From a virus (lineage: Duplodnaviria > Heunggongvirae > Uroviricota > Caudoviricetes), in IMG/VR virus record IMGVR_UViG_3300037454_000478, positions 58,449 through 122,448 of that record: a stretch of DNA of 64,000 bases. One strand, 5' to 3'. The translations under genes were made by a program, and so were the position numbers. This document shows positions 1-64,000 of the stretch, one piece after another (within the stretch, counting starts at the first letter, position 1; each line of letters begins with the position of its first letter). Below the pieces are notes generated by a model. That model was not told the origin of the DNA, did no database searches, and saw nothing but the letters and a program-made list of their open reading frames with translations.

Positions 1-12
1 ACGCGTGCTCTT

Positions 13-642
13 ATGGAGTATATAACCGAACACCCTGAATATGATGTGATAATCAATACAAATGCATGTACCGTTGTTAATTTGGAATTTATCAATAAAT
101 TCGTAAATGATGACAATGTGTATGAAATGGCCAAAAACCATTTTATTGGACATGTTATGGTTGTATTGCCCGGACAGGAATGGCCTATGCTTACCGGTAC
201 ATTTATGATGTTTGACCGGAAATTATACATGGATCATCTTTCGGATATTAGTAGATATGATGAATACAACGAGTATATAAGACGCACCTCATATCATCCA
301 GCCGATACGTATAATGATAAAGGGGATACTCAATGGGAAGGAGCGAGCAACGATGCTATTTGGGCTAAAATGATGGTTGATGATTGTGTTGATTTTTTAA
401 TACTACCATCAATATCCACCAGGAGTAAAGATTATATTTGGGCCACCCTTGGTGATGATGTATTCAAATTAAATATATCACCGATATATGATCAACACTT
501 CGAAATACCGTACGATGAAAGGCGAATAGTTGAACCAATAGCAATGAAGCTTGCTTTTATGGGGATGATGAATCACCATATAACCACTGATGAATATGCC
601 ACTATATTATCAAAAATATTGTATAGCTATAATAGGAAATAA
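13..642 (+). CDS. hypothetical protein (209 aa). The start may lie upstream of the window edge.
   Basis: Long ORF on the dominant + strand with no antisense competitor. No recognisable motif. Confidence 0.55.
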   Translation: MEYITEHPEYDVIINTNACTVVNLEFINKFVNDDNVYEMAKNHFIGHVMVVLPGQEWPMLTGTFMMFDRKLYMDHLSDISRYDEYNEYIRRTSYHPADTYNDKGDTQWEGASNDAIWAKMMVDDCVDFLILPSISTRSKDYIWATLGDDVFKLNISPIYDQHFEIPYDERRIVEPIAMKLAFMGMMNHHITTDEYATILSKILYSYNRK

Positions 643-653
643 ACATAAGGAAT

Positions 654-1406
654 ATGCCAAGAAAGGGAAAACCAGGGAAAAAACAAGACGGATTTGATGC
701 CGTGGATGATGTGCAGCAATATCTCTTTGGGGAAGCTGCAGAAAAACTCGGCATACCGGACGGTATTGGTGTTGATGATTTGGAGGATATGTATGAAATC
801 GATACGGAAAATATCGGTGGAGAAGCAAATACCTTGGCCGCATCCAATATACAAAACCTTTTACGTCTATATAACAACAAGGAATTTACGGATGAACACC
901 CGGATTTCAAGCGCCGTATTGATACGGAAATTGAATCTCTCCGGATGCTCTATAAGATGAAGAAGATCAATGAGATAGTCCATGATCATCTCGTTGGTTC
1001 CATCGCAAAACACCCCGGAAATGCCAGTTTATACAAGGCACTTAACGATATGCAGGGAAGGATGCTTTCCGTGGATAAGCAAATCCGTGAGCAGATAGCC
1101 GGATTCAACAAGATTATCACCGGATATCAAATGGAACTCAACTTTGCACAGGATAATGATCTTGGTGGGGATTCCGGCGGTACCGCCAGCCTCGATGACG
1201 GAAGCGTCATGTCTCGCGGCAATAAGGCATTCATCGAGGAAATGAAAAATCGTAAAAAAGAAGCCAACCAACCCACCGGCGATATCAACAACATAGATCC
1301 CGATAATTTACCTACAGGATGGAAGATTGATGAAGAAACCGGGGAGATTTATGATGATGATACCGGCGAGGTCATGGGCAAAATTAACGATATCAAAAAA
1401 CCATAA
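654..1406 (+). CDS. hypothetical protein (250 aa)
   Basis: ORF placed tightly 12 nt after the previous stop; acidic C-terminus. Confidence 0.65.
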   Translation: MPRKGKPGKKQDGFDAVDDVQQYLFGEAAEKLGIPDGIGVDDLEDMYEIDTENIGGEANTLAASNIQNLLRLYNNKEFTDEHPDFKRRIDTEIESLRMLYKMKKINEIVHDHLVGSIAKHPGNASLYKALNDMQGRMLSVDKQIREQIAGFNKIITGYQMELNFAQDNDLGGDSGGTASLDDGSVMSRGNKAFIEEMKNRKKEANQPTGDINNIDPDNLPTGWKIDEETGEIYDDDTGEVMGKINDIKKP

Positions 1407-1463
1407 AGTAACTGAAAACAAATCAAGGTATAATTATTAAGGTAGAAAAATATTATCAAAGCC

Positions 1464-1769
1464 ATGAAATCACTCACTGAATCTGTACAAACAGCCCTTA
1501 ACGAAAGTCTTGAAGGCATGCTTCAATCCCGCGCGGAGATCATTTCGAAAAACAAGAAGGGCGAGGACGAATACGGTATGATTAGACTTGACCATCCGGT
1601 CGATATTGGTGAAAATTCCGCATGTATTGATGCCATTAATGCAACCGGAAACATCGTTCGATTTGATATCGATGGCTCATCCGATGCCGTTGAGATTAAA
1701 TTCTTCTCCGATACAGTCCTCAAGGAGATCGTCAAGGAACTCGATGCAATGGTTAAAAAAATCAAATAA
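1464..1769 (+). CDS. hypothetical protein (101 aa)
   Basis: ORF followed directly by a hairpin terminator. Confidence 0.55.
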   Translation: MKSLTESVQTALNESLEGMLQSRAEIISKNKKGEDEYGMIRLDHPVDIGENSACIDAINATGNIVRFDIDGSSDAVEIKFFSDTVLKEIVKELDAMVKKIK

Positions 1770-1802
1770 CCAACATGGGAACTGATTGAACGTTCGAATA
1801 AA

Positions 1803-1831
1803 GGCTCCATCCCCGGATGAGCCTTTTTTTA
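1803..1831 (+). terminator. rho-independent terminator
   Basis: GGCTCCATCC-cc-GGATGAGCC stem followed by a T7 run. Confidence 0.7.
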
Positions 1832-1928
1832 TGCACATAATGATGGAGGTTGGACATAATGGTATTCAACCATAATTGTGTTAAAAATCATATACATATT
1901 CCTATATTACTACAATGAATTAAACGTA

Positions 1929-2216
1929 ATGATAAGGTTAACCATATATCACAGATTTAATGAATACACATTTGAAGGTGAAGGTAAACTTACCCGTATT
2001 GGGGAAGTTGAGAAATCCAATACGGCCCATGTGAAGGTTGATTTCGACAAATCCTATGAGCAGGCCGTACGTGATTTCCTGTATGATGTATCTTGTGGTG
2101 ATAAATGCAAGGTTTGCGATAATGAAAACCGGTATTTTAACGGGGAATATGTGACCAAATCCCGCATTGATGGTAACCCTATTTTAGAATTGTCAAAGAT
2201 ATCACAATACATTTAA
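1929..2216 (+). CDS. hypothetical Cys-containing protein. The ATG at 1929 is preferred over the GTG at 1878.
   Basis: ORF with a CGDKCKVC motif. Start choice is uncertain. Confidence 0.45.
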   Translation: MIRLTIYHRFNEYTFEGEGKLTRIGEVEKSNTAHVKVDFDKSYEQAVRDFLYDVSCGDKCKVCDNENRYFNGEYVTKSRIDGNPILELSKISQYI

Positions 2217-2233
2217 AAAAACACGCTATACAT

Positions 2234-2812
2234 ATGCAAATAGTACTTGTTGGTGCCCAAAGCACAGGCAAAACCAGCGTAATGAACGCATTACCAAATG
2301 AACTCAAAAAATATGGTATCCGGGAGGTCATACGTAATATGACCGCACAGGATCCGACCGTCCATATCAACCAAAATGGCGATGACTGGTCTCAAAATAG
2401 GTTCTTTTTTGAATACCTTTATCTTTTCGCCAAGTACCCCAAGTATATCTCCGACCGCGGATTATTGGATGTATGTGCATACACCCTTTGGCTTGTCCGT
2501 ACCGGAAAAGTATCACAGGAAACCTACGAGAAACAAATGTATGTTCTTCAGGATTGGATGAAAACCCATCCGGATGTCGTACATATTTATTTCCCCGCAT
2601 CCTATTTTGGTGTCGTTGATGATGGTTACCGGGATGCGAACGAAATGAACCGTCAGGAGGTCGACCAATGCGTCCGCGAGGTCATTGGTGATCTGATTGC
2701 ACGAAAATTATGGAAAGGGTACACAATTAGCGATAGTTCCATCACAGATCGAGTGAAGGAACTCAATGACATTATCAAAACATGTTTCCCCGGTGAAGAA
2801 ATAAAAATGTAA
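2234..2812 (+). CDS. P-loop NTPase, (d)NMP or nucleoside kinase-like
   Basis: Walker A motif VLVGAQSTGKTS. A downstream SDRG..DVCAY segment resembles the DR(Y) / ERS-type motif of dNMP and dN kinases. Confidence 0.6.
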   Translation: MQIVLVGAQSTGKTSVMNALPNELKKYGIREVIRNMTAQDPTVHINQNGDDWSQNRFFFEYLYLFAKYPKYISDRGLLDVCAYTLWLVRTGKVSQETYEKQMYVLQDWMKTHPDVVHIYFPASYFGVVDDGYRDANEMNRQEVDQCVREVIGDLIARKLWKGYTISDSSITDRVKELNDIIKTCFPGEEIKM

Positions 2813-2818
2813 CATATT

Positions 2819-3745
2819 ATGTTTGAAAAAGTTAACCCAAGTCATCCGGATAAAATCGCCGATCGTATAGCCGGTGCTCTTGTCGATAAGGCATATACCA
2901 TCGAGGATAATCCTAAAATTGCTATCGAGGTTCTTATCGGTCATGGGGTTTGTTTGATCCTCATTGAATCAAATATCTCATACAGGAGCCTTGATGAATA
3001 CGTAACGGAAACCGGCGAATACATCCGTGGTGGATTTGTCCGTGATACCGTATATCGAATCATCGGAACCGATGATATTGATTTGAAGACCATTTGTGTT
3101 CCGCAAGACGGATATCTCGCGGAAAACCAAGTCAACGACCTTCATTGTGGTGATAACGGCATTTTCCGTGGCGTTAAAAATACCCCGGAACAAAACGAGC
3201 TTACAAGGATCGCCGGATTCCTGTATGAAGACTGCCCATATGACGGAAAGTATCTCATTGATAATTACGCAGATAAACTTATTATCTGTCAAAGTCATGC
3301 AACCAACGAGTGGGTGGAAAACGAACTGGAAAACCACAACGTCAGCTTTGGTAATTTGATTATCAATCCCCTTGGTGACTGGACTGGCGGGATTGACGTG
3401 GATTCCGGTGCAACGAACCGTAAACTCGGATCCGATATGGGGGATGGGGTTACCGGTGGCGGAATCCATGGTAAGGATCTTTCAAAGACCGATGTATCGG
3501 TAAACATATTTGCTTGGTTATTGGTCAATGACCCGGATTACGTCAATGCCCGTGGAACCTTCCCGGGAAAACACTATGGAGATAAATGTGAATTTGAATG
3601 TGCCATTGGTGATACCAATATTGGTGGCTATCCGTTTGATTTCATTGTTAGTGTTGCTCGCGACTACATTAATGATATAGGTGGATTCGAAAAACTCGCC
3701 GAGTGGGGACTCATAAGACCTGCCATGTCCGCGATGGAAATGTAG
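2819..3745 (+). CDS. metK: S-adenosylmethionine synthetase-like protein (truncated MetK family, 308 aa)
   Basis: By-eye match to E. coli MetK motifs. SHPDKIADRIAGALVDKA matches GHPDKIADQISDAVLDA. HCGDNGIFRG matches GAGDQGLMFG. INPLGDWTGG matches INPTGRFVIGG. GGGIHGKDLSKTDVS matches GGGAFSGKDPSKVDRS. CEFECAIG matches CEIQVSYAIG. Confidence 0.7.
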   Translation: MFEKVNPSHPDKIADRIAGALVDKAYTIEDNPKIAIEVLIGHGVCLILIESNISYRSLDEYVTETGEYIRGGFVRDTVYRIIGTDDIDLKTICVPQDGYLAENQVNDLHCGDNGIFRGVKNTPEQNELTRIAGFLYEDCPYDGKYLIDNYADKLIICQSHATNEWVENELENHNVSFGNLIINPLGDWTGGIDVDSGATNRKLGSDMGDGVTGGGIHGKDLSKTDVSVNIFAWLLVNDPDYVNARGTFPGKHYGDKCEFECAIGDTNIGGYPFDFIVSVARDYINDIGGFEKLAEWGLIRPAMSAMEM

Positions 3746-3797
3746 GTAACAGGTTTCTTGTTTGTCGATTATTTTATTCATAAAGAAACGTACAAAT

Positions 3798-4049
3798 ATG
3801 AAAGACCTTAAAGAACATATGCAATCGGAGCTCAATGAATCGACCAATAAAGGTACCGAAATTGCCAATTACGTCAAAGGTTGGTTGATGGAAGCCAGTG
3901 ATGAAAGATCCGCATGGGACGTCATTATGGGCATCGAAGCCGGTGTAAATATGGCAATCACTGAACGCAATGGCATCAAAACCGATAGTAAATACAAATT
4001 TGCCACATTGGTGATGGAAAAACTATCACGCGCCCTTGGTAATTTGTAA
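3798..4049 (+). CDS. hypothetical protein (83 aa from the ATG; a TTG start at 3762 is also possible)
   Basis: ORF followed by a terminator. Confidence 0.45.
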   Translation: MKDLKEHMQSELNESTNKGTEIANYVKGWLMEASDERSAWDVIMGIEAGVNMAITERNGIKTDSKYKFATLVMEKLSRALGNL

Positions 4050-4081
4050 TAATCCAGTACACAATATTACAAACAACAAAA

Positions 4082-4110
4082 GACCCGGTTAAAACGCCGG
4101 GTCTTTTGTT
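4082..4110 (+). terminator. rho-independent terminator, overlapping a promoter variant
   Basis: GACCCGG-ttaaaacg-CCGGGTC stem followed by TTTTGTTT. Confidence 0.7.
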
Positions 4111-4144
4111 TATATTCATTAAAGTAAACTTAAACATTATACAT

Positions 4145-5014
4145 ATGTCCGAAAAATTCAAAAATTTCACTCGTACTGAAAAGGAAAAATTTGCAGTTGT
4201 TTCGTATTCCGGTGGAATGGATAGCACATGCCTCCTTCTTTATCTCCTTTCCAAGGGGTATATGATCAAAGCTATCTCGTTCGATTACGGACAGAGTCAT
4301 TCGTTGGAATTGAAACGAGCCAAAAAGATTGTGAAATACCTACAAAACATGGGTATGGCAATCAATCATCAAATCATCAACCTACAGGATGCGTTTTCCG
4401 ACAGTCAGTCCTCATTGGTTCTTGGCGAACATGCCCCGGAGGGCCACTACGAAGACGAATCCATGAAGGCAACCGTGGTGGAAAACCGTAACGTCATCTT
4501 CTCCGCCATCACATTCGGTAAGGCATTGGGTTGGGCCAAGATGAATCTCAATAGTTACAAACGTAACCTCCCGGAAGATGAGGCCCGCAAGATTTCCAAA
4601 GTCGTTATCTCCCTTGGTGTCCATGCCGGCGACCACTCCATTTATCCGGACTGTACGGAAGAGTCTGTGGAGATGGCCAAAGAACTTTACCGCATTTCCA
4701 ACTGGGACTCCGATCTCGTGGAATACGATACTCCATTCGTTAATTTCTCAAAGGCCGAGGTGTTGAACGTTGGTATCTCGAGTGCCCTTGAAATTGGCAT
4801 GAGTCATCGTCAAATCACAATGATCTTCAAGAACACGGTTTCCTGCTACAACGCCAACGAAAAAGGTGTTTCCTGCGGTAAGTGTGGAACTTGCACTGAA
4901 CGTCTTGAGGCATTTTGGAATAACAACCTGAATGACCCGGCACCGTATGTCGATGCGAATATGGGTAAGAAACCAAAAAATTGGAATTACATTCCTGTGG
5001 AGGATCAAGGATGA
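4145..5014 (+). CDS. queC: 7-cyano-7-deazaguanine synthase QueC
   Basis: VVSYSGGMDSTCLL (PP-loop motif SGGxDS). FDYGQSH. NRNVIFSAIT. SIYPDC. C-terminal CYNANEKGVSCGKCGTCTERL Zn-Cys cluster, as in QueC. Confidence 0.8.
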   Translation: MSEKFKNFTRTEKEKFAVVSYSGGMDSTCLLLYLLSKGYMIKAISFDYGQSHSLELKRAKKIVKYLQNMGMAINHQIINLQDAFSDSQSSLVLGEHAPEGHYEDESMKATVVENRNVIFSAITFGKALGWAKMNLNSYKRNLPEDEARKISKVVISLGVHAGDHSIYPDCTEESVEMAKELYRISNWDSDLVEYDTPFVNFSKAEVLNVGISSALEIGMSHRQITMIFKNTVSCYNANEKGVSCGKCGTCTERLEAFWNNNLNDPAPYVDANMGKKPKNWNYIPVEDQG

Positions 5015-5137
5015 AACACTTTACATTTACGGACGAAATAATATTAACGAACTCCAATGGAGTTCTTATTTTTTATAAAACTAATGGATCCCCAATTGAA
5101 ATCAAATAGAAAAATATTAAAATAATCAATAAATGAT

Positions 5138-7633
5138 ATGGGAAATAGTGAACTTAAAACAACAATTGAAAAAACCATTAAACCAAATGGTAGAGGTGAG
5201 ATCACAGGAAGTAACCTACAATATGTTTTGAATGAAATGGTGGATGTATTGGGCGCCGGTTATATGTATCTTGGGGATGCTACTCCAATAACATCGCCGG
5301 GTACACCCGATAATAATGTTTGTTATTTAGCCATTGAAGAAGGTAGTTATACTTACTTTGATAATATTGTTGTATCTGAACCATCGATCCTTTACTTTGA
5401 TACACAATGGCATAGTAGAACTCTTAATGGTAATTTTTCAACCGTAATACGCGCGGCTGATATTATAAATAATCTAAATAGTTCTGCAACCGATAAGGTT
5501 TTAAGTGCTGCAATGGGTAAATCACTTGCAGATAGTATAAAAAACCTAATTGATGATTTAAAAAACGGCACCCTTATCCCAAAGAACTCCGAAAATATTG
5601 AATCTTGGGAAGGCAACAATCACCCCGTGGATAATGATTTTAACGATACAATACGTACAACTGCTGGCAACGATCCTATTGATACAGATGCCGGTGGTGT
5701 GCTTTTGGCCATTAAAGCATTAAGTGATTTCAAGTGTACTGGTTTATTGGCAACTGCAGAAAACCAATTACGTTTGAAAAGCGATGGTGGTGGAGCAGTT
5801 GCCGTGGGTACTGGCTGGTATTTTCCTGTGCCAAAATTGACATATGGTGCTTTTGGAACTGCCGATGAAAATAACGGATTAATTCTTGTCGCAAAAGATG
5901 GATCCAATATTCAGAATGCAACTGTTTATTTTAAAGCACTTGCTAATGGTGTACCTACTGGTGTTACTGATGGTGTTGTTGCTTCAAGTCAGAATGTAAC
6001 ATATAATGGTAATACTTATAAGGTCTATACAACAAACGGCCCTGGATATCTCATAGTAAGTGATGTCACGTATGCGGAGACATGCGCTCGTATTGCATGG
6101 GAAGATTGGTATGATAAATTTGTTGCCCCGGATGAACAAGATGATCTTGGTGGTAGTATCGATCTTGCAGCTTTATTTACAGCAGCTCCTAACGGAACAG
6201 GTAAATTTATCGTATGCGGTGGTTCGTCAACACATGCTGAACGCATCAGTGCAAGTCAATGGAGAATTACAGATCCTGTTGGAAGAATTTCTTCACCAGT
6301 ATGGACTGATACTCCGGATGAAGTAGAAGAAGGAGAAACACAAACATATACCCATACACTTAATATTGTTGGTATATCTAATAATGGTATAGCAATAATT
6401 GAAGGCAGCTCCCAATCGTTATCGATTAATGGTACTGTTGTGAGTTATACTGATACTAATGATACTGCTATCAGTGGTGCTGTTCGTTATGAGTTGGCTA
6501 CACCAGCTACTGCTACAGTAAATATCGCCAGTGAATATACACTTAATGATGTTGGTATAGAAATGAAGGAGGGTGCTGAAGGTGAAGCAATTTTTACATG
6601 TCAGTATTCCCAAAATATTGCAGATTCGTTGGCTCTTGGTGCTCCAAAACTTAATATTCTTCGTAGTAACGCAGCTGCAATTAGTCTTGGATATGGACTT
6701 TGTATAACAGGTACGTATGTAAAAGATAAGGTAGTAACTATTCCTGATTTTATGTTACTTCAAAATGGTACAATTAATGTACTTTTCACTACACCTATTA
6801 ATACTGAAAATTCAACACTTAATGTATCATTAACAGGAGCTAAACCATTACGTATTCTTGGACAAAATCTTCCGGCTGGTGTTGTTAAGGCACAATCATA
6901 CGTCACTCTTGCATATGATGGTGAAGCGTGGAATATTATTAATATATTCTGTCCGGATTCATCATTTGACCCTGCAAGCCTTGTCGTTGATATGGGATTA
7001 GCAAGTGGTACAAAATGGGCTGTTCGTGATATTGACCTTACTAAACCAGGAGGTTTCTGTGATACTCCGTTTGTATATGAGAAGACATTCTTTAGCTGGG
7101 GCAATATCGATGGATATAATCCAAAAAATAATTCGTTTGCCAACGTTCACAACTGGGGTTCTGTTAATGGATCTGAACCATGGTATGATGGTCAACCTTA
7201 TGGTAATACTAAAGGCAATACACTTACTGGTAATATTCCTGTAGGTGAGGAATTTGATGCTGCTCGTGCTAATCTTGGTGCTCCATGGAGAATGCCGACA
7301 AATACCGAGTTCGGAGAACTTTTTAACGGATGTATTTATATTGATGCCACAGGTACGGAGATTTCCGTAGGAACTACTGATAAGAGAGTTACTGTTAATG
7401 GTATTGTGGGATTATATCTCCAATCCAAAGCAAATGGTAATAGGTTGTTTTTCGCTTGCTCCGGTCGCGGCAATGGTACGTCTTGGAACGTCCGTGGTTC
7501 GTACGGTTTCTTCTGGTCTGCGTCATTCAACTCTGCCCGTTATGCAAGGGGCTTGTACTTCGACAGTGGAGGCGTTTCTCCGCAGTACTACTACAACCGG
7601 TACTACGGGTTCGCGTTGCGCCCGGTTCAGTAA
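5138..7633 (+). CDS. DGR target protein: receptor-binding / tail fibre-like protein with a C-terminal Fib_succ/C-type-lectin-like variable domain
   Basis: 831-aa ORF. The last ~61 codons (GRGNGTSWNVRGSYGFFWSASFNSARYARGLYFDSGGVSPQYYYNRYYGFALRPVQ) are the VR, matching a TR about 970 bp downstream. Confidence 0.85.
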   Translation: MGNSELKTTIEKTIKPNGRGEITGSNLQYVLNEMVDVLGAGYMYLGDATPITSPGTPDNNVCYLAIEEGSYTYFDNIVVSEPSILYFDTQWHSRTLNGNFSTVIRAADIINNLNSSATDKVLSAAMGKSLADSIKNLIDDLKNGTLIPKNSENIESWEGNNHPVDNDFNDTIRTTAGNDPIDTDAGGVLLAIKALSDFKCTGLLATAENQLRLKSDGGGAVAVGTGWYFPVPKLTYGAFGTADENNGLILVAKDGSNIQNATVYFKALANGVPTGVTDGVVASSQNVTYNGNTYKVYTTNGPGYLIVSDVTYAETCARIAWEDWYDKFVAPDEQDDLGGSIDLAALFTAAPNGTGKFIVCGGSSTHAERISASQWRITDPVGRISSPVWTDTPDEVEEGETQTYTHTLNIVGISNNGIAIIEGSSQSLSINGTVVSYTDTNDTAISGAVRYELATPATATVNIASEYTLNDVGIEMKEGAEGEAIFTCQYSQNIADSLALGAPKLNILRSNAAAISLGYGLCITGTYVKDKVVTIPDFMLLQNGTINVLFTTPINTENSTLNVSLTGAKPLRILGQNLPAGVVKAQSYVTLAYDGEAWNIINIFCPDSSFDPASLVVDMGLASGTKWAVRDIDLTKPGGFCDTPFVYEKTFFSWGNIDGYNPKNNSFANVHNWGSVNGSEPWYDGQPYGNTKGNTLTGNIPVGEEFDAARANLGAPWRMPTNTEFGELFNGCIYIDATGTEISVGTTDKRVTVNGIVGLYLQSKANGNRLFFACSGRGNGTSWNVRGSYGFFWSASFNSARYARGLYFDSGGVSPQYYYNRYYGFALRPVQ
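7447..7630 (+). repeat. DGR variable repeat (VR)
   Basis: 184-nt near-identity with 8419-8602. 21 of 22 mismatches fall where the TR has A, mostly TAC/TTC here against AAC in the TR. Confidence 0.9.
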
Positions 7634-7673
7634 TATCGTTTTACCAACGGATAAAATAAAAGGAGTGTACCAC

Positions 7674-7691
7674 AGATGCGCCCCAGCGCAT
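7674..7691 (+). other. GC-rich hairpin downstream of the VR (candidate DGR homing-enhancer stem-loop)
   Basis: GATGCGC-ccca-GCGCATC, a 7-bp stem with a 4-nt loop, 44 nt after the VR end. Confidence 0.5.
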
Positions 7692-7735
7692 CCCATGGTG
7701 CACCCCTTAATAAATTTCAACACAGGTATTAACAT

Positions 7736-8284
7736 ATGACAATAACGGAAATAAGAAAAATAGAAGAAGACCGTAAAGATACGCTTGATGTGGTACATCT
7801 TATTAAAGAAGGTAGTTTCTATCACGCTAACGATTGGAGTGCTTGGTTAATGTCGACATACCCTATAGGGGAGGCAGTTCACAAACCCATGGTTGTTACA
7901 GTAAAAAAGTTAAAGGATGATTATCTTCATGCTTTTGTTGGTTTCCCCACAACATCATTAGCTAAATATGTACCTAATGATGGTAGTGTTGAATTTCGCC
8001 CTATCAGCGATAATCAAATAGATGTTGTTCTTAATATAGATTTTGATCAATTAACTACGGATCAAATAAGACATATGGTGGATGAATGGAAAGAAAACTT
8101 ACCAATACGTGAAAATAAGAAGCAACATCGTGAAGATAAGGATATCATTAATGAAGCAACGCGCATTACCCGTATTAGCGATGTGGTTGTTAAAATCATC
8201 TCATTACCCATGGAGGATATATCACCTAAACAAGCGTATGATATTTTAAGGGACTTACGTAAACAAATTTCCGCTTTATTTTAA
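7736..8284 (+). CDS. putative DGR accessory protein (Avd-like by position only)
   Basis: The only ORF between the VR and the TR, which is the canonical avd position. At 182 aa it is longer than typical Avd, and I saw no motif. Confidence 0.4.
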   Translation: MTITEIRKIEEDRKDTLDVVHLIKEGSFYHANDWSAWLMSTYPIGEAVHKPMVVTVKKLKDDYLHAFVGFPTTSLAKYVPNDGSVEFRPISDNQIDVVLNIDFDQLTTDQIRHMVDEWKENLPIRENKKQHREDKDIINEATRITRISDVVVKIISLPMEDISPKQAYDILRDLRKQISALF

Positions 8285-8418
8285 TAAAATAGGATGACGG
8301 TTCAGAACGATATTCATAGGTCATGCGTCTTATCTTTTTAAAAGATGGGAAAAAGTAAAGACACCACTTGGCTTCCACATGGATTCTTTGAGGCGTTCGT
8401 AAAAGGATATGACCGATA

Positions 8419-8602
8419 GTTTTTCGCTTGCTCCGGTAACGGCAATGGAACGTCTTGGAACAACCGTGGTTCGAACGGTAACTACTGGTCTGCGACATTC
8501 AACTCTGCCCGTAATGCAAGGAACTTGAACTTCAACAGTGGAGGCGTTAATCCGCAGAACAACAACAACCGGTACAACGGGTTCGCGGTGCGCCCGGTTC
8601 AG
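8419..8602 (+). repeat. DGR template repeat (TR)
   Basis: Adenine-rich copy of the VR (AAC codons where the VR has TAC, TTC, GGC or CGC). Intergenic, immediately upstream of the reverse transcriptase. Confidence 0.9.
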
Positions 8603-8638
8603 CATACACTTCTAACAGTCATCCTTTTTTCTTTATAA

Positions 8639-9826
8639 ATGGTTTTAACACGGCAGCAATTACTTCTTGATCTTTATCAAGCATATTATGATGCAAAAAA
8701 ACATAAATCCAAACGTTCATATGTAAGGAAATGGGAATCCAACCTAAAACAGAACATGGATGATTTATGTGATGATCTTTATACACGTTGTTATAAACCA
8801 TTACCATCAAAATGTTTTATTGTAGATTATCCAAAGAAAAGGGAAATATTTGCTGCTGCATTTAGAGATAGAATTGTACATCATCTTTACTATAACTATA
8901 CTAACAAGTTATATCAGCACACGTTCATCCAAGACTCGTATTCCTGTATCAAAGGGCGTGGTACACATTATGGCATAAATCGTATTAATACATTTTGCCG
9001 TAAAGAAAGTCTTAACTGGCAACGGCCATGTTATGCTATGCATCTTGATATTAGAGGATATTTTATGCATATTGTCCGTAAAAGACTTCTTGAAATATCC
9101 ATCAATTCATTACATAAGATGGCAACCCATCGCATCAATAATCATTCCTCAAAAACCTGGAGTGATATTCTTGATATGGATTTCATTGAATGGTTAACTG
9201 AATTGATCATAATGATAGATCCAAAAGAAAATTGCATTATTTGTGGAGAACTTGAGGATTGGGATGATTTGGATCCGGCTAAATCATTATTATGGCTTGA
9301 AGATGGTCTTGGGTTACCGATTGGTAATCTTACTTCACAACTATTTTCCAATATTTATCTTAATATACTCGATCAATTTATGAAACGAGTATTAAAGTGT
9401 CATTATTATGGTCGTTATGTTGATGATGCTATAGTGGTAAGTTGTGATAAGGAATGGTTATTATCATTAGTGCCAAAGATAAAAAAGTTCCTTTGGGATG
9501 AGCTTCAACTCGAATTGCATCTTGGTAAACTTGAAATATCGGAAGTACATAAAGGTGTTGAAATACTTGGTGTGTATATAAAACCTTATCGTATATATGT
9601 TTCAAATCATTCGTTAAGAAAAATGGAAAAGAAAATATCCGAATTTGATTATTCAGATTATTCATCAGTATTAAGAAGTGTTAATAGTTATCTTGGAATA
9701 CTCCAGCATGTATCTTCATATAATTTACGCCGTAAACTATTTATGATTCAACCAATAATGAAAATATGTAATTTTAATACGGATATAACAAAAGCGATTG
9801 ATATAAGAAAATCATTGCGGTTTTAA
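8639..9826 (+). CDS. DGR-type reverse transcriptase
   Basis: FRDRIVHH, SYSCIKGRGTH, LPIGNLTSQLFSNIYLN (DGR-specific motif) and YGRYVDDAIVV (YxDD). Confidence 0.85.
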   Translation: MVLTRQQLLLDLYQAYYDAKKHKSKRSYVRKWESNLKQNMDDLCDDLYTRCYKPLPSKCFIVDYPKKREIFAAAFRDRIVHHLYYNYTNKLYQHTFIQDSYSCIKGRGTHYGINRINTFCRKESLNWQRPCYAMHLDIRGYFMHIVRKRLLEISINSLHKMATHRINNHSSKTWSDILDMDFIEWLTELIIMIDPKENCIICGELEDWDDLDPAKSLLWLEDGLGLPIGNLTSQLFSNIYLNILDQFMKRVLKCHYYGRYVDDAIVVSCDKEWLLSLVPKIKKFLWDELQLELHLGKLEISEVHKGVEILGVYIKPYRIYVSNHSLRKMEKKISEFDYSDYSSVLRSVNSYLGILQHVSSYNLRRKLFMIQPIMKICNFNTDITKAIDIRKSLRF

Positions 9827-9835
9827 ATCCCGTTT

Positions 9836-9862
9836 AAAGGCTCCCCCGTGGAGCTTTTATTA
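9836..9862 (+). terminator. rho-independent terminator
   Basis: AAAGGCTCC-cccgt-GGAGCTTTT stem followed by a T-rich run. Confidence 0.6.
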
Positions 9863-9887
9863 TTTATATACATGAAATAAATTCACA

Positions 9888-10379
9888 ATGTCCATGAAAC
9901 CATTAACTGATTATATCACAGAAGCAATGGCTCCTCAAACCGGTATTGGTGCATTTGATTGGCAAATTGGGGGTAATCACGTGATTATCAACAATATCAC
10001 ACAACAACTAAAAGCCCATGGATTTACACCAACAACCGGCAATAATCGCGTAAAATATAAGGAGTACAAGGTTACACATAATGGCTCCTGCCTTACAATC
10101 GGGCTCAAAGGTATACGTAAAGGAGATTCCAAGGAACACACCCATAAGGTATTCATTCGTCAGGATAGCGATGGTATGATTGATATCATTACCAAGCATT
10201 ATGACCCGGATGGCTCCGGTACATGGTTTACCGGTTGGTTAATCAAACACGGGGATATTGAAATTGGATACTATAAGTCCAACGATCTCCCAAGAAAAGG
10301 AACGATTGAGGATACCGCGGAAAATTCCGTTATGATTTTGAATAAAATCCTTACAAGAAGCAAACGTTTCGGAAAATAA
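9888..10379 (+). CDS. hypothetical protein (163 aa)
   Basis: ORF on the + strand. Confidence 0.6.
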   Translation: MSMKPLTDYITEAMAPQTGIGAFDWQIGGNHVIINNITQQLKAHGFTPTTGNNRVKYKEYKVTHNGSCLTIGLKGIRKGDSKEHTHKVFIRQDSDGMIDIITKHYDPDGSGTWFTGWLIKHGDIEIGYYKSNDLPRKGTIEDTAENSVMILNKILTRSKRFGK

Positions 10380-10390
10380 TTTATCACAAT

Positions 10391-11086
10391 ATGGAACAAG
10401 TGAAAGAGATACGTTATTACCTTGCAAATAAGAAGTCATGGAGTGATGTGACAATCGCTGTTACTTATAAAGGGCTCCCAAAAGAAGGTCAAGTCATCAA
10501 TGTAGGTAAAATCAAGATGAATGTGAAATCAATTGCTGATGGTACTTCAAATGGCCGTTCAGTTATAAAAGTATTTCTTGAAAACGAAAATGACCGTACG
10601 CCATTGGACGAGGCCATTGAAATGCTCGATAATCCCACATTCATCACAATTGATGAGGATGTCAACGAGGCAAAAGGTAAAGCAGCCGTTAAAGTCGGTG
10701 GTAGCATGGATAACCGTACATATACATCCGTAAGACCATTTAGTGATACTGCAGATGCCATCCGTGCATTTGGCCCCGGTTCATTTGGCACCCTTGGTGG
10801 ATATGTTAGATCCGCACTTTCCGGTCTTGGTGTTGGTTACGGAGTACAGGTAACTGATTTCGGAGAGGCTGTCACGGTTACCATCACATATTCGAACTCG
10901 CGTACCGGGCGTATTTCCGGCCAAAGCTTTGTAATCGTGATGCACCATGGTAATAGTCACAAATACCTATATACGGTATACGCACATTCCGCCCGCTGGC
11001 GTGACTGTGATGATTACAACCAAGCCATTGGTTTTATTCGCTCCAAGGCATCCGCACTTGCCGGTCAAACAAGTGGTGGAGTTTAA
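10391..11086 (+). CDS. hypothetical protein (231 aa)
   Basis: ORF; the antisense ORF is shorter. Confidence 0.6.
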   Translation: MEQVKEIRYYLANKKSWSDVTIAVTYKGLPKEGQVINVGKIKMNVKSIADGTSNGRSVIKVFLENENDRTPLDEAIEMLDNPTFITIDEDVNEAKGKAAVKVGGSMDNRTYTSVRPFSDTADAIRAFGPGSFGTLGGYVRSALSGLGVGYGVQVTDFGEAVTVTITYSNSRTGRISGQSFVIVMHHGNSHKYLYTVYAHSARWRDCDDYNQAIGFIRSKASALAGQTSGGV

Positions 11087-11103
11087 AAAAACATAGATAT
11101 ACT

Positions 11104-12813
11104 GTGTCCTGCCCTATAAAAAGACTTATAACGATCACAGTCCCTGTGAAGTATCAACCTGTCAATATATTTGACGAAAACGGGATTGATGTCACGGCAT
11201 CGTGCCAATTTTCTTGGTCATCCGATTCCGTATGTTGGACCAATTTTGTATCATATGAGCAGTACACACGGATGGCTTCCAATATCGAAACCGATTATTT
11301 TCTCCGTATATTGATTACCACCGGTTTCTCAAAACTTGCATTGGATAATACGATAGTGGATTGCTATACGATATGCTTGTACAATGAGAACCCGTACCTC
11401 ATGGATCTTTGCGTAAATCAAACAGTTGACTTTTACGCCAACCTTGATTGTGCGCTTCAAATGTATCAGCAGATGTCGGATCTGATTTGTTGTACCATCG
11501 GTATCCCATGTTATTACTTCCGCGTTATGCCGGATCAAAGTACAGCGGATTATACATTTAAGGAGTATCTGCTTCATAACGTGGTGGATATGAAACATCT
11601 TAAACTCGTATGTCAGGATGGATCAATGCCATCATCAAAACCTCAAATGACCGAGTTTGATTTTGATTGGGAAACCGATTGGGAGGTTGAGATGTCCAAA
11701 TCAGCATTTGCAAAGGCATTTGGTGACACTGCCTTTCCAAAACAGCGCGATCTTATATGGATTCCACTGATGGGACGTATGTGGGAGGTCAATTCCGCAT
11801 ATGATGAGAAGAACGAGGCATTTATGTGGCGTCCGGTAACATGGAAGCTCGGATTGGTCAAGTGGAACGATAAAACCAACGTAAACCAAGGGGATTTCGC
11901 AGACATTATTGATTCTTGGGCGATCAATCGGATGGAGAATTTTATGGATCGTGAACGTGAGGAACAAGAACACCAATCCGGAGTCAATCAAATTGATGCA
12001 CCATTATTCAGTGGTGATAATTTGTATATGACGTTTTTGGAGGATGCAATTAGAACCGGCGTTACTGTTTCCGAGAAAAATAACGTATCCAAGACCCAAC
12101 TCAATCATAATGCGGTGATCGTCACCCGGAACATGTACCGTTTTGCAAACGGTGATTCCATCGTGAAATATAACAAGACCACATGTGGTGATCATGGCAC
12201 TCTTATGTTCCTCATAGATACCTCAAACAACCAATATATCAATAATTGTTTTGAAAACGATGCGATGGTTGAATACAAAAAGGTTCTTTTCAAGGCCGGC
12301 CACATTGAGGTACTATTAAGAATAACAAGGACTTACGATAGGAGATTTGGATGGTCATATAAATACTACGTTTCATTTAATGGTATGGAATGCGAATTAC
12401 ATGACCCCAATAATCCTCCGGGAGTATCCGTATATACTGGTATTTATGAAGTTCAATGCCGCTGGAATAGAAGTAATTTCACCACGGAGATGAATGTCAT
12501 ACCTTATATCCAAACCATACCGGCCGGCACGCCTCCGTATTCAGTCCGCCCGGAAATGCATATTTTGGACTTTACCAATCCGGTATGTACAATGACCTCA
12601 AATTATAACAATGATTTCATTCAGGAACAACCGGTAAGCATCATTCTATCTCCAGCTCCGGTCGGTATCTCCAACGTCAAGCTATTTGATGCGGCACTTT
12701 CCGATAATGAAATGGCAAAGGAATCCATCAAATACACCACAACAGATCCAAGGTGTGTTATAAATGATGTAGCCCGTCCGCTTGTCGAAGATACCGGTTA
12801 TAATGTTAGATAA
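11104..12813 (+). CDS. hypothetical protein (569 aa; GTG start, an ATG alternative exists at 11272)
   Basis: Long ORF; Cys-rich N-terminal half. Confidence 0.6.
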   Translation: MSCPIKRLITITVPVKYQPVNIFDENGIDVTASCQFSWSSDSVCWTNFVSYEQYTRMASNIETDYFLRILITTGFSKLALDNTIVDCYTICLYNENPYLMDLCVNQTVDFYANLDCALQMYQQMSDLICCTIGIPCYYFRVMPDQSTADYTFKEYLLHNVVDMKHLKLVCQDGSMPSSKPQMTEFDFDWETDWEVEMSKSAFAKAFGDTAFPKQRDLIWIPLMGRMWEVNSAYDEKNEAFMWRPVTWKLGLVKWNDKTNVNQGDFADIIDSWAINRMENFMDREREEQEHQSGVNQIDAPLFSGDNLYMTFLEDAIRTGVTVSEKNNVSKTQLNHNAVIVTRNMYRFANGDSIVKYNKTTCGDHGTLMFLIDTSNNQYINNCFENDAMVEYKKVLFKAGHIEVLLRITRTYDRRFGWSYKYYVSFNGMECELHDPNNPPGVSVYTGIYEVQCRWNRSNFTTEMNVIPYIQTIPAGTPPYSVRPEMHILDFTNPVCTMTSNYNNDFIQEQPVSIILSPAPVGISNVKLFDAALSDNEMAKESIKYTTTDPRCVINDVARPLVEDTGYNVR

Positions 12814-12832
12814 CAATTATTTTCAATATTTT

Positions 12833-12863
12833 GTTAAGTTTCTTCCAATGATGTTTATATATA
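12833..12863 (+). promoter_or_regulatory. conserved phage promoter GTTAAG-N15-TTTATATATA
   Basis: gttaag at 12833-38 and tttatatata at 12854-63; ATG at 12892. Confidence 0.6.
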
Positions 12864-12891
12864 CCCGAACCTAATAGGAAAGGGGTATAAA

Positions 12892-13107
12892 ATGGAAGAA
12901 ACAACACAATTCAATACATCCAAAGGCGACATCCTGATTATCACCAAGGATGGTTTGGGTAGGGATTTTCGATTCAAACTTCTCACTACCGATGGCGGTG
13001 GAAAAGATGCCCATATGCTTTGCAACGGCGAACTGGAATCCGCTTTTGAAAGTCATAAGAAGGCCATCCAAGCCGCATATCAAGAGTATTTGGACTCAAT
13101 TAACTAA
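12892..13107 (+). CDS. hypothetical protein (71 aa)
   Basis: ATG 29 nt after a conserved promoter box. Confidence 0.55.
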   Translation: MEETTQFNTSKGDILIITKDGLGRDFRFKLLTTDGGGKDAHMLCNGELESAFESHKKAIQAAYQEYLDSIN

Positions 13108-13127
13108 CCGGACAAAAATAGCGAAAA

Positions 13128-13955
13128 ATGAAAAACATCGATCTTAACAGCCTAACAAAAGCCGAACTCATCCAAGGCATCATCAACCTGACAAATAAGT
13201 ATAACGAATGCATCAAGTCACGTGGCTTTTTGAACATTCACAAGGTTCCATCGGCCAACACGCTTCGTACAAAGTCCCGCGAAGTGGTCGAGGAGAGTTT
13301 TACCCATGCTTGGGATTGGCTCCGTGAGGAGATCCGCGCCTATTACAACGTACTGGATGTGGATGTCGACAAGCAGGCCATTGAGGATCTCAAGGCAAGA
13401 ATTGAAAAGGAGGTTGAGGAAAACTACAAGGCGTACCGAACCGGTACTGATAGTGGTATTGCGGAAATCACCGAACTTATCCATAATTACATCATCAACT
13501 GCGGTATTCTCAACGCATTCCCGGATATCAAACTCGAGGATGTCATCATCGTTTCCGTTTCGGATGAATGCGTGAGCATCAAACTGAATAAATGTTTTGG
13601 TGGTGAGATCAACTATTACCACCGTAACAGCAGGCTTTCGTCCATAACCGATAATGAAACCAAGAAGATCGATGAGATCAACTTTGGCACCATCGGTGCA
13701 TTCGACTTGGATTCCGAGCGTGGTCGTCAACAGCTTTTCCTGATGAATCTGTTGAGCCATATCGGTTGCAACCAGGAGATTCGTACCAAAATGAACGGAA
13801 TCCTCGAAGGTCTCCGTGACATGAACCTCACCCGTATCCGCACAAACCATAAACTTCAAGACAGTATGGTTGCCGGCATCGATGAGATTGTGGCCCCATA
13901 CATCAACAGCGTGGCCACTGGTGAGTTCCTGTGGAAGCCATCCAAGACCGAATAA
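13128..13955 (+). CDS. hypothetical protein (275 aa)
   Basis: ORF; the competing antisense ORF 13218..13961 has shadow-ORF composition. Confidence 0.65.
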   Translation: MKNIDLNSLTKAELIQGIINLTNKYNECIKSRGFLNIHKVPSANTLRTKSREVVEESFTHAWDWLREEIRAYYNVLDVDVDKQAIEDLKARIEKEVEENYKAYRTGTDSGIAEITELIHNYIINCGILNAFPDIKLEDVIIVSVSDECVSIKLNKCFGGEINYYHRNSRLSSITDNETKKIDEINFGTIGAFDLDSERGRQQLFLMNLLSHIGCNQEIRTKMNGILEGLRDMNLTRIRTNHKLQDSMVAGIDEIVAPYINSVATGEFLWKPSKTE

Positions 13956-13973
13956 ATTCAAATTTTGCGCGGT

Positions 13974-14055
13974 TTTATGCGATTTAACGGCCGTTTGAGC
14001 TTACCCCCGAATAACTATATAGGGGATGATGAAATGGCCGTTAAATCGCGTTTTT
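13974..14055. repeat. structured intergenic element, copy A (long imperfect palindrome with conserved inner loop)
   Basis: Arms TATGCGATTTAACGGCCGTTT and AAATGGCCGTTAAATCGCG enclose the loop CCCCCGAATAACTATATAGGGG. Confidence 0.7.
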
Positions 14056-14073
14056 GAATACATATATTATTAC
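14040..14073 (+). promoter_or_regulatory. promoter variant GTTAAA-N15-ATATATTATTA
   Basis: ATG at 14090. Confidence 0.45.
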
Positions 14074-14089
14074 AATTAAACTCGCACAT

Positions 14090-14338
14090 ATGTCTCAAGG
14101 ACAAAAAATAATCATACATGAATACGGGACGGAGAAACAATTATGTCCTCCGGTACATGGATTTGCACTTCCGAGACCCGGCGATCTATATACCATTTTC
14201 GATGAAAAAACGGGTACCTACACCCACTGCGAGGTTATCAACGTATCTCACGGATCGAGCACCAAAACCAATTCAATGATATCGGTATTGCACGTTAAGG
14301 TCTTGGATAGCCTCTCGATGGAAAATAAACCAAATTAA
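14090..14338 (+). CDS. hypothetical protein (82 aa)
   Basis: ATG after a promoter-like GTTAAA-N15-ATATATTATTA. Confidence 0.5.
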   Translation: MSQGQKIIIHEYGTEKQLCPPVHGFALPRPGDLYTIFDEKTGTYTHCEVINVSHGSSTKTNSMISVLHVKVLDSLSMENKPN

Positions 14339-14339
14339 T

Positions 14340-15200
14340 ATGAATGATCAATTACATATAGTTGCATTAAGTGATACCCATGGTAGGCTAAAGACCACAT
14401 ACATCCCCAAATGCGATGTTGTCACGATATCCGGCGACTTTTCTGCTTTAAGGAATGATCGTCAGGTGGCGTATAATGGACCATTATGCAACTGGATTGT
14501 CAACAAATTTATCCCATGGCTTGTGAGTTTGCCTTGTGAAAGGGTCATATTTATCCCGGGGAACCATGATTTTATCACGGAGCAAGGATGGTTTGAACAA
14601 TGGTTCAATGAGAAACTCAAGGCCTTGGATGAATACTACCTTGGCGCCGGTGAAGACAATAAGCCATCCAAAAAGATTGTGTATTTGTGTTACAATACCT
14701 ATGAATATAAAGGTTACACATTTTACGGATGCCCGGCGACAGATATGATGAGGTGGGCATGGCCTTCCAACAACGACTATACCAAATACAAAGCACCTTC
14801 GGGTACAGACATTATGTTAGTCCATCAGGCGCCGGATTGGATGGAATTAGGTACATCCCATTTCAATGACGGATATGCGGAGAATTTTGGCAGCAATTTA
14901 CTCCTCAATGCATTGGCTGATAACCCAAAGGATCTTCCAAAGTTGCTTCTTTGTGGTCACATTCATTCCGGCAACCACCTACCTATCATATACGATTTGA
15001 TGGATGAGGATGGGAAGAAGCACTCCTGCATGATGGCCAACGTATCGACCAAAAACGAAAGTTATGCGGAGTATTTCCATTGTAGAAATTTTGTATTGAT
15101 ACCGGTCGATGATCAAACCTATATTGAAACTTGGGTATCCCCAAGGGAAGGCCCGAGCGAAATTGAGGAATATAATCGCCGAGAACGTTTCATCCTCTAA
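14340..15200 (+). CDS. calcineurin-like metallophosphoesterase
   Basis: ALSDTHG, ISGD, IPGNHD and GHIH motifs. Confidence 0.7.
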   Translation: MNDQLHIVALSDTHGRLKTTYIPKCDVVTISGDFSALRNDRQVAYNGPLCNWIVNKFIPWLVSLPCERVIFIPGNHDFITEQGWFEQWFNEKLKALDEYYLGAGEDNKPSKKIVYLCYNTYEYKGYTFYGCPATDMMRWAWPSNNDYTKYKAPSGTDIMLVHQAPDWMELGTSHFNDGYAENFGSNLLLNALADNPKDLPKLLLCGHIHSGNHLPIIYDLMDEDGKKHSCMMANVSTKNESYAEYFHCRNFVLIPVDDQTYIETWVSPREGPSEIEEYNRRERFIL

Positions 15201-15250
15201 AAAATGATTGCAAATTACATATTTTATTAACAGAAATAAATTCAAACAGC

Positions 15251-15946
15251 ATGAATAGGACAATTGAAAACATTCAAAAGAACATGAAAACCGTTTTTGA
15301 AGGCTACGTTAATGGCCAAAAATTCACGAACCGTGAGTTAATGAACGCATATATCGGTAAGTGCATTTCCGAGGGTTTGCCTATCACCGATCTTTCGTAC
15401 TCAACAACCACCCAGTACAAGGAACCTGCCCCTGAAAACCGTCAATTCGACAACCGTCCCGGCCGTGACGCCATCCGTCAAGCCCAAAAGGAAATCAGTT
15501 GGGTCACCTACACCAACAACCTCAACCAGCGCGTTCCAAAACCATACGACAACGTCATTGGTTACGTGGTACCTTTCGTCCGTGAGGAAATCACCATCAA
15601 CGAGTCAAACGCCGAGTTTATCATCAACGACTTCAGGGCCCGCCTTAACGACCGCTTGGCATTCCTTGAGAATTATGTGTTCTCACAGATCCGTACATGG
15701 AAGTATGATGAGAATCAGGTCAACCAGTGGCTCGATCTCCTCACCAGTTCATTCCAACACAAGCTTGAGTGGGCCAACAACCGCGTCACCCTTATCGAGA
15801 ATTTCTTGAATGATGGTGATCCGTTCATCACTTCACATATCGATCAAACGGCACTTCGTGGTTTCCATGAGATCTACGCCGAAACCGCCGGATTCTGCAG
15901 TGCAGTCATTGACATCATTGCAGAACTCAAGTGCGACCTGCAGTAA
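15251..15946 (+). CDS. hypothetical protein (231 aa)
   Basis: ORF followed by a terminator. Confidence 0.6.
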   Translation: MNRTIENIQKNMKTVFEGYVNGQKFTNRELMNAYIGKCISEGLPITDLSYSTTTQYKEPAPENRQFDNRPGRDAIRQAQKEISWVTYTNNLNQRVPKPYDNVIGYVVPFVREEITINESNAEFIINDFRARLNDRLAFLENYVFSQIRTWKYDENQVNQWLDLLTSSFQHKLEWANNRVTLIENFLNDGDPFITSHIDQTALRGFHEIYAETAGFCSAVIDIIAELKCDLQ

Positions 15947-15965
15947 TCTCCGGGATATACGATCC

Positions 15966-15993
15966 GATACAAAACCCGCCGCGGCGGGTTTTT
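15966..15993 (+). terminator. rho-independent terminator
   Basis: AAACCCGCCG-CGGCGGGTTT stem followed by a T7 run. Confidence 0.75.
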
Positions 15994-16076
15994 TTATGCC
16001 TTTATGGTCTCAAAAATTACGACTACCAAGGAAAAAAACGTACAAAAAACCATATATTTATAAAAGTATTAAATGT

Positions 16077-17108
16077 ATGAAGCACGATAAGCAATGGAAT
16101 CCATCGGAGCATCATAACAAAGGATACGCTCCATATCAAAGGCATAAACTTAAAGCATCAAATTGGGTAACCCCGGAAGAAGCCGCAATGATTAGCAAAC
16201 GCTGCAATAAATGGCGTCATAATGGTATTTGGGGACGCGAGCCGGATTGGAATCTTGAAAGGAAACTCATAAATAAGTATGTTGATAAACCATACGATGT
16301 GTTTATCAAAGCATGGCATGAGAGAACCAAACAACTTCGCAAACAAGGTGTACTTTTGGAATTAAGATGTATCAAGCCAACATTGACGGATAGCCCCTCC
16401 ACTTGGGATGAATTTTATGTGGATACGGAAGGCATTATCCGTAAAAACGATAATTATAGATGGAGGTTCAATAGAAACAAAAAACCCATTAAAGTAGTAG
16501 AAAAAGAAGTGGTCAAATATCATCTTGACGATAAGATTTATAGTAAGAATTGGTGTACGCCAACGCCATTTCATATGATTCTTTCCATTTTGAGCCATTA
16601 TCTTTCCGTAACGGATTATAACGACATTCTTGATGGTGGTATCTCCAAGGAGAAATTCGACCGACTTGTTCAAAGTTCAATGCACAGCGGAATTAACTAT
16701 GCAATTGATAAGTTTGCCCGTAATCACAACAAGGAGTTAGGTAAAAACAACCCACGGTTTTACATGGGATCACCGGGATACTGTAGATACGATTGTTTTA
16801 ATGACTTATTTGTTGCGGATTATAGTGAATCCGTATATAGATACATATATCCGGGAACGCCGGAATATTCACAAATCGTTGCCGAGAGGAATGATGCTTC
16901 CAATAAAGCCCGCCGTGAATACAAAAAGCAAATGGATGATTACCGGGCTGGTCTTTTGCATAATATCGAGGCAAACCGTAAGGCCAAGGAGGATGAGATA
17001 AACCGCCAAAAAATCATCAAGCACGGCTTTGACGAAAACGAATCTTTCCGCGGGGAGGAATATCATGGCAAAAAACATAAAAGACGCAAGATGGCCATCG
17101 ATGCCTGA
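16077..17108 (+). CDS. hypothetical basic protein (343 aa)
   Basis: The ORF 15810.. is trimmed to the first ATG after the terminator. Confidence 0.55.
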   Translation: MKHDKQWNPSEHHNKGYAPYQRHKLKASNWVTPEEAAMISKRCNKWRHNGIWGREPDWNLERKLINKYVDKPYDVFIKAWHERTKQLRKQGVLLELRCIKPTLTDSPSTWDEFYVDTEGIIRKNDNYRWRFNRNKKPIKVVEKEVVKYHLDDKIYSKNWCTPTPFHMILSILSHYLSVTDYNDILDGGISKEKFDRLVQSSMHSGINYAIDKFARNHNKELGKNNPRFYMGSPGYCRYDCFNDLFVADYSESVYRYIYPGTPEYSQIVAERNDASNKARREYKKQMDDYRAGLLHNIEANRKAKEDEINRQKIIKHGFDENESFRGEEYHGKKHKRRKMAIDA

Positions 17109-17109
17109 T

Positions 17110-17140
17110 GTTAAGATTTGACCTGTTTTTGTTATATATA
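17110..17140 (+). promoter_or_regulatory. conserved phage promoter
   Basis: gttaag at 17110-15 and gttatatata at 17131-40; ATG at 17166. Confidence 0.55.
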
Positions 17141-17165
17141 CATGTAAATTATAAAATACCTGAAT

Positions 17166-17348
17166 ATGAATATCGGATTGGAAATACTATCGCTTGTATG
17201 CATTGCAATAGCGCTGGTGTACAACATATTCCACACGGTGGATATGATAGATTTAAAGCGATACACAAAGTGGAATACGCTGTGGGCGCTTGTAATCACC
17301 TGTTGCCTTGCGATAGCATTTGCAATTGGCATATGTAAACTCTTTTAA
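17166..17348 (+). CDS. small membrane protein (60 aa)
   Basis: Hydrophobic ORF after a promoter box. Confidence 0.4.
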   Translation: MNIGLEILSLVCIAIALVYNIFHTVDMIDLKRYTKWNTLWALVITCCLAIAFAIGICKLF

Positions 17349-17359
17349 CAATTAAGACC

Positions 17360-18613
17360 ATGAATAACGCAAATGAAATGATTTTTCCGGGAAACCTCAA
17401 GGTTTTCGCACAGACTGTCGAGCAGGAGGTATACGGCCAGCTATATCGTTTGTTGAGCTTGGATGCCTTCCGTGACGCAAAGATCCGTATCATGCCGGAT
17501 ACCCATGCCGGTATGGGTTGCGTGATTGGATTCACTGCCGCCTTGGGCGATAAGGTTGTCCCTAACCTCGTTGGGGTGGACATCGGATGCGGTATGTTCG
17601 TCCAAAACCTTGGACAAATAGACATTGATCTTCCGGCACTGGATAAATTTATCCGTGAGCATATTCCGTCCGGAAGCGGAGTCAATGAAATACAAGGAAC
17701 CCGCGTTGAATTTCCGGAGCTGAAAGATATGCGGATGTACAAGAGCCTCCGTAATATCGATCACTTACAGTCTTCGATTGGTTCCTTGGGTGGCGGAAAC
17801 CACTTCATTGAACTTGACCGCGACTCGAATGGTAACGTATACCTTGTTATCCATACGGGAAGCCGTAACCTTGGACAGCAGGTGTGTAAGCACTATCAAA
17901 AACTCGCTGTGGATCAATGCAATAAGCACTCTGCGGATATCAAGCGTGAGATCAATTCCGCCATCGAGCAGCTCAAGGCGGAAGGCCGTCAAAAGGAATC
18001 ATCGCGAGTTATCTCGGAAATCAAGGCAAAATACGGACGTATTGATAAGGTTCCGGCGGATTTGTGTTACCTTACCGGTGAACTCCGTGACGACTACCTC
18101 CACGATATGAAGATTTGTCAGGAGTTTGCCCGCCGTAACCGCGAGGAAATCGCCCACCGTATCTTCCGTCACATCAAATGGAGTGGCAAGTGGGGATTCC
18201 ACACCATCCACAATTACATCGATTTCACGGATAAGATCATCCGTAAGGGTGCTATCCGTTGTAATCAGGGTGAGATGGTCATTATCCCGTTGAATATGCG
18301 TGACGGATCGATCCTTGCCATTGGTAAAGGTAACGAGGATTGGAACTTTTCCGGCCCTCATGGCGCTGGTCGTTTGATGTCCCGTTCCGCTGCCAAGGAG
18401 TCAATCTCAATGAAAGACTTTAGGGCTTCGATGGAAGGTATCTACACCACATCGGTCAACAAAAACACCTTGGACGAATCCCCGATGGCATACAAAAACG
18501 CCAACGAAATCGTGGAGGCCATTCGAGATACTGTTGATGTAATTGAGGTGATCAAGCCCATTTACAACTTCAAGGCCAGTGAGACTGATGAGGATTATAA
18601 CCGCCAAAAATAA
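17360..18613 (+). CDS. rtcB: RtcB-family RNA ligase (joins 3'-phosphate to 5'-OH)
   Basis: MPDTHAGMGC, GGGNHFIEL and HNYI motifs, with RtcB-typical length. Confidence 0.85.
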   Translation: MNNANEMIFPGNLKVFAQTVEQEVYGQLYRLLSLDAFRDAKIRIMPDTHAGMGCVIGFTAALGDKVVPNLVGVDIGCGMFVQNLGQIDIDLPALDKFIREHIPSGSGVNEIQGTRVEFPELKDMRMYKSLRNIDHLQSSIGSLGGGNHFIELDRDSNGNVYLVIHTGSRNLGQQVCKHYQKLAVDQCNKHSADIKREINSAIEQLKAEGRQKESSRVISEIKAKYGRIDKVPADLCYLTGELRDDYLHDMKICQEFARRNREEIAHRIFRHIKWSGKWGFHTIHNYIDFTDKIIRKGAIRCNQGEMVIIPLNMRDGSILAIGKGNEDWNFSGPHGAGRLMSRSAAKESISMKDFRASMEGIYTTSVNKNTLDESPMAYKNANEIVEAIRDTVDVIEVIKPIYNFKASETDEDYNRQK

Positions 18614-18624
18614 CCAGCCATTGT

Positions 18625-18981
18625 ATGAAAACGTATCAACCTCACATACATGATTTTGGATACAAGTTGGGGGCTACCGATGAATTTCGGGAGGCCCTCA
18701 AGTCGTTAGGCTTCAAGTTCGTTGCTCCAACGGTAAACCGAGGATGTCACTGGGGTATGGTATACTTCTTCAATGAAGATCTTGAATTGGCTAAATCCTT
18801 GATAGACCCATCGGATAAACATTTCCGTATTGACACGGAAACCCGGTATTTCTATGTATCTCCGTACCGGGCGGATCCGGATTCTTCCCATTGGGGATTC
18901 TCGATCTCCTCAAATAAGCCACGGGTTTACAAATCCGTGACCCGGAAAAAACGAGGCCCATATCATAAAAAAGGTAAATAA
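18625..18981 (+). CDS. hypothetical protein (118 aa)
   Basis: ORF. Confidence 0.5.
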   Translation: MKTYQPHIHDFGYKLGATDEFREALKSLGFKFVAPTVNRGCHWGMVYFFNEDLELAKSLIDPSDKHFRIDTETRYFYVSPYRADPDSSHWGFSISSNKPRVYKSVTRKKRGPYHKKGK

Positions 18982-18999
18982 TTCTAAAACATAAACATC

Positions 19000-19191
19000 A
19001 TGATTATCGTAATAGGTAAAGAAGACCGCGCTAAAATGCTGGACGCACAGGCGTATGTACATCAGTACGGAAAACTCATGCTCCAAGAACAATGGACAAG
19101 TCGGGATTCGGCAAAAATCATAGATGCCGACTGCCAAAAGATAGCCAACCGTATCCTCAAGGCACTCGGAAAAAAATTTCGTCATGAATAA
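19000..19191 (+). CDS. hypothetical protein (63 aa)
   Basis: ORF. Confidence 0.35.
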   Translation: MIIVIGKEDRAKMLDAQAYVHQYGKLMLQEQWTSRDSAKIIDADCQKIANRILKALGKKFRHE

Positions 19192-19523
19192 TGGAAATAC
19201 GTCAACAAAAACCACATACCAAAGAATGTGCCTATGACGGATTCGGTAACGAACTCCATGTAGGTGATAAAGTCGCATTTGCCGCCAGCCGGTGGACTGG
19301 CGATTACATAATGTATATCGGCATTGTCCGTGGATGGTCGGAAAAGATGCTCCGGATTGAAGGGCTTTCCGGTGCAACCAATTCCGACAAGCCCGCCGGT
19401 ATGGAATATACTCCGATTATCGGACGGATTTCCAACCGCAAGCCGGATAAGTGTTTGAAAATTTCCGGCGGAACGGATACCCTGGACGAAGGATTTATCA
19501 AGTTTAAGGAAAGTCAATCATAA
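19191..19523 (+). CDS. hypothetical protein (110 aa)
   Basis: ORF. Confidence 0.5.
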   Translation: MEIRQQKPHTKECAYDGFGNELHVGDKVAFAASRWTGDYIMYIGIVRGWSEKMLRIEGLSGATNSDKPAGMEYTPIIGRISNRKPDKCLKISGGTDTLDEGFIKFKESQS

Positions 19524-19534
19524 ATAACAAACTC

Positions 19535-19903
19535 ATGAAAAACGATAAGTATAGAGGATATATTGTTGAGGATGACCGTGATGGTGATTCGGACGGTTTT
19601 CACAGAAATGTCATTAAACGTCCTGATGGTACCGTGGTGAGGGATGGTGTATATGATTATTGCCTGATGCATGTCATTAACAGCCTCCCGGATTTAACGG
19701 CAGAACCGGATACACTGGAGGTCAAATTTAATTGGAAACATTCATCCAACAAGCCGGCCGACCATTTACCACTTGTATGTATGACAAATAAGGGTAGTAT
19801 TATGACCCTTAAAGCATCAGGTGATGAAAGAACGTGGAAAGAACACTATGTAAGAAAATACAATATCAAATACTGGGCGTACCAGCATGAAATAAACGTA
19901 TAA
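19535..19903 (+). CDS. hypothetical protein (122 aa)
   Basis: ORF. Confidence 0.5.
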   Translation: MKNDKYRGYIVEDDRDGDSDGFHRNVIKRPDGTVVRDGVYDYCLMHVINSLPDLTAEPDTLEVKFNWKHSSNKPADHLPLVCMTNKGSIMTLKASGDERTWKEHYVRKYNIKYWAYQHEINV

Positions 19904-19907
19904 AAAC

Positions 19908-20147
19908 ATGTCAAACGAACAATGGATAAATATTAAGGATCAACATCCGGAAGACGGTCAACGAGTCCTTACATGGAATAACAAATTCTGCGAAGAGCGT
20001 ATTCAGGTGTTCAACGAGGAGTATCAGTGTTGGGATACCGAGGACGCCGATGATTTTGAGTTTGAATTGGGTGCCACATTGCATGGTGGTCAATTGGTCA
20101 TCGAATACTGGCAACCCCTTCCGGGAAAACCCGAACAACATGTATAA
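19908..20147 (+). CDS. hypothetical protein (79 aa)
   Basis: ORF. Confidence 0.45.
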   Translation: MSNEQWINIKDQHPEDGQRVLTWNNKFCEERIQVFNEEYQCWDTEDADDFEFELGATLHGGQLVIEYWQPLPGKPEQHV

Positions 20148-20151
20148 TATT

Positions 20152-20358
20152 ATGGACTTTAAGATTTTCGTTAAGGCATTCGGTGCGGCACTCCTACAGT
20201 TCATCTGTTTATACTTCATTTGTTGGAGTGCCAGTGCCATATTCGACACGCAGTTTACTTACATCAATTATGTATGTACCTGTGTTTTTGTATTAACCGT
20301 CAATTATTTCTACGATGGGATTGAAAAGAAGCAAAATAACAATACAGATCGGCTATGA
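20152..20358 (+). CDS. small membrane protein (68 aa)
   Basis: ATG immediately after the previous stop; two hydrophobic segments. Confidence 0.4.
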   Translation: MDFKIFVKAFGAALLQFICLYFICWSASAIFDTQFTYINYVCTCVFVLTVNYFYDGIEKKQNNNTDRL

Positions 20359-21056
20359 ATCCAAAACGTTTACTTAACTACGAGTTTCTCCGGGATAACA
20401 TAATGTGTATGGATGAACTCGATAAACAAACATCACAGATACTCAAGTCCATGCTGTTGCTTGCTTGCTACGACCTTTCATATATCAAGTTTGTTGACGC
20501 CCGTTTCTTTGTGGATACCATGGGTGGTGACAAGGTAACGATTATCCTTGGCCTAATAAGCAGAAAGCATTCAACACAAATACATTACGAGGTATCCGCG
20601 GATAGCCATTGCCACAACGCCAGCATCAAACGTAAGTTTGGTGTTTTCGAACTCAACAAAGATAATGGCACATGGAACCCGGTAGGAGCGTGTGAGTTGG
20701 GTGAGGATGCAGGTGAATTATTATCGTTGATAATCAAGAACGTACCGAGAGAGTTCATCATTGAAGAGGGGCCGGAAGATTTACCGGTTACCACGGATCC
20801 CATCCCCCCCGGCAAGTTACCAGTGATTCAACCGGATCAACTTCTTCAATTAAAGAAGGATATCGATGATTCCGTTGATGGTAAACTCGAACATGCAGCG
20901 GAAAGGATTCAGGCTTGGATCACTGATGAGTTCTGTCCGGTACTCCAGGAGTGGCTCGAAAAGGCTCTTGGCCGCAAATTGGATGTCAAAATAATGGACA
21001 AAACAAATGACGAGCACAAGGGGGATCCGGATAAAAACAAAAGCAACTTAATATAA
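20355..21056 (+). CDS. hypothetical protein (233 aa)
   Basis: ORF. Confidence 0.55.
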   Translation: MNPKRLLNYEFLRDNIMCMDELDKQTSQILKSMLLLACYDLSYIKFVDARFFVDTMGGDKVTIILGLISRKHSTQIHYEVSADSHCHNASIKRKFGVFELNKDNGTWNPVGACELGEDAGELLSLIIKNVPREFIIEEGPEDLPVTTDPIPPGKLPVIQPDQLLQLKKDIDDSVDGKLEHAAERIQAWITDEFCPVLQEWLEKALGRKLDVKIMDKTNDEHKGDPDKNKSNLI

Positions 21057-21574
21057 TGGAAGTCGGTGGCAATAACAAAACATACCCGGGGAGAAACCTA
21101 TCAAATTTCTTCCCACACCCCTTTATATTCCGCGGATTTGAGATTTCGTCCATGGAAGGTTTTCTGCAAGGATTGAAATTCAAATCGCCGGAAATGCAGG
21201 CAGAAGTATTCAAGTTGGTTGGTCTTGCTGCAAAGAAAAAAGGTGCCCCTAAAAATTGGCAACAAACCCAAACGTTATGGTTCCAGGGTAACCCAATACC
21301 TCGCAGATCCGAAACTTACCAATCCCTTCTTGACGAGGTATATGATGCCATGTACGAACAAAATGGTGCATTCCGTAAGGCATTGGCAGATGTTCCCGTA
21401 GACGCGGTGTTGACCCATTCCATCGGACGCACAAACGAATCGGAAACTGTGCTAACTATTCGGGAGTTTATCAGCCGGTTGAATAAATTACGCCGCGGAG
21501 AAAAGCTGTGCAAAAATCCGGTTATTTTTCCAAAACAGGAAGATATTGAAAATCAATTGTTTACACAAGGATAA
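21056..21574 (+). CDS. hypothetical protein (172 aa)
   Basis: ORF. Confidence 0.55.
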   Translation: MEVGGNNKTYPGRNLSNFFPHPFIFRGFEISSMEGFLQGLKFKSPEMQAEVFKLVGLAAKKKGAPKNWQQTQTLWFQGNPIPRRSETYQSLLDEVYDAMYEQNGAFRKALADVPVDAVLTHSIGRTNESETVLTIREFISRLNKLRRGEKLCKNPVIFPKQEDIENQLFTQG

Positions 21575-21585
21575 CTGTAGAATTT

Positions 21586-21680
21586 TTCCCCTTTTCCACA
21601 GGAAAATCACATCAAAACTTCCCTTTTTCCAAGGAAAAGACATGCCAAAACTTCCCTTTTTCCACGGAAACTACCTGAAC
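21586..21680. promoter_or_regulatory. array of three palindromic TTTTCC-N2/3-GGAAA sites with ~34 bp period (operator or iteron-like)
   Basis: cccTTTTCCacaGGAAAAtcacatcaaaa, cttcccTTTTTCCaaGGAAAAgacatgccaaaa and cttcccTTTTTCCacGGAAActacctgaac. Confidence 0.6.
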
Positions 21681-21685
21681 TGTTT

Positions 21686-21715
21686 GTTAACATCCGGGTA
21701 GTTTTATTTATATAT
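21686..21715 (+). promoter_or_regulatory. conserved phage promoter (GTTAAC variant), downstream of the triple palindrome array
   Basis: gttaac at 21686-91 and tttatatat at 21707-15; ATG at 21734. Confidence 0.5.
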
Positions 21716-21733
21716 CAATGAAATTGTAAAAAT

Positions 21734-22075
21734 ATGGACAACGTGGCGAAAAAAATATGGAGCGTATCCGAGCTCGAAAATTTTGAGCGTACAATCCATA
21801 AAGTCCTTGAAGAGAATGACTGGCGGGATGGACATAAGTTCCATACACGTATAGATGCATATCTTAATAACATCGGCACACGGATTTTGACCAATGCTGT
21901 GGAACTCTCATATGACATCATATATTGCTTTGATAAGGAACGTACCGAAAAACACACTGAATGTTTTACCCCGGGTAACGTTATGTCAATTTACAATCAT
22001 ATTGATGATATTGAGATGTTGGTAAGACTCCACAGTCGTAGGTTAAATGCGATGGAACATTTTAATAGAAAATGA
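21734..22075 (+). CDS. hypothetical protein (113 aa)
   Basis: ATG after a promoter box. Confidence 0.5.
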   Translation: MDNVAKKIWSVSELENFERTIHKVLEENDWRDGHKFHTRIDAYLNNIGTRILTNAVELSYDIIYCFDKERTEKHTECFTPGNVMSIYNHIDDIEMLVRLHSRRLNAMEHFNRK

Positions 22076-22076
22076 T

Positions 22077-22409
22077 ATGGATAACCAATTAAACAACATC
22101 GACTCACAGGATATCGAACAATTCATTAGCAAATTTAGAACCCCCGAAACCATAAAGGTGTTCACGGAAGGTTGTTGCTACTGGTTTGCCCATATCCTTT
22201 ATACCCGGTTTTCAATGACCCATAAGGATCCTGAAATATGGTATAATATGGTGAGTGGACATTTTGCAACAAAGATAAACGGCAAAATATACGACATAAC
22301 CGGAGAAATAAAGGATCCGGATGATAAATGGATTAAATGGGATGAATATTTGACGATTGAACCTTCTTATTCGGTAGTCGTGATTAACGGATGTATCCTA
22401 AAAAATTAA
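22077..22409 (+). CDS. hypothetical protein (110 aa)
   Basis: ATG 2 nt after the previous stop. Confidence 0.5.
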   Translation: MDNQLNNIDSQDIEQFISKFRTPETIKVFTEGCCYWFAHILYTRFSMTHKDPEIWYNMVSGHFATKINGKIYDITGEIKDPDDKWIKWDEYLTIEPSYSVVVINGCILKN

Positions 22410-22421
22410 AAATATAACATT

Positions 22422-22604
22422 ATGAGTTTCAAAGAAGTCCAGCAGTATTTCCGTAATCTCAAAAATCAACCAAGTTGTGATGAGTGTCCATTTCGTTCCA
22501 CGTGTCCGGAAGGCTATCCGATTTGTGATTCCGTAATAGATGCAAATCCAGTGGAGAAACATGAACCGAAAGATCCAAGACAGTTAAACCTTTTTAATCA
22601 ATAA
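22422..22604 (+). CDS. small Cys-rich protein (60 aa)
   Basis: CDECPFRSTCPEGYPICDS. Confidence 0.4.
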   Translation: MSFKEVQQYFRNLKNQPSCDECPFRSTCPEGYPICDSVIDANPVEKHEPKDPRQLNLFNQ

Positions 22605-22606
22605 GA

Positions 22607-23110
22607 TATGGAAAAAAATAAAAAACCGACAAGACCAGCAAGCCCAACGGCTATTCAGAATGTGCTGACAAGGCATACGCCACTTCGGATGAGGTCAAAA
22701 AGCAATTTGCACATTACCTGTACCAACGTGAATGCAACGAAGTAACCGGCGAATGGACGTGCCCAAACTGTCCCTTTAATAAGGAGTGCAACAAAAACCT
22801 CGAAGCCGGTGGATCTGCAACGACTGAATTGTGTGAGGTTATCCTCGGACAGGAGGCTGCAGCCGGAATCCGTAAGCGTACGGCAGAACGTTGGGAAGCC
22901 CATATGAATAACCCCAATGGCGTCTATTACATCGAAAACACCATCGATGAAATACATACCAAGATCAGTGGTTATTTCAAAACCTTCGGTGAAGCCATGG
23001 ATGGTTTGAAGGACTGTGCCGACTGGTTCCGTGATAATGGTACCGGAAAGATCTACTTCCAAGAATACGGTTTCCACTCCCGCCGGAGATTGGTATACGA
23101 AGCTCGATAA
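22607..23110 (+). pseudogene. Cys-motif gene (CPNCPFNKEC) interrupted by two frameshifts: either a sequencing artefact or a pseudogene
   Basis: The ATG 22607 frame hits a stop at 22742. A protein-like frame (KTDKTSKPNGYSECADKAY...EWTCPNCPFNKECNKNL) runs from 22621. The third frame continues from ~22801 (EAGGSATTELCEVILGQ...) to 23110. Both frame changes lie at homopolymer runs (A6/A7 and CCTCC). Confidence 0.35.
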
Positions 23111-23114
23111 TTTT

Positions 23115-23145
23115 GTTAAGGTTCAACCTCCGATGTTTATATATA
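23115..23145 (+). promoter_or_regulatory. conserved phage promoter
   Basis: gttaag at 23115-20 and tttatatata at 23136-45; ATG at 23166. The extended match to 12823-12870 includes ..gatgtttatatataccYgaac. Confidence 0.6.
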
Positions 23146-23165
23146 CCTGAACAAAGGAATATCAT

Positions 23166-23726
23166 ATGAAACACAACAGCTCTATCGAATTTACCGAATG
23201 TTTGGGCGTTCAAATTGCTTATGGTATCCGTCCGGATGTTACCAAAGAAGATATTGACATTATCGTTGAGGAGCTCACAAGAGCAGGTATGAGACCGGAT
23301 TACCGTGAGCCAAAGGCCGTAAAAGATACCTTGTTTGTAGGTGTTGATTACAAGAAACCAACCGTCTTCTTCGATGATGATGGTAGGAAGTTTTGTGTGG
23401 GTTATTATATCCGCACCATTGATCCAGCCAAGGCCACCGAAAGAATCATGCAGATCGTAGTTACTAAATCATATCAGCGTCTAATAAGTGCTGTCGAGGA
23501 GAACCCGGATGAAGATTGGCATGTCAATTATTGCATCCAGTTTAACTGCAAAGGACATGCTTGGGTGCTTGGCCGTAAAAAGCAGATCTGTGGATACACT
23601 CCCAAGGGCATGACCATGGTTTACAAGATGGTGCCAACCATGGAGCCACTCCGTGCAGAAATCCGCCATAACATCGAGACCATCAAGCGCTATATCGATG
23701 GGGGTCAACCTGTTATAAAATCATAA
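23166..23726 (+). CDS. hypothetical protein (186 aa)
   Basis: ATG after a conserved promoter. Confidence 0.6.
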   Translation: MKHNSSIEFTECLGVQIAYGIRPDVTKEDIDIIVEELTRAGMRPDYREPKAVKDTLFVGVDYKKPTVFFDDDGRKFCVGYYIRTIDPAKATERIMQIVVTKSYQRLISAVEENPDEDWHVNYCIQFNCKGHAWVLGRKKQICGYTPKGMTMVYKMVPTMEPLRAEIRHNIETIKRYIDGGQPVIKS

Positions 23727-23827
23727 CCAACGCGCTAAAAACAGGACAGTTTACAACATATTTTTAAAGAGTCGCAGCAATAAAAACTGTGGCTCTTTTT
23801 AATATTTTATAAAAACGCACAATCATA

Positions 23828-24196
23828 ATGGATATCATCATAACCATACCCAAGAATATCAAATGGAACGAATATTTGAAGGAGATTTCCGCAGTGCGGA
23901 ATGGTGATCAGCAGATGATGTTTAAGGTACCTCATTTACCACAACGTGCCAACATTGGGGATCGGTGTTACCTTTGTTATCAAGGAAAAATCATTGGTTT
24001 TATGAATATCAGTTGGCTCGGGTATAACCCGGGGTTTGACTGTACCACAACTGGCATTCATTGGGATGCAGGCAACTATATTGCCCGCTCCGGTCATTTC
24101 TATAGGATATGTGAAGACATTGATTACAAAGGTTTCCAAGGTTTCCGATACGCACCCGTGGAATGGAGGTATATAGGCTTTAAAGACGAACAATAA
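23828..24196 (+). CDS. hypothetical protein (122 aa)
   Basis: ORF. Confidence 0.5.
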   Translation: MDIIITIPKNIKWNEYLKEISAVRNGDQQMMFKVPHLPQRANIGDRCYLCYQGKIIGFMNISWLGYNPGFDCTTTGIHWDAGNYIARSGHFYRICEDIDYKGFQGFRYAPVEWRYIGFKDEQ

Positions 24197-24212
24197 AAAT
24201 AAATCAACATAT

Positions 24213-26525
24213 ATGCCCGATAATCTACATAAGTCCGAGGTGGTAAATGAACTCGTCACCGGATATATGGCGAGTATACGTAATCGCGATATCATCGTTA
24301 TAAAACGTAGTGGTACCAAAGCTAACTACGACCTCGATAAAATCCGTAGGGCAATCCGCCAGTGTTTCAAACGATGCCATGTTCGCTACCGCGTGGAATT
24401 GCTCGAAAAAATTGATAATGAAATCAAACATGCAATTGCCGTAAAGATGGTGGATTATTCCACACATCCACCGTATCCGGAAGAGGTGCGTACCATTAAG
24501 GTGGAGGACATTCAGGATATCGTTGAAAAAACCTTGATGGATAGCCAGCCGGAATGCGCAAAGGAGTACATTCTTTACCGCAACCATCGTGAACAAGTCC
24601 GTTCGTGGGTGGATTCAAAGGAGGATTTCATCCGCAAATATAAAGAAGCAGCCAACACGGCTAACGCAACGATTGATGATAACTCCAACGTAACCAACAA
24701 AAACATCGGTATCCTTAATACGGAAATCCACAAGGAGGACAACATTCAGATCTCCCGCCGTATGGTGGTTCGTAAACTCCGTAAGATATTCCCGGATTTC
24801 GATGCAAAACAGTATGAACGTGATCTCGCCGACCATATCATATACAAGCACGATGAAAGTTCGTTTGCAGGCGCTGTGGCACCTTATTGTGTTGCACTAA
24901 CCATGTATCCGTTCCTTGATGGTGGTATCAAAGGTATCGGTGGTCTTTCAGCAAAACCAAAGAATCTTGATTCGTATTGTGGTATGTTGGTCAATATGAT
25001 CTTCGCTATCTCCGCCCAGTTTGCCGGAGCAGTTGCCTGCCCGGAGGCTCTTTTGTACTTCGATTATTTCGCCCGTAAGGAGTGGGGTGATGATTATTAC
25101 CTCCACCCGGACGACATCGTCAATCCTCGTTCGAAACATCCACGAACAATCCGTGAACAAATCCATCAGCATTTCCAACAGGTGATTTATTCAATCAATC
25201 AACCGGCTGCGGCTCGTGGACTTCAAAGCGCCTTTGTCAATTTCTCATATTATGATAAGGCGTTTTATGACGGGATGTTTGGAAACTTCGCATTTCCGGA
25301 TTTCACGCAACCAATTTGGGAGAGTTTTAACTGGTTACAAAAGGATTTCATGCAATGGTTCAATAACGAACGCAAACGCTGTGTCCTTACGTTCCCGGTG
25401 GAATCATTTGCCATGGTGTATCAGGATCACAAGTTCCTCGACCCGGAAAGCGCCGATTTTGTGGCGGAAGAATATGCCCGTGGACACTCCTTCTTTACGT
25501 ATATTTCCGACACGGTGGACAGCCTTTCCAGTTGCTGCCGTTTGAAAAACAAACTCCAAACCAAGGAGTTCAACTTCACTAACGGTAATATGGGTCTTCA
25601 AACCGGATCCAAGTCGGTTATCACGATTAACCTCAACCGTATTATTCAGGATTGGGCCCGCGTAAATGGCCATATCATTATCCCATCCGGATTCTCCAAG
25701 GAGGCACAGGATAGTTTCATCAAATACCTTGGTGATATCCTTGACCGTATCTATAAATACCACACTGCGTATAACGAGCTTCTTTGGGATATGAAGGACG
25801 CCCATCTCCTCCCGGTATACGATGCCGGTTTCATCGATCTCAACAAACAATACCTCACGATTGGTATCAATGGTCTCAACCAAGCAGCCGAGTTTATCGG
25901 ATATACCTGTAATGACAACGAACAATACAAACATTTCTGTCAATTGATCTTTGGTGCCATCGCTGCCAAAAACAAGGATGCCGGTAAGGAGAAGTTCAAT
26001 GGTCATACACTTACGTTCAACACGGAGCAGGTACCGGCTGAATCCTTGGCCATTAAGAACTATAACTGGGATAAGGAGGATGACTATTGGGTTCCCGAAG
26101 ACACCAACCTTTATGCAAGTTACATTTTCAAACCAAATGATCCGACCACGGATATCTTTGAGAAACTCCGTCTCCATGGCCGTGAATACATCGGGGATTA
26201 TCTTGATGGTGGATCTGCCGCACATATCAACCTCGAGGAACACCTCACCAAGGATCAATACAAGAATATCATCAAGTATGCCGCCGAACAAGGTACCAAT
26301 TACTTCACCTTCAATATCCCAATGTCGGAGTGTTGTGATTGTGGACATATTGTAAACGGCCCGATTGAGGAGTGTCCGGAATGTCATAGCCATAACATTA
26401 AGTACTGGACTCGTATTATCGGATACCTCACTGCGGTGAAATCGTGGTCTGCTGGCCGTCAGGAGGAGTTCAAACACCGTATTTTCCACACTATGGAAAA
26501 GGATAAATTCCGTACGATGGAATAA
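24213..26525 (+). CDS. nrdD: anaerobic ribonucleoside-triphosphate reductase NrdD (class III ribonucleotide reductase)
   Basis: N-terminal ATP-cone (VIKRSGTKANYDLDKIRRAI). C-terminal Zn ribbon CCDCGH...CPECH. Glycyl-radical motif RIIGYLTAV near the C-terminus. Length 770 aa. Confidence 0.85.
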   Translation: MPDNLHKSEVVNELVTGYMASIRNRDIIVIKRSGTKANYDLDKIRRAIRQCFKRCHVRYRVELLEKIDNEIKHAIAVKMVDYSTHPPYPEEVRTIKVEDIQDIVEKTLMDSQPECAKEYILYRNHREQVRSWVDSKEDFIRKYKEAANTANATIDDNSNVTNKNIGILNTEIHKEDNIQISRRMVVRKLRKIFPDFDAKQYERDLADHIIYKHDESSFAGAVAPYCVALTMYPFLDGGIKGIGGLSAKPKNLDSYCGMLVNMIFAISAQFAGAVACPEALLYFDYFARKEWGDDYYLHPDDIVNPRSKHPRTIREQIHQHFQQVIYSINQPAAARGLQSAFVNFSYYDKAFYDGMFGNFAFPDFTQPIWESFNWLQKDFMQWFNNERKRCVLTFPVESFAMVYQDHKFLDPESADFVAEEYARGHSFFTYISDTVDSLSSCCRLKNKLQTKEFNFTNGNMGLQTGSKSVITINLNRIIQDWARVNGHIIIPSGFSKEAQDSFIKYLGDILDRIYKYHTAYNELLWDMKDAHLLPVYDAGFIDLNKQYLTIGINGLNQAAEFIGYTCNDNEQYKHFCQLIFGAIAAKNKDAGKEKFNGHTLTFNTEQVPAESLAIKNYNWDKEDDYWVPEDTNLYASYIFKPNDPTTDIFEKLRLHGREYIGDYLDGGSAAHINLEEHLTKDQYKNIIKYAAEQGTNYFTFNIPMSECCDCGHIVNGPIEECPECHSHNIKYWTRIIGYLTAVKSWSAGRQEEFKHRIFHTMEKDKFRTME

Positions 26526-26548
26526 CCAATAACAATCCAATACAAAAA

Positions 26549-26581
26549 ACCGGCGGTCGTTAAGATTTCGCCGGTTTTTGT
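26549..26581 (+). terminator. rho-independent terminator overlapping a promoter
   Basis: AAACCGGCG-gtcgttaagatttc-GCCGGTTTTT. Confidence 0.7.
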
Positions 26582-26590
26582 TTATATATA
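26559..26590 (+). promoter_or_regulatory. conserved phage promoter
   Basis: gttaag at 26559-64 and tttatatata at 26581-90; ATG at 26611. Confidence 0.5.
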
Positions 26591-26610
26591 TTTGATCAAA
26601 CTTTTTAATT

Positions 26611-26766
26611 ATGACACCGGAACTTGAAGCTTTTATTAGAAAAGAACTCAACCGCACGTGGAACGCCCGATATTACAAATATATCGATGAGTATATCCAA
26701 AACCTCACCGAACATCAACTCCTATACTGGCAGGCATGGAGTGAGGGTAAAATGGGATTATGTTAA
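26611..26766 (+). CDS. small hypothetical protein (51 aa)
   Basis: ATG at canonical spacing after the promoter box 26581-26590. Below the ORF-track cutoff. Confidence 0.35.
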   Translation: MTPELEAFIRKELNRTWNARYYKYIDEYIQNLTEHQLLYWQAWSEGKMGLC

Positions 26767-26775
26767 CCTAAAGTT

Positions 26776-27003
26776 TTGAATATGAAGAAATTATTTAGCA
26801 TTATTATTACGATTACGGTGCTGGCATGTGTCGCTCTTGATGTTGACCTTGCAGTTACCAACTACAACAACGGTAAGATCGGATTGATGATACTTTCGAT
26901 CATGGCAGGAGTATTGTGTTCTTTTGTTGCCGGCTCGAATATCTATGATATTATCCGAGGGATCCGCAAAAAAATAAAATCAATGGTTAACAATAAAGCC
27001 TGA
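26776..27003 (+). CDS. small membrane protein (75 aa)
   Basis: Two hydrophobic segments. Confidence 0.4.
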   Translation: MNMKKLFSIIITITVLACVALDVDLAVTNYNNGKIGLMILSIMAGVLCSFVAGSNIYDIIRGIRKKIKSMVNNKA

Positions 27004-27034
27004 TGCGTTATATAAACCTGAAAATATCATTATT

Positions 27035-28249
27035 ATGACGAACAACCAACACATGCTTTTAATCACGGAACACCTTCATCCGGACATGGCAAAGAAGATC
27101 ATCAAGGATTTCAAGCTTCCGTTCAGTTATCTCAATCCATCCCATTTTGCTACTATGGTGGACAATATGGTGCAGGTGGCACCGGAGTTCAACGATGCAG
27201 TTGATATGATGGTAAACATTTGTGTCAACATCCATCGTGATGAACAACCGTTACTTTGTGGATATATCCGTGAAGTCACTGATCTTATGGTGGAACATAT
27301 CGTCCACAATACTGGTTACCAAATATTTAACCAACGGGATATCAATTCATTCTTCCCGGTGGAACAGCAAAACATCCCAACCGGCGACAACTACAATTAC
27401 GAAAGTGCCGGTAAGGATTTTATTTCCATCGACCTCAAAAACGCTGCATTCCAAGCAATGAAGGCATGGGATCGCCTTTATGGTGATGTTCATGGATATC
27501 TCATTGGTAATACCATCAATGATTACAAGGCATTTGTCGGAATTGTTGCCATCGATAGCGGATTTTGCAAGTCCCATAGCGAAAAGGTAAACAAGATCGT
27601 CATAGACTACATCAGCAAGTGCAAGTCCCTTCGTCAGGTCATCTTTGGTAAAACCAACCCCAAGCGCATCCAACATATCGAAAAGGCCATTATGCAGACA
27701 GTGGTGAAGTTAATTCACTCCGCACTTGATATCATGCCAGTTCGTTTCAATAACGATGAGGTAGTGTATGAATACAATGAGGAACTTGAAAGGTCTCTTT
27801 ATATCGAGGATACCTTGAAGTATTTGGAATACGTGATTACGGACATCGTGGGCAACGAATCTGTCCATATTCAAGTACCAATGGAGTTCCACAAGAACCT
27901 TTACTGCTTGGAGGAATATTCGCTCATTCAGCATGATGACTATATGCCGGTTGATCACAAGAAACCGATTAAGTTCTACGTTAAGAACAACGTAGCCATG
28001 CTTACCCGTACCAAACAGGCACCGGATTTCAAGAGCCTCCCGGCCCAGTTATACCTCATTGCCCGTGCACTTTTCTGTTCCCGTCCGGATTTGGCTCGTT
28101 TCTTTGAGACCCAGCCGGTTCTCGTGGATGGTGTGCTTCATTGGTTGGCTATCCCACACAGTACCTCCGGTGAGGAAATTGCTATCGAAACTACATGGGA
28201 ACTCTGTGGGAACATCCACAATAGCGAGTCCGGGGATATTGAAGAGTAA
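27035..28249 (+). CDS. hypothetical protein (404 aa)
   Basis: Long ORF. Confidence 0.6.
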   Translation: MTNNQHMLLITEHLHPDMAKKIIKDFKLPFSYLNPSHFATMVDNMVQVAPEFNDAVDMMVNICVNIHRDEQPLLCGYIREVTDLMVEHIVHNTGYQIFNQRDINSFFPVEQQNIPTGDNYNYESAGKDFISIDLKNAAFQAMKAWDRLYGDVHGYLIGNTINDYKAFVGIVAIDSGFCKSHSEKVNKIVIDYISKCKSLRQVIFGKTNPKRIQHIEKAIMQTVVKLIHSALDIMPVRFNNDEVVYEYNEELERSLYIEDTLKYLEYVITDIVGNESVHIQVPMEFHKNLYCLEEYSLIQHDDYMPVDHKKPIKFYVKNNVAMLTRTKQAPDFKSLPAQLYLIARALFCSRPDLARFFETQPVLVDGVLHWLAIPHSTSGEEIAIETTWELCGNIHNSESGDIEE

Positions 28250-28290
28250 CCTTTTTATTTCGTAAATCCTTTCCTTTTTGAAGCCCATTT

Positions 28291-28322
28291 GTTAAGTTAC
28301 AGATGGGTTTCTTTATATATAA
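28291..28322 (+). promoter_or_regulatory. conserved phage promoter
   Basis: gttaag at 28291-96 and tttatatata at 28313-22; ATG at 28340. Confidence 0.6.
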
Positions 28323-28339
28323 CCATAAAATTTATACAT

Positions 28340-29869
28340 ATGAGAGCACAATTAGACAATCAATGCGTTTTGAGGATCCGCCGGGAAATCTTACAACCGG
28401 TTGCTGAATCTGAAGGTATTCAAGCTTGGATGGTTGGCGGATGTGTCCGCGACCTGATGCATCACGAAGGGATCAACGACATCGATGTGATATGCACCGA
28501 TGCCAGTAAATTCGTTAAAGCCCTGGATGAATACTTTACAGAGAATAATATTGGCCATTCGATTCACTCGATGGCAAATGGCCACGCCACGGTGATTTCC
28601 GTCAAAACCAAACCGATTTTTGGAGAATTTTTAATTCTTCCGTCTCAATTCGACATCGAAGTCTCCCAGCTCGATTACCTTGATAAACTTACGCCGGAGG
28701 AGGCCATCAAACAAGATGCAGGTTCACGTGATTTTATCTGTAACGCATGGTATATCAGCGTATCCGGCATTGACAAACCATTCACTCCGTTAACCAACGA
28801 GTCGATCGTTTACGATGCCGCCGGCAAGTATATCCATCCGTGCAATAAAAGCGCCACATTTTTTGATAGTCCCTTGCGCGTATTCCGTGCGATGGATCTC
28901 ATGTGCCGTGGATATAAGCCGACCATCGGCCTTGTCCGTGCACTGGATGATTATTTGCAAAACGGTATCAACAAAAAGGCTCACATTAATGCCTACTTAC
29001 AGGTAATCCACAAGATTTTCAGCCGGTTGGCGGATGGTGAGTACGATGTGAATAATGTGATCTATGCATTCAACTATTTTGCGGATCTTTGCGCATGGGG
29101 CAAGATGATCCACCCGGTATTCGAAGGTATGAAATATTGCATGCACAAAAATGATTACCACCATGATTCCGTGTGGCAACATACCATGAATGTGATATAT
29201 AATATGTCACGTTACCGCGTTCTTGACGAGCACGATTTCCCGATCAAGACAAATGCGTACGATTATTGGGCAGCTCTCCTTCATGACGCCGGTAAAACCA
29301 CCACGATTTCATATGATTTTGATGGTAATACCCATTTTTACGATCATCAATGTTCATCGGTGAATATCGCCAAGGAAATTTTGAAGGAAAGCCCCTTGAA
29401 CCGGGTGTGGTCGGAGTTTGTGCTCGAACTCATTGCCCATCACATGGATACCAAGGTTTTTGGTGACGAACCGATTAAGTACCACCAATACAAGCACATC
29501 CGTAAATTACAGTGGGAACTTGGTGCCATGGGTTTCCATCACTTCCTGATACTCAATCACGCCGATTGTGCTGCCAGTGAGCGTTCCGAGAACAAAAACA
29601 CCATCAATATAGTACGTGCCGTCAAGGATATGGCATATAACTGCGGTGAATCCGCGTGGGAATGCTACAAGATTCCGGTTAGCGGAAGTGACATCACGGA
29701 GGCATTTCCGGATGAACCCGGCATAAACATTGGCAAGTACATCAAACAACTTTATAAGGTCACATTCTCCCGGCCGGACGATTACAAGACCAAGGAGCAG
29801 TGCCTCCATTATGTCCGTACTCTTATAAAGACCGGATGGGCCAATAAAGCACGTAAGGAAACAAAATAA
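28340..29869 (+). CDS. tRNA nucleotidyltransferase (CCA-adding enzyme / poly(A) polymerase family) with HD domain
   Basis: WMVGGCVRDLMH...DIDV (Pol-beta nucleotidyltransferase GGxVRD motif). ALLHDAGK and HHMD (HD domain). The ATG after the promoter box is preferred over the TTG at 28289. Confidence 0.7.
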   Translation: MRAQLDNQCVLRIRREILQPVAESEGIQAWMVGGCVRDLMHHEGINDIDVICTDASKFVKALDEYFTENNIGHSIHSMANGHATVISVKTKPIFGEFLILPSQFDIEVSQLDYLDKLTPEEAIKQDAGSRDFICNAWYISVSGIDKPFTPLTNESIVYDAAGKYIHPCNKSATFFDSPLRVFRAMDLMCRGYKPTIGLVRALDDYLQNGINKKAHINAYLQVIHKIFSRLADGEYDVNNVIYAFNYFADLCAWGKMIHPVFEGMKYCMHKNDYHHDSVWQHTMNVIYNMSRYRVLDEHDFPIKTNAYDYWAALLHDAGKTTTISYDFDGNTHFYDHQCSSVNIAKEILKESPLNRVWSEFVLELIAHHMDTKVFGDEPIKYHQYKHIRKLQWELGAMGFHHFLILNHADCAASERSENKNTINIVRAVKDMAYNCGESAWECYKIPVSGSDITEAFPDEPGINIGKYIKQLYKVTFSRPDDYKTKEQCLHYVRTLIKTGWANKARKETK

Positions 29870-29875
29870 TTTATC

Positions 29876-30112
29876 ATGGCAAAAGATACTGTTACCTGTA
29901 GATATGGGATCACCTACACGTATGAAGCAAATGGCTCAAAAGGTGCCCGTGCGAGATTACATGATCTGCTTTCACGATGCTGTTGTTTCGTGTGCCATAA
30001 TCATAACTGCACGGAACCGAGGGATGAACGATTGGAAGAATGTGATCATACCGAAAATGATCTTCTGAATTGCACCTTGTTCACAAAAGTCCCATATTGC
30101 ATGAGAAAATAA
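29876..30112 (+). CDS. small Cys-rich protein (78 aa)
   Basis: CCCFVCHNHNC. Confidence 0.4.
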   Translation: MAKDTVTCRYGITYTYEANGSKGARARLHDLLSRCCCFVCHNHNCTEPRDERLEECDHTENDLLNCTLFTKVPYCMRK

Positions 30113-30124
30113 TTGCGGATCGGT

Positions 30125-30156
30125 GTTAAGTTTTCATAAGTTCCAATTATATATAC
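30125..30156 (+). promoter_or_regulatory. conserved phage promoter
   Basis: gttaag at 30125-30 and ttatatata at 30148-56; ATG at 30181. Confidence 0.6.
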
Positions 30157-30180
30157 CTGTAAAAACGGAAAGGACATATT

Positions 30181-30474
30181 ATGAGACACACTTACGAAAT
30201 CTATCAGTTAAAGAGCTCCAACCCGAAGGCTTTCATGCCGCTTGACTTTGTGAACAACAGGCTCGGTGGAGTCAATTTTGAGGAATACAAGCACGTCTAT
30301 TCCAGTGAGATCGAAGGCGATGATACTATCACCATGTTGGAGACCCTGTTCGAGATCTTCAACTTGAGGCACCCGGAGGACTTTTTGGGACACAGCCTCT
30401 CCATGAGTGATATCGTGATCCTCGATGGCAAGAAGTACTACTGTGATTCGTTCGGCTGGAAGGCCATTGATTAA
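30181..30474 (+). CDS. hypothetical protein (97 aa)
   Basis: ATG after a conserved promoter. Confidence 0.5.
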   Translation: MRHTYEIYQLKSSNPKAFMPLDFVNNRLGGVNFEEYKHVYSSEIEGDDTITMLETLFEIFNLRHPEDFLGHSLSMSDIVILDGKKYYCDSFGWKAID

Positions 30475-30493
30475 CCTTAAAAATGCACACAGT

Positions 30494-30964
30494 ATGAATA
30501 TCCAACAATTTCGTGAAGTTTCACATGTCGATTATGGATGTTTGAGTATGCCTCAATCCAATGTGGAACTCCTTGCGCGACCCGGAGAAAAATTCAAGGA
30601 TCCATCTGATTATCACATCATTTTCCCAAGGAAACTCAAGGCCACAAACTATACGTATAGCATTGGTGCGTGGGATTACGGCACAGCCGATGATGTCGTC
30701 AAATTCTACGAACATCAACTCTCGTACGAGTTCTCCGTGGAGCAGGATCGTCATATCTTCCATTGGCGTCCATACGCCGAGGTTCATTTCCTTGATGGGA
30801 GTAAGCAAACCATCTACTTCAACAATACCGATGAGGTTGCCAAATTCAGCAACCAAATGAAGACCCAACTGGGACTCGATAAACACCTTTTGGTGGATCG
30901 TGGCACCTTCGTAGGTGTTGGAGAAATAAGACCATTTGAAGACCCGGAAGTGGTTAAAAAATGA
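30494..30964 (+). CDS. hypothetical protein (156 aa)
   Basis: ORF 30425.. trimmed to its first ATG. Confidence 0.5.
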   Translation: MNIQQFREVSHVDYGCLSMPQSNVELLARPGEKFKDPSDYHIIFPRKLKATNYTYSIGAWDYGTADDVVKFYEHQLSYEFSVEQDRHIFHWRPYAEVHFLDGSKQTIYFNNTDEVAKFSNQMKTQLGLDKHLLVDRGTFVGVGEIRPFEDPEVVKK

Positions 30965-31026
30965 TAAAAGCCGAATATATTAAAAGCGAAATAGAACAAG
31001 AGTAATAACCTTTAACCCCCAACAAT

Positions 31027-31200
31027 CATGCCAATCATTTGTGAAAAATGCCAAACACGCGCCCGTCACACTAACTTGAACGGATATGGAGTATGTTACG
31101 CACCTAAAACGGCCCCCTGTGATCGATACGTAACGGAGGAGGAACTGGATCAAGAGGTTCAGGCGTTTTACAACAAACAAGGCACATTCACCGGAGACTA
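31027..31200 (+). CDS. small Cys-rich protein (57 aa)
   Basis: CEKCQTR...CYAP...C; below the ORF-track cutoff. Confidence 0.3.
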
Positions 31201-31241
31201 ATAACAGTTAACCAAATATTCATTAATTAAACATCACCATT

Positions 31242-32777
31242 ATGAGTACAACTCTGATTACAATTTTGGCAGTGGCAGTGTTTGTCATTGGATTCATCCT
31301 CGCATCGTACATCAAGGCACCTCCGTCCTACGCGTACATCGTTTCCGGTCTTAATCGCAAGCCGCGTACGTACATCGGTAAAGGTGGATTCCGCATCCCG
31401 GGTCTTGAACGACTCGACAAGGTGTTTCTCGGTCAGGTAACCGTGGACATCAAAACCAGTCGATCTGTTCCTACGAATGACTTTATCAACGTCAACGTGG
31501 ACGCGGTTGCAAAGATTCAGGTCATCAATGATACTGATGGTATCCGACTTGCCGCAAAGAACTTCTTGAACATGACCGGTGCGGAAATCTCCCGACAGGT
31601 TCAGGATTCGCTCGAAGGTAACATGCGTGAGGTGATCGGTGGTATCTCACTCCGTGACATCAACATCAACCGTGATGCATTCTCGGATGCCATTATGGAA
31701 AAGGCCCAAAAGGATATGAATGCCCTCGGCCTCAACATTATTTCGTGCAACATCCAAAACGTGACGGACGACAAGAACCTCATCGAGGACTTGGGTGCCG
31801 ATAACACGTGGACGATCAAGAAACAGGCCAAGATTAACAAGGCCAACGCCGAACGTGATATTGCCAAGGCTGAAGCTGCCGCAAATCAGGAAGCCAACGA
31901 TGCTCGTGTGAAGTCCGAAACCGCCATCGCCGAGCGTAACAACGAACTCGCCGTCAAGAAATCCGAACTTAACATTGTGGAGGAAACCAAGAAGGCTGAC
32001 GCGGACGCCGCTTATGAGATCCAAAAGCAAGTCCAGCAAAAGCGTATCAACGTGGAAACCGTTGAGGCTGAATCCGCCAAGGAAATCCTCCGTCAGGAAC
32101 GTCAAAAGGAGATCAACACCAAGACTGTTGATGCTGAAACCGAGAAGGCACGCCGTCAACAGGAACTCACCGCCGAGCAGGTGAAGATCCAACAGAACCG
32201 ACTCGAGGCTGAAATCGCCAAGAAGGCTGAAGCCGACAAGTTCCAAACAGAAACCAATGCTGCCGCTGAACTCGAACAGCGCAAGCGTAAGGCTGAAGCT
32301 GAAGCATACGAGGCCGAGCAAAAGGCACGCGCCCAAATCGCCCTTGCTGAAGCCAAGAAAAAGCAGATGGTTCTTGAAGCCGAAGGTGTGAAGGCCCAAG
32401 GTGAGGCTGAAGCCTACAAGATCCAATGCGAAGGTGAAGCCCGCGCTGTGGCCATCGAGAAACAAGGTCTTGCTGAAGCCGAGGCCATGAACAAGAAGGC
32501 CGAAGCATACGAGAAGTACGGTCAGGCAGCTATCCTCGACATGATGGTCAAGATCGTTCCGGAAGTTTCGAAGAATGTCGCCGAACCTATCGGAAACATC
32601 GACAACCTCAACATCTACGGCTCATCCGGTCAGGACGCCACTGGTGTATCGGGCATGGTTCCTACGGTCGTCAAACAGTCCTTCGATGTCATCAAGAGTG
32701 CCACCGGAGTCGACATGGGACAACTCGTTCAGGAAAAGACCAAGATCGTTGGCGCTGGAGTGGACATCAACCAGTAA
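31242..32777 (+). CDS. flotillin / SPFH (band-7) domain protein with a long Ala/Glu/Lys-rich coiled coil
   Basis: N-terminal TM, then an SPFH-like region (YIVSGLNRKPRTYIGKGGFRIPGLERL...VDIKT...NVNVDAVAKIQV), then ~250 aa of AEAEA/KKAEA heptads. Confidence 0.7.
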   Translation: MSTTLITILAVAVFVIGFILASYIKAPPSYAYIVSGLNRKPRTYIGKGGFRIPGLERLDKVFLGQVTVDIKTSRSVPTNDFINVNVDAVAKIQVINDTDGIRLAAKNFLNMTGAEISRQVQDSLEGNMREVIGGISLRDININRDAFSDAIMEKAQKDMNALGLNIISCNIQNVTDDKNLIEDLGADNTWTIKKQAKINKANAERDIAKAEAAANQEANDARVKSETAIAERNNELAVKKSELNIVEETKKADADAAYEIQKQVQQKRINVETVEAESAKEILRQERQKEINTKTVDAETEKARRQQELTAEQVKIQQNRLEAEIAKKAEADKFQTETNAAAELEQRKRKAEAEAYEAEQKARAQIALAEAKKKQMVLEAEGVKAQGEAEAYKIQCEGEARAVAIEKQGLAEAEAMNKKAEAYEKYGQAAILDMMVKIVPEVSKNVAEPIGNIDNLNIYGSSGQDATGVSGMVPTVVKQSFDVIKSATGVDMGQLVQEKTKIVGAGVDINQ

Positions 32778-32799
32778 CCGCACAATCGATCGATTTTTG

Positions 32800-32836
32800 A
32801 AAACCGGCTGGATTAAAACCGACCGGTTTTCTTTTA
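32800..32836 (+). terminator. rho-independent terminator
   Basis: AAACCGG-ctggattaaaaccga-CCGGTTTTCTTTT. Confidence 0.6.
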
Positions 32837-32862
32837 TATTATTACAAACCCAAGCGAACGAA

Positions 32863-33252
32863 ATGTTACAAAATTATTATATGAAAAGTATATCAGACCA
32901 TATGACGTGTGAAGAGGACATTTTGGAGCATCTTACCGTGAGTGACGGTAGGCCCATGTACATTGAAACAAATAAATCCAAATCCCAACGTTCGGGTAAA
33001 TCCAAATCAAAACAGAGGAGCTACGCCCCGAATGAAGGTGGTAATGAGGAACACCAAAGAAAACCGGCGGAGGTGCATTATGAGGAACACTATGAGACCC
33101 ATGAGGAATACTGCATCCATCAAAAAAATAATGTCAACCAAGGTATCACAATGTGTGACATTGATCAGGATATAACCATGTGCGCCTCGTGTCCGTACAG
33201 AAAATCCCGCGTTGTGAAATGCAAGGTTTCCTCCGCATCGGCTAAAGTATAA
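32863..33252 (+). CDS. hypothetical His/Glu-rich protein (129 aa)
   Basis: The ORF 32575.. overlaps the previous gene, so I start it at the first ATG after the terminator. Confidence 0.45.
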   Translation: MLQNYYMKSISDHMTCEEDILEHLTVSDGRPMYIETNKSKSQRSGKSKSKQRSYAPNEGGNEEHQRKPAEVHYEEHYETHEEYCIHQKNNVNQGITMCDIDQDITMCASCPYRKSRVVKCKVSSASAKV

Positions 33253-33258
33253 TAAGTT

Positions 33259-33519
33259 ATGAAAATACCCGTATTCATCCAAAAGATTTACAACCGGATA
33301 ACCAGGGCCAAGTTCTTCTATGTAACTTTGGACGTATGTCCGGATTTTGCGACCGGTCAAGGTGAGATGTGTTCATACACCATCCGATCGAAAGATAAAG
33401 ACAAGGCAGAATCCATTGCGGTATCAAAAGCTATGGTCGATTGGGGAGTAGCAAATGATGCCATCTTCGTGGTAGAAGTCGTGGAAACCCAGTCACCGGA
33501 ACTCATTTACGACAAATAA
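33259..33519 (+). CDS. hypothetical protein (86 aa)
   Basis: ORF. Confidence 0.45.
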   Translation: MKIPVFIQKIYNRITRAKFFYVTLDVCPDFATGQGEMCSYTIRSKDKDKAESIAVSKAMVDWGVANDAIFVVEVVETQSPELIYDK

Positions 33520-33540
33520 TTATAAACCTTCCACATACAT

Positions 33541-34218
33541 TTGAATATGAACGATACAAGTAAACTTTCGGCAAAACTTCAAATCCTTGATACAGAATTT
33601 CAAAAACGGGATTCATCGTATTGCACCAACCTCACAACATTGATTGATAGAGGGTGCTCCATCACGGACAATTCCAACCTCCTCGATTGCATTATCACCC
33701 GCAAGGATAAGAACGGTGATATGAAGCATATACCTGCCCATTTTGTGGCAAAACGTATGGTTAGGGACTTCAATCCCGGGTACAAAACCGTTTTGGTGAC
33801 CGCAAAGTTTTTGGACGATATGTTCAAATTCTATATGGAGCATTTTTGCAAATCCACACTTGACCTGTCAAAGAACGAAACCATGTATTTTGTTATGATG
33901 TATGGCGACAGGTTCTTCATGTTTAACATCGGGGATATGATATTCCGCCATGGTATGAATGCCGAACAAGGACGCCGTAAATACATAAAGACCATCAAGG
34001 TCAAAAATCCGGCAACCGGTGGTTGGGATAAGGAAAATCTCTACAATATACCCATCAATTGGGCGGAAGAGTATATGTATGTCGGAACATCAAAGGATGA
34101 CCGCGAAACGATCTACGACAAATGCAAAAAAATCACAAGTGATGCCATAACGGATTCCATCCTTGGCTCACAGGTTATCACGAAGGTCTCCCAACCCGAT
34201 ATATCTCCGTTTATTTGA
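33541..34218 (+). CDS. hypothetical protein (225 aa)
   Basis: ORF. Confidence 0.55.
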   Translation: MNMNDTSKLSAKLQILDTEFQKRDSSYCTNLTTLIDRGCSITDNSNLLDCIITRKDKNGDMKHIPAHFVAKRMVRDFNPGYKTVLVTAKFLDDMFKFYMEHFCKSTLDLSKNETMYFVMMYGDRFFMFNIGDMIFRHGMNAEQGRRKYIKTIKVKNPATGGWDKENLYNIPINWAEEYMYVGTSKDDRETIYDKCKKITSDAITDSILGSQVITKVSQPDISPFI

Positions 34219-34219
34219 T

Positions 34220-34300
34220 GGTTTATTTGCGCTATAATCGCATTTCTCAATTACCCAATATAGTTATGAGGGGGAAACATAAAAACGCGTTAAATCAAAG
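34220..34300. repeat. structured intergenic element, copy D (degenerate)
   Basis: TTTATTTGCGCTATAATCGCA...CCCAATATAGTTATGAGGGGG...AAAAACGCGTTAAATC. Confidence 0.45.
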
Positions 34301-34312
34301 TTATTTGCTGTT

Positions 34313-34591
34313 ATGAGTACATATGCATCAATTGCAATAATGGTTGGAATCGTTCTACTTTTCGCCATCGGCATTCCGCTCGCATACAGATCGGAGAAAA
34401 AAGCGTTCAATAATGGAAAGTGTCCGCATTGTGGTAGTGACCTTAAATGGGAGGATTCCGATTCACAAGGTGGACGTCTTTGGATGTGCCCTGGCCATTA
34501 TACAATAAAGGATAAATATGGGAAACCTTTATGCCCCGGGTATTCGTGTTGGATATCGTACGGCCGGGTAGATAAAAAATTTAGAAAATGA
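34313..34591 (+). CDS. membrane-anchored zinc-ribbon protein (92 aa)
   Basis: N-terminal TM plus CPHCGS...CPGHY. Confidence 0.5.
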   Translation: MSTYASIAIMVGIVLLFAIGIPLAYRSEKKAFNNGKCPHCGSDLKWEDSDSQGGRLWMCPGHYTIKDKYGKPLCPGYSCWISYGRVDKKFRK

Positions 34592-34788
34592 AAATTGTTG
34601 GAATAATCGGTATAATCCTGATAGCGATTGCTGTAATATTTGTTTTTGCATACATATCCACAAAGATGTATGAAAAATTTTGGAATGGAGGATATTGTCC
34701 GGATTGTGGTGAAAAATGGGATGCCATAACATCAAACGGACATGTATATGTGTCCTGCCCAAAATGTGGTAGAACGGCATGCTATTAA
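34588..34788 (+). CDS. membrane-anchored zinc-ribbon protein, paralog of the previous gene (66 aa)
   Basis: N-terminal TM plus CPDCGE...CPKCG; ATGA overlap with the upstream gene. Confidence 0.5.
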   Translation: MKIVGIIGIILIAIAVIFVFAYISTKMYEKFWNGGYCPDCGEKWDAITSNGHVYVSCPKCGRTACY

Positions 34789-34804
34789 CCATTATTATTT
34801 AATC

Positions 34805-35449
34805 ATGAAAACATTACATGAATATATATTGATGGAATCTCCCAAACGGCTTCGTGGAAGTGAAACCGGTTTGATTGTGTTTGATATTGATGATACCCTC
34901 CTCAAGGTGAATGCAGATGACTTCTTTATTTACAAAAACGTAAACGGAAAGGAAATAGCTCTCACCACGGACGAATTTGCCAAGGATCCGGATGCATCCA
35001 ACCCGGATAATATTCACAGCGGTATGTTTGATTATCGTGATTTTGGCAATCCGGAGAAGGTATACATGTCAATCATTACCGGTACCCCACTGTTAAGGAA
35101 TCTCCGTATTTTGGATGATTATGTCGAAGCCGGTTATGAATTTTGTTTCCTCACTGCCCGTCAATGTGAGGATGTTATCAAGAAGGCCATCGATAGTTTC
35201 CTACAGGTACGCCGTAACGGAGTGCTCGAGCCGATTGGGGATGCATTCAATAAGACCCTTTCCCATGCCGTCAATGATAAACTCAAGAATTATCCGGGTA
35301 GGACGGATGCGGAGAAGAAGGCAAACATCCTCATTAAACTCTGTCAAATCTATGACAAGGTGGTATTTGTGGATGATGACCATAAAAATGTCAATGCCGC
35401 CATCAATTTGAATATACCGAACCTAAAGGTGATCAAGGCGTGGGATTAA
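34805..35449 (+). CDS. HAD-superfamily phosphatase
   Basis: IVFDIDDTLL (DxDxT motif I) and VVFVDDDHKNV (motif IV). Confidence 0.6.
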   Translation: MKTLHEYILMESPKRLRGSETGLIVFDIDDTLLKVNADDFFIYKNVNGKEIALTTDEFAKDPDASNPDNIHSGMFDYRDFGNPEKVYMSIITGTPLLRNLRILDDYVEAGYEFCFLTARQCEDVIKKAIDSFLQVRRNGVLEPIGDAFNKTLSHAVNDKLKNYPGRTDAEKKANILIKLCQIYDKVVFVDDDHKNVNAAINLNIPNLKVIKAWD

Positions 35450-35483
35450 ATCCGAATGCATAAAAATTGCACGGATTTATGCG

Positions 35484-35513
35484 TTAACATCTTTTCGGGC
35501 GCGATTATATATA
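35484..35513 (+). promoter_or_regulatory. conserved phage promoter (GTTAAC variant)
   Basis: gttaac at 35484-89 and ttatatata at 35505-13. Confidence 0.45.
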
Positions 35514-35516
35514 TTC

Positions 35517-35879
35517 ATGATGAATTTCACAGTATATTATACGCGAAGAACCCGAGTGGGGTTGAAAGACTTCAGGAGAGTCATTTGGCCAATGATATAT
35601 CAGGCCGATAACGGAGATCATATAGTTGATATCAAGTACGGATACAATTATCAAACCACGGAACATTTTGAGGATTTCGCCTCGGTTCTCCCCGGTAAGA
35701 AATACAAGATCGTACACCAAACCCTTCCCAAAGAGGGTGATATACTTGTCCATGAGAAATCCGGCCGGAAATTTGTGCTCGGAAAGGACATGGAAGACTC
35801 CGTCATCCACAAGTTCCCCATGATGGAAAATGGACGTATCGTTGCCTATCTACGTGCGGAGGATTACTATAAGGATTAA
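35517..35879 (+). CDS. hypothetical protein (120 aa; the start may be the ATG at 35592)
   Basis: ORF. The first ATG sits only 4 nt after a promoter box, so the start is uncertain. Confidence 0.45.
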   Translation: MMNFTVYYTRRTRVGLKDFRRVIWPMIYQADNGDHIVDIKYGYNYQTTEHFEDFASVLPGKKYKIVHQTLPKEGDILVHEKSGRKFVLGKDMEDSVIHKFPMMENGRIVAYLRAEDYYKD

Positions 35880-35907
35880 CCCATATTAAACGTATGGGTT
35901 TTTTCAT
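35879..35907 (+). terminator. rho-independent terminator
   Basis: AACCCATA-ttaaacg-TATGGGTTTTTT. Confidence 0.7.
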
Positions 35908-35936
35908 TATATTATCCCATAATCAAACGAATAGTT

Positions 35937-36305
35937 ATGGATGGAACTGATAAAACCCCGCTGGAAAAGGTATTAGCCTCCATACCGGCCACGCAGCAGA
36001 TGTATGTGCGGGATCAACATAAACGCATAAAGGGGTTATCCCTTATGTTCAATACCCCGCTAAATGCCAAACCAATCAACAAACTCGAATTACTTTATAT
36101 CCTTCATGCCGTTATGTCCGGTGAACTTAAACCGGAGGATTTCGAGCTTTGGACGTATGAAGATGGTGTATTCCACGTGGCTCCGGATGGTACCTGTGAG
36201 AAACTTAAACAATGGGATTACGATAAGGCGATTTGTGATGTCCTTCTAAAAATGAACAATATAAGATCAGGTCAATCCGGTGAAAATGAAACCCAGCAAC
36301 AATGA
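35937..36305 (+). CDS. hypothetical protein (122 aa)
   Basis: ORF. Confidence 0.5.
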   Translation: MDGTDKTPLEKVLASIPATQQMYVRDQHKRIKGLSLMFNTPLNAKPINKLELLYILHAVMSGELKPEDFELWTYEDGVFHVAPDGTCEKLKQWDYDKAICDVLLKMNNIRSGQSGENETQQQ

Positions 36306-37645
36306 GTGAAACAAATGAAGATAACAGATTTCTTGTGGCCATCAAACATGAACCTGTAGCAGTCAGGTGGGCCAAACATGAAGTCGAGGTGGTCATGCAA
36401 CGAATTGCAGAAAGATCACCGGATACCCGATACGATCAAAGTTGTTATAATGCAGCTCTCGCGGCATTTGAAACCCTTTGTAAACAAGGACATACCGGTT
36501 ATTCATTTACAAAAACCTTTGCTATCCTTGATAGGATGTGTCGCCGTATGCCATTATGTCCCATTGAGGACGGAGATTTCCCCCAGCATGGAACCCGGAT
36601 CAACGATGGTCGCCGTGGATCTATCGGGAATGGTATCAAACTCGGTTTAACCAGTTATCAATGTCCTCGCATGACGAGTTTTTTCAAGGACGTATGGGAT
36701 GATGGTGTGATAACCTATCACGATAACAATAGGATGGATTGCTGTAACACGGAGAATATTAACGATATCTATTATTGGGGATTTGCGGCAAAAATCATTG
36801 ATGAAATGTACCCGATTAAACTACCATATTATCCGGATCCAAATCAGCATTTCCGTATTTACGTGACCCAGTTTACCGTTGATAACATGGATGTATGTGC
36901 CATCGACCGTATAGTTGAGCCATCCGGTGTTATTGTCGATGTTGACCGTTATTTCAAGTATACGGACATTCCGGATGAGGATTGTTGTGATTTTGTTGAG
37001 ATTACGAAAGAGGAATACGAGGAATTTAAGGCGAACCGCGATGTTTCCGTGGAGTCCATGTACGCCAATTTCATAATCAACGACCTCATCGATTATCAGG
37101 ATGAGCTAAAAGATGGATATTCCCGCCTGAAATATAAAGAGGTATGGGATGGCCACGATAATAATGCGTACAACAAATACAATCTTCGCAATATTTGGTG
37201 GACTCTTATGCGTAAGTTTAAGGACAGTGAGGAGGTCGAGAGGGTATTTGATACTATCAAAAAGAAATGTGGAGTATTTGTGGTGTATCCGGATGCCGGT
37301 TGGGATATTGTAAGTACATTATGTAGCCCGGTTGCTGCGGATGCAGCCCGGTTTGTTGATAAACACCCGGAATTTTATGATTTAGCCGGAACCATCGAAA
37401 ATGTACGTACACGGATCCGTGAGATCATAACACAATACATTACTCAAATGGATGAATTTGGTGATAAAATTATTGGAATCACTGGAGAAACCCCGGAGCA
37501 AACCATCGAGCTTCGAATTGAAGCCATTAAGGAAATTACTCACGAACTCGAACCCAATCAAAGTCCGGATGAAGAGGATCAATCGGAAAATATCGGAGAG
37601 AAAACGGACGAATGTGATTGTGGATGTTGTTGTGGATGTTGCTAA
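36302..37645 (+). CDS. hypothetical protein with a poly-Cys C-terminal tail (447 aa)
   Basis: Ends ...TDECDCGCCCGCC. Confidence 0.6.
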   Translation: MSETNEDNRFLVAIKHEPVAVRWAKHEVEVVMQRIAERSPDTRYDQSCYNAALAAFETLCKQGHTGYSFTKTFAILDRMCRRMPLCPIEDGDFPQHGTRINDGRRGSIGNGIKLGLTSYQCPRMTSFFKDVWDDGVITYHDNNRMDCCNTENINDIYYWGFAAKIIDEMYPIKLPYYPDPNQHFRIYVTQFTVDNMDVCAIDRIVEPSGVIVDVDRYFKYTDIPDEDCCDFVEITKEEYEEFKANRDVSVESMYANFIINDLIDYQDELKDGYSRLKYKEVWDGHDNNAYNKYNLRNIWWTLMRKFKDSEEVERVFDTIKKKCGVFVVYPDAGWDIVSTLCSPVAADAARFVDKHPEFYDLAGTIENVRTRIREIITQYITQMDEFGDKIIGITGETPEQTIELRIEAIKEITHELEPNQSPDEEDQSENIGEKTDECDCGCCCGCC

Positions 37646-37655
37646 TTGATTTATT

Positions 37656-37847
37656 ATGAATTATATAGATGCTTTTGTAACAGAGGTTGGAGAGATTTAC
37701 CAACGTGACGATGAATGGGCAAAGGGGTGGTGGTTCCGGGATGCCAAGTATGTAGCCGCCAACTGTACACCTCTCGACCATACGTTTATGTCCAAGGATA
37801 GGCAAGAACTTGAAAACATTACCCCCGGGTATAAATTTTTAGTATGA
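37656..37847 (+). CDS. hypothetical protein (63 aa)
   Basis: ORF. Confidence 0.35.
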   Translation: MNYIDAFVTEVGEIYQRDDEWAKGWWFRDAKYVAANCTPLDHTFMSKDRQELENITPGYKFLV

Positions 37848-37995
37848 AACGGAAGTCAAACGAAAAATATAGCAAGAAAAAACAAGGTAGGAAAAAACCG
37901 GCACCATACACCGGCCCCATGAAACCACTTCCGAAACCGGAAGCCGGATGCAATAATGGGCAGTTGTTTATGCTATTCAATCAAAACGAATAATT

Positions 37996-38259
37996 ATGAC
38001 AAGTCAGGAACTAATTGACAACGGATGGGTTCAAAGAGAATGTAAGATAGGAACCTTATATTTCAAAGGAGACTTTTTTGGAAAACTCCAAGGCGATGTG
38101 TTCGAGATGAGGAGCATGCGCGATGATATGTCATCCATCGGTACCGCCAAAACATTCGAGGATATCCGGGAAATCCAAAAGAAATACTATCAAAAGGAGG
38201 TCAAAGACTACGAGATACTGTTGGGAATGGCCAAGTTCAAGCTCAAGCAATTTGAATAA
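37996..38259 (+). CDS. hypothetical protein (87 aa)
   Basis: ORF. Confidence 0.45.
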   Translation: MTSQELIDNGWVQRECKIGTLYFKGDFFGKLQGDVFEMRSMRDDMSSIGTAKTFEDIREIQKKYYQKEVKDYEILLGMAKFKLKQFE

Positions 38260-38298
38260 AACCGGGAATCCCCCAAAATTTTTACGTCCGGAATTTTT

Positions 38299-38329
38299 GT
38301 TAAGTTTCGGACGTTTTCATTTATATATA
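38299..38329 (+). promoter_or_regulatory. conserved phage promoter plus shared leader
   Basis: gttaag at 38299-304 and tttatatata at 38320-29; ATG at 38358. Confidence 0.6.
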
Positions 38330-38357
38330 GGTGAAATTAAAAGGAAAGGAAAATAAA

Positions 38358-38648
38358 ATGAATACCAAGGATCTTTACCGCCAGCTCATTCAGCAAGTTC
38401 TCGTTGAAAACAATGTCAAATCCATCATCCGCATCACCGCGGTTAAGGAGGATTTCTTCGATCGCATCGAAGTGTATGCAAACGGTACCTTGGGTGTGTA
38501 TCGCCATGGCATGAGCATGTGTTTTGACAACTTCTATTTCGACTTCACCTGCGATTTTGCCCGCTGTCTCTCCTATATCGAGGATGAGATCTATATGCAA
38601 AAACGTGCCGGTAAACCCCAACATGGATATCAAGTAATCTTTAAATAA
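38358..38648 (+). CDS. hypothetical protein (96 aa)
   Basis: ATG after a promoter and the 33-bp leader shared with 57105. Confidence 0.5.
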   Translation: MNTKDLYRQLIQQVLVENNVKSIIRITAVKEDFFDRIEVYANGTLGVYRHGMSMCFDNFYFDFTCDFARCLSYIEDEIYMQKRAGKPQHGYQVIFK

Positions 38649-38655
38649 CACAAAT

Positions 38656-38985
38656 ATGGTCAAGCTACAAATTACAAAAAGCGTTGGTCAAAAAGACCAA
38701 GCCTCATACACCGAAGGGAGTGTTGGCTATGCCATCTGTAAGAACATTGCTAAACTCAACTCACTTGCTAACAAGTGCAATGTCAATGAGTTGATCGAAT
38801 TTCTTGACGCGGACGTCCGCGCATGTGTCACAGGCAAGGAACATATCCAGTATCTTGAAGATCTCATTGCAGATGTTCGCAAGCACAGTAACAGCTTTAT
38901 GTTCAACTATCGCCACCTCTACAACCTCTACCTTGCCGGTACCGGTAACGGGGGAGTAATGCGTAACGTAAAATCGATCAAATAA
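38656..38985 (+). CDS. hypothetical protein (109 aa)
   Basis: ORF. Confidence 0.45.
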   Translation: MVKLQITKSVGQKDQASYTEGSVGYAICKNIAKLNSLANKCNVNELIEFLDADVRACVTGKEHIQYLEDLIADVRKHSNSFMFNYRHLYNLYLAGTGNGGVMRNVKSIK

Positions 38986-38998
38986 AAACAAAACTCCT

Positions 38999-39211
38999 AT
39001 GATATACAGCAGACAAAAAGGCCACGTATTGATCATCGATGGCAACACCTTGGTCTATGATGGAACCCGATATGACCTTCCCAAAAGAATATGGAACCGA
39101 AATGGACGTTCGCTTGTTCAGGCCAACAATAAGGTGTATGTGGACGAGTACGCTTTCAAGAACGGAAAGTTCCGTTGGTCGTTTATTGGATTGTTCCATA
39201 AACTATTCTGA
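38999..39211 (+). CDS. hypothetical protein (70 aa)
   Basis: ORF. Confidence 0.4.
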   Translation: MIYSRQKGHVLIIDGNTLVYDGTRYDLPKRIWNRNGRSLVQANNKVYVDEYAFKNGKFRWSFIGLFHKLF

Positions 39212-39250
39212 TCATCCCAATACCACAAAAATCCTAAAAACATAACCATT

Positions 39251-39520
39251 ATGACTGACAACGAAGCTGCAAAAAAATACGCTGAATCATTGGGGGATGG
39301 CCTATATTTTGGCAATAGCCCAATGACCCGAGCCCGCATCCATGCCTTTATGAAGGGTGCAAATTGGAAAGAGGAACAACTGATCAAAAAGGTTGTGGAA
39401 TATTTGGATAGCCTTATGTACTACGTATCGGAGCAAGACCGAAGATTGGTTTGCAATTTTACGAAATTCGATGAGTTTATCGAAGATCTTAAACAAACAA
39501 TCTCAACAAAAAACGATTGA
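39251..39520 (+). CDS. hypothetical protein (89 aa)
   Basis: ORF. Confidence 0.45.
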   Translation: MTDNEAAKKYAESLGDGLYFGNSPMTRARIHAFMKGANWKEEQLIKKVVEYLDSLMYYVSEQDRRLVCNFTKFDEFIEDLKQTISTKND

Positions 39521-39523
39521 ACC

Positions 39524-40150
39524 ATGTACACGTTCCATAAAATCAAACTACCCAACTGGGACAAACCGCGCTGGTATCTCCGAGCCAACAGTATAACCGA
39601 TGTGTTGGATCATTTCAATATTGTTGGTAGACGTGAGATGGCCGCTGGCTGTAAGGAGTATGTTGAGAAAGCGGTTGTTTGTCCGGACGGTACCATGTGG
39701 CACCCTCACCCGGATACCCCGTTTGGCGTTGCAGTTAATGTAATCGAATCAACCTTGGGGATACCTTGGGTTCAAGCAGCAATCACGCTGGAGAATCAAA
39801 CCCTACAGGATCGTATCAGGACATTCCGTGACCCTAATTGCATCAACCTTTATCTTGCTGATAATATGACTTGGTTTTCGCAAAGCAAAAGCATGGTGGT
39901 TGAGGTAATTCAGGAGATTACCTCCCAAGAATTGGTGTATCCGGTTGATGCAGTATTCACGTATGATGATATCCGCACAATGAAATGGGATATCCCCGGG
40001 ATGTCCATCCGTGGCACACATTATTACGCCAAGGTCGACAAATTCGATGTTATTGGGCCCGATGGTTCGATGAAATGGGATACTGAATCGGAAGCCATAG
40101 CTGCCGGCAAGTGGTGGGTTGATGAGTACAACCGTAAGGCATCCGCGTAA
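39524..40150 (+). CDS. hypothetical protein (208 aa)
   Basis: ORF. Confidence 0.55.
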   Translation: MYTFHKIKLPNWDKPRWYLRANSITDVLDHFNIVGRREMAAGCKEYVEKAVVCPDGTMWHPHPDTPFGVAVNVIESTLGIPWVQAAITLENQTLQDRIRTFRDPNCINLYLADNMTWFSQSKSMVVEVIQEITSQELVYPVDAVFTYDDIRTMKWDIPGMSIRGTHYYAKVDKFDVIGPDGSMKWDTESEAIAAGKWWVDEYNRKASA

Positions 40151-40195
40151 AATTCAATAGATAGTACAGATATTTTCTCAACAAAATCTTTTGTT

Positions 40196-40810
40196 ATGAA
40201 GTTAACACCGGAATTTTTCGAGAACGACCCTAATTGGGTAAGAGTTGCGGATAGGTTTGCGCCGGATCGTATTATGTTCGAATCCAATACGGAGCATATT
40301 CAGGAATTTTGGCCTAAATGGGACATGTACCTGACGGTTACTTTCGGTATCGACAATCTCACCGGTGGACGTGGCGTATTTTTCCATCTTGACAATAATG
40401 ATCATGACACGATTGCCGCATTTGATGTGGAGACTTTGGAACAGGCGAATCAAATCCTTGGTGTATACAGCATACGCATTAATAAGGATTGCAATCTGTA
40501 CTTTGATCCAACATGGGCCGGTGATGAGGTTATTGCGGAGTTCGCACTCCCTATTGTGGCATCCCTTTTGCGTAAAACAAACGCATACCCACCGGATCTT
40601 ACATGGAAGGAGTGGCGTAAGATCCTCCGTAGCATCATCTTTGCCCTTCATCAGGTTCAGCATGACCGTATGATGGAAGCCCACGACTGGTTTATTGAGA
40701 AATACGGAAGCGGTCGCGATCAGTACTGGCCTAAATGGCTGGAGTATTTTGACAGGATCCAAGCCGGACTTGAAAATTTCGGTAAATACTTCTCATACCT
40801 TAATTGGTAA
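40196..40810 (+). CDS. hypothetical protein (204 aa)
   Basis: ORF; the antisense ORF 40202..40762 is rejected. Confidence 0.55.
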   Translation: MKLTPEFFENDPNWVRVADRFAPDRIMFESNTEHIQEFWPKWDMYLTVTFGIDNLTGGRGVFFHLDNNDHDTIAAFDVETLEQANQILGVYSIRINKDCNLYFDPTWAGDEVIAEFALPIVASLLRKTNAYPPDLTWKEWRKILRSIIFALHQVQHDRMMEAHDWFIEKYGSGRDQYWPKWLEYFDRIQAGLENFGKYFSYLNW

Positions 40811-40823
40811 AAAAATTCCATAT

Positions 40824-41432
40824 ATGAAAAGATCATACAATCCCAAAGAAGACCCCATTAAGGTTACTGTGGAACCTGTGGAAGGGTCATGGAAACGAGC
40901 AATGAATCTTGCCCGCAGAACAGTGGGTAAACCGGAACTCGATAAGGAGCCATCCAACAAATTCAAGTTCAAAGTCCTTATTCAGGAACATTCACCAATC
41001 CGCGCTGTGGAATACATTCTCCACTTCGAACGTATCCGTCAGTGGGTCACCGTCCACCTTGTCCGCCACTGGCTCGGATTTATTCCGTTTGTTCATAGCC
41101 AACGCGAGGATCGCCGCGTACTGGATGTTCCGCGTGATGAACTTCCACAGGGAGCGGAAAATGACATGGATGTTTTGGTAAACGCTCAAAGCCTTATCAA
41201 TGTTTCCAAGAAGAGACTCTGCCATAAAGCCTCACCGGAAACCCGTAAGGCATGGGAGGATGTCCGTGAGCAAATCCACAAGATGGATCCGGCAATGGCC
41301 GCTGTGATGGTGCCGGAATGTATCTATCGTGGATTCTGTCCATACGGAAAAGAGAGTTGTGGAGCAATTAAAAGTCCGTCCTTCCAGCAGTGGCGAGAAA
41401 ACTATATCGCCATTCCGGAAGTGGAATTTTAG
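40824..41432 (+). CDS. thyX: flavin-dependent thymidylate synthase ThyX-like
   Basis: IRQWVTVHLVRHWLGFIPFVHSQRE compares with the ThyX ARQWFRHRxxxxxxxSxR signature. The spacing is one residue off and the third residue is W rather than R. Confidence 0.45.
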   Translation: MKRSYNPKEDPIKVTVEPVEGSWKRAMNLARRTVGKPELDKEPSNKFKFKVLIQEHSPIRAVEYILHFERIRQWVTVHLVRHWLGFIPFVHSQREDRRVLDVPRDELPQGAENDMDVLVNAQSLINVSKKRLCHKASPETRKAWEDVREQIHKMDPAMAAVMVPECIYRGFCPYGKESCGAIKSPSFQQWRENYIAIPEVEF

Positions 41433-41446
41433 ACACACGGAATAAC

Positions 41447-42238
41447 ATGGAATATTTTGGCATACATTGGCAGATTGGTCGTCCGTGGGGTAACCATCAT
41501 CCGAAACACAATTGCTGGAACGCACCGGAATCCGTAGTATATAAGGATAATGTGTTGCAACTTGGTGTTGATTACAAACCAAGGATATTCGAGTTACCTG
41601 ATCCGGACAACCCTGGTCAAACGTACAAAAAACGGTATCCATGGTCGGTTGGGTATGTTACATCCACGGACTTTTTCAAGTATGGGTATTTCCGCTTTGA
41701 GTTCAAGCTTCCGCTCGGAAGACATTTGTGGCCGGCAATATGGCTTTCCGACCGGGATACATGGCCTCCGGAGGTGGATATCATGGAAGGTTGGACATGG
41801 ATGTACAAATGGCCATTTAAGCCGGAATCCGCGGATCGTATATACCGGATCAATCCGTTTGCCAACCGGATTTTTCCGAGTCTCCATCTCGGAACGAATC
41901 CGGATGAGCATCAAACGATATCGTTTAAGAAACTTAACGGAACCTGTCCAAGTTATCTCAACATCACCGGAGATAATGTTTGTGAACTCATTTGGGCACC
42001 GGATAGACTGGTTGTATATTATAATGGTCATAAGGTTATGGAGGAAACCCGGCCGAATGTTCTTAAATACTACAACGAAAGTAAAGGTATGAAGATCATT
42101 CTAAATAACTATGTGACCAACAATTTCAACATAGATGACTATATTCACATGAATGACCGAAAAGACATGTGTAAGTGGTTTTATATATATAATGTCCAGT
42201 ATAATCCGGACTATAAATTTAACCCTGAAACGAAATGA
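41447..42238 (+). CDS. glycoside hydrolase family 16-like (beta-glycanase)
   Basis: EVDIMEG fits the GH16 catalytic ExDxxE motif. The preceding WPAIWL resembles the GH16 beta-strand. Confidence 0.6.
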   Translation: MEYFGIHWQIGRPWGNHHPKHNCWNAPESVVYKDNVLQLGVDYKPRIFELPDPDNPGQTYKKRYPWSVGYVTSTDFFKYGYFRFEFKLPLGRHLWPAIWLSDRDTWPPEVDIMEGWTWMYKWPFKPESADRIYRINPFANRIFPSLHLGTNPDEHQTISFKKLNGTCPSYLNITGDNVCELIWAPDRLVVYYNGHKVMEETRPNVLKYYNESKGMKIILNNYVTNNFNIDDYIHMNDRKDMCKWFYIYNVQYNPDYKFNPETK

Positions 42239-43746
42239 AACACAAAGTAACATTCATTGGTGCCGGTTACGTGGGTATCGTTAATGCCTTGGGTATGGCG
42301 AGCCGCGGAGTGGAAGTATGGCTTGTTGACAATAATGAGGAACGTATCAAAAATCTTCAAAATGACATTCCACCTATATACGAGGAGGGTATAGAGCATT
42401 ATTTCCGCAGCTCAACTGTCCACGAAAATATGCATTACACTGTCCGTCTTGAGGAGGCTCTCCACAACACGGATTACGTGTTCATCACGGTCGGAACACC
42501 CCAGTCCCCGGATGGATCCGCGGATCTTTCCGCAGTGTTCGCAGTGGCACATTCCATTGGTCAAAAAATGGATCACTCCATGACGGTTATTGTCAAATCC
42601 ACCGTACCGGTTGGAACCACGCAAAAAGTCGAAAATATCATCGCAAACGAACTGGCAAACCGTCAGGTGAAATTCCGCGAAAATCTCATCGCCGAATATG
42701 GGGGTAGTTATATAAAGGATCATCCGGAAATTTATAACGAATCACCCCTTTGTATAGATTTTGGTATTGCCGATAACCCTGAATTTTTAAAAGAAGGACA
42801 CGCATTTACCGACTTCAATTACCCGGATCGCATCGTTGTCGGTACCTATTATGCTGATGATGATGTCAGGATAAAAATACTCGATCTATACTTGGGTATG
42901 GGCTTCCATGAGGATGTGATGTTTATGTGCAATATTCCATCGGCGGAACTTATCAAATACGCATCCAATAGCATGCTCGCCACACGTATTTCTTTTGCCA
43001 ACATGATGGCGGATATATGTACTGTGACCGGTGCCGATGTGGAGGATGTGATGACCGGAATGGGCATGGATAAACGCATTGGACATGCATTTCTCAAACC
43101 CGGTATCGGATATGGTGGAAGTTGTTTCCCGAAGGACATTGCCTCATTGTGTCATCAAATGCTTAATTCCGGTATTGATGGATATTTGTACGAAAAAAGC
43201 CTGCTTGAGGCGGTACGTCATATCAATTACAATGCCAAACAACGTCCATTTAATTTCCTCCGTGCTCATTTGGATAGCTTGGAAGGTAAAACCGTGGCAG
43301 TTTGGGGTGCGGCCTTTAAAGAAGGAACAGATGATATCCGGGAGTCGCCATTCCTTGACCTCATACATGATACATGTGCATATGATCATGTAACGTATAA
43401 GGTTTATGACAAGCTTGCGAAGGAAAACCTCTGCAGATTCCTTGCGGATCCGGCCAATCAGGACGACTATGTAGGTCATAACGAAATAATTGTCGTTGAT
43501 AGTATCCTGGACAGTGTTGAAGGAGCGGATGCCATTATTTTAATGACACCAGTGCAAAGGTACAAGAGCATCGATTTTGGTGTAATGCGTGAACACACCG
43601 GCAAGGAACACCCATACTTTTATGATTGCCGGAATTTCTATGACATTGATGATGTCACGAATATCATCAATGCAGGTTTCCGATACTCCTCGGTAGGACG
43701 ACAATTTAGTTGGTTAAGTCCATCCGGAAAAAATAACATAGTGTAA
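42235..43746 (+). CDS. ugd: UDP-glucose 6-dehydrogenase family (nucleotide-sugar dehydrogenase)
   Basis: N-terminal Rossmann FIGAGYVGIVNALGMA and catalytic GIGYGGSCFPKDI. Confidence 0.8.
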   Translation: MKHKVTFIGAGYVGIVNALGMASRGVEVWLVDNNEERIKNLQNDIPPIYEEGIEHYFRSSTVHENMHYTVRLEEALHNTDYVFITVGTPQSPDGSADLSAVFAVAHSIGQKMDHSMTVIVKSTVPVGTTQKVENIIANELANRQVKFRENLIAEYGGSYIKDHPEIYNESPLCIDFGIADNPEFLKEGHAFTDFNYPDRIVVGTYYADDDVRIKILDLYLGMGFHEDVMFMCNIPSAELIKYASNSMLATRISFANMMADICTVTGADVEDVMTGMGMDKRIGHAFLKPGIGYGGSCFPKDIASLCHQMLNSGIDGYLYEKSLLEAVRHINYNAKQRPFNFLRAHLDSLEGKTVAVWGAAFKEGTDDIRESPFLDLIHDTCAYDHVTYKVYDKLAKENLCRFLADPANQDDYVGHNEIIVVDSILDSVEGADAIILMTPVQRYKSIDFGVMREHTGKEHPYFYDCRNFYDIDDVTNIINAGFRYSSVGRQFSWLSPSGKNNIV

Positions 43747-43758
43747 CTCATTGAAAAC

Positions 43759-43786
43759 TAACGGGGCCCGCAAGGGCCCTGTTAAT
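43759..43786 (+). terminator. rho-independent terminator
   Basis: GGGGCCC-gcaa-GGGCCCTGTT followed by a T-rich run. Confidence 0.65.
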
Positions 43787-43811
43787 ATTTTATGGGTTTT
43801 TGTTATATATA
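43781..43811 (+). promoter_or_regulatory. conserved phage promoter (GTTAAT variant)
   Basis: gttaat at 43781-86 and ttatatata at 43803-11; ATG at 43842. Confidence 0.5.
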
Positions 43812-43841
43812 AACAGGAATAACCCCTTAAATTTAACTTCC

Positions 43842-44132
43842 ATGGGTACATTTAGAGCAATTGCAAACAATTTTGGCGATGTCCTTAACGTAATTCAAAT
43901 GACTGAATCCGGTACTGAAAAAAATACCCATATACCGGTAGTTTACTTCCGATGCGTTGAATGGAATCACGAGGCGGAAATCAAGCTGTGGTTCAGGATA
44001 TTCGATAAATCCAAAATGCAGGCTTATCGGGAATTGGATGGTCAAATGGTAAAACTTGACGGAATCCATCCAAGTTTTCACATGACGATAACCGATATGT
44101 TTGAAAAATTCGAATACATTGTTGAATTTTAA
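43842..44132 (+). CDS. hypothetical protein (96 aa)
   Basis: ATG after a promoter box. Confidence 0.5.
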   Translation: MGTFRAIANNFGDVLNVIQMTESGTEKNTHIPVVYFRCVEWNHEAEIKLWFRIFDKSKMQAYRELDGQMVKLDGIHPSFHMTITDMFEKFEYIVEF

Positions 44133-44152
44133 TACTCATTAACACTTTAATT

Positions 44153-44917
44153 ATGAAACGATTAGATCGTAAGGTAAGTATCTATGATACTGATACCCTT
44201 GAACCCATTGGCGATTACAAAGAAGGCCAAGTGGGTATCATGAAAGAAAATGAAATGGTGCTCGACTTCCGTTCGTATTGGCCAACTTGGTTGATATTCA
44301 TATCCCTTGTGATTGGTTTATGTGTTGTGAGCTGGAAAGTTTCCGATGAATATTGCGCGGCATTACACAAAATCAATCAACTCGAGGCGGAAAATTCCCA
44401 ACTCAAATCCCACATCGAGGTAACCGAACACGAGCTGAATGTGGAGATCCTTGCAGGTAAATATGCCACATTACGTACACCGGCACCTACGGATATGAAT
44501 GAGGTATATAAGATGTGTATCCAATCCGGTGCATGGTACCCGGAAATCATCATGGCCCAATACATCATTGAATCCGGATCGGGTACATCCCAAGTGGCAT
44601 CAAATGCCCGGAATTTTTACGGCATGAAGTATATTGGCACCAAGGGTCGACCAACCCTACAAATTCCGCATATGAATGTCAATGGGTATGGTATGTACCT
44701 TAATTGGCAACATTCGGTTCTCGATAGGGTTTTATGGGACGACTACGTGTTTAACAAGACCAAACCAACCCGGGAGCAATACCTTGTCAAGATCAGGAAC
44801 ATATACGCCGAGGATCCGAATTACATTTGTAAAGTCCTTTCCATCGCCAACGAATGGGCTGCTAAAACCGATTCGATCCGTATGGTAGTAAACCAAGATA
44901 GTCTGCTCATCCAATAA
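44153..44917 (+). CDS. peptidoglycan hydrolase (GH73 N-acetylglucosaminidase domain) with N-terminal TM and coiled coil: candidate endolysin
   Basis: AQYIIESGSGTSQVASNARNFYGMKY matches the FlgJ/AcmA glucosaminidase motif AQAxLESGWG..NNLFGIK. TM segment WPTWLIFISLVIGLCVVSW. Confidence 0.7.
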   Translation: MKRLDRKVSIYDTDTLEPIGDYKEGQVGIMKENEMVLDFRSYWPTWLIFISLVIGLCVVSWKVSDEYCAALHKINQLEAENSQLKSHIEVTEHELNVEILAGKYATLRTPAPTDMNEVYKMCIQSGAWYPEIIMAQYIIESGSGTSQVASNARNFYGMKYIGTKGRPTLQIPHMNVNGYGMYLNWQHSVLDRVLWDDYVFNKTKPTREQYLVKIRNIYAEDPNYICKVLSIANEWAAKTDSIRMVVNQDSLLIQ

Positions 44918-44929
44918 ATCGCAATAAAC

Positions 44930-45018
44930 CGCGTTTTTATGCGATATAAAAGGAGATCTCCCCCGCCCCTATATAGTTATTCGGGACAGAGGAGATCTCC
45001 TTTTATATGCGAATTTTT
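44930..45018. repeat. structured intergenic element, copy B
   Basis: Perfect 20-bp inverted repeat GCGATATAAAAGGAGATCTCC / GGAGATCTCCTTTTATATGCGA flanking the loop CCCCTATATAGTTATTCGGG. Confidence 0.75.
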
Positions 45019-45025
45019 GAGGTTC

Positions 45026-45340
45026 TTATTCGGGGGTATTATCACCGGCAACCACATCCTTCTTATCGGACGTATCATATTTGGTAAGGAACCACTTGAT
45101 CACATAATCATACATCAGGAATTGGACAAAGAAACTACAGAAAATAGCTTCCCTGTCATAATCGAGCCAATAAATACCGGCAATACCCAAAAGGATGGCG
45201 ACCACGGTGCTGATTACTCGTTTCCAGCCGGTTGACGGATCCTTTGGAATGACTTTGATGATCAAATAGGTTATTATGTTACACATGAATATGTAAACAA
45301 TATTCAAGTTGTTGATGATATTTTCAAGCATTATCTCCAT
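45026..45340 (-). CDS. membrane protein (2-3 TM; holin-like, speculative)
   Basis: Hydrophobic segments; first gene of the minus-strand block, opposite the lysin. Confidence 0.45.
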   Translation of the reverse strand: MEIMLENIINNLNIVYIFMCNIITYLIIKVIPKDPSTGWKRVISTVVAILLGIAGIYWLDYDREAIFCSFFVQFLMYDYVIKWFLTKYDTSDKKDVVAGDNTPE

Positions 45341-45609
45341 AGCGAAATGATTTTATTTAATGGCTTTTCAAAATCCGAAATACGTGCCTTGCTATCCACG
45401 ACCCTGATGTAAATGGACGCCCTATCGAATAGTTCGGTACCGACCAATACGAGAGTTGAATCGATGGAGGCTTGCACCTGTTTGTTTTTGAATACATCAT
45501 CCAATGCCTTTTTTGTTATACAGACTATTGGATATTTATTGTAGCTCACCAATTTATCACTCGAATTGTGAATTGGGGCCACCACGTTAATGATATAAGT
45601 GTACGTCAT
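45331..45609 (-). CDS. hypothetical protein (92 aa)
   Basis: ORF in the minus-strand block. Confidence 0.45.
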   Translation of the reverse strand: MTYTYIINVVAPIHNSSDKLVSYNKYPIVCITKKALDDVFKNKQVQASIDSTLVLVGTELFDRASIYIRVVDSKARISDFEKPLNKIISLWR

Positions 45610-45611
45610 AA

Positions 45612-48065
45612 TTAAGGTCTATTTTCAAGTAAAAATGCAGAATTGATGTTGAACTCCTGTAGGTTTTCACCCTTGGTGTATTGGAGTTTAATATTATAAT
45701 AACCCGGTTTGAGTTTTGTAGTCTCCTGTGGCGTGATAAACCAACCCTGCATTCCACCATAATCTTCGATCTTAAAGGTCTTACGGGTGCTGACCTTGCC
45801 ATCATCCGGGCTTGGTTTGCTTGTAAGGTATGATTCAAATTGCTCGCCGGTGGATTTATTTTCAAATATCCAGTTACGAACCTTTATATCCCTACTATGT
45901 CCGAGATGAGGGGCTGCATATATGAGATCCATGGAACCTATGATACTGTTTGTGAGGGGGATCAATACATGCATGAATGGATGGAATTTGAAGCTATACA
46001 TGATATTTTCAAGCTCCACATTCCTATCATCATCGGCTATTTTCTTTATGAATGGACGTAGTGGATTTTCAACAGTCCCATAGTACCTACACACACCGAT
46101 AATCCTCATGTCCGGGATAGGGTCGCTCACAATCCATATATAATCATGTATGTTTGAGTTAAGTACCTCAAATATGGTTTCCCTATTTTTTGACGATACA
46201 TCGAGGGTCAATGAATCATTGAATTTCAATGTGGAAACATCTTCCGGTATATCGAATATAACGGTATGGTTCACATTCATCCAATCCCCATAGAAGGGTT
46301 GCAAGAATATGTTATGTTCCCGGTATTCATAATCTTCTTTATCATCAACGGCAGGATTGATTTGGAATGATTTGAACCAATTCAATCCGGCATCGAAGCT
46401 TGCATTCATGTTCGTTGGATAGAAGGTTTCCGCATCGTTGCGTTTCACCACCTTGTAGAGATTGACATGGTTATGGGTATTATCGTCAATTTCCACTTCC
46501 ACGGTATTTGTCCATGTATTACCGCAAAGTGTATCAAATTGGAAGGTGAGTGTGTAATGACCGGGGTTCATGAATCCAAGTTCAAATTCCGGCAAGAACA
46601 TCCAATTTGTTATACCAATGCCTTCGCGTACCGGTTTTTCCTCGCCGGTTTCCCTGTCAATATACGTTGGATATACTGGTTCTATCGGTACAAATGTGAC
46701 CACGGAACCGATTTCATCCTTGGTTCTCCACTGAAGGGTTTCCTTGTATATACGGTCATTTTCATTATAAGCCAATATCGGGTTATCTTCGGTAACCTTG
46801 AAATGAACAACACCATAAGTGCCACCCATGTGGTATTTGAATACTTCGCCGGACGTTGCGAATATTGTTCGATGTTCCTCACGGAGTTCCCCTTCAAAGC
46901 CAAACACCGGCCCATTGTCGATATAATTACTAAATAAGGTGTCCGAATATGCCCTGTTATTATGCTCCATCATTTTGACACGCTTATCATATACCATGTC
47001 AAAGGAATGTATATTACTGATGGTCGTATAATTATCGATACCTTCACCATGAAGGACTTTCATTGTATATGAAAACACCCAATGCTCGAGGGTTGAGTGA
47101 ATGGTATCTATGTGAATAGGTGTAAAATATGTCGAATAGAAGTTACCAAGTAGGGTCATTTTAAGGCAAAGGTCAATGAGTTGCCACTTGGTTATTGTTT
47201 TCTCAAGAACCGGATTGCTTTCATCATCATACTGGATTTGTCCATTCTCCATGTGTACCCTATCAAGTGCCATGTAGAGACCTATATACGTGGTCTTTGA
47301 ATTGTTAAGGAACTCCGTAATGAACTCATAATTGAGCTCATGATTAAGGTTGGTGAGAAAATATTCCTCCATACCTTCGTGGTGGCGTTTCCAAAATTCT
47401 TCGATACGGACGAGGTCTCCCCATTCAAACCATGCAAGGCTATTTTGGAGACTGTTATACGAACCTTTGTTGGCTACGATATCCCAGTAGTTCATTAATA
47501 GTTCCTTGTATTTGCGGTTCAATGTGATGTTATCATTTGATTCTTCATGAACATCGACATCATAGATGGCTTTTTGGATGGATTCCGGAATATGGACATC
47601 GAAATTGGCGAGATTTGTTTTAAGAACCTCGTTGTCTCCATAAAAATCCGCAGCAATCTCATATTCATGCTCACCATCGGCATCCGTGAGGTATAATGAA
47701 TCATGAATCTCACCGGCTTCCCTCGAGCTGGCGATGATATATATCATGTGAACATAAAAATTATTGTATGGGAATCCATTCGATGTGAAATTATCGGTCT
47801 TTAGATAATCAAGATTCATGTACAACTTTTCGTTGATGATTTCACCCTGGTCATCCGGATTATACACATCGGGGATATTTTGTCCCATATTAAGTAAGGC
47901 AAACGTATCCGATTCCACTCGGGCATGGACAATTCTGCTTGTGGATATGAAACAAATTTTGCGTACGTAGTTTAGGTTAACGGATTGGCCGTTTTCAAAC
48001 CAAAACACGTAAGGTTTGTCTCCATTAAATACTCTGCCATCTTTTATATCGACAAATTCTATCAT
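45612..48065 (-). CDS. large structural protein (tail fibre or baseplate component, 817 aa)
   Basis: Long ORF in the baseplate block. Confidence 0.65.
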   Translation of the reverse strand: MIEFVDIKDGRVFNGDKPYVFWFENGQSVNLNYVRKICFISTSRIVHARVESDTFALLNMGQNIPDVYNPDDQGEIINEKLYMNLDYLKTDNFTSNGFPYNNFYVHMIYIIASSREAGEIHDSLYLTDADGEHEYEIAADFYGDNEVLKTNLANFDVHIPESIQKAIYDVDVHEESNDNITLNRKYKELLMNYWDIVANKGSYNSLQNSLAWFEWGDLVRIEEFWKRHHEGMEEYFLTNLNHELNYEFITEFLNNSKTTYIGLYMALDRVHMENGQIQYDDESNPVLEKTITKWQLIDLCLKMTLLGNFYSTYFTPIHIDTIHSTLEHWVFSYTMKVLHGEGIDNYTTISNIHSFDMVYDKRVKMMEHNNRAYSDTLFSNYIDNGPVFGFEGELREEHRTIFATSGEVFKYHMGGTYGVVHFKVTEDNPILAYNENDRIYKETLQWRTKDEIGSVVTFVPIEPVYPTYIDRETGEEKPVREGIGITNWMFLPEFELGFMNPGHYTLTFQFDTLCGNTWTNTVEVEIDDNTHNHVNLYKVVKRNDAETFYPTNMNASFDAGLNWFKSFQINPAVDDKEDYEYREHNIFLQPFYGDWMNVNHTVIFDIPEDVSTLKFNDSLTLDVSSKNRETIFEVLNSNIHDYIWIVSDPIPDMRIIGVCRYYGTVENPLRPFIKKIADDDRNVELENIMYSFKFHPFMHVLIPLTNSIIGSMDLIYAAPHLGHSRDIKVRNWIFENKSTGEQFESYLTSKPSPDDGKVSTRKTFKIEDYGGMQGWFITPQETTKLKPGYYNIKLQYTKGENLQEFNINSAFLLENRP

Positions 48066-48081
48066 GTTTTATGATTTTTTC

Positions 48082-48843
48082 TTACCAATCAAAGTATACG
48101 ACTCTTCCATCCTTTGTTTCGCCTATATTGGCGAGGCAGAAATCACCGAAGTTGCCGGATATATTATACCCTATTGATTTTAGTTCCTCACGGCAGGTGA
48201 CGAGCCATTCAATTGTTTGTTTCTGTTCCTTGGAAATCGATTCGTTTTGGAGGGCTTCAGCTTCACGATGTTGGGCCACCATGCATTCCAACGACAATAA
48301 CCCTTTACCGACATGTGAGCGGCATAGTGTATAAAAATCCTTAACTTTTTTTGTATATACATCGATAGCCTCACGAATGATGTAACTATCCGTAACCTTA
48401 TATACATCCGGCAAGGTTGTGAAGTGTTTACCCTTCATACGGCGGAACTGATTGATGGTTTCATCCCGGTTCCCCACGAAATTGGTATCGAATATCACTT
48501 TTATAACTCGATTATTACCGATATCATACACCATGCCTTCACCACCGGCACCAAGAATACGTTTGATTCTATCCACTGGCTGTTTCCTAATCATATCAAG
48601 GAATTTTCGACAGGTTTCATCGGTAACTTTACCACCCATACCGGATTTCGAATAAAAGTATGCCGAAAGAATGGCATCCAGCGTGTTTGTACTCATATTT
48701 GGTGGACAAAGCCCGGCCAAAAGCTCCTCATCAAACTCATCATCATCCATCAGGCCGGTGAACAATACCCTGACTTCTTCAATACCGAACTCGGGGTTGA
48801 GATACTCACGGGATTCCAATATATATTCGAACAATGTTTTCAT
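48082..48843 (-). CDS. protein kinase-like fold protein (APH/ChoK-like)
   Basis: Gly-rich loop ILGAGGEGMVYDIG plus VIKVI. C-terminal LANIGETKDGRVVYFDW resembles the HGDLHPGN...IDxE region of PKL kinases. Confidence 0.5.
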   Translation of the reverse strand: MKTLFEYILESREYLNPEFGIEEVRVLFTGLMDDDEFDEELLAGLCPPNMSTNTLDAILSAYFYSKSGMGGKVTDETCRKFLDMIRKQPVDRIKRILGAGGEGMVYDIGNNRVIKVIFDTNFVGNRDETINQFRRMKGKHFTTLPDVYKVTDSYIIREAIDVYTKKVKDFYTLCRSHVGKGLLSLECMVAQHREAEALQNESISKEQKQTIEWLVTCREELKSIGYNISGNFGDFCLANIGETKDGRVVYFDW

Positions 48844-48861
48844 TATCCAGCGGGATTTTAT

Positions 48862-50550
48862 TTATTCGTAAATTATGGTTAACGGATCAGTGACCGTGGT
48901 GAAGGTGACGGGGTCACCATCGGCGGAGCTGATGAACGACCATCCACCCATCAATACCGGGAACTGGTCAGTATTGTCGAGGTATATATTACCATGACTA
49001 TCAAGACCTATATTTGGATTTTCACCATCATATAGATATACCGTTTCCTTCTTAATGTCATAAGTACAACGGGAAGGATCATAGTTATAGGTCTTGTTCA
49101 CATAATAGTGATTTTTAAGGGCCTGTTCATTACGGTCGGAGATGAAGTATATGTTGACACCATCAATCGCATCGATTTCATCCTTCAAAAGGTGGATGAT
49201 ATCCGATTTCGGGATAAATATATCCGATTTGATATCGGCAAAGAAACTACCAATGAGTTTACGGATTTGATTTGAAATATATGGAGTATCGTATGTGGTG
49301 TTCTTGAGTTTGACATATACGTACATGGCATATTTGGCTATCTCCGGGTCAAACACATTGAATACCGCACCGGCAAGTTGTTGGCCGGTCTTATTGATAT
49401 GGGATACGATGGATTGTTTTTGTTGTTTGGAAAGGAAAAAGTCGCTTTCCTTGAGTTTGAAGTAATCCAACCCATCCGACATCTTGATTTTGAAATTGGC
49501 CAACACAAGGCTGTTGATGATAAGCGAACCCGGCTCGCTCCATGTACGGTTATATCCACAGAAGGAGAAACGATTGAGGTATTGCTTATAGTTCTTGGGA
49601 TCTGCCAATACGAGGGAACGACTATTCAAACCAATCATATTACGGACGGTTTCGATATCCTCGGAATTGGTGCCACTGTTTACATTATCATTATCACAAA
49701 GGGCAATGTTCAAAATGGAATTACCATCAATATCATTACCAAGGGTATCGTACAAGGAATCGTTAAACTTGAAGGATGCATTGGATCCGCTCGATATGTT
49801 TCCATTTTCACCATTATGGAGGAGGTAGGTTACTTTTATATCGTCCTCATTTTCAAGAGCTTTACCGTATTGCCCATTACCGAATATGATGTCAATACCT
49901 TTTTTCAATGATACCCGGACTGTATATTCATGGCTTTCCGGATCCATGTCGTATAAGCTTTCTCTCCTCTCCCATATCTCATTGTTCACCATAACCTCAA
50001 GGTAATCAAGGTCACAATCACCCTGGAATGGGACATTGATCGTATACAACTCACCACCGGCGGCATGGAATGTTTGACTTTCGAATTTACCTTCAACAAT
50101 GGTAAGGTACTTTGTGGTATTGTCCATACGAGGTGAAAGTATAATAGCCTCTTGTGGTAAAATGATGTTGTATGTCGATCCATTTTGTTCGCAATTCAAT
50201 GTGGTACGGTTGCGAATAACAACATCACTATATTGGTTATTGCTGGGCATAAACGATACGGCAACGGTACATGATGTGGCCGTACCGAGTGATGGCTGAT
50301 ACCCGGAAATTGATGCGAGGTTGTAGATGGAACGCTTACGGGTGGCCGTATACTTGTTTTGTTCCGTTAAACTATCCTCAATATATGAAAGGATATTTTG
50401 AACGGCTGCGCTAACCACGGTGATCAATTGTCCAAAAATGGAACTATTTGTATATTTGTATGATAATCCATTAAGCACGGTCGAAAGGTAATCTCGAACA
50501 GCTTTTTCGAATTTATCATATTGCATTTGTATCATTGAAAATAATTTCAT
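48862..50550 (-). CDS. baseplate protein (gpJ/gp6-like by position)
   Basis: 562-aa ORF immediately downstream of the gp25-like gene. Confidence 0.55.
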   Translation of the reverse strand: MKLFSMIQMQYDKFEKAVRDYLSTVLNGLSYKYTNSSIFGQLITVVSAAVQNILSYIEDSLTEQNKYTATRKRSIYNLASISGYQPSLGTATSCTVAVSFMPSNNQYSDVVIRNRTTLNCEQNGSTYNIILPQEAIILSPRMDNTTKYLTIVEGKFESQTFHAAGGELYTINVPFQGDCDLDYLEVMVNNEIWERRESLYDMDPESHEYTVRVSLKKGIDIIFGNGQYGKALENEDDIKVTYLLHNGENGNISSGSNASFKFNDSLYDTLGNDIDGNSILNIALCDNDNVNSGTNSEDIETVRNMIGLNSRSLVLADPKNYKQYLNRFSFCGYNRTWSEPGSLIINSLVLANFKIKMSDGLDYFKLKESDFFLSKQQKQSIVSHINKTGQQLAGAVFNVFDPEIAKYAMYVYVKLKNTTYDTPYISNQIRKLIGSFFADIKSDIFIPKSDIIHLLKDEIDAIDGVNIYFISDRNEQALKNHYYVNKTYNYDPSRCTYDIKKETVYLYDGENPNIGLDSHGNIYLDNTDQFPVLMGGWSFISSADGDPVTFTTVTDPLTIIYE

Positions 50551-50566
50551 ATCCTATGTTTGTTTT

Positions 50567-50929
50567 TTAGATATAATTCACGGCACCCTGTGATACCTTA
50601 TATATTTTGGAGTATGATTCAGTTTCCTTTGAGAATGTGACCTTCATGAGCATGATATCATGTTGGGTACCGGCAAGGAACTCGACATTTACAGTTACTG
50701 TCCAGCCAAACAACTCCACATTTTGCTCGATATAGTGTTTCACCTCATTTTCGACAGTTTTATTACCGATGTTGGGATTGAAAAGGTACGTATCGAAACG
50801 GGTACCAAAATCGTATGCCCCAAGAACATCGCCACAACGGGTGTCGAAAAGCATCTCTATCTGTTGGATGATAAGGTCAACATCCTGATCGAGAACGATC
50901 GCGTCCAATGTACTACAAAAATCAATCAT
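50567..50929 (-). CDS. baseplate wedge protein, gp25/GPW-like
   Basis: 120 aa; LFDTRCGDVLGAYDFGTRFDTYLF matches the gp25 family motif LxTRxGERxxxPxFG. Confidence 0.55.
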   Translation of the reverse strand: MIDFCSTLDAIVLDQDVDLIIQQIEMLFDTRCGDVLGAYDFGTRFDTYLFNPNIGNKTVENEVKHYIEQNVELFGWTVTVNVEFLAGTQHDIMLMKVTFSKETESYSKIYKVSQGAVNYI

Positions 50930-50931
50930 TG

Positions 50932-52542
50932 TTATTGTTCATATTTATAATGGGCTGTTGTAACCAACCCGAAATTTTCATCGAGTATATACGCTATACC
51001 TTCGGTCGCGGCATTTGGTAGAAGGTTACCATCAATGCAGAATACGATGGATGCCGGCGTGCGTCCGATTTCAATGAAATCAACCCCTTCGATGCGTAGG
51101 TGAAATACACCCACTTTCGATTTGTACTTATTAAGGTTGAGCGCAATGTTTTCGGATACTGCCGGGTGAATGGTAATGTCGCCAAGGGGTTCCGTGCGGA
51201 TAAACACAGGACGTATGATATTTGATTTATAATCTTCGGGCCTATTGATTTTCACAACCTCTTTGTGGATTTTATTGACCACACTTACTTCATAGTTATT
51301 CATATCTACTAAATCAAGATTTATTCTTTTGCCATGACGCATATTAGCGCTCGTTGGGACAAGGAACTTGTATGTTTCCTTATTGAGGGGAATCTCATTG
51401 GTTACGAGATCAACAACCGGCAAGGTCGTGACGCGAAGTTTCTCCTGATCATTTTTGTAATCCTCCGGGAGACCGCTAACATCGTATATCTCAACACTAC
51501 CTTGAAGAATAAGTCCATCTTTATACCAATCCCATGGTTTTTCTATGATGGATTTGTTGAATTTATGTTCATTGACGGAACTGGTAAGCCATGTTTTTTC
51601 AAAATAAACATTCTCCTTGTCGCGGATGATCAACTCAAAAATCATGCGGTTTTCCCTTGGAACCGGCATGTCAAACTCGTCCTTAATAATATGACCCTCA
51701 TCATCAACTTCCCACATCCCATATGTTTCCGCGAGGTATAAATCAAGGTCTTCTTCGTACACATCATTAAATCCTAATGAAATATTCGCATCACCATCGA
51801 AATTAAGATCTGCATGGAAGAAATCCATTAGTTTGTTTCCAAACGGCATACTTGTTATGCCACCTGTAAATTCCGAGGAACGTATGTAATAATTTCCTTC
51901 ATCACTCAAAATGACCGGGTCAAGATCAATATGTATCAAGGAGCCGGTGTTATTGATGTTTTCCGTTTCACCACAAATTTGCGTACGGAAACCAATCCAT
52001 TCGTCATTATAGGTGATGGAAATAGGATCCAATATATTGAAATCGACACAGAGCTGGAAATCATCCATCTTATAACGAACTTTCCCGTTAGTGGCGCGCG
52101 AACTACCAAGGTCAAAAAGATAACTTCCGAGCACCACCTTTACTCCAGCAATGTATATGTATGCAGTGATGATGTATTGGATGCCGGAAAGACTCATCTC
52201 ATGATCCTCGCCAAACTCCTTGTCATAAAAAGATTCCATCGAATAACGAGGAATAAATAACGTTATTTGGCGTTGTTGAACCGTACGCGGGATGTAATAG
52301 TTTGAAAATATCCGGGTTTCCGGAACCCATATGTTCGTATTACTACGGACAACATTATGGATATAGTTATTTTCGAAATTATCAATCAATCGTTGGTTAC
52401 GGATAAAATGTATCTCATTACCAGCGGTCATGTACGAATATTCACCATGGGTAACATCGATGATGCCGGTATCATGAAACTCCACCATGTAGTGAAGTTT
52501 CTTCGTACCATGCATAATATTTATGTGTGAACGCTGTTTCAT
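50932..52542 (-). CDS. baseplate/tail structural protein (536 aa)
   Basis: Long ORF at the head of the minus-strand operon. Confidence 0.6.
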   Translation of the reverse strand: MKQRSHINIMHGTKKLHYMVEFHDTGIIDVTHGEYSYMTAGNEIHFIRNQRLIDNFENNYIHNVVRSNTNIWVPETRIFSNYYIPRTVQQRQITLFIPRYSMESFYDKEFGEDHEMSLSGIQYIITAYIYIAGVKVVLGSYLFDLGSSRATNGKVRYKMDDFQLCVDFNILDPISITYNDEWIGFRTQICGETENINNTGSLIHIDLDPVILSDEGNYYIRSSEFTGGITSMPFGNKLMDFFHADLNFDGDANISLGFNDVYEEDLDLYLAETYGMWEVDDEGHIIKDEFDMPVPRENRMIFELIIRDKENVYFEKTWLTSSVNEHKFNKSIIEKPWDWYKDGLILQGSVEIYDVSGLPEDYKNDQEKLRVTTLPVVDLVTNEIPLNKETYKFLVPTSANMRHGKRINLDLVDMNNYEVSVVNKIHKEVVKINRPEDYKSNIIRPVFIRTEPLGDITIHPAVSENIALNLNKYKSKVGVFHLRIEGVDFIEIGRTPASIVFCIDGNLLPNAATEGIAYILDENFGLVTTAHYKYEQ

Positions 52543-52664
52543 GTATTCGATAATGTATCATTATAAATATAATAATTATATCACAAACACTTTCTTATCA
52601 ATCATTTTAATTTTCGGTTAGGTTTCATATATTACCATGATTTATAGTCAAAACGGGTATTTAT

Positions 52665-55625
52665 ATGATATTAGACTACGAATATTCACGGGATAAAAAG
52701 CAATTTAGCATATCCTTCATCAAGCCGGATGGCAATAAGGAGGTAATGCACTTTGATAACATTCAAAAGTTCCTCACCTATTACTACACGCCCGAGGGAC
52801 GTTTCAATACATGGAATGAGGCCAAGTGTGATACCAAGTATACTTACAATCCAAGTAAGTTTGATATCAAGGAGTTTATTTATAACCTTGCACCGGAAAT
52901 TCAGGAGAAATTGGATGGTAAAACCTTCCCTAAACTTTATACGTTCGATATTGAAACCCGATTAAAATCGGGCCCTCACGGGGAGATTGGTTTGGGTGAT
53001 TTCACAGATCCTACCGTGGCGGATGAGCCTATCCACTGTATCTCGTTGGTTTCGCCGAATTTGAACAGTGTGGTTATGGGCGATAAACCATTGAGCGAGA
53101 AACAAATCCAATGGGTTGCCGACCAGTTCTACGCATATCTTGATAGTATTCCTTTTTATCGCACATTAGGCATTCCAAAGCCTCAATTCAAGTATGTGTA
53201 CTTTGACAGCGAGGAGCGAATGATTCGGTTTTTCCTTGAGAATGTTATTGCCAAGGTACCGATCCTTGCCGGTTGGAACTCCATCGGATACGACTGGTGT
53301 TACATCACAAGTCGTATCAAAAACTTCTACCCCAACCTGTCCGTGGCAATGGGTTCCCATACTCATACGGTGAATTATTCCAATTACACCAACATCAAAG
53401 GTGAGACCATCAAACTTCCATATCCTACCCACACACTTATCCTTGATATGATGGATATCATTGACAAGGAGGACACGCAGGTGTTGCCTACGAAGGAGTC
53501 AATGAACCTTGACTATATATCCGGTGAAGCATTGGGGGCCAATAAGGTCGAGTATGATGGTAACCTTGAGGAACTTTATATCAACGACTTTCCTCGTTAC
53601 GTATTTTACAACTTGATCGATAGTATCCTCGTCCAGTTGAACGATAAGAAGTTCAAAACGATGGATCACATTTACATGTATTCCTTGTATGCCAAGGAGC
53701 GTATCGGTCAGTGTTTTAGTAAAATCGCCCTCACGGAGTCATTGATTCTCAAGCACTTCCGTTCCACAAACACAAAGATTGTTTGGGAACCAAAAGAACA
53801 GGTGGAACGTGGACGATTGGTCGGAGCGTATGTGAAGATGCCGGTTGCCGGATTGTGGGAGCTGGTATGCTGTAATGACTTTTCCGGCCTATATCCAACG
53901 ACCGGTATTGTAACTAACATCTCATTCGATAACTTCGTTGGAACCTTCTATGACGAGGAGAAACTTGCCCCGTATCGTAGAGACCCGGAAAATTACATTG
54001 TGGTGTGTGCAAGTGTATACAAAAACAAAGGCACACTCGCAAAACCAAAACTTGGAGATTTCATTGTCCAGTATCTTGACGAGGAGAAACTCGCTCCGTA
54101 TCGTGCGGATAAAAATTATTTTGTATCCATCAACGGGCACGTATACAAAAACGATAAGGACTATACCCTTAAACAGGTATGGAACAATCTTCGTTTGGAA
54201 CGTAAGTATAGTAAATACCTCTCCAAGAAACTTGACGCCCATATCAGTAATGATATTGCCCATATCCTTCGTTGCTACAGTGAAAATGGTAACCTTGACA
54301 AACTTCATCATGATGTACTCAATACATATACCGATGATGAAATCACCAAGCTCAAGGAGATGGGTTATAACTTCACCTGTGGTGAAGACCTTGTGGGCTT
54401 GTCGGAAGCAGATCTTAAAGAGCTTTCCCGTATAATCAAGGAGGAAATCACTTATCTTTCCAACCTTGAGCAGGCCATCAAGCTCATGATGAATAGTATA
54501 TACGGTGGTACCTCCCATCAGGCATTCTATTGGTTCAATATTGCCCTTGCCAACGATGTTACCGGTGAAGGTCGTAACCTCACCCACCACATGGAACGTC
54601 ACCTCAATGAGTTTTGGCGCGATGCATGGCAGACCAACCCGGAACTTAAGAAAATTCAGGATGAACTTGGTATTAAACTCAAGCCCAAAGAGGTCATTGA
54701 TCAGATTCTTGCCAATTCACATGATAACTCCTTGGTCACCTGCGTGTATGGAGATACCGACTCATTGTACCTTTCATACAAAGACCTCATTGATACCATT
54801 GAAGGTTCGGAGAGCATGACGCTTGATGAGAAACTTAAAATCATCCTCAAGATCAACACCGAGTTCCTTGACAAACATAACAAGGAGCACATCCGGGATT
54901 ATTTCCTCTCGCGTAATGTCCGTCCTAATACTGCCGACCTTGAAGATTTCGAGTTGGAAACCGTCAATAAACGTGGTGTTTGGCTCCATGAAACGAAAAA
55001 ACGTTATGGTCAAATCCTCCTTTGGAAAGAAGGTAAATTCTATGACATTGATGACCTACCTATTAAGGTCAAAGGCCTTGAGGTTATCAAATCCTCATAC
55101 CCAACCATCGCCCGTAAACAACTCAAACAAATGCTTCGCTTCTTATTGGAATATGACGGTAAGTACCTCACACAGGAACTTAACCTTATGTCACAAAAGT
55201 TCCTCAAGGAGTTCGAGGAGGCGGATGTTGATATGATTAGTGGTAACCTTCGTGTGAATGGATACTTGCAAAAAGTCGTTCAGGACACCGATCCTAACGG
55301 ATTCACAACCGTTCCTAAAGCACCGTTTAATGTCAAGGCATTGGCGATGTATAATTGGCTTAATAATATCCACCATCTCGGTAGTGAACCGATTTATGGC
55401 GGTAAACTCAAGTACTATACCATGAAAGGCTCCAGTGAGAAAAATGGCGACATTTACTTTGCATATGAGGGCACAAAACACCCGAAATGGGCGGAAAAAT
55501 ATGCACCGATTGATCCAAGACGTATGTATCAAAAGTTTGTGCTTGACCCAATCAACAGAATCCTCTCAAGTGCAAGTATGCCATTACTACGGGCAGATGG
55601 AAGTATTCAGTTGGATCTATTTTAA
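52665..55625 (+). CDS. family B DNA polymerase
   Basis: Exo I YTFDIETR; Pol C motif CVYGDTDSLYLSY; KKRYG. Confidence 0.9.
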   Translation: MILDYEYSRDKKQFSISFIKPDGNKEVMHFDNIQKFLTYYYTPEGRFNTWNEAKCDTKYTYNPSKFDIKEFIYNLAPEIQEKLDGKTFPKLYTFDIETRLKSGPHGEIGLGDFTDPTVADEPIHCISLVSPNLNSVVMGDKPLSEKQIQWVADQFYAYLDSIPFYRTLGIPKPQFKYVYFDSEERMIRFFLENVIAKVPILAGWNSIGYDWCYITSRIKNFYPNLSVAMGSHTHTVNYSNYTNIKGETIKLPYPTHTLILDMMDIIDKEDTQVLPTKESMNLDYISGEALGANKVEYDGNLEELYINDFPRYVFYNLIDSILVQLNDKKFKTMDHIYMYSLYAKERIGQCFSKIALTESLILKHFRSTNTKIVWEPKEQVERGRLVGAYVKMPVAGLWELVCCNDFSGLYPTTGIVTNISFDNFVGTFYDEEKLAPYRRDPENYIVVCASVYKNKGTLAKPKLGDFIVQYLDEEKLAPYRADKNYFVSINGHVYKNDKDYTLKQVWNNLRLERKYSKYLSKKLDAHISNDIAHILRCYSENGNLDKLHHDVLNTYTDDEITKLKEMGYNFTCGEDLVGLSEADLKELSRIIKEEITYLSNLEQAIKLMMNSIYGGTSHQAFYWFNIALANDVTGEGRNLTHHMERHLNEFWRDAWQTNPELKKIQDELGIKLKPKEVIDQILANSHDNSLVTCVYGDTDSLYLSYKDLIDTIEGSESMTLDEKLKIILKINTEFLDKHNKEHIRDYFLSRNVRPNTADLEDFELETVNKRGVWLHETKKRYGQILLWKEGKFYDIDDLPIKVKGLEVIKSSYPTIARKQLKQMLRFLLEYDGKYLTQELNLMSQKFLKEFEEADVDMISGNLRVNGYLQKVVQDTDPNGFTTVPKAPFNVKALAMYNWLNNIHHLGSEPIYGGKLKYYTMKGSSEKNGDIYFAYEGTKHPKWAEKYAPIDPRRMYQKFVLDPINRILSSASMPLLRADGSIQLDLF

Positions 55626-55670
55626 AACAGTTGAAAAACGTATATATTCAGTAAATAAACCACATTAGTT

Positions 55671-56228
55671 ATGCAACTTACAGGTAAGGAAATCGTACAG
55701 GAAAACATTATCACCGGATATGTTCCCGAGGCAATTCAGCAACAGGGTATTGACCTTCGTTTAATGGAGGTTCGTGAATTTGGCCACGTTAACGAGCAAA
55801 CCAAGGTATGGGAACAAAACTTCCACCTTGATTGTATCGGAATCATCCCCACCGAAGGTAAAACCACCCTTCCAAAGTCACGAGTTGTTGAAAAAGGACT
55901 ATATGCCGATATGTCCGGTTGGAAGCTCAAACCCGGCTATTACGAGGTCATCTTTGAAGAGGGCTGCGTTATGCCTAAAGACAGAGTCATGGTGTTTATC
56001 ACCCGTTCAAGCGGCGTCCGTTGTGGTGTTGAGATCATCTGCGGCCAGTTCGATGCCGGATTTAAGACCGAACATATGGGTTGCTTTATGCGTGTCCACG
56101 AGCATGTGTTCATCGGAGATCACGCCCGCATCGCCCAAACCCGTATCACCAAGACCGCTCCGGTTGACGAGGACAAGGTATATAACGGCCAATGGCAAGG
56201 TGACAAGCAACGTGCTGAACAAAAGTAA
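55671..56228 (+). CDS. dCTP deaminase / dUTPase-fold protein
   Basis: N-terminal MQLTGKEI...GIDLRL and SSGVRCGVEI resemble Dcd MRLCDRDI...VDVRL and SSLARLGL. Confidence 0.65.
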   Translation: MQLTGKEIVQENIITGYVPEAIQQQGIDLRLMEVREFGHVNEQTKVWEQNFHLDCIGIIPTEGKTTLPKSRVVEKGLYADMSGWKLKPGYYEVIFEEGCVMPKDRVMVFITRSSGVRCGVEIICGQFDAGFKTEHMGCFMRVHEHVFIGDHARIAQTRITKTAPVDEDKVYNGQWQGDKQRAEQK

Positions 56229-56234
56229 CCGATT

Positions 56235-57044
56235 ATGCTACCATTAATTAACACGTTGAAATACGCGAATGCTCAAGTGGTCTTTCAGGAGTTTCCCGGA
56301 GAGACCACTCTTGCCATAAATATATCGGGATGCCCTAATCATTGTCCGGATTGTCATTCTCCTTATCTGTGGAAAGATGAAGGTACCCCTTTAACGGTAG
56401 ATGCCTTGACCGGACTTATCGAACCATACAAGGATACAATCACATGTGTTGGTTTCATGGGAGGAGATCAGAATATCCGTGCTCTGCATTATCTCATTGA
56501 TGCTGTGAAACCTACGTATCCCGGCCTCAAATTTGGATGGTATAGCGGCAGGAACCAATGGACTGACAATATCATCGAACCATTTGATTATGTCAAATTC
56601 GGGCCATATAAAAAGGAACGTGGTGGATTGGATAATCCAACAACCAACCAAATAATGCTCAAGCGTATTGCCAATGAGGATGGTTCCTTTGTTATGTGGC
56701 TTGATATTACGAAATACTTTTGGAGAAGCACTCCTCAAGAGCTAAAGGATGTATACCTTAAAGTAACGTATAAAAATATTGCGTTTTTACATCATGTAGC
56801 CGGAGAAACCATGTTGTTCCAGGGTATTGGGATGACTGTTGATGGATATGCGACAAAACTCGTACAACCCACCGAGGAGAATTTTGTCAAAGGCTTCATC
56901 ATGTCACTTAATGGTCAAACTCCGCCGGATGAATGCGTCACTCATGAGTTCCGTAGAAAATGGGGGAGTAATGATGAATGGGAGGATGCGGGCCCCTTAC
57001 CACCTTTTCGAGCGATGTCGGATCCCAAAAAAATTGCTGAATAG
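56235..57044 (+). CDS. nrdG: anaerobic ribonucleotide reductase activating protein NrdG (radical SAM) with an extra ~120-aa C-terminal domain
   Basis: PGETTLAINISGCPNHCPDCHS (CxxxCxxC), GFMGGDQ and WYSGRNQW align with E. coli NrdG. Confidence 0.75.
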   Translation: MLPLINTLKYANAQVVFQEFPGETTLAINISGCPNHCPDCHSPYLWKDEGTPLTVDALTGLIEPYKDTITCVGFMGGDQNIRALHYLIDAVKPTYPGLKFGWYSGRNQWTDNIIEPFDYVKFGPYKKERGGLDNPTTNQIMLKRIANEDGSFVMWLDITKYFWRSTPQELKDVYLKVTYKNIAFLHHVAGETMLFQGIGMTVDGYATKLVQPTEENFVKGFIMSLNGQTPPDECVTHEFRRKWGSNDEWEDAGPLPPFRAMSDPKKIAE

Positions 57045-57045
57045 T

Positions 57046-57076
57046 GTTAATTTTGTTCCTTGCCCGTTTATATATA
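57046..57076 (+). promoter_or_regulatory. conserved phage promoter (GTTAAT variant) plus shared leader
   Basis: gttaat at 57046-51 and tttatatata at 57067-76; ATG at 57105. Confidence 0.55.
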
Positions 57077-57104
57077 GGTGAAATTAAAAGGAAAGGAACA
57101 CAAT

Positions 57105-57485
57105 ATGGAAAACAGATTCTATCAAAACAACGCGGAATACAAGCCGGTCGAAATGTCCAAGAGACGTATGATCGAACACCTCACCAAGATCCAGGATGAA
57201 TGCTTTGACGAGGAACTCGCAAAGAAATGCTATAAGATCCCGGGTATCCGTAAAAAGGACTTCGCCTATCACTTCAACGTGAGATACGGCCGTCCTTTGA
57301 AAAAGGAGGTGATCGTGTTCAGCAAAGGTGGTTCCGATATTTGCGGAAGTTTCTGCATGACTGAATCCATGGGTGTGGAAATCGAAGAACCGGTCAAGGT
57401 CGTGGTGGTCCTCAAGTCTGCACCTAATACATACCAAGTGTGGAGTTTTGATTGGGACGATAAATTCTTCGATAAGTGGTTCTAA
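57105..57485 (+). CDS. hypothetical protein (126 aa)
   Basis: ATG after a promoter and the duplicated 33-bp leader. Confidence 0.5.
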   Translation: MENRFYQNNAEYKPVEMSKRRMIEHLTKIQDECFDEELAKKCYKIPGIRKKDFAYHFNVRYGRPLKKEVIVFSKGGSDICGSFCMTESMGVEIEEPVKVVVVLKSAPNTYQVWSFDWDDKFFDKWF

Positions 57486-57496
57486 ATCAATGACAT

Positions 57497-57742
57497 ATGG
57501 CAGATATTAGGATCTATAATTTCGACACCACAAACGAAAACCTAAAGAATTGCCCGTTTTGCGGATGCACTCCGGAGTGGTTTTTGAAAGGAAACGATGT
57601 AACTCCATCAAGAACCGTGGTAATCAAATGCCCACATTGTAATGTGAGGATGGAAACCAGTGGGCGAAGATGGAGTACAGTTGAAGTGGCTCAACGCGCC
57701 ATGGATAAGTGGAATCAACGAATCGGCGAAAGCCGTTGGTAA
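57497..57742 (+). CDS. Lar-family restriction alleviation protein-like
   Basis: 81 aa; CPFCG...CPHC Zn ribbon and C-terminal AQRAMDKWNQR, as in the Lar family. Confidence 0.55.
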   Translation: MADIRIYNFDTTNENLKNCPFCGCTPEWFLKGNDVTPSRTVVIKCPHCNVRMETSGRRWSTVEVAQRAMDKWNQRIGESRW

Positions 57743-57921
57743 TCAATAAATTAACATTAAACCCCTAATATTATGAAGGAAAACGTCAAGCAATTTTTCG
57801 TGAAGTTAATCAACTATCTGCAATTCCTTTTGGAAGGATCATTCATCACTCCCTACAAGGCGCCCACCATGGAGCAGCTCCGTTCAACGAACAAATATTG
57901 AATTAACACAAAACTGTAGTT

Positions 57922-58440
57922 ATGGATCGAAAAGAATACCTCAAATCATTAAACCAACCGGCCCCGGAATCCGCGGAATTTGACAATAAGCATCATCCGG
58001 TATTCCTATCGTTGGCCGAGTACCTCGCCGCACGCCGTAAATGCGCGGAATACGAGGAATCCGAAAACATTTCCGACCAATTGACGGCCGAGGACTATCG
58101 CTTGTTCGATAAGAACTTCGAAAATGCCCTTCACGATGCCCTGTACAAGGACAACGATTTCGACAAGGACGAGATCGAACGTACAATCCAAATGATGAAG
58201 TCCGTTGGTTGGACTTGGGCACATGGCCTTACCGATAACCGTAAGCCATCAACACCCAATTGTAAGGAATTTATCGATACCATCAGGTACTGCTACGAGA
58301 GTTGCTTTAACAACGGCTCTGCACATGGCTTCTGCGCTACCGGTGGAATCTCCGTGGAAATCGATATTTTGGATCACTTTGTGAAGATCCAATTCAGCAG
58401 CATCGATGTCTTTGCATTTGATGGTGACGATAGCCACTAA
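57922..58440 (+). CDS. hypothetical protein (172 aa)
   Basis: ORF. Confidence 0.5.
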   Translation: MDRKEYLKSLNQPAPESAEFDNKHHPVFLSLAEYLAARRKCAEYEESENISDQLTAEDYRLFDKNFENALHDALYKDNDFDKDEIERTIQMMKSVGWTWAHGLTDNRKPSTPNCKEFIDTIRYCYESCFNNGSAHGFCATGGISVEIDILDHFVKIQFSSIDVFAFDGDDSH

Positions 58441-58454
58441 AAATCGATTTTAAC

Positions 58455-58545
58455 CGCATTTATTTGCGATATAACAAGAGATCCCATTTGCCCTGATAAA
58501 CTATGAAGGGTAAATGGGATCTCCTTTTATATGCGATTTTTTGGG
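58455..58545. repeat. structured intergenic element, copy C
   Basis: TTTGCGATATAACAAGAGATCCCATTT / AAATGGGATCTCCTTTTATATGCGA arms with the loop CCCTGATAAACTATGAAGGG. Confidence 0.7.
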
Positions 58546-58552
58546 TATAAAA

Positions 58553-58581
58553 AAAGAACCCCCGGAGAGGTTCTTTTCTTA
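58553..58581. terminator. bidirectional rho-independent terminator between convergent genes
   Basis: AAAAAAGAACC-cccggaga-GGTTCTTTTCTT. Confidence 0.7.
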
Positions 58582-58601
58582 TATTTACCAACTTGGATGA
58601 A

Positions 58602-59861
58602 TTATTCGAGGCTTGCGAGCTCGGAAGCAATCTGTGAAAGCATTGCGAGGCGGGTTGGATCGCCCTTGTACTTTTCAGTAAGCTCGGCGATCTTGGCCTT
58701 ACGTTTTTCGATTGCCTCTTTTTCGAGGTTTTCCTTCATCTGTTGGCCCTCTTTCTCCTTGGCGGCAGTAACGGCACCCTCAATCGAATGCTCATAGAGC
58801 TTGGTGAGATCGATATGGGTGTACTTCTTGACGGCCTCAACGATCTGTGCGATGTCACCTTTGACTTCCCATGGTTGGCTACGGTTCGTGCGAAGGAGTT
58901 TTGCGTATGCGTTACCTTCATTTTCAATAACAATGAACTGGTCATTGCTGTTGCTGATGATGGAAACGTTATTGAGGATGGCGATCTTGCTGAAGTTTTC
59001 AACAACCTTGGCAAATCCCTCAAGCATACTTGCACGTTGTGCTTTTTGGTTGACCGGGGCAGCATTGACAAGATAGTTGTTATTCTCGCGGAGTTGATCA
59101 ACGGTGTATTCACCGACAACACCTTCATTCGTGATTGTGCATTGAACCTGCTCGTCCTTCTCTTCGACCTTGTAAGTACGGTTGAAAGCCTCCATTACAA
59201 GGGCGCCGTCCTTAAACTTAACGGTACCGGATTCGATCATGTTGGCGACAATGAGGAACTCATTGGAAACATCCTTTCGAGATGCCTCATAGATGCCGGA
59301 TTCATTGACGCGGAAGAGATGACCACCAGCGTGGAAATAGAAACCAGTTTCACCCTTTTCACAAAGAGCCACCGGATGAACGGCCGTATATTGGTCGGAA
59401 TACTCGACTATAGGTTGTTCACGATAAATGGCCTTTGCAATGGTGCGGAAGGATTCAACATACATGACATCCTTGAGGGCACCGGATTTGATATAGGAAA
59501 CAATTTCCTTCTCTTCCATTTCGAGCATTGGACGAACCTGCTCAACAGCACGCATTTGGAGGTAATTGCTATGACCATTACCGCCGTTTTCGATGGACTC
59601 ACATACGCTTGCGAGTGCCCATCCGAACTTGTTGGCATTGATCGTTTCTGCAATAGCCTCGACAACGGCTTGGATACCGGTATCGTAGGAAAGACCACGG
59701 GCTTCACGGAGGAATGAGTTAACAGTACCACAGGTAGCAGGGTTGGCCACCAAATAAGTACGATATTTATTGATCAATTCATTACCAATAGCAGTTTGTG
59801 CCTTGGCTTCAAACAACTTACCGGAAAAATCGAGTCCGGCCAAAACCTTGTACATGTTCAT
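58602..59861 (-). CDS. hypothetical structural protein with C-terminal coiled coil (419 aa)
   Basis: The + strand ORF 58743..59717 has shadow-ORF composition, so the minus-strand ORF is preferred. Confidence 0.6.
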   Translation of the reverse strand: MNMYKVLAGLDFSGKLFEAKAQTAIGNELINKYRTYLVANPATCGTVNSFLREARGLSYDTGIQAVVEAIAETINANKFGWALASVCESIENGGNGHSNYLQMRAVEQVRPMLEMEEKEIVSYIKSGALKDVMYVESFRTIAKAIYREQPIVEYSDQYTAVHPVALCEKGETGFYFHAGGHLFRVNESGIYEASRKDVSNEFLIVANMIESGTVKFKDGALVMEAFNRTYKVEEKDEQVQCTITNEGVVGEYTVDQLRENNNYLVNAAPVNQKAQRASMLEGFAKVVENFSKIAILNNVSIISNSNDQFIVIENEGNAYAKLLRTNRSQPWEVKGDIAQIVEAVKKYTHIDLTKLYEHSIEGAVTAAKEKEGQQMKENLEKEAIEKRKAKIAELTEKYKGDPTRLAMLSQIASELASLE

Positions 59862-59943
59862 ACTATTATTAAGCTTTTTTTCTTATCGGGTTTCCCCGTG
59901 TACTTCTATATAATAATCACTCCGCGAAACACATGATACTTAT

Positions 59944-62900
59944 TTACTTTACAGCTACCTGTTGTTCAGCTTGCTGTAAAACAACGGAGCTTTCGGTGTG
60001 GTACCATTGATTCAAAGATATCTTCGGACGTGGGCTTGGTCTCGTTATTATACCGGATACTTGTCCATCAGTAACAAGCATACGACCGTTGGATATCAAG
60101 TGGTCACCACCAGCCGATGCGTCATTTTGGGCATCCGGAAGGTTGTCAATAACATATTGAATTATGCTGCTACCAGTACCGGAACCTCTCGTTTCATCTT
60201 TTTTACCACCGGATCCGGCGACACTCACACCACTGTTAGGAGTATCCGAATCATTATCCTTACCATCCTCTTTGCCGGATGCACCGGATACACCGGATGC
60301 ATGTGTCGTCGTAATTGATGGAGTCATCATGATCGCACATGGTGTAAATGGATACGTTAAAACACCATTGAGTGTAATCGGTGATCCATTGGCATTTTCA
60401 TCCGACTTGAAATTACCACATCCTATTTTCAAATAGCCGGGCTTCGATCCTGCATTGAAACTACCTCCAACATATCCCTCGTAAGGAATGATTACGTATG
60501 GTATAGGTTCGGCGGATTCCCACTGAATTTCTGTTTCATCAACGTTCCACGTCCATGTTCCTCTATACGAGTTATTTGGGCATATCTTGACATTATTTTC
60601 AACAACTCTCAAGGATGGCGTAATATCAAAGTAGTTCGCACTTAAATTATCAACAGTAAGAACCTCAACGGATACCTTATCGGTTGGTTTAGCAAGCGGG
60701 CTATCAAACAATCCAATTATATATTGGGATTCGATATCCTCGCCGGATAATATCACCGATTGAGGGCCATTGATAACATTTGAGTTTTTATCTTGTGAGA
60801 ATGTCTCCGTATATAAATTAGATATAAGTGCGTTGGCCAACGTATAATACGGTACGTATGTGACTGATGATGGGTCTTCCGGTTGAGGTTGGGATCCGGA
60901 AGCTGCCTTGGCACCACCACGAGTTGTGGTATCCGAATTGGTATCCTCATCATTTCCGCCGGATGCATCACTGCTTGATGGGTTGTAATCCGAATTACCA
61001 TTATCGGTGGATGTTTCATCATCCTTTCCGCTGGATGAACCACCTATTGTGGAGCTTGAATTCGAATCGGAGCCACTGGAACCACCATTCGATCCACCAC
61101 CGGAACCGCCACCGGAATTTGGTCCGGTGCTATATGATGCCGGTTGCGGATCTACCTGTGCCTCCTCTTGTTCAAGATCATATACGGTGATATTTGGAAG
61201 ACTGATGTTCAACTCCGAAATACTGGCACGTATCGAATTTGAACGCTCATTATTCACGTTGATTGCATTCCATATAGGTGCGTGGAACTCCGTTGAGTTT
61301 TTCTTACACCTTATGAAACCAAACGGCACAATATCGAGGAATATGTTGTAGTCCATATCGCTGCAATAGAAATAATCCACTCCACTACCACTGCGTTTTG
61401 TTTTCCACGTGGTGTAATCAACTTCGAATATCCTTGGGAATAAATCGAAGTAATATTCAAACTCCATCATATAAGGTGCATAACGAAGTTTGCCGTAGAC
61501 TGCATATTTCTTTTGGGCATTGTTCTTGGTGATATTTCTCTGTCCATCGGCACGTTGTGCGAGACTCGACACTATACCGAGTGAAGAATCGGCTGCATGG
61601 TGGGTTTGACTTGCAGGATATTGCATTATTTTCTCAATACTGCAGTTTGATATGTCATACAACAAATCATCTGTTATATCGAGGTATGGTACACCATCAA
61701 TATCGGTTGTCCTCAAAATTTCGCTTCCCCATACATCGTAACTACCATTCGCTTTGATCTTTTTCCTGTTAAATCCTTCGATGATGGATCTCAATGATAT
61801 TTGACCTTGAGTGTTCTTCTCCTTATATATGGTTCGTGGAACGTCCTTCCATGCTGTGTTATTTGCATAATATCCGAATCCAAAAATATTGGGTTTATAT
61901 CCTGTTGAGTTGTGTAGGGAGCCGGGCGTTGTCACTTCTTTGGTGATGTCAAAAGGAATCTCATATTTGACAACATTATAGAGTTTTGAACGTTGTTTAC
62001 AATCAGTGCCCTCAAATGCATTGGTTGCAGCAGTGTCCGTACTACGAGCCCCTTCGTATGGTTTATAATCTTGCCAGTTAGGCCCGTAACCGGATATTGC
62101 GCGGTGAGGTGCGGAGTAACTTTCGGAATTATTGAACCATGACAACACGCCGATGTTCAACTCAAGTGTTCCTGTGATGGCAACCGTATATCCGAATGTT
62201 TTGTTTACGGAATCTATCGATCTCTTGAGCGAATAAGCCACATCCTTGAATCGTGACATACATGCGACTTTTGGTGTATTGATAACAGTTCCAAACGGTT
62301 TACCTGTGATAGTGAAACCTTGTCCACCAATTATAGTACCCTGAACAACCACACTGCCTTGGATTGTAGTGTTGCCTTGGATTGTAGCGTTACCCTGGAC
62401 ATTGATATTGTTATTAAAGACCGAATCACCCTGTACAAACATGGATCCTTGAACGGAGGTGTTACCTTGTACGCCTACATTGTAATCAATTTGCCAATCA
62501 CCAATATGATCTGCTTGAGGGTTATCGGTTTGGCTCATCCTCGTTGGGTCGTTTTGTCCACTACGATCAATCGGGGCGGAATGTAACTTCGAAAAGCCAG
62601 CACTGTCGGTGCGATTCTTTTCGGAATAAGTCATGTGGACTTTTGTTGGCTTTGTATTCGGATCCACAGGGGATTGATCAGGGTTTGCCGGGAGAATGTA
62701 TCCACGCGGTGCACCAATGGTGTTTGAATTGATATTCAACATAAGTGTCCAATAATCGTGGAGCTTGATGCTTTCAAAAACATCACAACGAGCATCATCG
62801 TCATAGCCTATATATGTATACGCACTAACGGTACCAACGTATACCTTTCCTAAATAGGCATATTCGTATACGCTATTTGGGCCTCCAGCGTGGTTTTCTG

Positions 62901-63867
62901 CAGGGAAAAACACCAAGGCAAGGTCGTTTGTCTTTGGCTGTTCAATTTCCACATATTCACCACCGTATTGGTAACCCCAAATGCCTTCGCTATTCCTCGT
63001 TGCCCATACGATTCGGCCTTCATCATCAATCGCCTGAATTTTGTTGAAAGTGATGATTGCGCCGGATTTTGCACCAACTGCAATGATTACGCTTGGGGAT
63101 AAACCATCGTCACCCTTGATACCTTGGGCAGTGATACCGGTTTGTTGGCCGTTAACATTCCAACAAAATTCCTTGACGGCATCGTCAAAGTAAAGTTTCG
63201 GTACGATCTGTACTGCCTCAAAATCCCAATTCCATGTAGCTGGATTGTTTATGTTATGTTGAGGATTGGATGCCACATATGTACCTTTACCGTAAATGGC
63301 GACCGAGAAATCATGGAATGTTTTATAAATCTCATCGTCATGGGCATGTCTACGAACCATGCGGTTAAGACCGGCAATACGGTTGTCGATGAAAATATAT
63401 GGGCTTGCAAGATATGCTTCCCCGGTAATGTCATCGACATTGATTTCGATATCGAACCCCGCAGGATTCGATCCAACCATGAGGGATGGGATTGCCTTAT
63501 ATTCAACACCATCAACAACCACGGAAGGTGCTACACCGCCATTAGTGAAGTAATCGTCATCAACCATCATACCAACACCACTACCGGCAATCATATCATT
63601 GACTGCTTGTGGCCCCATCGCGGTAGTAAAGGTCGTGTTAAATATTGTGCTTAATATACCTGCACTCAACTTCGTAAGTTTATGTGAGGTATAGCCAACG
63701 TGAACCGATCTTGTATATACACTGTTGCCGGGTTCGCCTTTTGTATACTGTACAGATATCAATCGCTCGATATTCTGTTTCATCGCATTACAAAATGCGG
63801 CGAAATCCTCTTGAAATCCCGGATCCCCGAGTTGGGGGATTCTCATTTCCGTAAAAATATTATTCAT
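59944..63867 (-). CDS. giant fibre-like structural protein (1307 aa)
   Basis: Collagen-like GEPGNS, tandem (V/I)QGNxT repeats, and two long Gly/Ser/Asp-rich linkers. Confidence 0.75.
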   Translation of the reverse strand: MNNIFTEMRIPQLGDPGFQEDFAAFCNAMKQNIERLISVQYTKGEPGNSVYTRSVHVGYTSHKLTKLSAGILSTIFNTTFTTAMGPQAVNDMIAGSGVGMMVDDDYFTNGGVAPSVVVDGVEYKAIPSLMVGSNPAGFDIEINVDDITGEAYLASPYIFIDNRIAGLNRMVRRHAHDDEIYKTFHDFSVAIYGKGTYVASNPQHNINNPATWNWDFEAVQIVPKLYFDDAVKEFCWNVNGQQTGITAQGIKGDDGLSPSVIIAVGAKSGAIITFNKIQAIDDEGRIVWATRNSEGIWGYQYGGEYVEIEQPKTNDLALVFFPAENHAGGPNSVYEYAYLGKVYVGTVSAYTYIGYDDDARCDVFESIKLHDYWTLMLNINSNTIGAPRGYILPANPDQSPVDPNTKPTKVHMTYSEKNRTDSAGFSKLHSAPIDRSGQNDPTRMSQTDNPQADHIGDWQIDYNVGVQGNTSVQGSMFVQGDSVFNNNINVQGNATIQGNTTIQGSVVVQGTIIGGQGFTITGKPFGTVINTPKVACMSRFKDVAYSLKRSIDSVNKTFGYTVAITGTLELNIGVLSWFNNSESYSAPHRAISGYGPNWQDYKPYEGARSTDTAATNAFEGTDCKQRSKLYNVVKYEIPFDITKEVTTPGSLHNSTGYKPNIFGFGYYANNTAWKDVPRTIYKEKNTQGQISLRSIIEGFNRKKIKANGSYDVWGSEILRTTDIDGVPYLDITDDLLYDISNCSIEKIMQYPASQTHHAADSSLGIVSSLAQRADGQRNITKNNAQKKYAVYGKLRYAPYMMEFEYYFDLFPRIFEVDYTTWKTKRSGSGVDYFYCSDMDYNIFLDIVPFGFIRCKKNSTEFHAPIWNAINVNNERSNSIRASISELNISLPNITVYDLEQEEAQVDPQPASYSTGPNSGGGSGGGSNGGSSGSDSNSSSTIGGSSSGKDDETSTDNGNSDYNPSSSDASGGNDEDTNSDTTTRGGAKAASGSQPQPEDPSSVTYVPYYTLANALISNLYTETFSQDKNSNVINGPQSVILSGEDIESQYIIGLFDSPLAKPTDKVSVEVLTVDNLSANYFDITPSLRVVENNVKICPNNSYRGTWTWNVDETEIQWESAEPIPYVIIPYEGYVGGSFNAGSKPGYLKIGCGNFKSDENANGSPITLNGVLTYPFTPCAIMMTPSITTTHASGVSGASGKEDGKDNDSDTPNSGVSVAGSGGKKDETRGSGTGSSIIQYVIDNLPDAQNDASAGGDHLISNGRMLVTDGQVSGIITRPSPRPKISLNQWYHTESSVVLQQAEQQVAVK

Positions 63868-64000
63868 AATTATCCATGTATTTTCGTTTTAACGTAATCT
63901 GAACCTTACGTGATATATTATATGTTCCACATCAGTTTCGCTGGCGTACTCAAAATTATATGAGATGTTGTATAACTCCTTTAGCTTATGTTTCATCCAT

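Follow-up and report, generated by a model that had tools for sequence, protein, structure and literature searches.

In T4-type phages, repeated composite terminator-promoter cassettes, termed PeSL and PmSL, have been implicated in the shuffling of genome modules (PMC2839356; PMC4122927). A PeSL is a short stem-loop with an early promoter of the sigma70-like type, a Shine-Dalgarno sequence and the start of a gene directly behind it, and such cassettes are clustered in hyperplastic regions (PMC2839356, PMC4122927). They are the closest described system to the intergenic elements analyzed here, which as a family do not fit the PeSL definition. Four copies (A to D) lie in a 64,000-nucleotide stretch of viral DNA, referred to below as the window. 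A second family of the same window, TGTTAA-N18-TATATA accompanied by short hairpins, fits PeSL better.

Genome context

The family-B DNA polymerase (PolB) encoded in the window is approximately 25% identical to T4 gp43, and its nearest matches among isolates belong to T4-like phages of Flavobacterium and Tenacibaculum. The window also codes for a baseplate wedge protein, an anaerobic ribonucleotide reductase and, as identified by Pfam, RtcB, a CCA-adding enzyme, QueC, gp30.3, Tad3 and Lar. This gene content indicates a distant T4-like myovirus from an anaerobic habitat. The host is probably a member of the Bacteroidota, to which a CHU_C domain (type 9 secretion) in a protein of a relative points.

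The Pfam scan comprised 75 window ORFs, most of which have no family, and much of the phage genome lies outside the window. Within these ORFs, no HUH nuclease, Rep protein, recombinase, integrase, resolvase, transposase, antiterminator or RegA-like protein was found. A tRNA scan of the window returned no tRNA genes, and the families of Rfam 15 gave no match over the window at gathering thresholds. Under relaxed thresholds, the only matches were to generic long-hairpin miRNA models, with at most 31 bits against thresholds of 54-171.

Architecture of the elements

The anatomy of the family was taken from an alignment of all copies, those of the window and those of its relatives. A stop codon, mostly inside AATAAA, is followed by a conserved left module of 20-25 nt that precedes the hairpin, TTTTGCGCGGTTTAT..GCGAT and its variants, which is able to form a small G+C hairpin of its own. 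After a TATAA or TTTAA box come the outer arm, often TATAACAAGAGATC, in a stem that often contains GATC, and a variable inner stem of 6-8 bp. The tip consists of a CCC(C) clamp, an A+T-rich loop of 13 nt with the core TAGTTAT (ATAACTA on the other strand) and a GGG(G) clamp. The complementary inner stem and outer arm lead to a TTATA or TTAAA box, to GCGA (or GAGGAGA) and finally to a T-run. Whichever strand is read, an A-rich stretch comes before the G+C-rich part of the stem and a U-rich stretch after it, the + strand reading GGAGATCTCC-TTTTATAT-GCGA-TTTTT and the - strand ...GATCTC(T/C)TGTTATAT. This symmetry is the design of a bidirectional intrinsic terminator. For copies with an intact hairpin, the folding z-scores across the family range from -4.6 to -12.8, both strands included.

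The original prediction had listed four copies in the window, and direct reading of the sequence recovered all of them where it had placed them, with the flank motifs as quoted. It had also put the copies directly after stop codons and two of them at convergent junctions. All four indeed begin approximately 5-20 nt past a stop codon, and the window has just two convergent gene junctions, with copy C at one and copy D at the other (Table 1). The predicted inverted-repeat arms are confirmed for A, C and D, which form hairpins of 20-28 bp; these are the longest hairpins of the 64 kb, with stems of 20-22 and at most two mismatches, and their folding z-scores against shuffles on the two strands are -5.0/-4.6 (A), -6.6/-8.7 (C) and -7.9/-7.0 (D). 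The arms of B are unpaired and fold no better than shuffles (z of +0.73 and -0.39), and B is a copy that has decayed and lost its fold. A covariance model of the family, built from 14 copies, matches the four sites and no others in the window, with scores of 47.9 bits for A, 60 bits for B, 90 bits for C and 71.6 bits for D.

Table 1. Coordinates of the four copies and of a neighboring terminator in the window
Feature	Position	Strand	Description
Copy A, whole element	13953..14056	+	between co-directional + genes
Copy A, stop codon TAA	13953-13955	+	
Copy A, left module TTTTGCGCGGTTTTATGCGA	13963-13982	+	followed by TTTAA box, hairpin and TTAAATCGC
Copy A, hairpin	13979..14049	.	outer arms GCGATTTAACGGCCGTTT / AAATGGCCGTTAAATCGC
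Copy A, unpaired inner segments	13997-14003 and 14026-14031		
Copy A, core	14004..14025	+	CCCCC clamp, 13-nt loop GAATAACTATATA (14009-14021), GGGG clamp; orientation F
Copy A, T-run	14051-14055	+	
Copy B, decayed	34222..34296	+	arms unpaired
Copy B, left module TTTATTTGCGCTATAA	34222-34237	+	
Copy B, core CCC-AATATAGTTATGA-GGGGG	34254-34274		orientation R
Copy B, right box TTAAATC	34290-34296		
Copy C, whole element	44915..45019	+	convergent junction; stop codon TAA at 44915-44917
Copy C, left module ATCGCAATAAACCGCGTTTTTATGCGA	44918-44944		followed by hairpin
Copy C, hairpin ATATAAAAGGAGATCTCCCCCG / CAGAGGAGATCTCCTTTTATAT	44944..45008	.	5' side A-rich and 3' side U-rich on both strands
Copy C, core CCCC-TATATAGTTATTC-GGG as read on +	44966..44985	-	orientation R; F form on - strand
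Copy C, GCGA and T-run	45009-45018		
Copy D, whole element	58438..58543	+	convergent junction; stop codon TAA at 58438-58440
Copy D, left module AAAATCGATTTTAACCGCATTTATTTGCGA	58441-58469		followed by hairpin
Copy D, hairpin ATATAACAAGAGATCCCATTTG / TAAATGGGATCTCCTTTTATAT	58469..58532	.	
Copy D, core CCC-TGATAAACTATGAA-GGG	58491..58510	+	orientation F, diverged
Copy D, GCGA and T-run	58533-58542		
Ordinary short terminator AAAAAAAGAACCCC cgga GAGGTTCTTTTCTT	58546..58583	-	serves the converging - gene, directly past copy D

The 19-mer core CCCGAATAACTATATAGGG occurs exactly at 14006-14024 (+) and 44967-44985 (-), and with three mismatches at 34254-34272 (-) in copy B. By chance, 0.01 matches are expected, and none of 100 shuffled windows contained three. 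The core of copy D is diverged (CCCTGATAAACTATGAAGGG, 58491-58510). Orientation is given below as F or R, depending on how the core runs with respect to the left module. Every one of the four copies has the left flank TTTAT(G/T)..GCGAT on the + strand; on this basis, A and D carry GAATAACTATATA as their core and B and C the reverse complement of it, which corrects the original pairing of A with C and of B with D.

The window also contains ordinary short terminators with loops of 4-8 nt. The one beside copy D is no member of the family, and its arrangement next to the element is kept in the relative L016. That the same genome uses such ordinary terminators, even adjoining copy D, counts against reading the elements as terminators, since no need for a special form is evident.

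Single motifs within the elements suggested further readings that were rejected. GATC is a frequent motif of the window (290 sites, observed/expected 0.78), which speaks against a special role of this motif in the stems. A small peptide starting at the ATG of the ATGCGAT flank was dismissed because the ORF is not conserved and copy D has no ATG at this place. A likeness to XerCD/dif sites (TGCGCATAA ... GTTAAAT) fails on spacing, the arms being approximately 50 bp apart instead of 6-8 bp. A promoter within the loop was considered because TATATAG is similar to the -10 portion of the TGTTAA-N18-TATATATA family; it was rejected since the relatives keep TAGTTAT and not TATATA, and since the implied direction is antisense at A, C and D.

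Distribution among related phages

About 15 further copies were identified in related metagenomic phages, including orthologues of sites A, B, C and D. Additional copies were collected by exact-core and flank-pattern scans and relatives by protein-guided searches. The scans revealed L001, L002 and L003 on IMGVR_UViG_3300037454_000475, and two more copies, L005a and L005b, are located on Ga0310786_10007519 (L005). Neither of these contigs has genes in common with the window. Since the same metagenome also holds the window-type contig L012, they may come from elsewhere in the same genome or in a similar one. A PolB search led to the relatives L014-L017, whose PolB is 68-86% identical, and a 511-aa protein was likewise successful as a query, retrieving L018 for the region around A and B; L036-L041 came from the protein-guided searches. 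Single-protein searches with three flanking or nearby proteins did not reach related loci.

The covariance model placed orthologues of site A in L036, L038, L039, L040 and L041. Site B has an orthologue with an intact hairpin in L018 (13795-13875). Site C is represented in L017 (1540-1620) and L016 (1366-1445) and by the strain variant L007, and site D in L017 (16963-17043) and L016 (13940-14019) and by the strain variants L010 and L012. L015, the most distant PolB relative (68%), has a single weak and diverged copy, and the model detected no copy in L019 and L020. Given orthologues at all four sites in diverged relatives, the family is probably vertically inherited.

Convergent junctions are a recurrent location. 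The element is present at both such junctions of the window, at the orthologous ones in L016 and L017 and in three of the five copies on the other contigs; at C, D, L001, L002 and L005a the opposite side is taken by a converging gene and has no downstream gene start. A common neighboring gene was ruled out, as the converging genes beside C, L001 and L005a show no relation to one another. A promoter-like motif after the hairpin, TTGAAT-N17-TAAAYY, is conserved at site A only. A comparison of L014 and L017 shows 99.7% identity to the right of the site-C hairpin, 95% through the hairpin and unrelated sequence on the left. The element thus marks a point of module exchange, although such breaks are expected at any intergenic boundary.

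Outside this group of phages, an exact scan of 185,579 bacterial and archaeal genomes yielded no match to the core, and neither the element nor the window had a match in 50,697 isolate phage genomes (megablast and blastn). The arm pattern TATAACAARRGATC..GATCYYYT gave 16 matches in IMG/VR, two of them family members and the rest chance occurrences in coding sequence, and is confined to this clade in that collection.

This distribution bears on the earlier suggestion of a MITE-like mobile repeat. Such a repeat, of the MITE or REP kind, would spread in the phage and possibly in the host genome, and several palindromic extragenic copies in both orientations, some of them flanked by ATGCGA on both sides, and one whole element inverted in place (L039) might be taken as its traces. 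However, the sites are orthologous across diverged relatives, and no empty site was seen in relatives of the same synteny. The arms differ between copies yet remain able to pair, contrary to what the independent decay of shared terminal repeats would give. Moreover, the core is absent from the bacterial and archaeal genomes, the arm pattern stays within the clade and a transposase family is missing from the 75 window ORFs. The ATGCGA direct repeat was rejected as a target-site duplication because it belongs to the conserved module. The suggestion found no support; it is largely refuted, and we regard it as highly improbable.

Covarying stems and a conserved loop

The central argument of the original prediction was that the loop sequence is conserved, and not the pairing of the stem alone. 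This holds and is much strengthened by the relatives: the covariance analysis that had been called for shows strongly covarying stems around a loop core that is still conserved. In the inner stem of 12 distinct copies, compensatory changes occur in 7 of 14 pairs and 88% of the cells are paired, values that none of 500 shuffles reached; in slid controls 35-55% are paired. Among the five site-A orthologues, 11 of 24 pairs are compensatory. None of 500 shuffles attained the paired fraction, the compensatory counts or the covariation score of this set, and 24 of 500 attained its number of additional pair types. Compensatory changes in copy A are seen against L036, L038, L040 and L041.

The loop behaves differently. 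Its 7-nt core has a mean pairwise identity of 0.84 over all copy pairs and 0.83 between clades, and the whole 13-nt loop of 0.69 and 0.65, whereas the left and right strands of the inner stem have 0.52 and 0.51 over all pairs and 0.49 and 0.43 between clades. At site A, CCCCCGAATAACTA is kept in the loop of L040 and L041, the neighboring proteins of which are just 42-86% identical, while the arms have been completely replaced and are nevertheless perfectly paired (AACGGCCGTTCTC/GAGAACGGCCGTT in one relative, CAAAACTCAGGTG/CACCTGAGTTTTG in the other). A loop that is retained while its arms are exchanged makes a recognition site for a protein, as proposed in the original prediction, or for another factor a reasonable candidate. 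The same pattern is visible at short distance. L036 is 93% identical to the window across 15 kb, and all six differences between the two elements fall in the stem, none in the loop or in approximately 100 nt of flanks; two of them make up a swap of C-G to T-A, and one turns G.T into G-C. Covariation and the comparison with L036 together show that pairing is maintained and that loop and flanks are constrained in sequence.

Could the elements be plain terminators, the functionless loops of which look conserved through descent and recombinational homogenization? Concerted evolution of this kind has been proposed for PeSL, and T4-like phages recombine at short homologies (PMC2839356, PMC4122927). 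Copies C, L001, L005a and L002 are approximately 90% identical in stem and loop, which indicates that some copies were recently duplicated or converted, and the module swap between L014 and L017 took place at an element. Conversion between copies cannot account for the constraint, since a common core does not go along with common adjacent stems: the arms of A, L040 and L041 are unrelated to those of C and L001 and to each other. A conversion of just 14-21 nt in the absence of flanking homology is implausible. Between clades, a core identity of 0.83 stands against 0.43-0.49 in the stems, and the comparison with L036 places none of six substitutions in the loop or the flanks. A functionless, homogenized loop is therefore quite unlikely.

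Inversion of the loop

At site A, the core is in orientation F in the window and in L036, L038, L040 and L041; in L039 it is F as well, but the whole element is turned round. Site B is R in the window and in L018. The two convergent sites are variable: site C is R in the window and in L017 and F in L016, and site D is F in the window and in L016 and R in L017. The asymmetry of the arms of copy D (ACAAGAG versus CTCCTTTT) is that of L001 and L005a despite the inverted core, which means that the tip alone was flipped. No flip was found among strains at least 99% identical; flips were seen only between clearly diverged lineages. Flipping is evolutionary, and no fast switch.

At co-directional sites, A and L003 have the F loop on the sense transcript, and B, L018, L005b and L039 have the R loop there. 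Within site A, the orientation of the sense loop is the same in five of six lineages. Mispairs in the stem display no strand bias between G.T and A.C, with 10 versus 19 at co-directional and 13 versus 12 at convergent sites, in a crude test that does not handle bulges. The presence of both sense orientations and the lack of a mispair bias argue against a single RNA-binding protein reading one sense loop, and these data favor strand-agnostic reading.

A regulatory RNA hairpin comparable to nut/boxB, or an element for RNase III processing and stability, would nevertheless explain part of the observations. A phage protein would then bind the loop on nascent RNA, resulting either in a modified RNA polymerase with regulated read-through at module boundaries or in cleavage or protection of 3' ends. 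A conserved G-C-clamped loop carried by a covarying stem is classically the mark of RNA hairpins that are bound by proteins, and stems of at least 20 bp suffice as RNase III substrates. The conserved module before the hairpin is reminiscent of boxA before boxB in the lambda nut site, the promoter-like motif is conserved after copy A and the sense loop is nearly constant in the lineages of site A. On the other hand, the sense loop differs between A and L003 and the sites B, L018, L005b and L039, and it flips between orthologues of sites C and D. Sense-strand G.U pairs are not in excess over A.C mispairs, and nut sites are located downstream of promoters and not at gene ends. We consider this explanation rather unlikely. 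The structured-RNA candidate of the original prediction is weakened correspondingly, by the occurrence of both loop orientations at co-directional sites and by the unbiased mispairs; the elements have all sequence features of a bidirectional terminator.

A site acting at the DNA level is a second rival reading of the elements. The palindrome might be extruded as a hairpin or cruciform, or bound as a duplex, with the loop being recognized or nicked by a phage enzyme and termination being secondary. Initiation of replication or recombination, priming at an exposed GTT, a topoisomerase or gyrase site where genes converge (as in REP/BIME) and a roadblock protein are candidate functions. A non-palindromic loop that is conserved in either orientation and flips within fixed arms agrees with a strand-agnostic reading of DNA, and the mispairs have no strand bias of the RNA type. 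The A+T-rich loop on a G+C clamp resembles the hairpins of rolling-circle origins. L017-type loops (GTAGTTATAC) were compared with TAGTATTAC, which we take to be the circovirus/nanovirus counterpart, as a lead and not as a test. Furthermore, the similarity between the 99.7% identical L014 and L017 ends precisely where the hairpin begins on its left side. Yet breakpoints at intergenic module boundaries are expected anyway, and the 75 window ORFs include no HUH nuclease, recombinase, integrase or resolvase. A site used only as DNA needs neither A- and U-tract flanks nor a place directly after stop codons. A DNA-level site with termination as a by-product appears unlikely.

Probable bidirectional terminators with a putative recognition tip

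We think it fairly probable, from the sequence comparisons, that the elements are clade-specific bidirectional intrinsic terminators at module boundaries, the loop and left module of which serve for orientation-independent recognition by a putative factor. They would insulate blocks of genes in these distant T4-like phages. RNA polymerase arriving from either side would transcribe a G+C-cored stem of 20-28 bp, which has an A-rich flank, ATATAA(A/C)A, on its 5' side and a U-rich one, UUUUAUAU or UUGUUAUAU followed by GCGA-UUUUU, on its 3' side. Hairpin and U-tract would free the transcript, thereby preventing read-through between co-directional units and collisions at convergent junctions. The tip, with its CCC/GGG clamp and 13-nt loop carrying TAGTTAT/ATAACTA, and the left module TTTTGCGCGGTTTAT..GCGAT appear to be under sequence-specific purifying selection. 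The loop presumably works either way round, given its repeated flips inside unchanged arms, and is most likely read by the putative factor in a strand-agnostic manner. This factor could read the loop as duplex DNA, as an extruded DNA hairpin or in whichever transcript carries it. The flips themselves would be the expected product of recombination or template switching between the inverted arms.

The features of intrinsic terminators are found on both strands, that is a G+C hairpin followed by a U-tract, at the 3' ends of transcription units. The short stem (5-14 bp) and small, unconstrained loop (3-8 nt) of such terminators are not: the stem here comprises 20-28 bp and the loop 13 nt, with a core conserved at 0.83. 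A consensus terminator scan that admits loops of 3-8 nt only did not call the elements.

Among the 75 window ORFs, Pfam offered no candidate for a loop-binding protein. The loop sequence UAGUUAU resembles UUGUUAU, which we take to be the operator of T4 RegA, and the RegA family was not found in the window ORFs by the Pfam scan. It is a long-standing suspicion that T4-like phages extend their early transcripts beyond terminators, and we know of no antiterminator that does so. In this context, it is conceivable, as a tentative proposal, that the tip is a dedicated site for a clade-specific phage factor acting at module boundaries, either as an on/off switch of the terminator in the course of infection or as a DNA-hairpin site for the initiation of replication, recombination or topoisomerase action where genes converge. 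If such a site existed, the strand that shows it, or the one of two converging transcripts that does so, would depend on the flip of the loop inside its fixed arms.

If a factor does read the loop, the elements would be an entry point to the question of how these T4-like phages, a large uncultured group from anaerobic habitats, divide up their transcription units or mark their DNA. They would then also be a compact natural part that joins strong termination in both directions to a recognition tip separable from it. Were the loop functionless, the family would still be a clean natural case of stem covariation and of palindrome-mediated loop inversion in a phage genome. In either case, the covariance model can be used for the annotation of these phages.

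Comparison with known systems

With bidirectional intrinsic terminators the elements share the symmetry of A-tract, G+C stem and U-tract, the position after stop codons and at convergent junctions and the covarying stems. Typical intrinsic terminators have stems of 5-14 bp and loops of 3-8 nt without constraint on the loop sequence, whereas here the 13-nt loop is the most conserved part and a conserved module of 20-25 nt precedes the hairpin.

The REP/BIME elements of enterobacteria are likewise repeated extragenic palindromes that follow stop codons and occupy convergent junctions in both orientations. Termination, mRNA stability and the binding of DNA proteins (gyrase, IHF) have been proposed as their roles. 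REP sequences are chromosomal, 20-40 nt long and present in hundreds of copies, have a conserved 5' GTAG and are mobilized by RAYT transposases. In contrast, the family described here has perhaps ten copies per genome (extrapolated from four in 64 kb), resides at orthologous sites in a phage of lytic type, and no RAYT was seen in the window ORFs.

The lambda nut site (boxA and boxB) offers a parallel in its conserved linear module followed by a hairpin with a conserved, G-C-closed loop and a variable stem. BoxB has a 5-nt loop on a 5-bp stem, is found after promoters and always points the same way with respect to transcription. The present loop lacks a fixed orientation and occurs both ways round, on a hairpin that is itself terminator-like and placed at gene ends.

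An asymmetric tip of a palindrome that exists in two inverted configurations is also known from the flip/flop of parvovirus ITRs and poxvirus telomeres. Those hairpins are terminal and are flipped by hairpin-primed replication, whereas the hairpins of this family are internal and showed no flip between strains at least 99% identical. As for rolling-circle origins, the form of the loop is compatible with them, and Pfam found no Rep/HUH family in the 75 ORFs of the window, which is part of the genome.

The likeness to PeSL lies in repeated, clade-specific intergenic terminator stem-loop cassettes in T4-like genomes, with a consensus that varies by phage lineage, in the location of an element at a module exchange point (L014 versus L017) and in the promoter-like motif after the hairpin at site A. 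Unlike PeSL, most copies here stand at convergent junctions without a downstream gene, and promoter and gene start are missing there. The elements have a stem of 20-28 bp, a conserved loop and an upstream module in place of a promoter, and positionally stable sites. The combination of a conserved loop with fully turned-over stems, and of a loop that inverts within its own hairpin, has, to our knowledge, not been described among the repeated regulatory cassettes of T4-type phages.

Sequence variation around site C

The place orthologous to copy C, the terminator-like hairpin at a convergent junction of the window, adjoins different genes in otherwise very similar relatives. Two genomes, L014 and L017, share 99.7% identity over 21 kb but diverge left of the hairpin at site C: L017 carries a lysin-like gene and the left module there, and L014 a 225-aa gene that is unrelated and has a short terminator of its own. 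Next to the hairpin, the converging gene includes tandemly repeated units of about 112 bp, and its length is not the same in the two (258 versus 508 aa). At a finer scale, the stem of copy C was compared with that of L007, a strain variant with 98.9% identity. Two substitutions, at 44962 and 44988, distinguish them (for the window, T to C and G to A). Both break pairs in the + strand RNA and both yield G.U wobbles in the - strand RNA, although two changes are too few to support an interpretation.

Gene content of the window and its relatives

A diversity-generating retroelement was observed at window positions 5138-9826, and its components are listed in the table. Template and variable repeat share 88% identity; of their 22 mismatches, 21 coincide with template-repeat adenines. 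A G+C hairpin (GATGCGC-CCCA-GCGCATC) lies directly 3' of the variable repeat, and the reverse transcriptase is retained in the relatives L036 and L039.

Coordinates of features in the window and in related contigs
Feature	Source	Position	Remark
Differing segment left of site C	L014	1-1780	
Differing segment left of site C	L017	1-1790	
Tail-fibre-repeat protein	window	5138-7633	831 aa; variable repeat at 3' end of gene
Variable repeat	window	7447-7630	
G+C hairpin	window	~7673-7690	
Template repeat	window	8419-8602	retroelement part
Reverse transcriptase	window	8639-9826	RVT_1
RNA-repair gene set	window	14340-18613; 28289-29869	metallophosphatase; RtcB ligase; CCA-adding/poly(A)-polymerase-head protein with HD domain
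Anaerobic ribonucleotide reductase	window	24213-26525	770 aa
Anaerobic ribonucleotide reductase	L038	19543-20822	
Anaerobic ribonucleotide reductase	L039	17906-20822	
Lar	window	57497-57742	Pfam match
CHU_C-domain protein	L041	14395-17040	881 aa
TGTTAA-N18-TATATA(TA)	window	12832, 17109, 21685, 23114, 28290, 30124, 38298, 43780, 57045	+ strand
TGTTAA-N18-TATATA variant	window	26559	
Hairpin/motif overlap (examples)	window	26542-26582, 28280-28311, 38284-38314, 43757-43786	

The anaerobic ribonucleotide reductases of L038 and L039 contain inteins: Pfam Intein_splicing matches both products (1178 and 1559 aa), and a faint, sub-threshold LAGLIDADG_3 match occurs in the 1559-aa product only. The window reductase, NrdD, gave no Pfam intein match. 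Beside the RNA-repair genes, Pfam matches in the window include the anti-defence genes Tad3 and Lar, as well as AAA_28 and QueC in ORFs of its first half (before 34218). The CHU_C domain (type 9 secretion sorting) of the L041 protein, which also has faint PKD matches, hints that the clade infects Bacteroidota. CTAG is absent from the whole window (29 expected from trinucleotide frequencies), which may reflect restriction avoidance or mutational bias; other 4-bp palindromes occur close to expectation.

Putative promoters and composite cassettes

The motif TGTTAA-N18-TATATA(TA) occurs nine times in the window with constant spacing, always on the + strand and with a + strand start codon 20-45 nt downstream, and it probably represents a phage promoter class. 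In L003, the long hairpin element is followed by another copy. In several copies the motif coincides in part with a short terminator hairpin, and the spacer consists of the hairpin's descending arm and T-run; this makes these copies composite terminator-promoter cassettes of the kind known from T4-type phages as PeSL (promoter-early stem-loop).

What the first reader, a model, noticed from the sequence alone, without database searches (positions are those of the whole stretch)
14340..35449. Dispersed tRNA-repair toolkit: RtcB ligase, CCA-adding enzyme with HD domain, metallophosphoesterase, HAD phosphatase
RtcB (17360..18613) joins 2',3'-cyclic-phosphate or 3'-phosphate ends to 5'-OH ends. These are the products of anticodon nucleases such as PrrC and RloC, of colicin-type tRNases, and of other tRNA-targeting defence nucleases. 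The 510-aa GGxVRD nucleotidyltransferase with HD domain (28340..29869) could rebuild damaged 3' CCA ends. Two phosphoesterases, a calcineurin-like protein at 14340..15200 and a DxDxT HAD protein at 34805..35449, could heal ends. Together they resemble the T4 Pnkp/Rnl tRNA-repair counter-defence, but built from different enzymes. This suggests the host population carries tRNA-cleaving defence systems.
Basis: partly seen in the sequence, partly recalled or inferred. Interest (0 to 1): 0.65.

Follow-up and report, generated by a model that had tools for sequence, protein, structure and literature searches.

The report
Phage RNA-repair genes, plus unknown polymerase
A large gut phage carries a known kind of RNA-repair kit, an RtcB ligase and a CCA-type enzyme for tRNA 3' ends; the CCA-type enzyme is always paired with an uncharacterised small polymerase-like protein that also sits inside RNA-repair operons of many other phages.

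Summary
All four genes exist at the stated coordinates and belong to the stated superfamilies. RtcB is unambiguous, with every catalytic residue conserved. The nucleotidyltransferase-HD protein is a very divergent class II CCA-type enzyme. It has an intact HD site, but its nucleotide-templating motif is D[S/N]PLR, not EDxxR.

The "toolkit" reading is only partly right. RtcB seals 3'-P or 2',3'>P ends to 5'-OH ends directly, so it needs no healing phosphatases. The 64-kb window has no ATP-dependent RNA ligase or polynucleotide kinase. Nothing specific ties the HAD protein to RNA repair. Phage RtcB (692 GenBank phage records) and jumbo-phage CCA enzymes are already described.

This pairing holds across the lineage, down to 29% identity. 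Its model (pLDDT 91.5) is a right-hand polymerase palm-fingers core. The family has at least 1,725 clusters at 50% identity and no Pfam model. In 44 of 58 IMG/VR loci it lies next to CCA-type enzymes, RlaP, RNA ligases, Fmt, or the window's own metallophosphoesterase subfamily. None of 80 control loci shows this.

The finding as flagged is ordinary. The polymerase-like partner is the interesting lead.

The parts
17360..18613 (+). RtcB RNA ligase (417 aa), which joins 3'-P or 2',3'>P ends to 5'-OH ends
   Evidence: PF01139 3.9e-60 and phrog_1075 3.7e-130. All metal-ligand residues and the His334 nucleophile motif are invariant in 82 phage homologues. It is 73-83% identical in lineage relatives L087, L094 and L100.
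18625..18981 (+). Small ORF (118 aa) that follows RtcB across the lineage; function unknown
   Evidence: Homologues lie just downstream of RtcB in L087 (48%), L094 (48%) and L100 (61%). No Pfam hit.
27035..28249 (+). Uncharacterised polymerase-like protein (404 aa, right-hand palm plus fingers core); conserved upstream partner of the NTase-HD gene
28280..28321 (+). 13-bp hairpin followed by a TTATATATA motif, between the polymerase-like gene and the NTase-HD gene (a terminator plus promoter-like cassette)
   Evidence: Scan hit. The hairpin is kept with compensatory changes in L081 and L084. The motif occurs 14 times in the window against 1.5 expected.
28340..29869 (+). Divergent class II (CCA-type) nucleotidyltransferase with an HD phosphohydrolase domain (509 aa)
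   Evidence: PolyA_pol 4e-9 and HD 9e-7. Full-length alignment to the Aquifex CC-adding enzyme. The nearest cellular relatives are Bacteroidales CCA enzymes at about 22% identity. Motifs A and B, the Arg of motif D and the HD residues are invariant; motif D reads D[S/N]PLR.
14340..15200 (+). MPPED2-like calcineurin-type metallophosphoesterase (286 aa); candidate accessory end-processing enzyme
   Evidence: PF00149 1.6e-9, MPPED2 7e-9, PDC-S10 1e-28. The same subfamily lies directly downstream of the polymerase-like gene in L095, L126, L128, L131, L139 and L143, next to LigA or near RNA ligases. It is kept upstream of RtcB in L100.
31242..32777 (+). SPFH/Band-7 flotillin-like protein (511 aa), co-conserved downstream of the NTase-HD gene; membership uncertain
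   Evidence: Band_7 4e-22 plus Flot. It is 68-90% identical in L081, L084 and L087 and is also present in L105. There is no association outside the lineage. The link to RNA repair rests only on my recollection of Burroughs & Aravind 2016.
34805..35449 (+). Stand-alone HAD (DxDxT) phosphatase (214 aa); a role in RNA repair is not supported
   Evidence: Motifs are invariant. phrog_415 'polynucleotide kinase' 2e-7. The Foldseek top hit is T4 Pnkp, but at E 6e-3 and TM 0.39, equal to the XMP phosphatase. No PDB sequence hit. It is present in L081, L087, L105 and a 474-kb megaphage contig, and absent near the NTase in L084 and L094.

Best explanation
The window comes from a T4-like jumbo phage lineage. 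Relatives lie on contigs of about 200-245 kb, and the host is probably Bacteroidota.

Its accessory region encodes an RNA (most likely tRNA) repair set with two separate arms.

Arm 1 is RtcB. It directly reseals breaks that have 2',3'-cyclic-phosphate or 3'-phosphate and 5'-OH ends, the products of metal-independent anticodon nucleases. It needs no prior end healing.

Arm 2 is a conserved gene pair: a minimal palm-fingers polymerase-like protein and a CCA-type nucleotidyltransferase with an active-looking HD phosphohydrolase domain. I infer that this pair restores damaged RNA 3' ends in three steps. The HD domain clears a 2',3'-cyclic or 3'-phosphate. The polymerase-like protein refills missing nucleotides. 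The NTase adds terminal nucleotides, whose specificity may be altered because the templating Asp is replaced.

The MPPED2-like metallophosphoesterase is a probable accessory of arm 2. The HAD phosphatase is not demonstrably part of either arm.

Shown here: family membership, conserved catalytic residues, synteny and gene-neighbourhood associations. Inferred: the substrates (tRNA), the order of reactions and the counter-defence purpose.
For: - RtcB is intact.
- The NTase-HD aligns over its full length with a solved CC-adding enzyme and keeps the catalytic DxD, RD, template Arg and all HD residues.
- The polymerase-like gene and the NTase-HD gene are adjacent in six lineage members at 29-70% identity. 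In L094 the two genes overlap.
- RtcB lies within 10 kb of the pair in the window, L087 and L094.
- Of 58 IMG/VR loci holding a polymerase-like homologue (27 clusters at 60% identity), 29 have a CCA-type NTase, 10 RlaP, 7 an RNA ligase, 6 Fmt and 9 a metallophosphoesterase within 10 kb. In all, 44 of 58 loci have at least one, against 0 of 80 control phage loci.
- L152 reads RlaP, polymerase-like gene, CCA NTase, three further ORFs, PF09414 RNA ligase, then an AAA_33 kinase. L144 reads RlaP, polymerase-like gene, CCA-HD. L128 reads polymerase-like gene, metallophosphoesterase, LigA.
- Five of 8 GTDB loci repeat these patterns.
- The published framework for jumbo-phage RNA repair lists RtcB, CCA-adding enzymes, and HAD, calcineurin-like and HD phosphatases (PMC7824862).
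Against: - No biochemical data exist.
- RtcB, the NTase pair, the metallophosphoesterase and the HAD gene are 3-16 kb apart, separated by unrelated genes such as NrdD, a gp30.3 homologue and a Tad3-like gene. They are not one operon.
- RtcB is never within 10 kb of the polymerase-like gene in the 58 IMG/VR loci, including L105 of the window's own lineage.
- The NTase misses NCBIfam CCA cut-offs by a wide margin (51.5 against 438.8 bits). It lacks a detectable RNA-binding neck domain and the templating Asp.
- Relatives carry a weak precomputed Pfam 'Gad2' hit.
- The polymerase-like gene also sits next to the DNA ligase LigA in two loci, so DNA substrates are possible.
- The control set (RtcB-anchored loci from mostly smaller phages) is not a matched control.
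- No tRNA-like RNA or tRNA gene is nearby.
Confidence: 0.55

Rival explanations
1. Housekeeping for the phage's own translation apparatus. The CCA-type enzyme matures phage-encoded tRNAs that lack an encoded CCA. RtcB processes or splices phage RNAs. Neither acts as counter-defence.
For: Jumbo phages often carry many tRNAs together with CCA-adding enzymes (PMC7824862). The window covers only 64 kb of a genome of roughly 200-245 kb. The polymerase-like gene repeatedly neighbours Fmt, a tRNA-acting housekeeping enzyme.
Against: No tRNA gene was found in the window or in 11 related loci. Relatives of the gene pair sit with RlaP, RNA ligase and kinase genes, which are repair components rather than maturation components. 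The HD domain is conserved.
Confidence: 0.15
2. The four genes are functionally unrelated accessory or anti-defence genes. The NTase-HD is a Gad2-like anti-Gabija enzyme or another signalling NTase. The metallophosphoesterase is a cyclic-nucleotide phosphodiesterase that degrades immune second messengers. The HAD protein is a nucleotide-pool phosphatase. Only RtcB repairs RNA.
For: - Relatives of the NTase-HD carry a weak precomputed Pfam PF26128 'Gad2' hit, and Gad2 is a predicted NTase.
- The best solved relative of the metallophosphoesterase is MPPED2, a class III cyclic-nucleotide phosphodiesterase relative by my recollection, and it matches the PADLOC candidate defence family PDC-S10.
- The region holds a Tad3-like gene. 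Relatives hold Tad8, NAD-salvage genes and MazG.
- HAD fold hits include nucleotide phosphatases.
- Many nucleotide-metabolism genes lie nearby.
Against: tBLASTn found no SPbeta-group Bacillus phage (the group that carries Gad2) for the NTase-HD. The NTase aligns over its full length with tRNA nucleotidyltransferases, including the body and HD regions. The partner family's neighbourhoods are dominated by RNA-repair genes, and the metallophosphoesterase subfamily is part of them.
Confidence: 0.15
3. The polymerase-like protein, the metallophosphoesterase and the HD domain form a DNA-end processing and repair module (gap filling, 3'-end cleaning, ligation by host or phage DNA ligase). The CCA-type NTase acts as a terminal transferase on DNA or on primers.
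For: In L095 and L128 the polymerase-like gene lies within two genes of the NAD-dependent DNA ligase LigA. A metallophosphoesterase follows it directly in both, and an HD/ExoX-like protein follows in L095. The best structural matches are DNA polymerases. Giant-virus structural relatives include a fusion to a DEDDy exonuclease.
Against: LigA is seen in only 2 of 58 loci, against 29 with CCA-type NTases, 10 with RlaP, 7 with RNA ligases and 6 with Fmt. The phage has its own full-length family B replicase at 52665-55625. Other giant-virus relatives are annotated 'R3H domain protein', and R3H is a single-stranded nucleic-acid-binding domain by my recollection.
Confidence: 0.1

Closest known systems
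Phage and bacterial RtcB RNA ligases (E. coli RtcB type; phrog_1075)
   Same: Pfam and PHROG membership, length of about 410 aa, and all metal ligands and the guanylyl-His motif conserved. Homologues occur in 692 GenBank phage records, mostly annotated tRNA-splicing ligase.
   Different: At most 53% identical to any GenBank phage RtcB and 66% to any IMG/VR one. No RtcA, RtcR, archease, RlaP or PrfH partner lies nearby. It is followed instead by a lineage-specific 118-aa ORF.
Class II tRNA nucleotidyltransferases with an HD domain (Bacteroidales CCA enzymes; Aquifex aeolicus CC-adding enzyme, PDB 3wfo-3wfs)
   Same: Head domain with GGxVRD and DxD, the RD of motif B, the Arg of motif D, a complete HD motif set, and co-linear alignment over about 465 residues.
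   Different: About 22% identity. The templating Asp of EDxxR is replaced by Ser or Asn in the whole phage clade. No PolyA_pol_RNAbd neck domain is detected. It falls far below the NCBIfam CCA cut-offs. It is always preceded by the polymerase-like gene.
Jumbo-phage RNA-repair systems as catalogued by Iyer et al. 2021 (PMC7824862) and Burroughs & Aravind 2016
   Same: The same parts list: an RtcB or ATP-grasp ligase, CCA-adding or RlaP NTases, and HAD, calcineurin-like or HD phosphoesterases.
   Different: The genes here are dispersed rather than operonic. RtcB occurs without a kinase or an ATP-grasp ligase. A palm-fold polymerase-like component is not mentioned in the RNA-repair section of that review.
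T4 Pnkp plus Rnl1 heal-and-seal pathway against PrrC
   Same: The presumed purpose (reversing tRNA cleavage). The HAD protein shares the DxDxT fold with the Pnkp phosphatase domain, and T4 Pnkp is the weak top Foldseek hit.
   Different: No polynucleotide kinase and no ATP-dependent RNA ligase in the window. RtcB chemistry bypasses healing. The HAD protein is stand-alone and has no sequence-level match to Pnkp.
Right-hand (palm) nucleic-acid polymerases, families A and B
   Different: Only 310-400 aa, with no exonuclease and no recognisable thumb annotation. No significant sequence similarity to any solved polymerase or to the phage's own PolB. No Pfam, PHROG, NCBIfam or PADLOC model matches.

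Membership tests
RtcB (PF01139) | Profile match above the curated threshold | tested here: met
   204.7 bits against a 27-bit cut-off; phrog_1075 436 bits.
RtcB (PF01139) | Metal-binding Asp/Cys/His residues and the His nucleophile in the HGAGR motif | tested here: met
   D74, C77, N147, H148, H165, H284, H334 and R338 are present and invariant in 82 sequences. The motifs align with the T. thermophilus RtcB structure 2epg. The mapping to named catalytic residues is from my knowledge of P. horikoshii and E. coli RtcB.
RtcB (PF01139) | GTP- and Mn-dependent ligation of 3'-P or 2',3'>P ends to 5'-OH ends | not testable with these tools
   Needs an enzyme assay.
Class II CCA-adding enzyme | Head-domain motif A (GGxVRD ... 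DxD) and motif B (RD) | tested here: met
   G33, G34, R37, D38, D47, D49, R130 and D131 are invariant across the phage clade and cellular CCA enzymes.
Class II CCA-adding enzyme | Motif D amino-acid template EDxxR | tested here: not met
   The window has DSPLR and the clade consensus is DNPLR; the Arg is kept and the templating Asp is replaced. In E. coli PAP the Arg dominates specificity, and CCA enzymes have a backup mechanism (PMC2532741), so activity is not excluded.
Class II CCA-adding enzyme | RNA-binding neck domain (PF12627) and curated equivalog score | tested here: not met
   PF12627 is absent from the whole phage clade but present in cellular relatives. TIGR02692 scores 51.5 bits against a 438.8-bit cut-off.
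Class II CCA-adding enzyme | HD phosphohydrolase motif set in the body domain (bacterial HD-containing subtype) | tested here: met
   H281, H315, D316, K319, H336, H368 and D409 are invariant; PF01966 9e-7.
T4 Pnkp-type polynucleotide 3'-phosphatase (HAD) | DxDxT acyl-phosphatase motifs | tested here: met
   D27, D29, T31, T117, K171/K172 and D190-D192 are invariant.
T4 Pnkp-type polynucleotide 3'-phosphatase (HAD) | Specific similarity to the Pnkp phosphatase domain, and a fused or adjacent 5'-kinase | tested here: inconclusive
   phrog_415 2e-7. T4 Pnkp 2ia5 is the Foldseek top hit, but at E 6e-3 and TM 0.39, tied with the XMP phosphatase. Neither the single sequence nor the profile hits any PDB sequence. 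No kinase is fused or adjacent.
Calcineurin-like metallophosphoesterase acting in RNA end healing (CthPnkp type) | Binuclear metal motifs DxH / GD / GNH(D/E) / H / GHxH | tested here: met
   The motifs are readable in the translation; PF00149 38.9 bits against a 21.5-bit cut-off.
Calcineurin-like metallophosphoesterase acting in RNA end healing (CthPnkp type) | Linkage to a ligase, kinase or NTase of an RNA-repair system | tested here: inconclusive
   In the window it lies 2.2 kb upstream of RtcB with two unrelated ORFs between. Its subfamily directly follows the polymerase-like gene, next to LigA or near RNA ligases, in six other loci. The closest solved relative is MPPED2, not a polynucleotide phosphatase.
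Heal-and-seal pathway (T4 Pnkp/Rnl1 type) | ATP-dependent RNA ligase plus polynucleotide 5'-kinase | tested here: not met
   The Pfam scans of the window's larger ORFs gave no RNA_ligase or PNK hit. The AAA_28 protein at 2234-2812 is thymidylate-kinase-like. tBLASTn with Rnl and PNK queries found nothing in the window. The rest of the genome was not seen.
Gad2 (anti-Gabija NTase, PF26128) | Profile match to Gad2 or similarity to SPbeta-group Gad2 | tested here: inconclusive
   Only a weak precomputed hit on relatives. There was no hit in my Pfam copy even at E up to 10. tBLASTn found no SPbeta-group Bacillus phage.
Right-hand palm polymerases (for ORF 27035-28249) | Palm fold with conserved carboxylates at the end of strand 1 and in the strand 2-3 hairpin | tested here: met
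Right-hand palm polymerases (for ORF 27035-28249) | Nucleotidyl-transfer activity and substrate type | not testable with these tools
   Needs biochemistry.

The most novel reading that the evidence does not exclude
ORF 27035-28249 represents a large, unnamed family of minimal Pol I-like palm polymerases: at least 1,725 clusters at 50% identity, found in phages, MAG contigs and, by fold, giant viruses. In this reading the family is dedicated to RNA repair. Working with CCA-type or RlaP nucleotidyltransferases, and often with Fmt, it rebuilds nucleotides lost from tRNA acceptor ends. For example, it could fill in the 3' strand of the acceptor stem using the 5' strand as template before CCA is added. 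That would be a new enzymatic step in phage counter-defence against tRNA-targeting immunity.
Probability: 0.3. Interest if true: 0.8.

Novelty: new variant of a known kind. Interest (0 to 1): 0.5.

Why it matters
The flagged finding is a further example of something already catalogued: large phages carry RtcB and CCA-type enzymes, presumably to undo tRNA damage inflicted by host immunity.

The added value is the conserved, uncharacterised polymerase-like partner. If it really is an RNA-repair polymerase, it adds a template-capable polymerase to a pathway so far thought to use only ligases, end-modifying enzymes and template-independent nucleotidyltransferases.

It would also give a function to a protein family of more than a thousand clusters that has no Pfam model. 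It points to a class of host nucleases that remove more than the CCA end, and that idea can be tested. Finally, the altered D[S/N]PLR template in the NTase predicts an unusual nucleotide specificity that is simple to assay.

Tried and rejected
- Megablast of the 21-kb region against GenBank phages found nothing.
- A single-sequence scan of IMG/VR for the NTase-HD found no relatives.
- A search for an archease, RtcA, kinase or second ligase among the small ORFs between the four genes gave no relevant Pfam hit.
- A search for a tRNA, a tRNA-like RNA or a Y-RNA near the SPFH gene found nothing: ARAGORN 0 genes, Rfam gathering threshold 0 hits, and only chance-level hits at the E-value threshold. 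Relatives have no conserved large intergenic region there.
- I tested whether RtcB's neighbourhood is conserved across phages. Only RtcB itself is shared with 80 IMG/VR loci.
- I tested whether the polymerase-like protein is a duplicate of the phage's own PolB. hhalign probability was 0.4%.
- Sequence and profile searches of the PDB with the HAD protein gave no hits.
- The AAA_28 proteins in the window and next to the NTase in L081 were considered as polynucleotide kinases. They match thymidylate-kinase PHROGs instead.
- The afdb50 fold library was unavailable.
- The Burroughs & Aravind 2016 paper is not held. Its SPFH/Band-7 statement is cited from memory only.
- The annotated context of the homologue in Salicola phage SCTP-2 is all 'hypothetical protein'.

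Full report
**Setting**

- The window is phage DNA. Nearly all genes are on the + strand up to about 45 kb.
- It has a tail-fibre gene, a family B DNA polymerase of the T4 gp43 type, NrdD, a T4 gp30.3 homologue, QueC and a Tad3-like gene.
- The polymerase's best GenBank matches are T4-like phages of Flavobacterium and Tenacibaculum.
- Relatives lie on metagenomic contigs of 196-245 kb. One relative carries a Por_Secre_tail (T9SS) domain gene. The nearest cellular relatives of the nucleotidyltransferase are Bacteroidales enzymes.
- I therefore read this as a jumbo, distantly T4-like phage of gut Bacteroidota.
- No GenBank phage is similar at the DNA level.

**Observation check**

- **RtcB (17360-18613)** is unambiguous.
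  - PF01139 scores 3.9e-60 and phrog_1075 scores 3.7e-130.
  - The motifs MPDTH, VDIGCG, GGGNHF, IHTGSR, HNY and PHGAGR are all present.
  - Their key residues are invariant in 82 aligned phage RtcBs.
- **The 509-aa protein at 28340-29869** has a PolyA_pol head and an HD domain.
  - It aligns co-linearly over about 465 residues with the Aquifex aeolicus CC-adding enzyme.
  - The longer TTG-initiated ORF from 28289 is unlikely. That stretch holds a conserved hairpin and a promoter-like motif.
- **The protein at 14340-15200** is a calcineurin-like metallophosphoesterase with all metal motifs.
  - Its best solved relative is MPPED2.
  - Its strongest profile match is the PADLOC candidate family PDC-S10.
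- **The protein at 34805-35449** has invariant DxDxT, T, K and DDD motifs and a HAD-fold model.
  - Its Pfam matches are marginal.

**What is already known**

- RtcB homologues occur in 692 GenBank phage records, mostly annotated as tRNA-splicing ligase.
- The jumbo-phage review PMC7824862 lists RtcB, Rnl1/2, polynucleotide kinases, HAD, calcineurin-like and HD phosphatases, RlaP, CCA-adding enzymes and Thg1 as RNA-repair components that counter tRNA-cleaving immunity.
- The same review states that kinases and phosphatases accompany the ATP-grasp ligases, because those ligases need 5'-P and 3'-OH ends.

- By established enzymology, RtcB joins 3'-P or 2',3'>P ends to 5'-OH ends directly. A 3'-phosphatase is not needed and would remove its substrate.
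- The window has no ATP-dependent RNA ligase, RlaP or polynucleotide kinase. The only P-loop kinase-like protein matches thymidylate-kinase PHROGs.
- The four genes are separated by unrelated genes.
- Outside the lineage, RtcB's neighbourhood is not conserved. Of all window proteins, only RtcB matches 80 IMG/VR RtcB loci within 10 kb on either side.
- The HAD protein is highly conserved: 65-85% identical in relatives, including a 474-kb megaphage contig.
  - It has uninformative neighbours there.
  - It is absent near the NTase in L084 and L094.
  - Its similarity to T4 Pnkp is not discriminating. The Foldseek hit has E 6e-3 and TM 0.39, tied with a nucleotide phosphatase. There is no sequence-level hit.

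**The nucleotidyltransferase-HD in detail**

- Its clade comprises about 16 clusters on large phage contigs. The next relatives are 480-aa Bacteroidales CCA enzymes at about 22% identity.
- In a joint alignment, these are invariant: the catalytic GGxVRD and DxD, the RD of motif B, two Arg residues of motif D, and the complete HD set (H281, H315, D316, K319, H336, H368, D409).
- The canonical EDxxR amino-acid template reads DSPLR here and DNPLR in most of the clade. The Asp that pairs with the incoming base is replaced.
- PMC2532741 reports that the Arg dominates specificity in E. coli poly(A) polymerase, and that CCA enzymes have a backup mechanism. Activity is therefore plausible, but the specificity may differ.
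- The PolyA_pol_RNAbd neck domain is not detected in the clade. NCBIfam CCA equivalog thresholds are missed by far.
- Some relatives carry a weak precomputed 'Gad2' Pfam hit. Gad2 is a predicted NTase that blocks Gabija.
- I found no BLAST-level similarity to any SPbeta-group Bacillus phage, and no hit in my Pfam copy.
- I therefore call it a CCA-type class II nucleotidyltransferase with an HD phosphohydrolase. I do not call it a proven CCA-adding enzyme.

**The missed component**

In every lineage member examined, the gene directly upstream of the NTase-HD is a homologue of ORF 27035-28249.

| Locus | Identity to ORF 27035-28249 |
|---|---|
| L081 | 70% |
| L084 | 47% |
| L087 | 29% |
| L094 | 31% |
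| L105 | 31% |

- In L094 the two genes overlap by 8 nt.
- The protein has no Pfam, PHROG, NCBIfam or PADLOC match.
- With a 47-sequence alignment, AlphaFold2 gives pLDDT 91.5.
- The invariant residues fit a polymerase active site.
  - D133 ends a beta-strand.
  - K197, R200, Q201, G205, N208 and R211 lie in a helical segment.
  - D241 and E242 sit in a beta-hairpin.
  - This matches the geometry described in PMC7824862.
- The motifs DLKxAAFQ, RQVIFGK and NNDE resemble Pol I motifs A, B and C. The only sequence hit in the PDB, not significant, is to motif C of Aquifex Pol I.
- It is not a copy of the phage's own PolB.
- BFVD contains structural relatives in giant viruses (Tupanvirus, Klosneuvirus and others). 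Some are annotated 'R3H domain protein', and one is fused to a DEDDy exonuclease.
- A profile search of 1.84 billion representative proteins finds 1,725 clusters at E <= 1e-3 and 1,377 at E <= 1e-10.
- GenBank phages hold only three homologues. One record annotates it as hypothetical; the other two records have no annotation.

**Neighbourhoods of the polymerase-like family**

A profile-guided scan of IMG/VR gave 58 loci in 27 clusters at 60% identity. A tBLASTn panel counted hits within 10 kb on either side.

| Neighbour within 10 kb | 58 polymerase-like loci | 80 RtcB-anchored control loci |
|---|---|---|
| CCA-type NTase | 29 (11 clusters), usually the very next gene | 0 |
| RlaP | 10 | 0 |
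| RNA ligase | 7 | 0 |
| Met-tRNA formyltransferase-like (Fmt) | 6 | 0 |
| Metallophosphoesterase | 9 | 0 |
| LigA | 2 | 0 |
| At least one of the above | 44 (21 of 27 clusters) | 0 |

This control is imperfect, because it comes from different and mostly smaller phages.

Gene orders checked with ORF calls and Pfam:

- L152: RlaP, polymerase-like gene, CCA NTase (PolyA_pol 1.4e-38), a 377-aa ORF, two small ORFs, PF09414 RNA ligase, then an AAA_33 kinase.
- L144: RlaP, polymerase-like gene, CCA-HD NTase.
- L106: polymerase-like gene, CCA NTase.
- L148: polymerase-like gene, RlaP.
- L128: polymerase-like gene, metallophosphoesterase, LigA.

Other collections agree.

- ENA and Logan contexts show an RNA ligase (L092), LigA plus metallophosphoesterase plus an HD protein (L095), and RlaP plus Fmt (L098). 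L096 is uninformative.
- GTDB contigs show the same in 5 of 8 loci.

The metallophosphoesterases directly downstream of the polymerase-like gene in L095, L126, L128, L131, L139 and L143 belong to the window's own subfamily (E 1e-12 to 1e-19). This is the only evidence that ties the window's metallophosphoesterase to this system.

RtcB is never within 10 kb of the polymerase-like gene in the 58 IMG/VR loci, which include L105 of the window's own lineage. It is within that range in the window, L087 and L094.

**Synthesis**

- The best-supported reading is an RNA-repair set with two arms: RtcB for direct sealing, and a 3'-end restoration module made of the polymerase-like protein and the CCA-type NTase-HD.
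- The metallophosphoesterase is a likely accessory. The HAD protein is unassigned.
- The tRNA substrate is inferred from three things: the CCA-type family, the recurrent Fmt neighbour, and the RlaP/Rnl/kinase operons.
- The counter-defence purpose is inferred from the literature. Neither inference is shown here.
- The SPFH/flotillin gene (31242-32777) is co-conserved in the lineage. From memory, Burroughs & Aravind 2016 proposed SPFH modules as RNA-repair scaffolds. I found no association outside the lineage and no nearby structured RNA, so I list it only as uncertain.

**Rivals**

- Maturation of the phage's own tRNAs. No tRNA genes were seen, but most of the genome is outside the window.
- Unrelated anti-defence or nucleotide-metabolism roles: the weak Gad2 hit, MPPED2/PDC-S10 similarity, and the surrounding Tad3-like and nucleotide-metabolism genes.
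- DNA-end repair, suggested by the LigA contexts.

**Verdict**

- The finding as written is an ordinary new instance of a known phage strategy. It has one mechanistic error (healing enzymes for RtcB) and one unsupported member (the HAD protein).
- The conserved polymerase-like partner of the CCA-type enzyme is an uncharacterised, widespread family with a consistent RNA-repair gene context. That is what makes the locus worth follow-up.

Noticed in passing
window 5138-9826: A complete diversity-generating retroelement. The tail-fibre gene (5138-7633) carries a variable repeat at 7447-7630. The template repeat is at 8419-8602 (88% identical, with 21 of 22 mismatches at template adenines). The reverse transcriptase is at 8639-9826. 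No match to the tail-fibre, RT or adjacent ORFs appears in the related contig L100, where their flanking genes lie close together.
   Followed up: yes
window 36302-37645; L087, L094: A Tad3-like (Thoeris inhibitor) protein, Pfam 1.6e-16, is conserved across the lineage. Relatives carry Tad8, NAPRTase plus isochorismatase, and MazG in the same accessory region, which suggests an anti-defence gene cluster.
   Followed up: partly
window 12855, 17132, 23137, 26582, 28313, 30147, 35505, 38321, 57068 and others: The motif TTATATATA occurs 14 times against 1.5 expected. Most copies are on the + strand, and several lie 10-40 nt upstream of start codons; it is probably a phage promoter element. The copy before the NTase-HD gene follows a hairpin that covaries in L081 and L084.
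   Followed up: partly
window 2234-5014: A thymidylate-kinase-like P-loop protein, a truncated SAM-synthetase-like protein (phrog_1569) and QueC lie together. This hints at 7-deazaguanine or another DNA or nucleotide modification pathway.
   Followed up: no
window 18625-18981: A 118-aa ORF with no family match follows RtcB in every lineage member where RtcB is visible (L087, L094, L100). It may be an RtcB partner.
   Followed up: partly
L081 2385-7049 against window 24213-26525: The NrdD of relative L081 is 1,554 aa and contains two inteins, one apparently with a LAGLIDADG endonuclease domain (faint hit). The window's NrdD (770 aa) has none. Two RtcB homologues in GenBank phages also match in two pieces, which suggests insertions (H6 and H15).
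   Followed up: no
L095 8947-9678: The metallophosphoesterase next to the polymerase-like gene in this contig is split by an in-frame stop into ORFs of 170 and 70 aa. This could be a pseudogene, recoding or an assembly error.
   Followed up: no
window 21056-21574, 22047-22409, 30181-30474: A T4 gp30.3 homologue (4e-49), a YunG-like protein and a YodL-like protein lie among the accessory genes. Their functions are unknown.
   Followed up: no
L101 (474-kb contig), 8001-8645: The HAD protein is 67% identical to a gene on a 474-kb contig dense with small unannotated ORFs, probably a megaphage. This implies strong conservation or exchange among large gut phages.
   Followed up: partly
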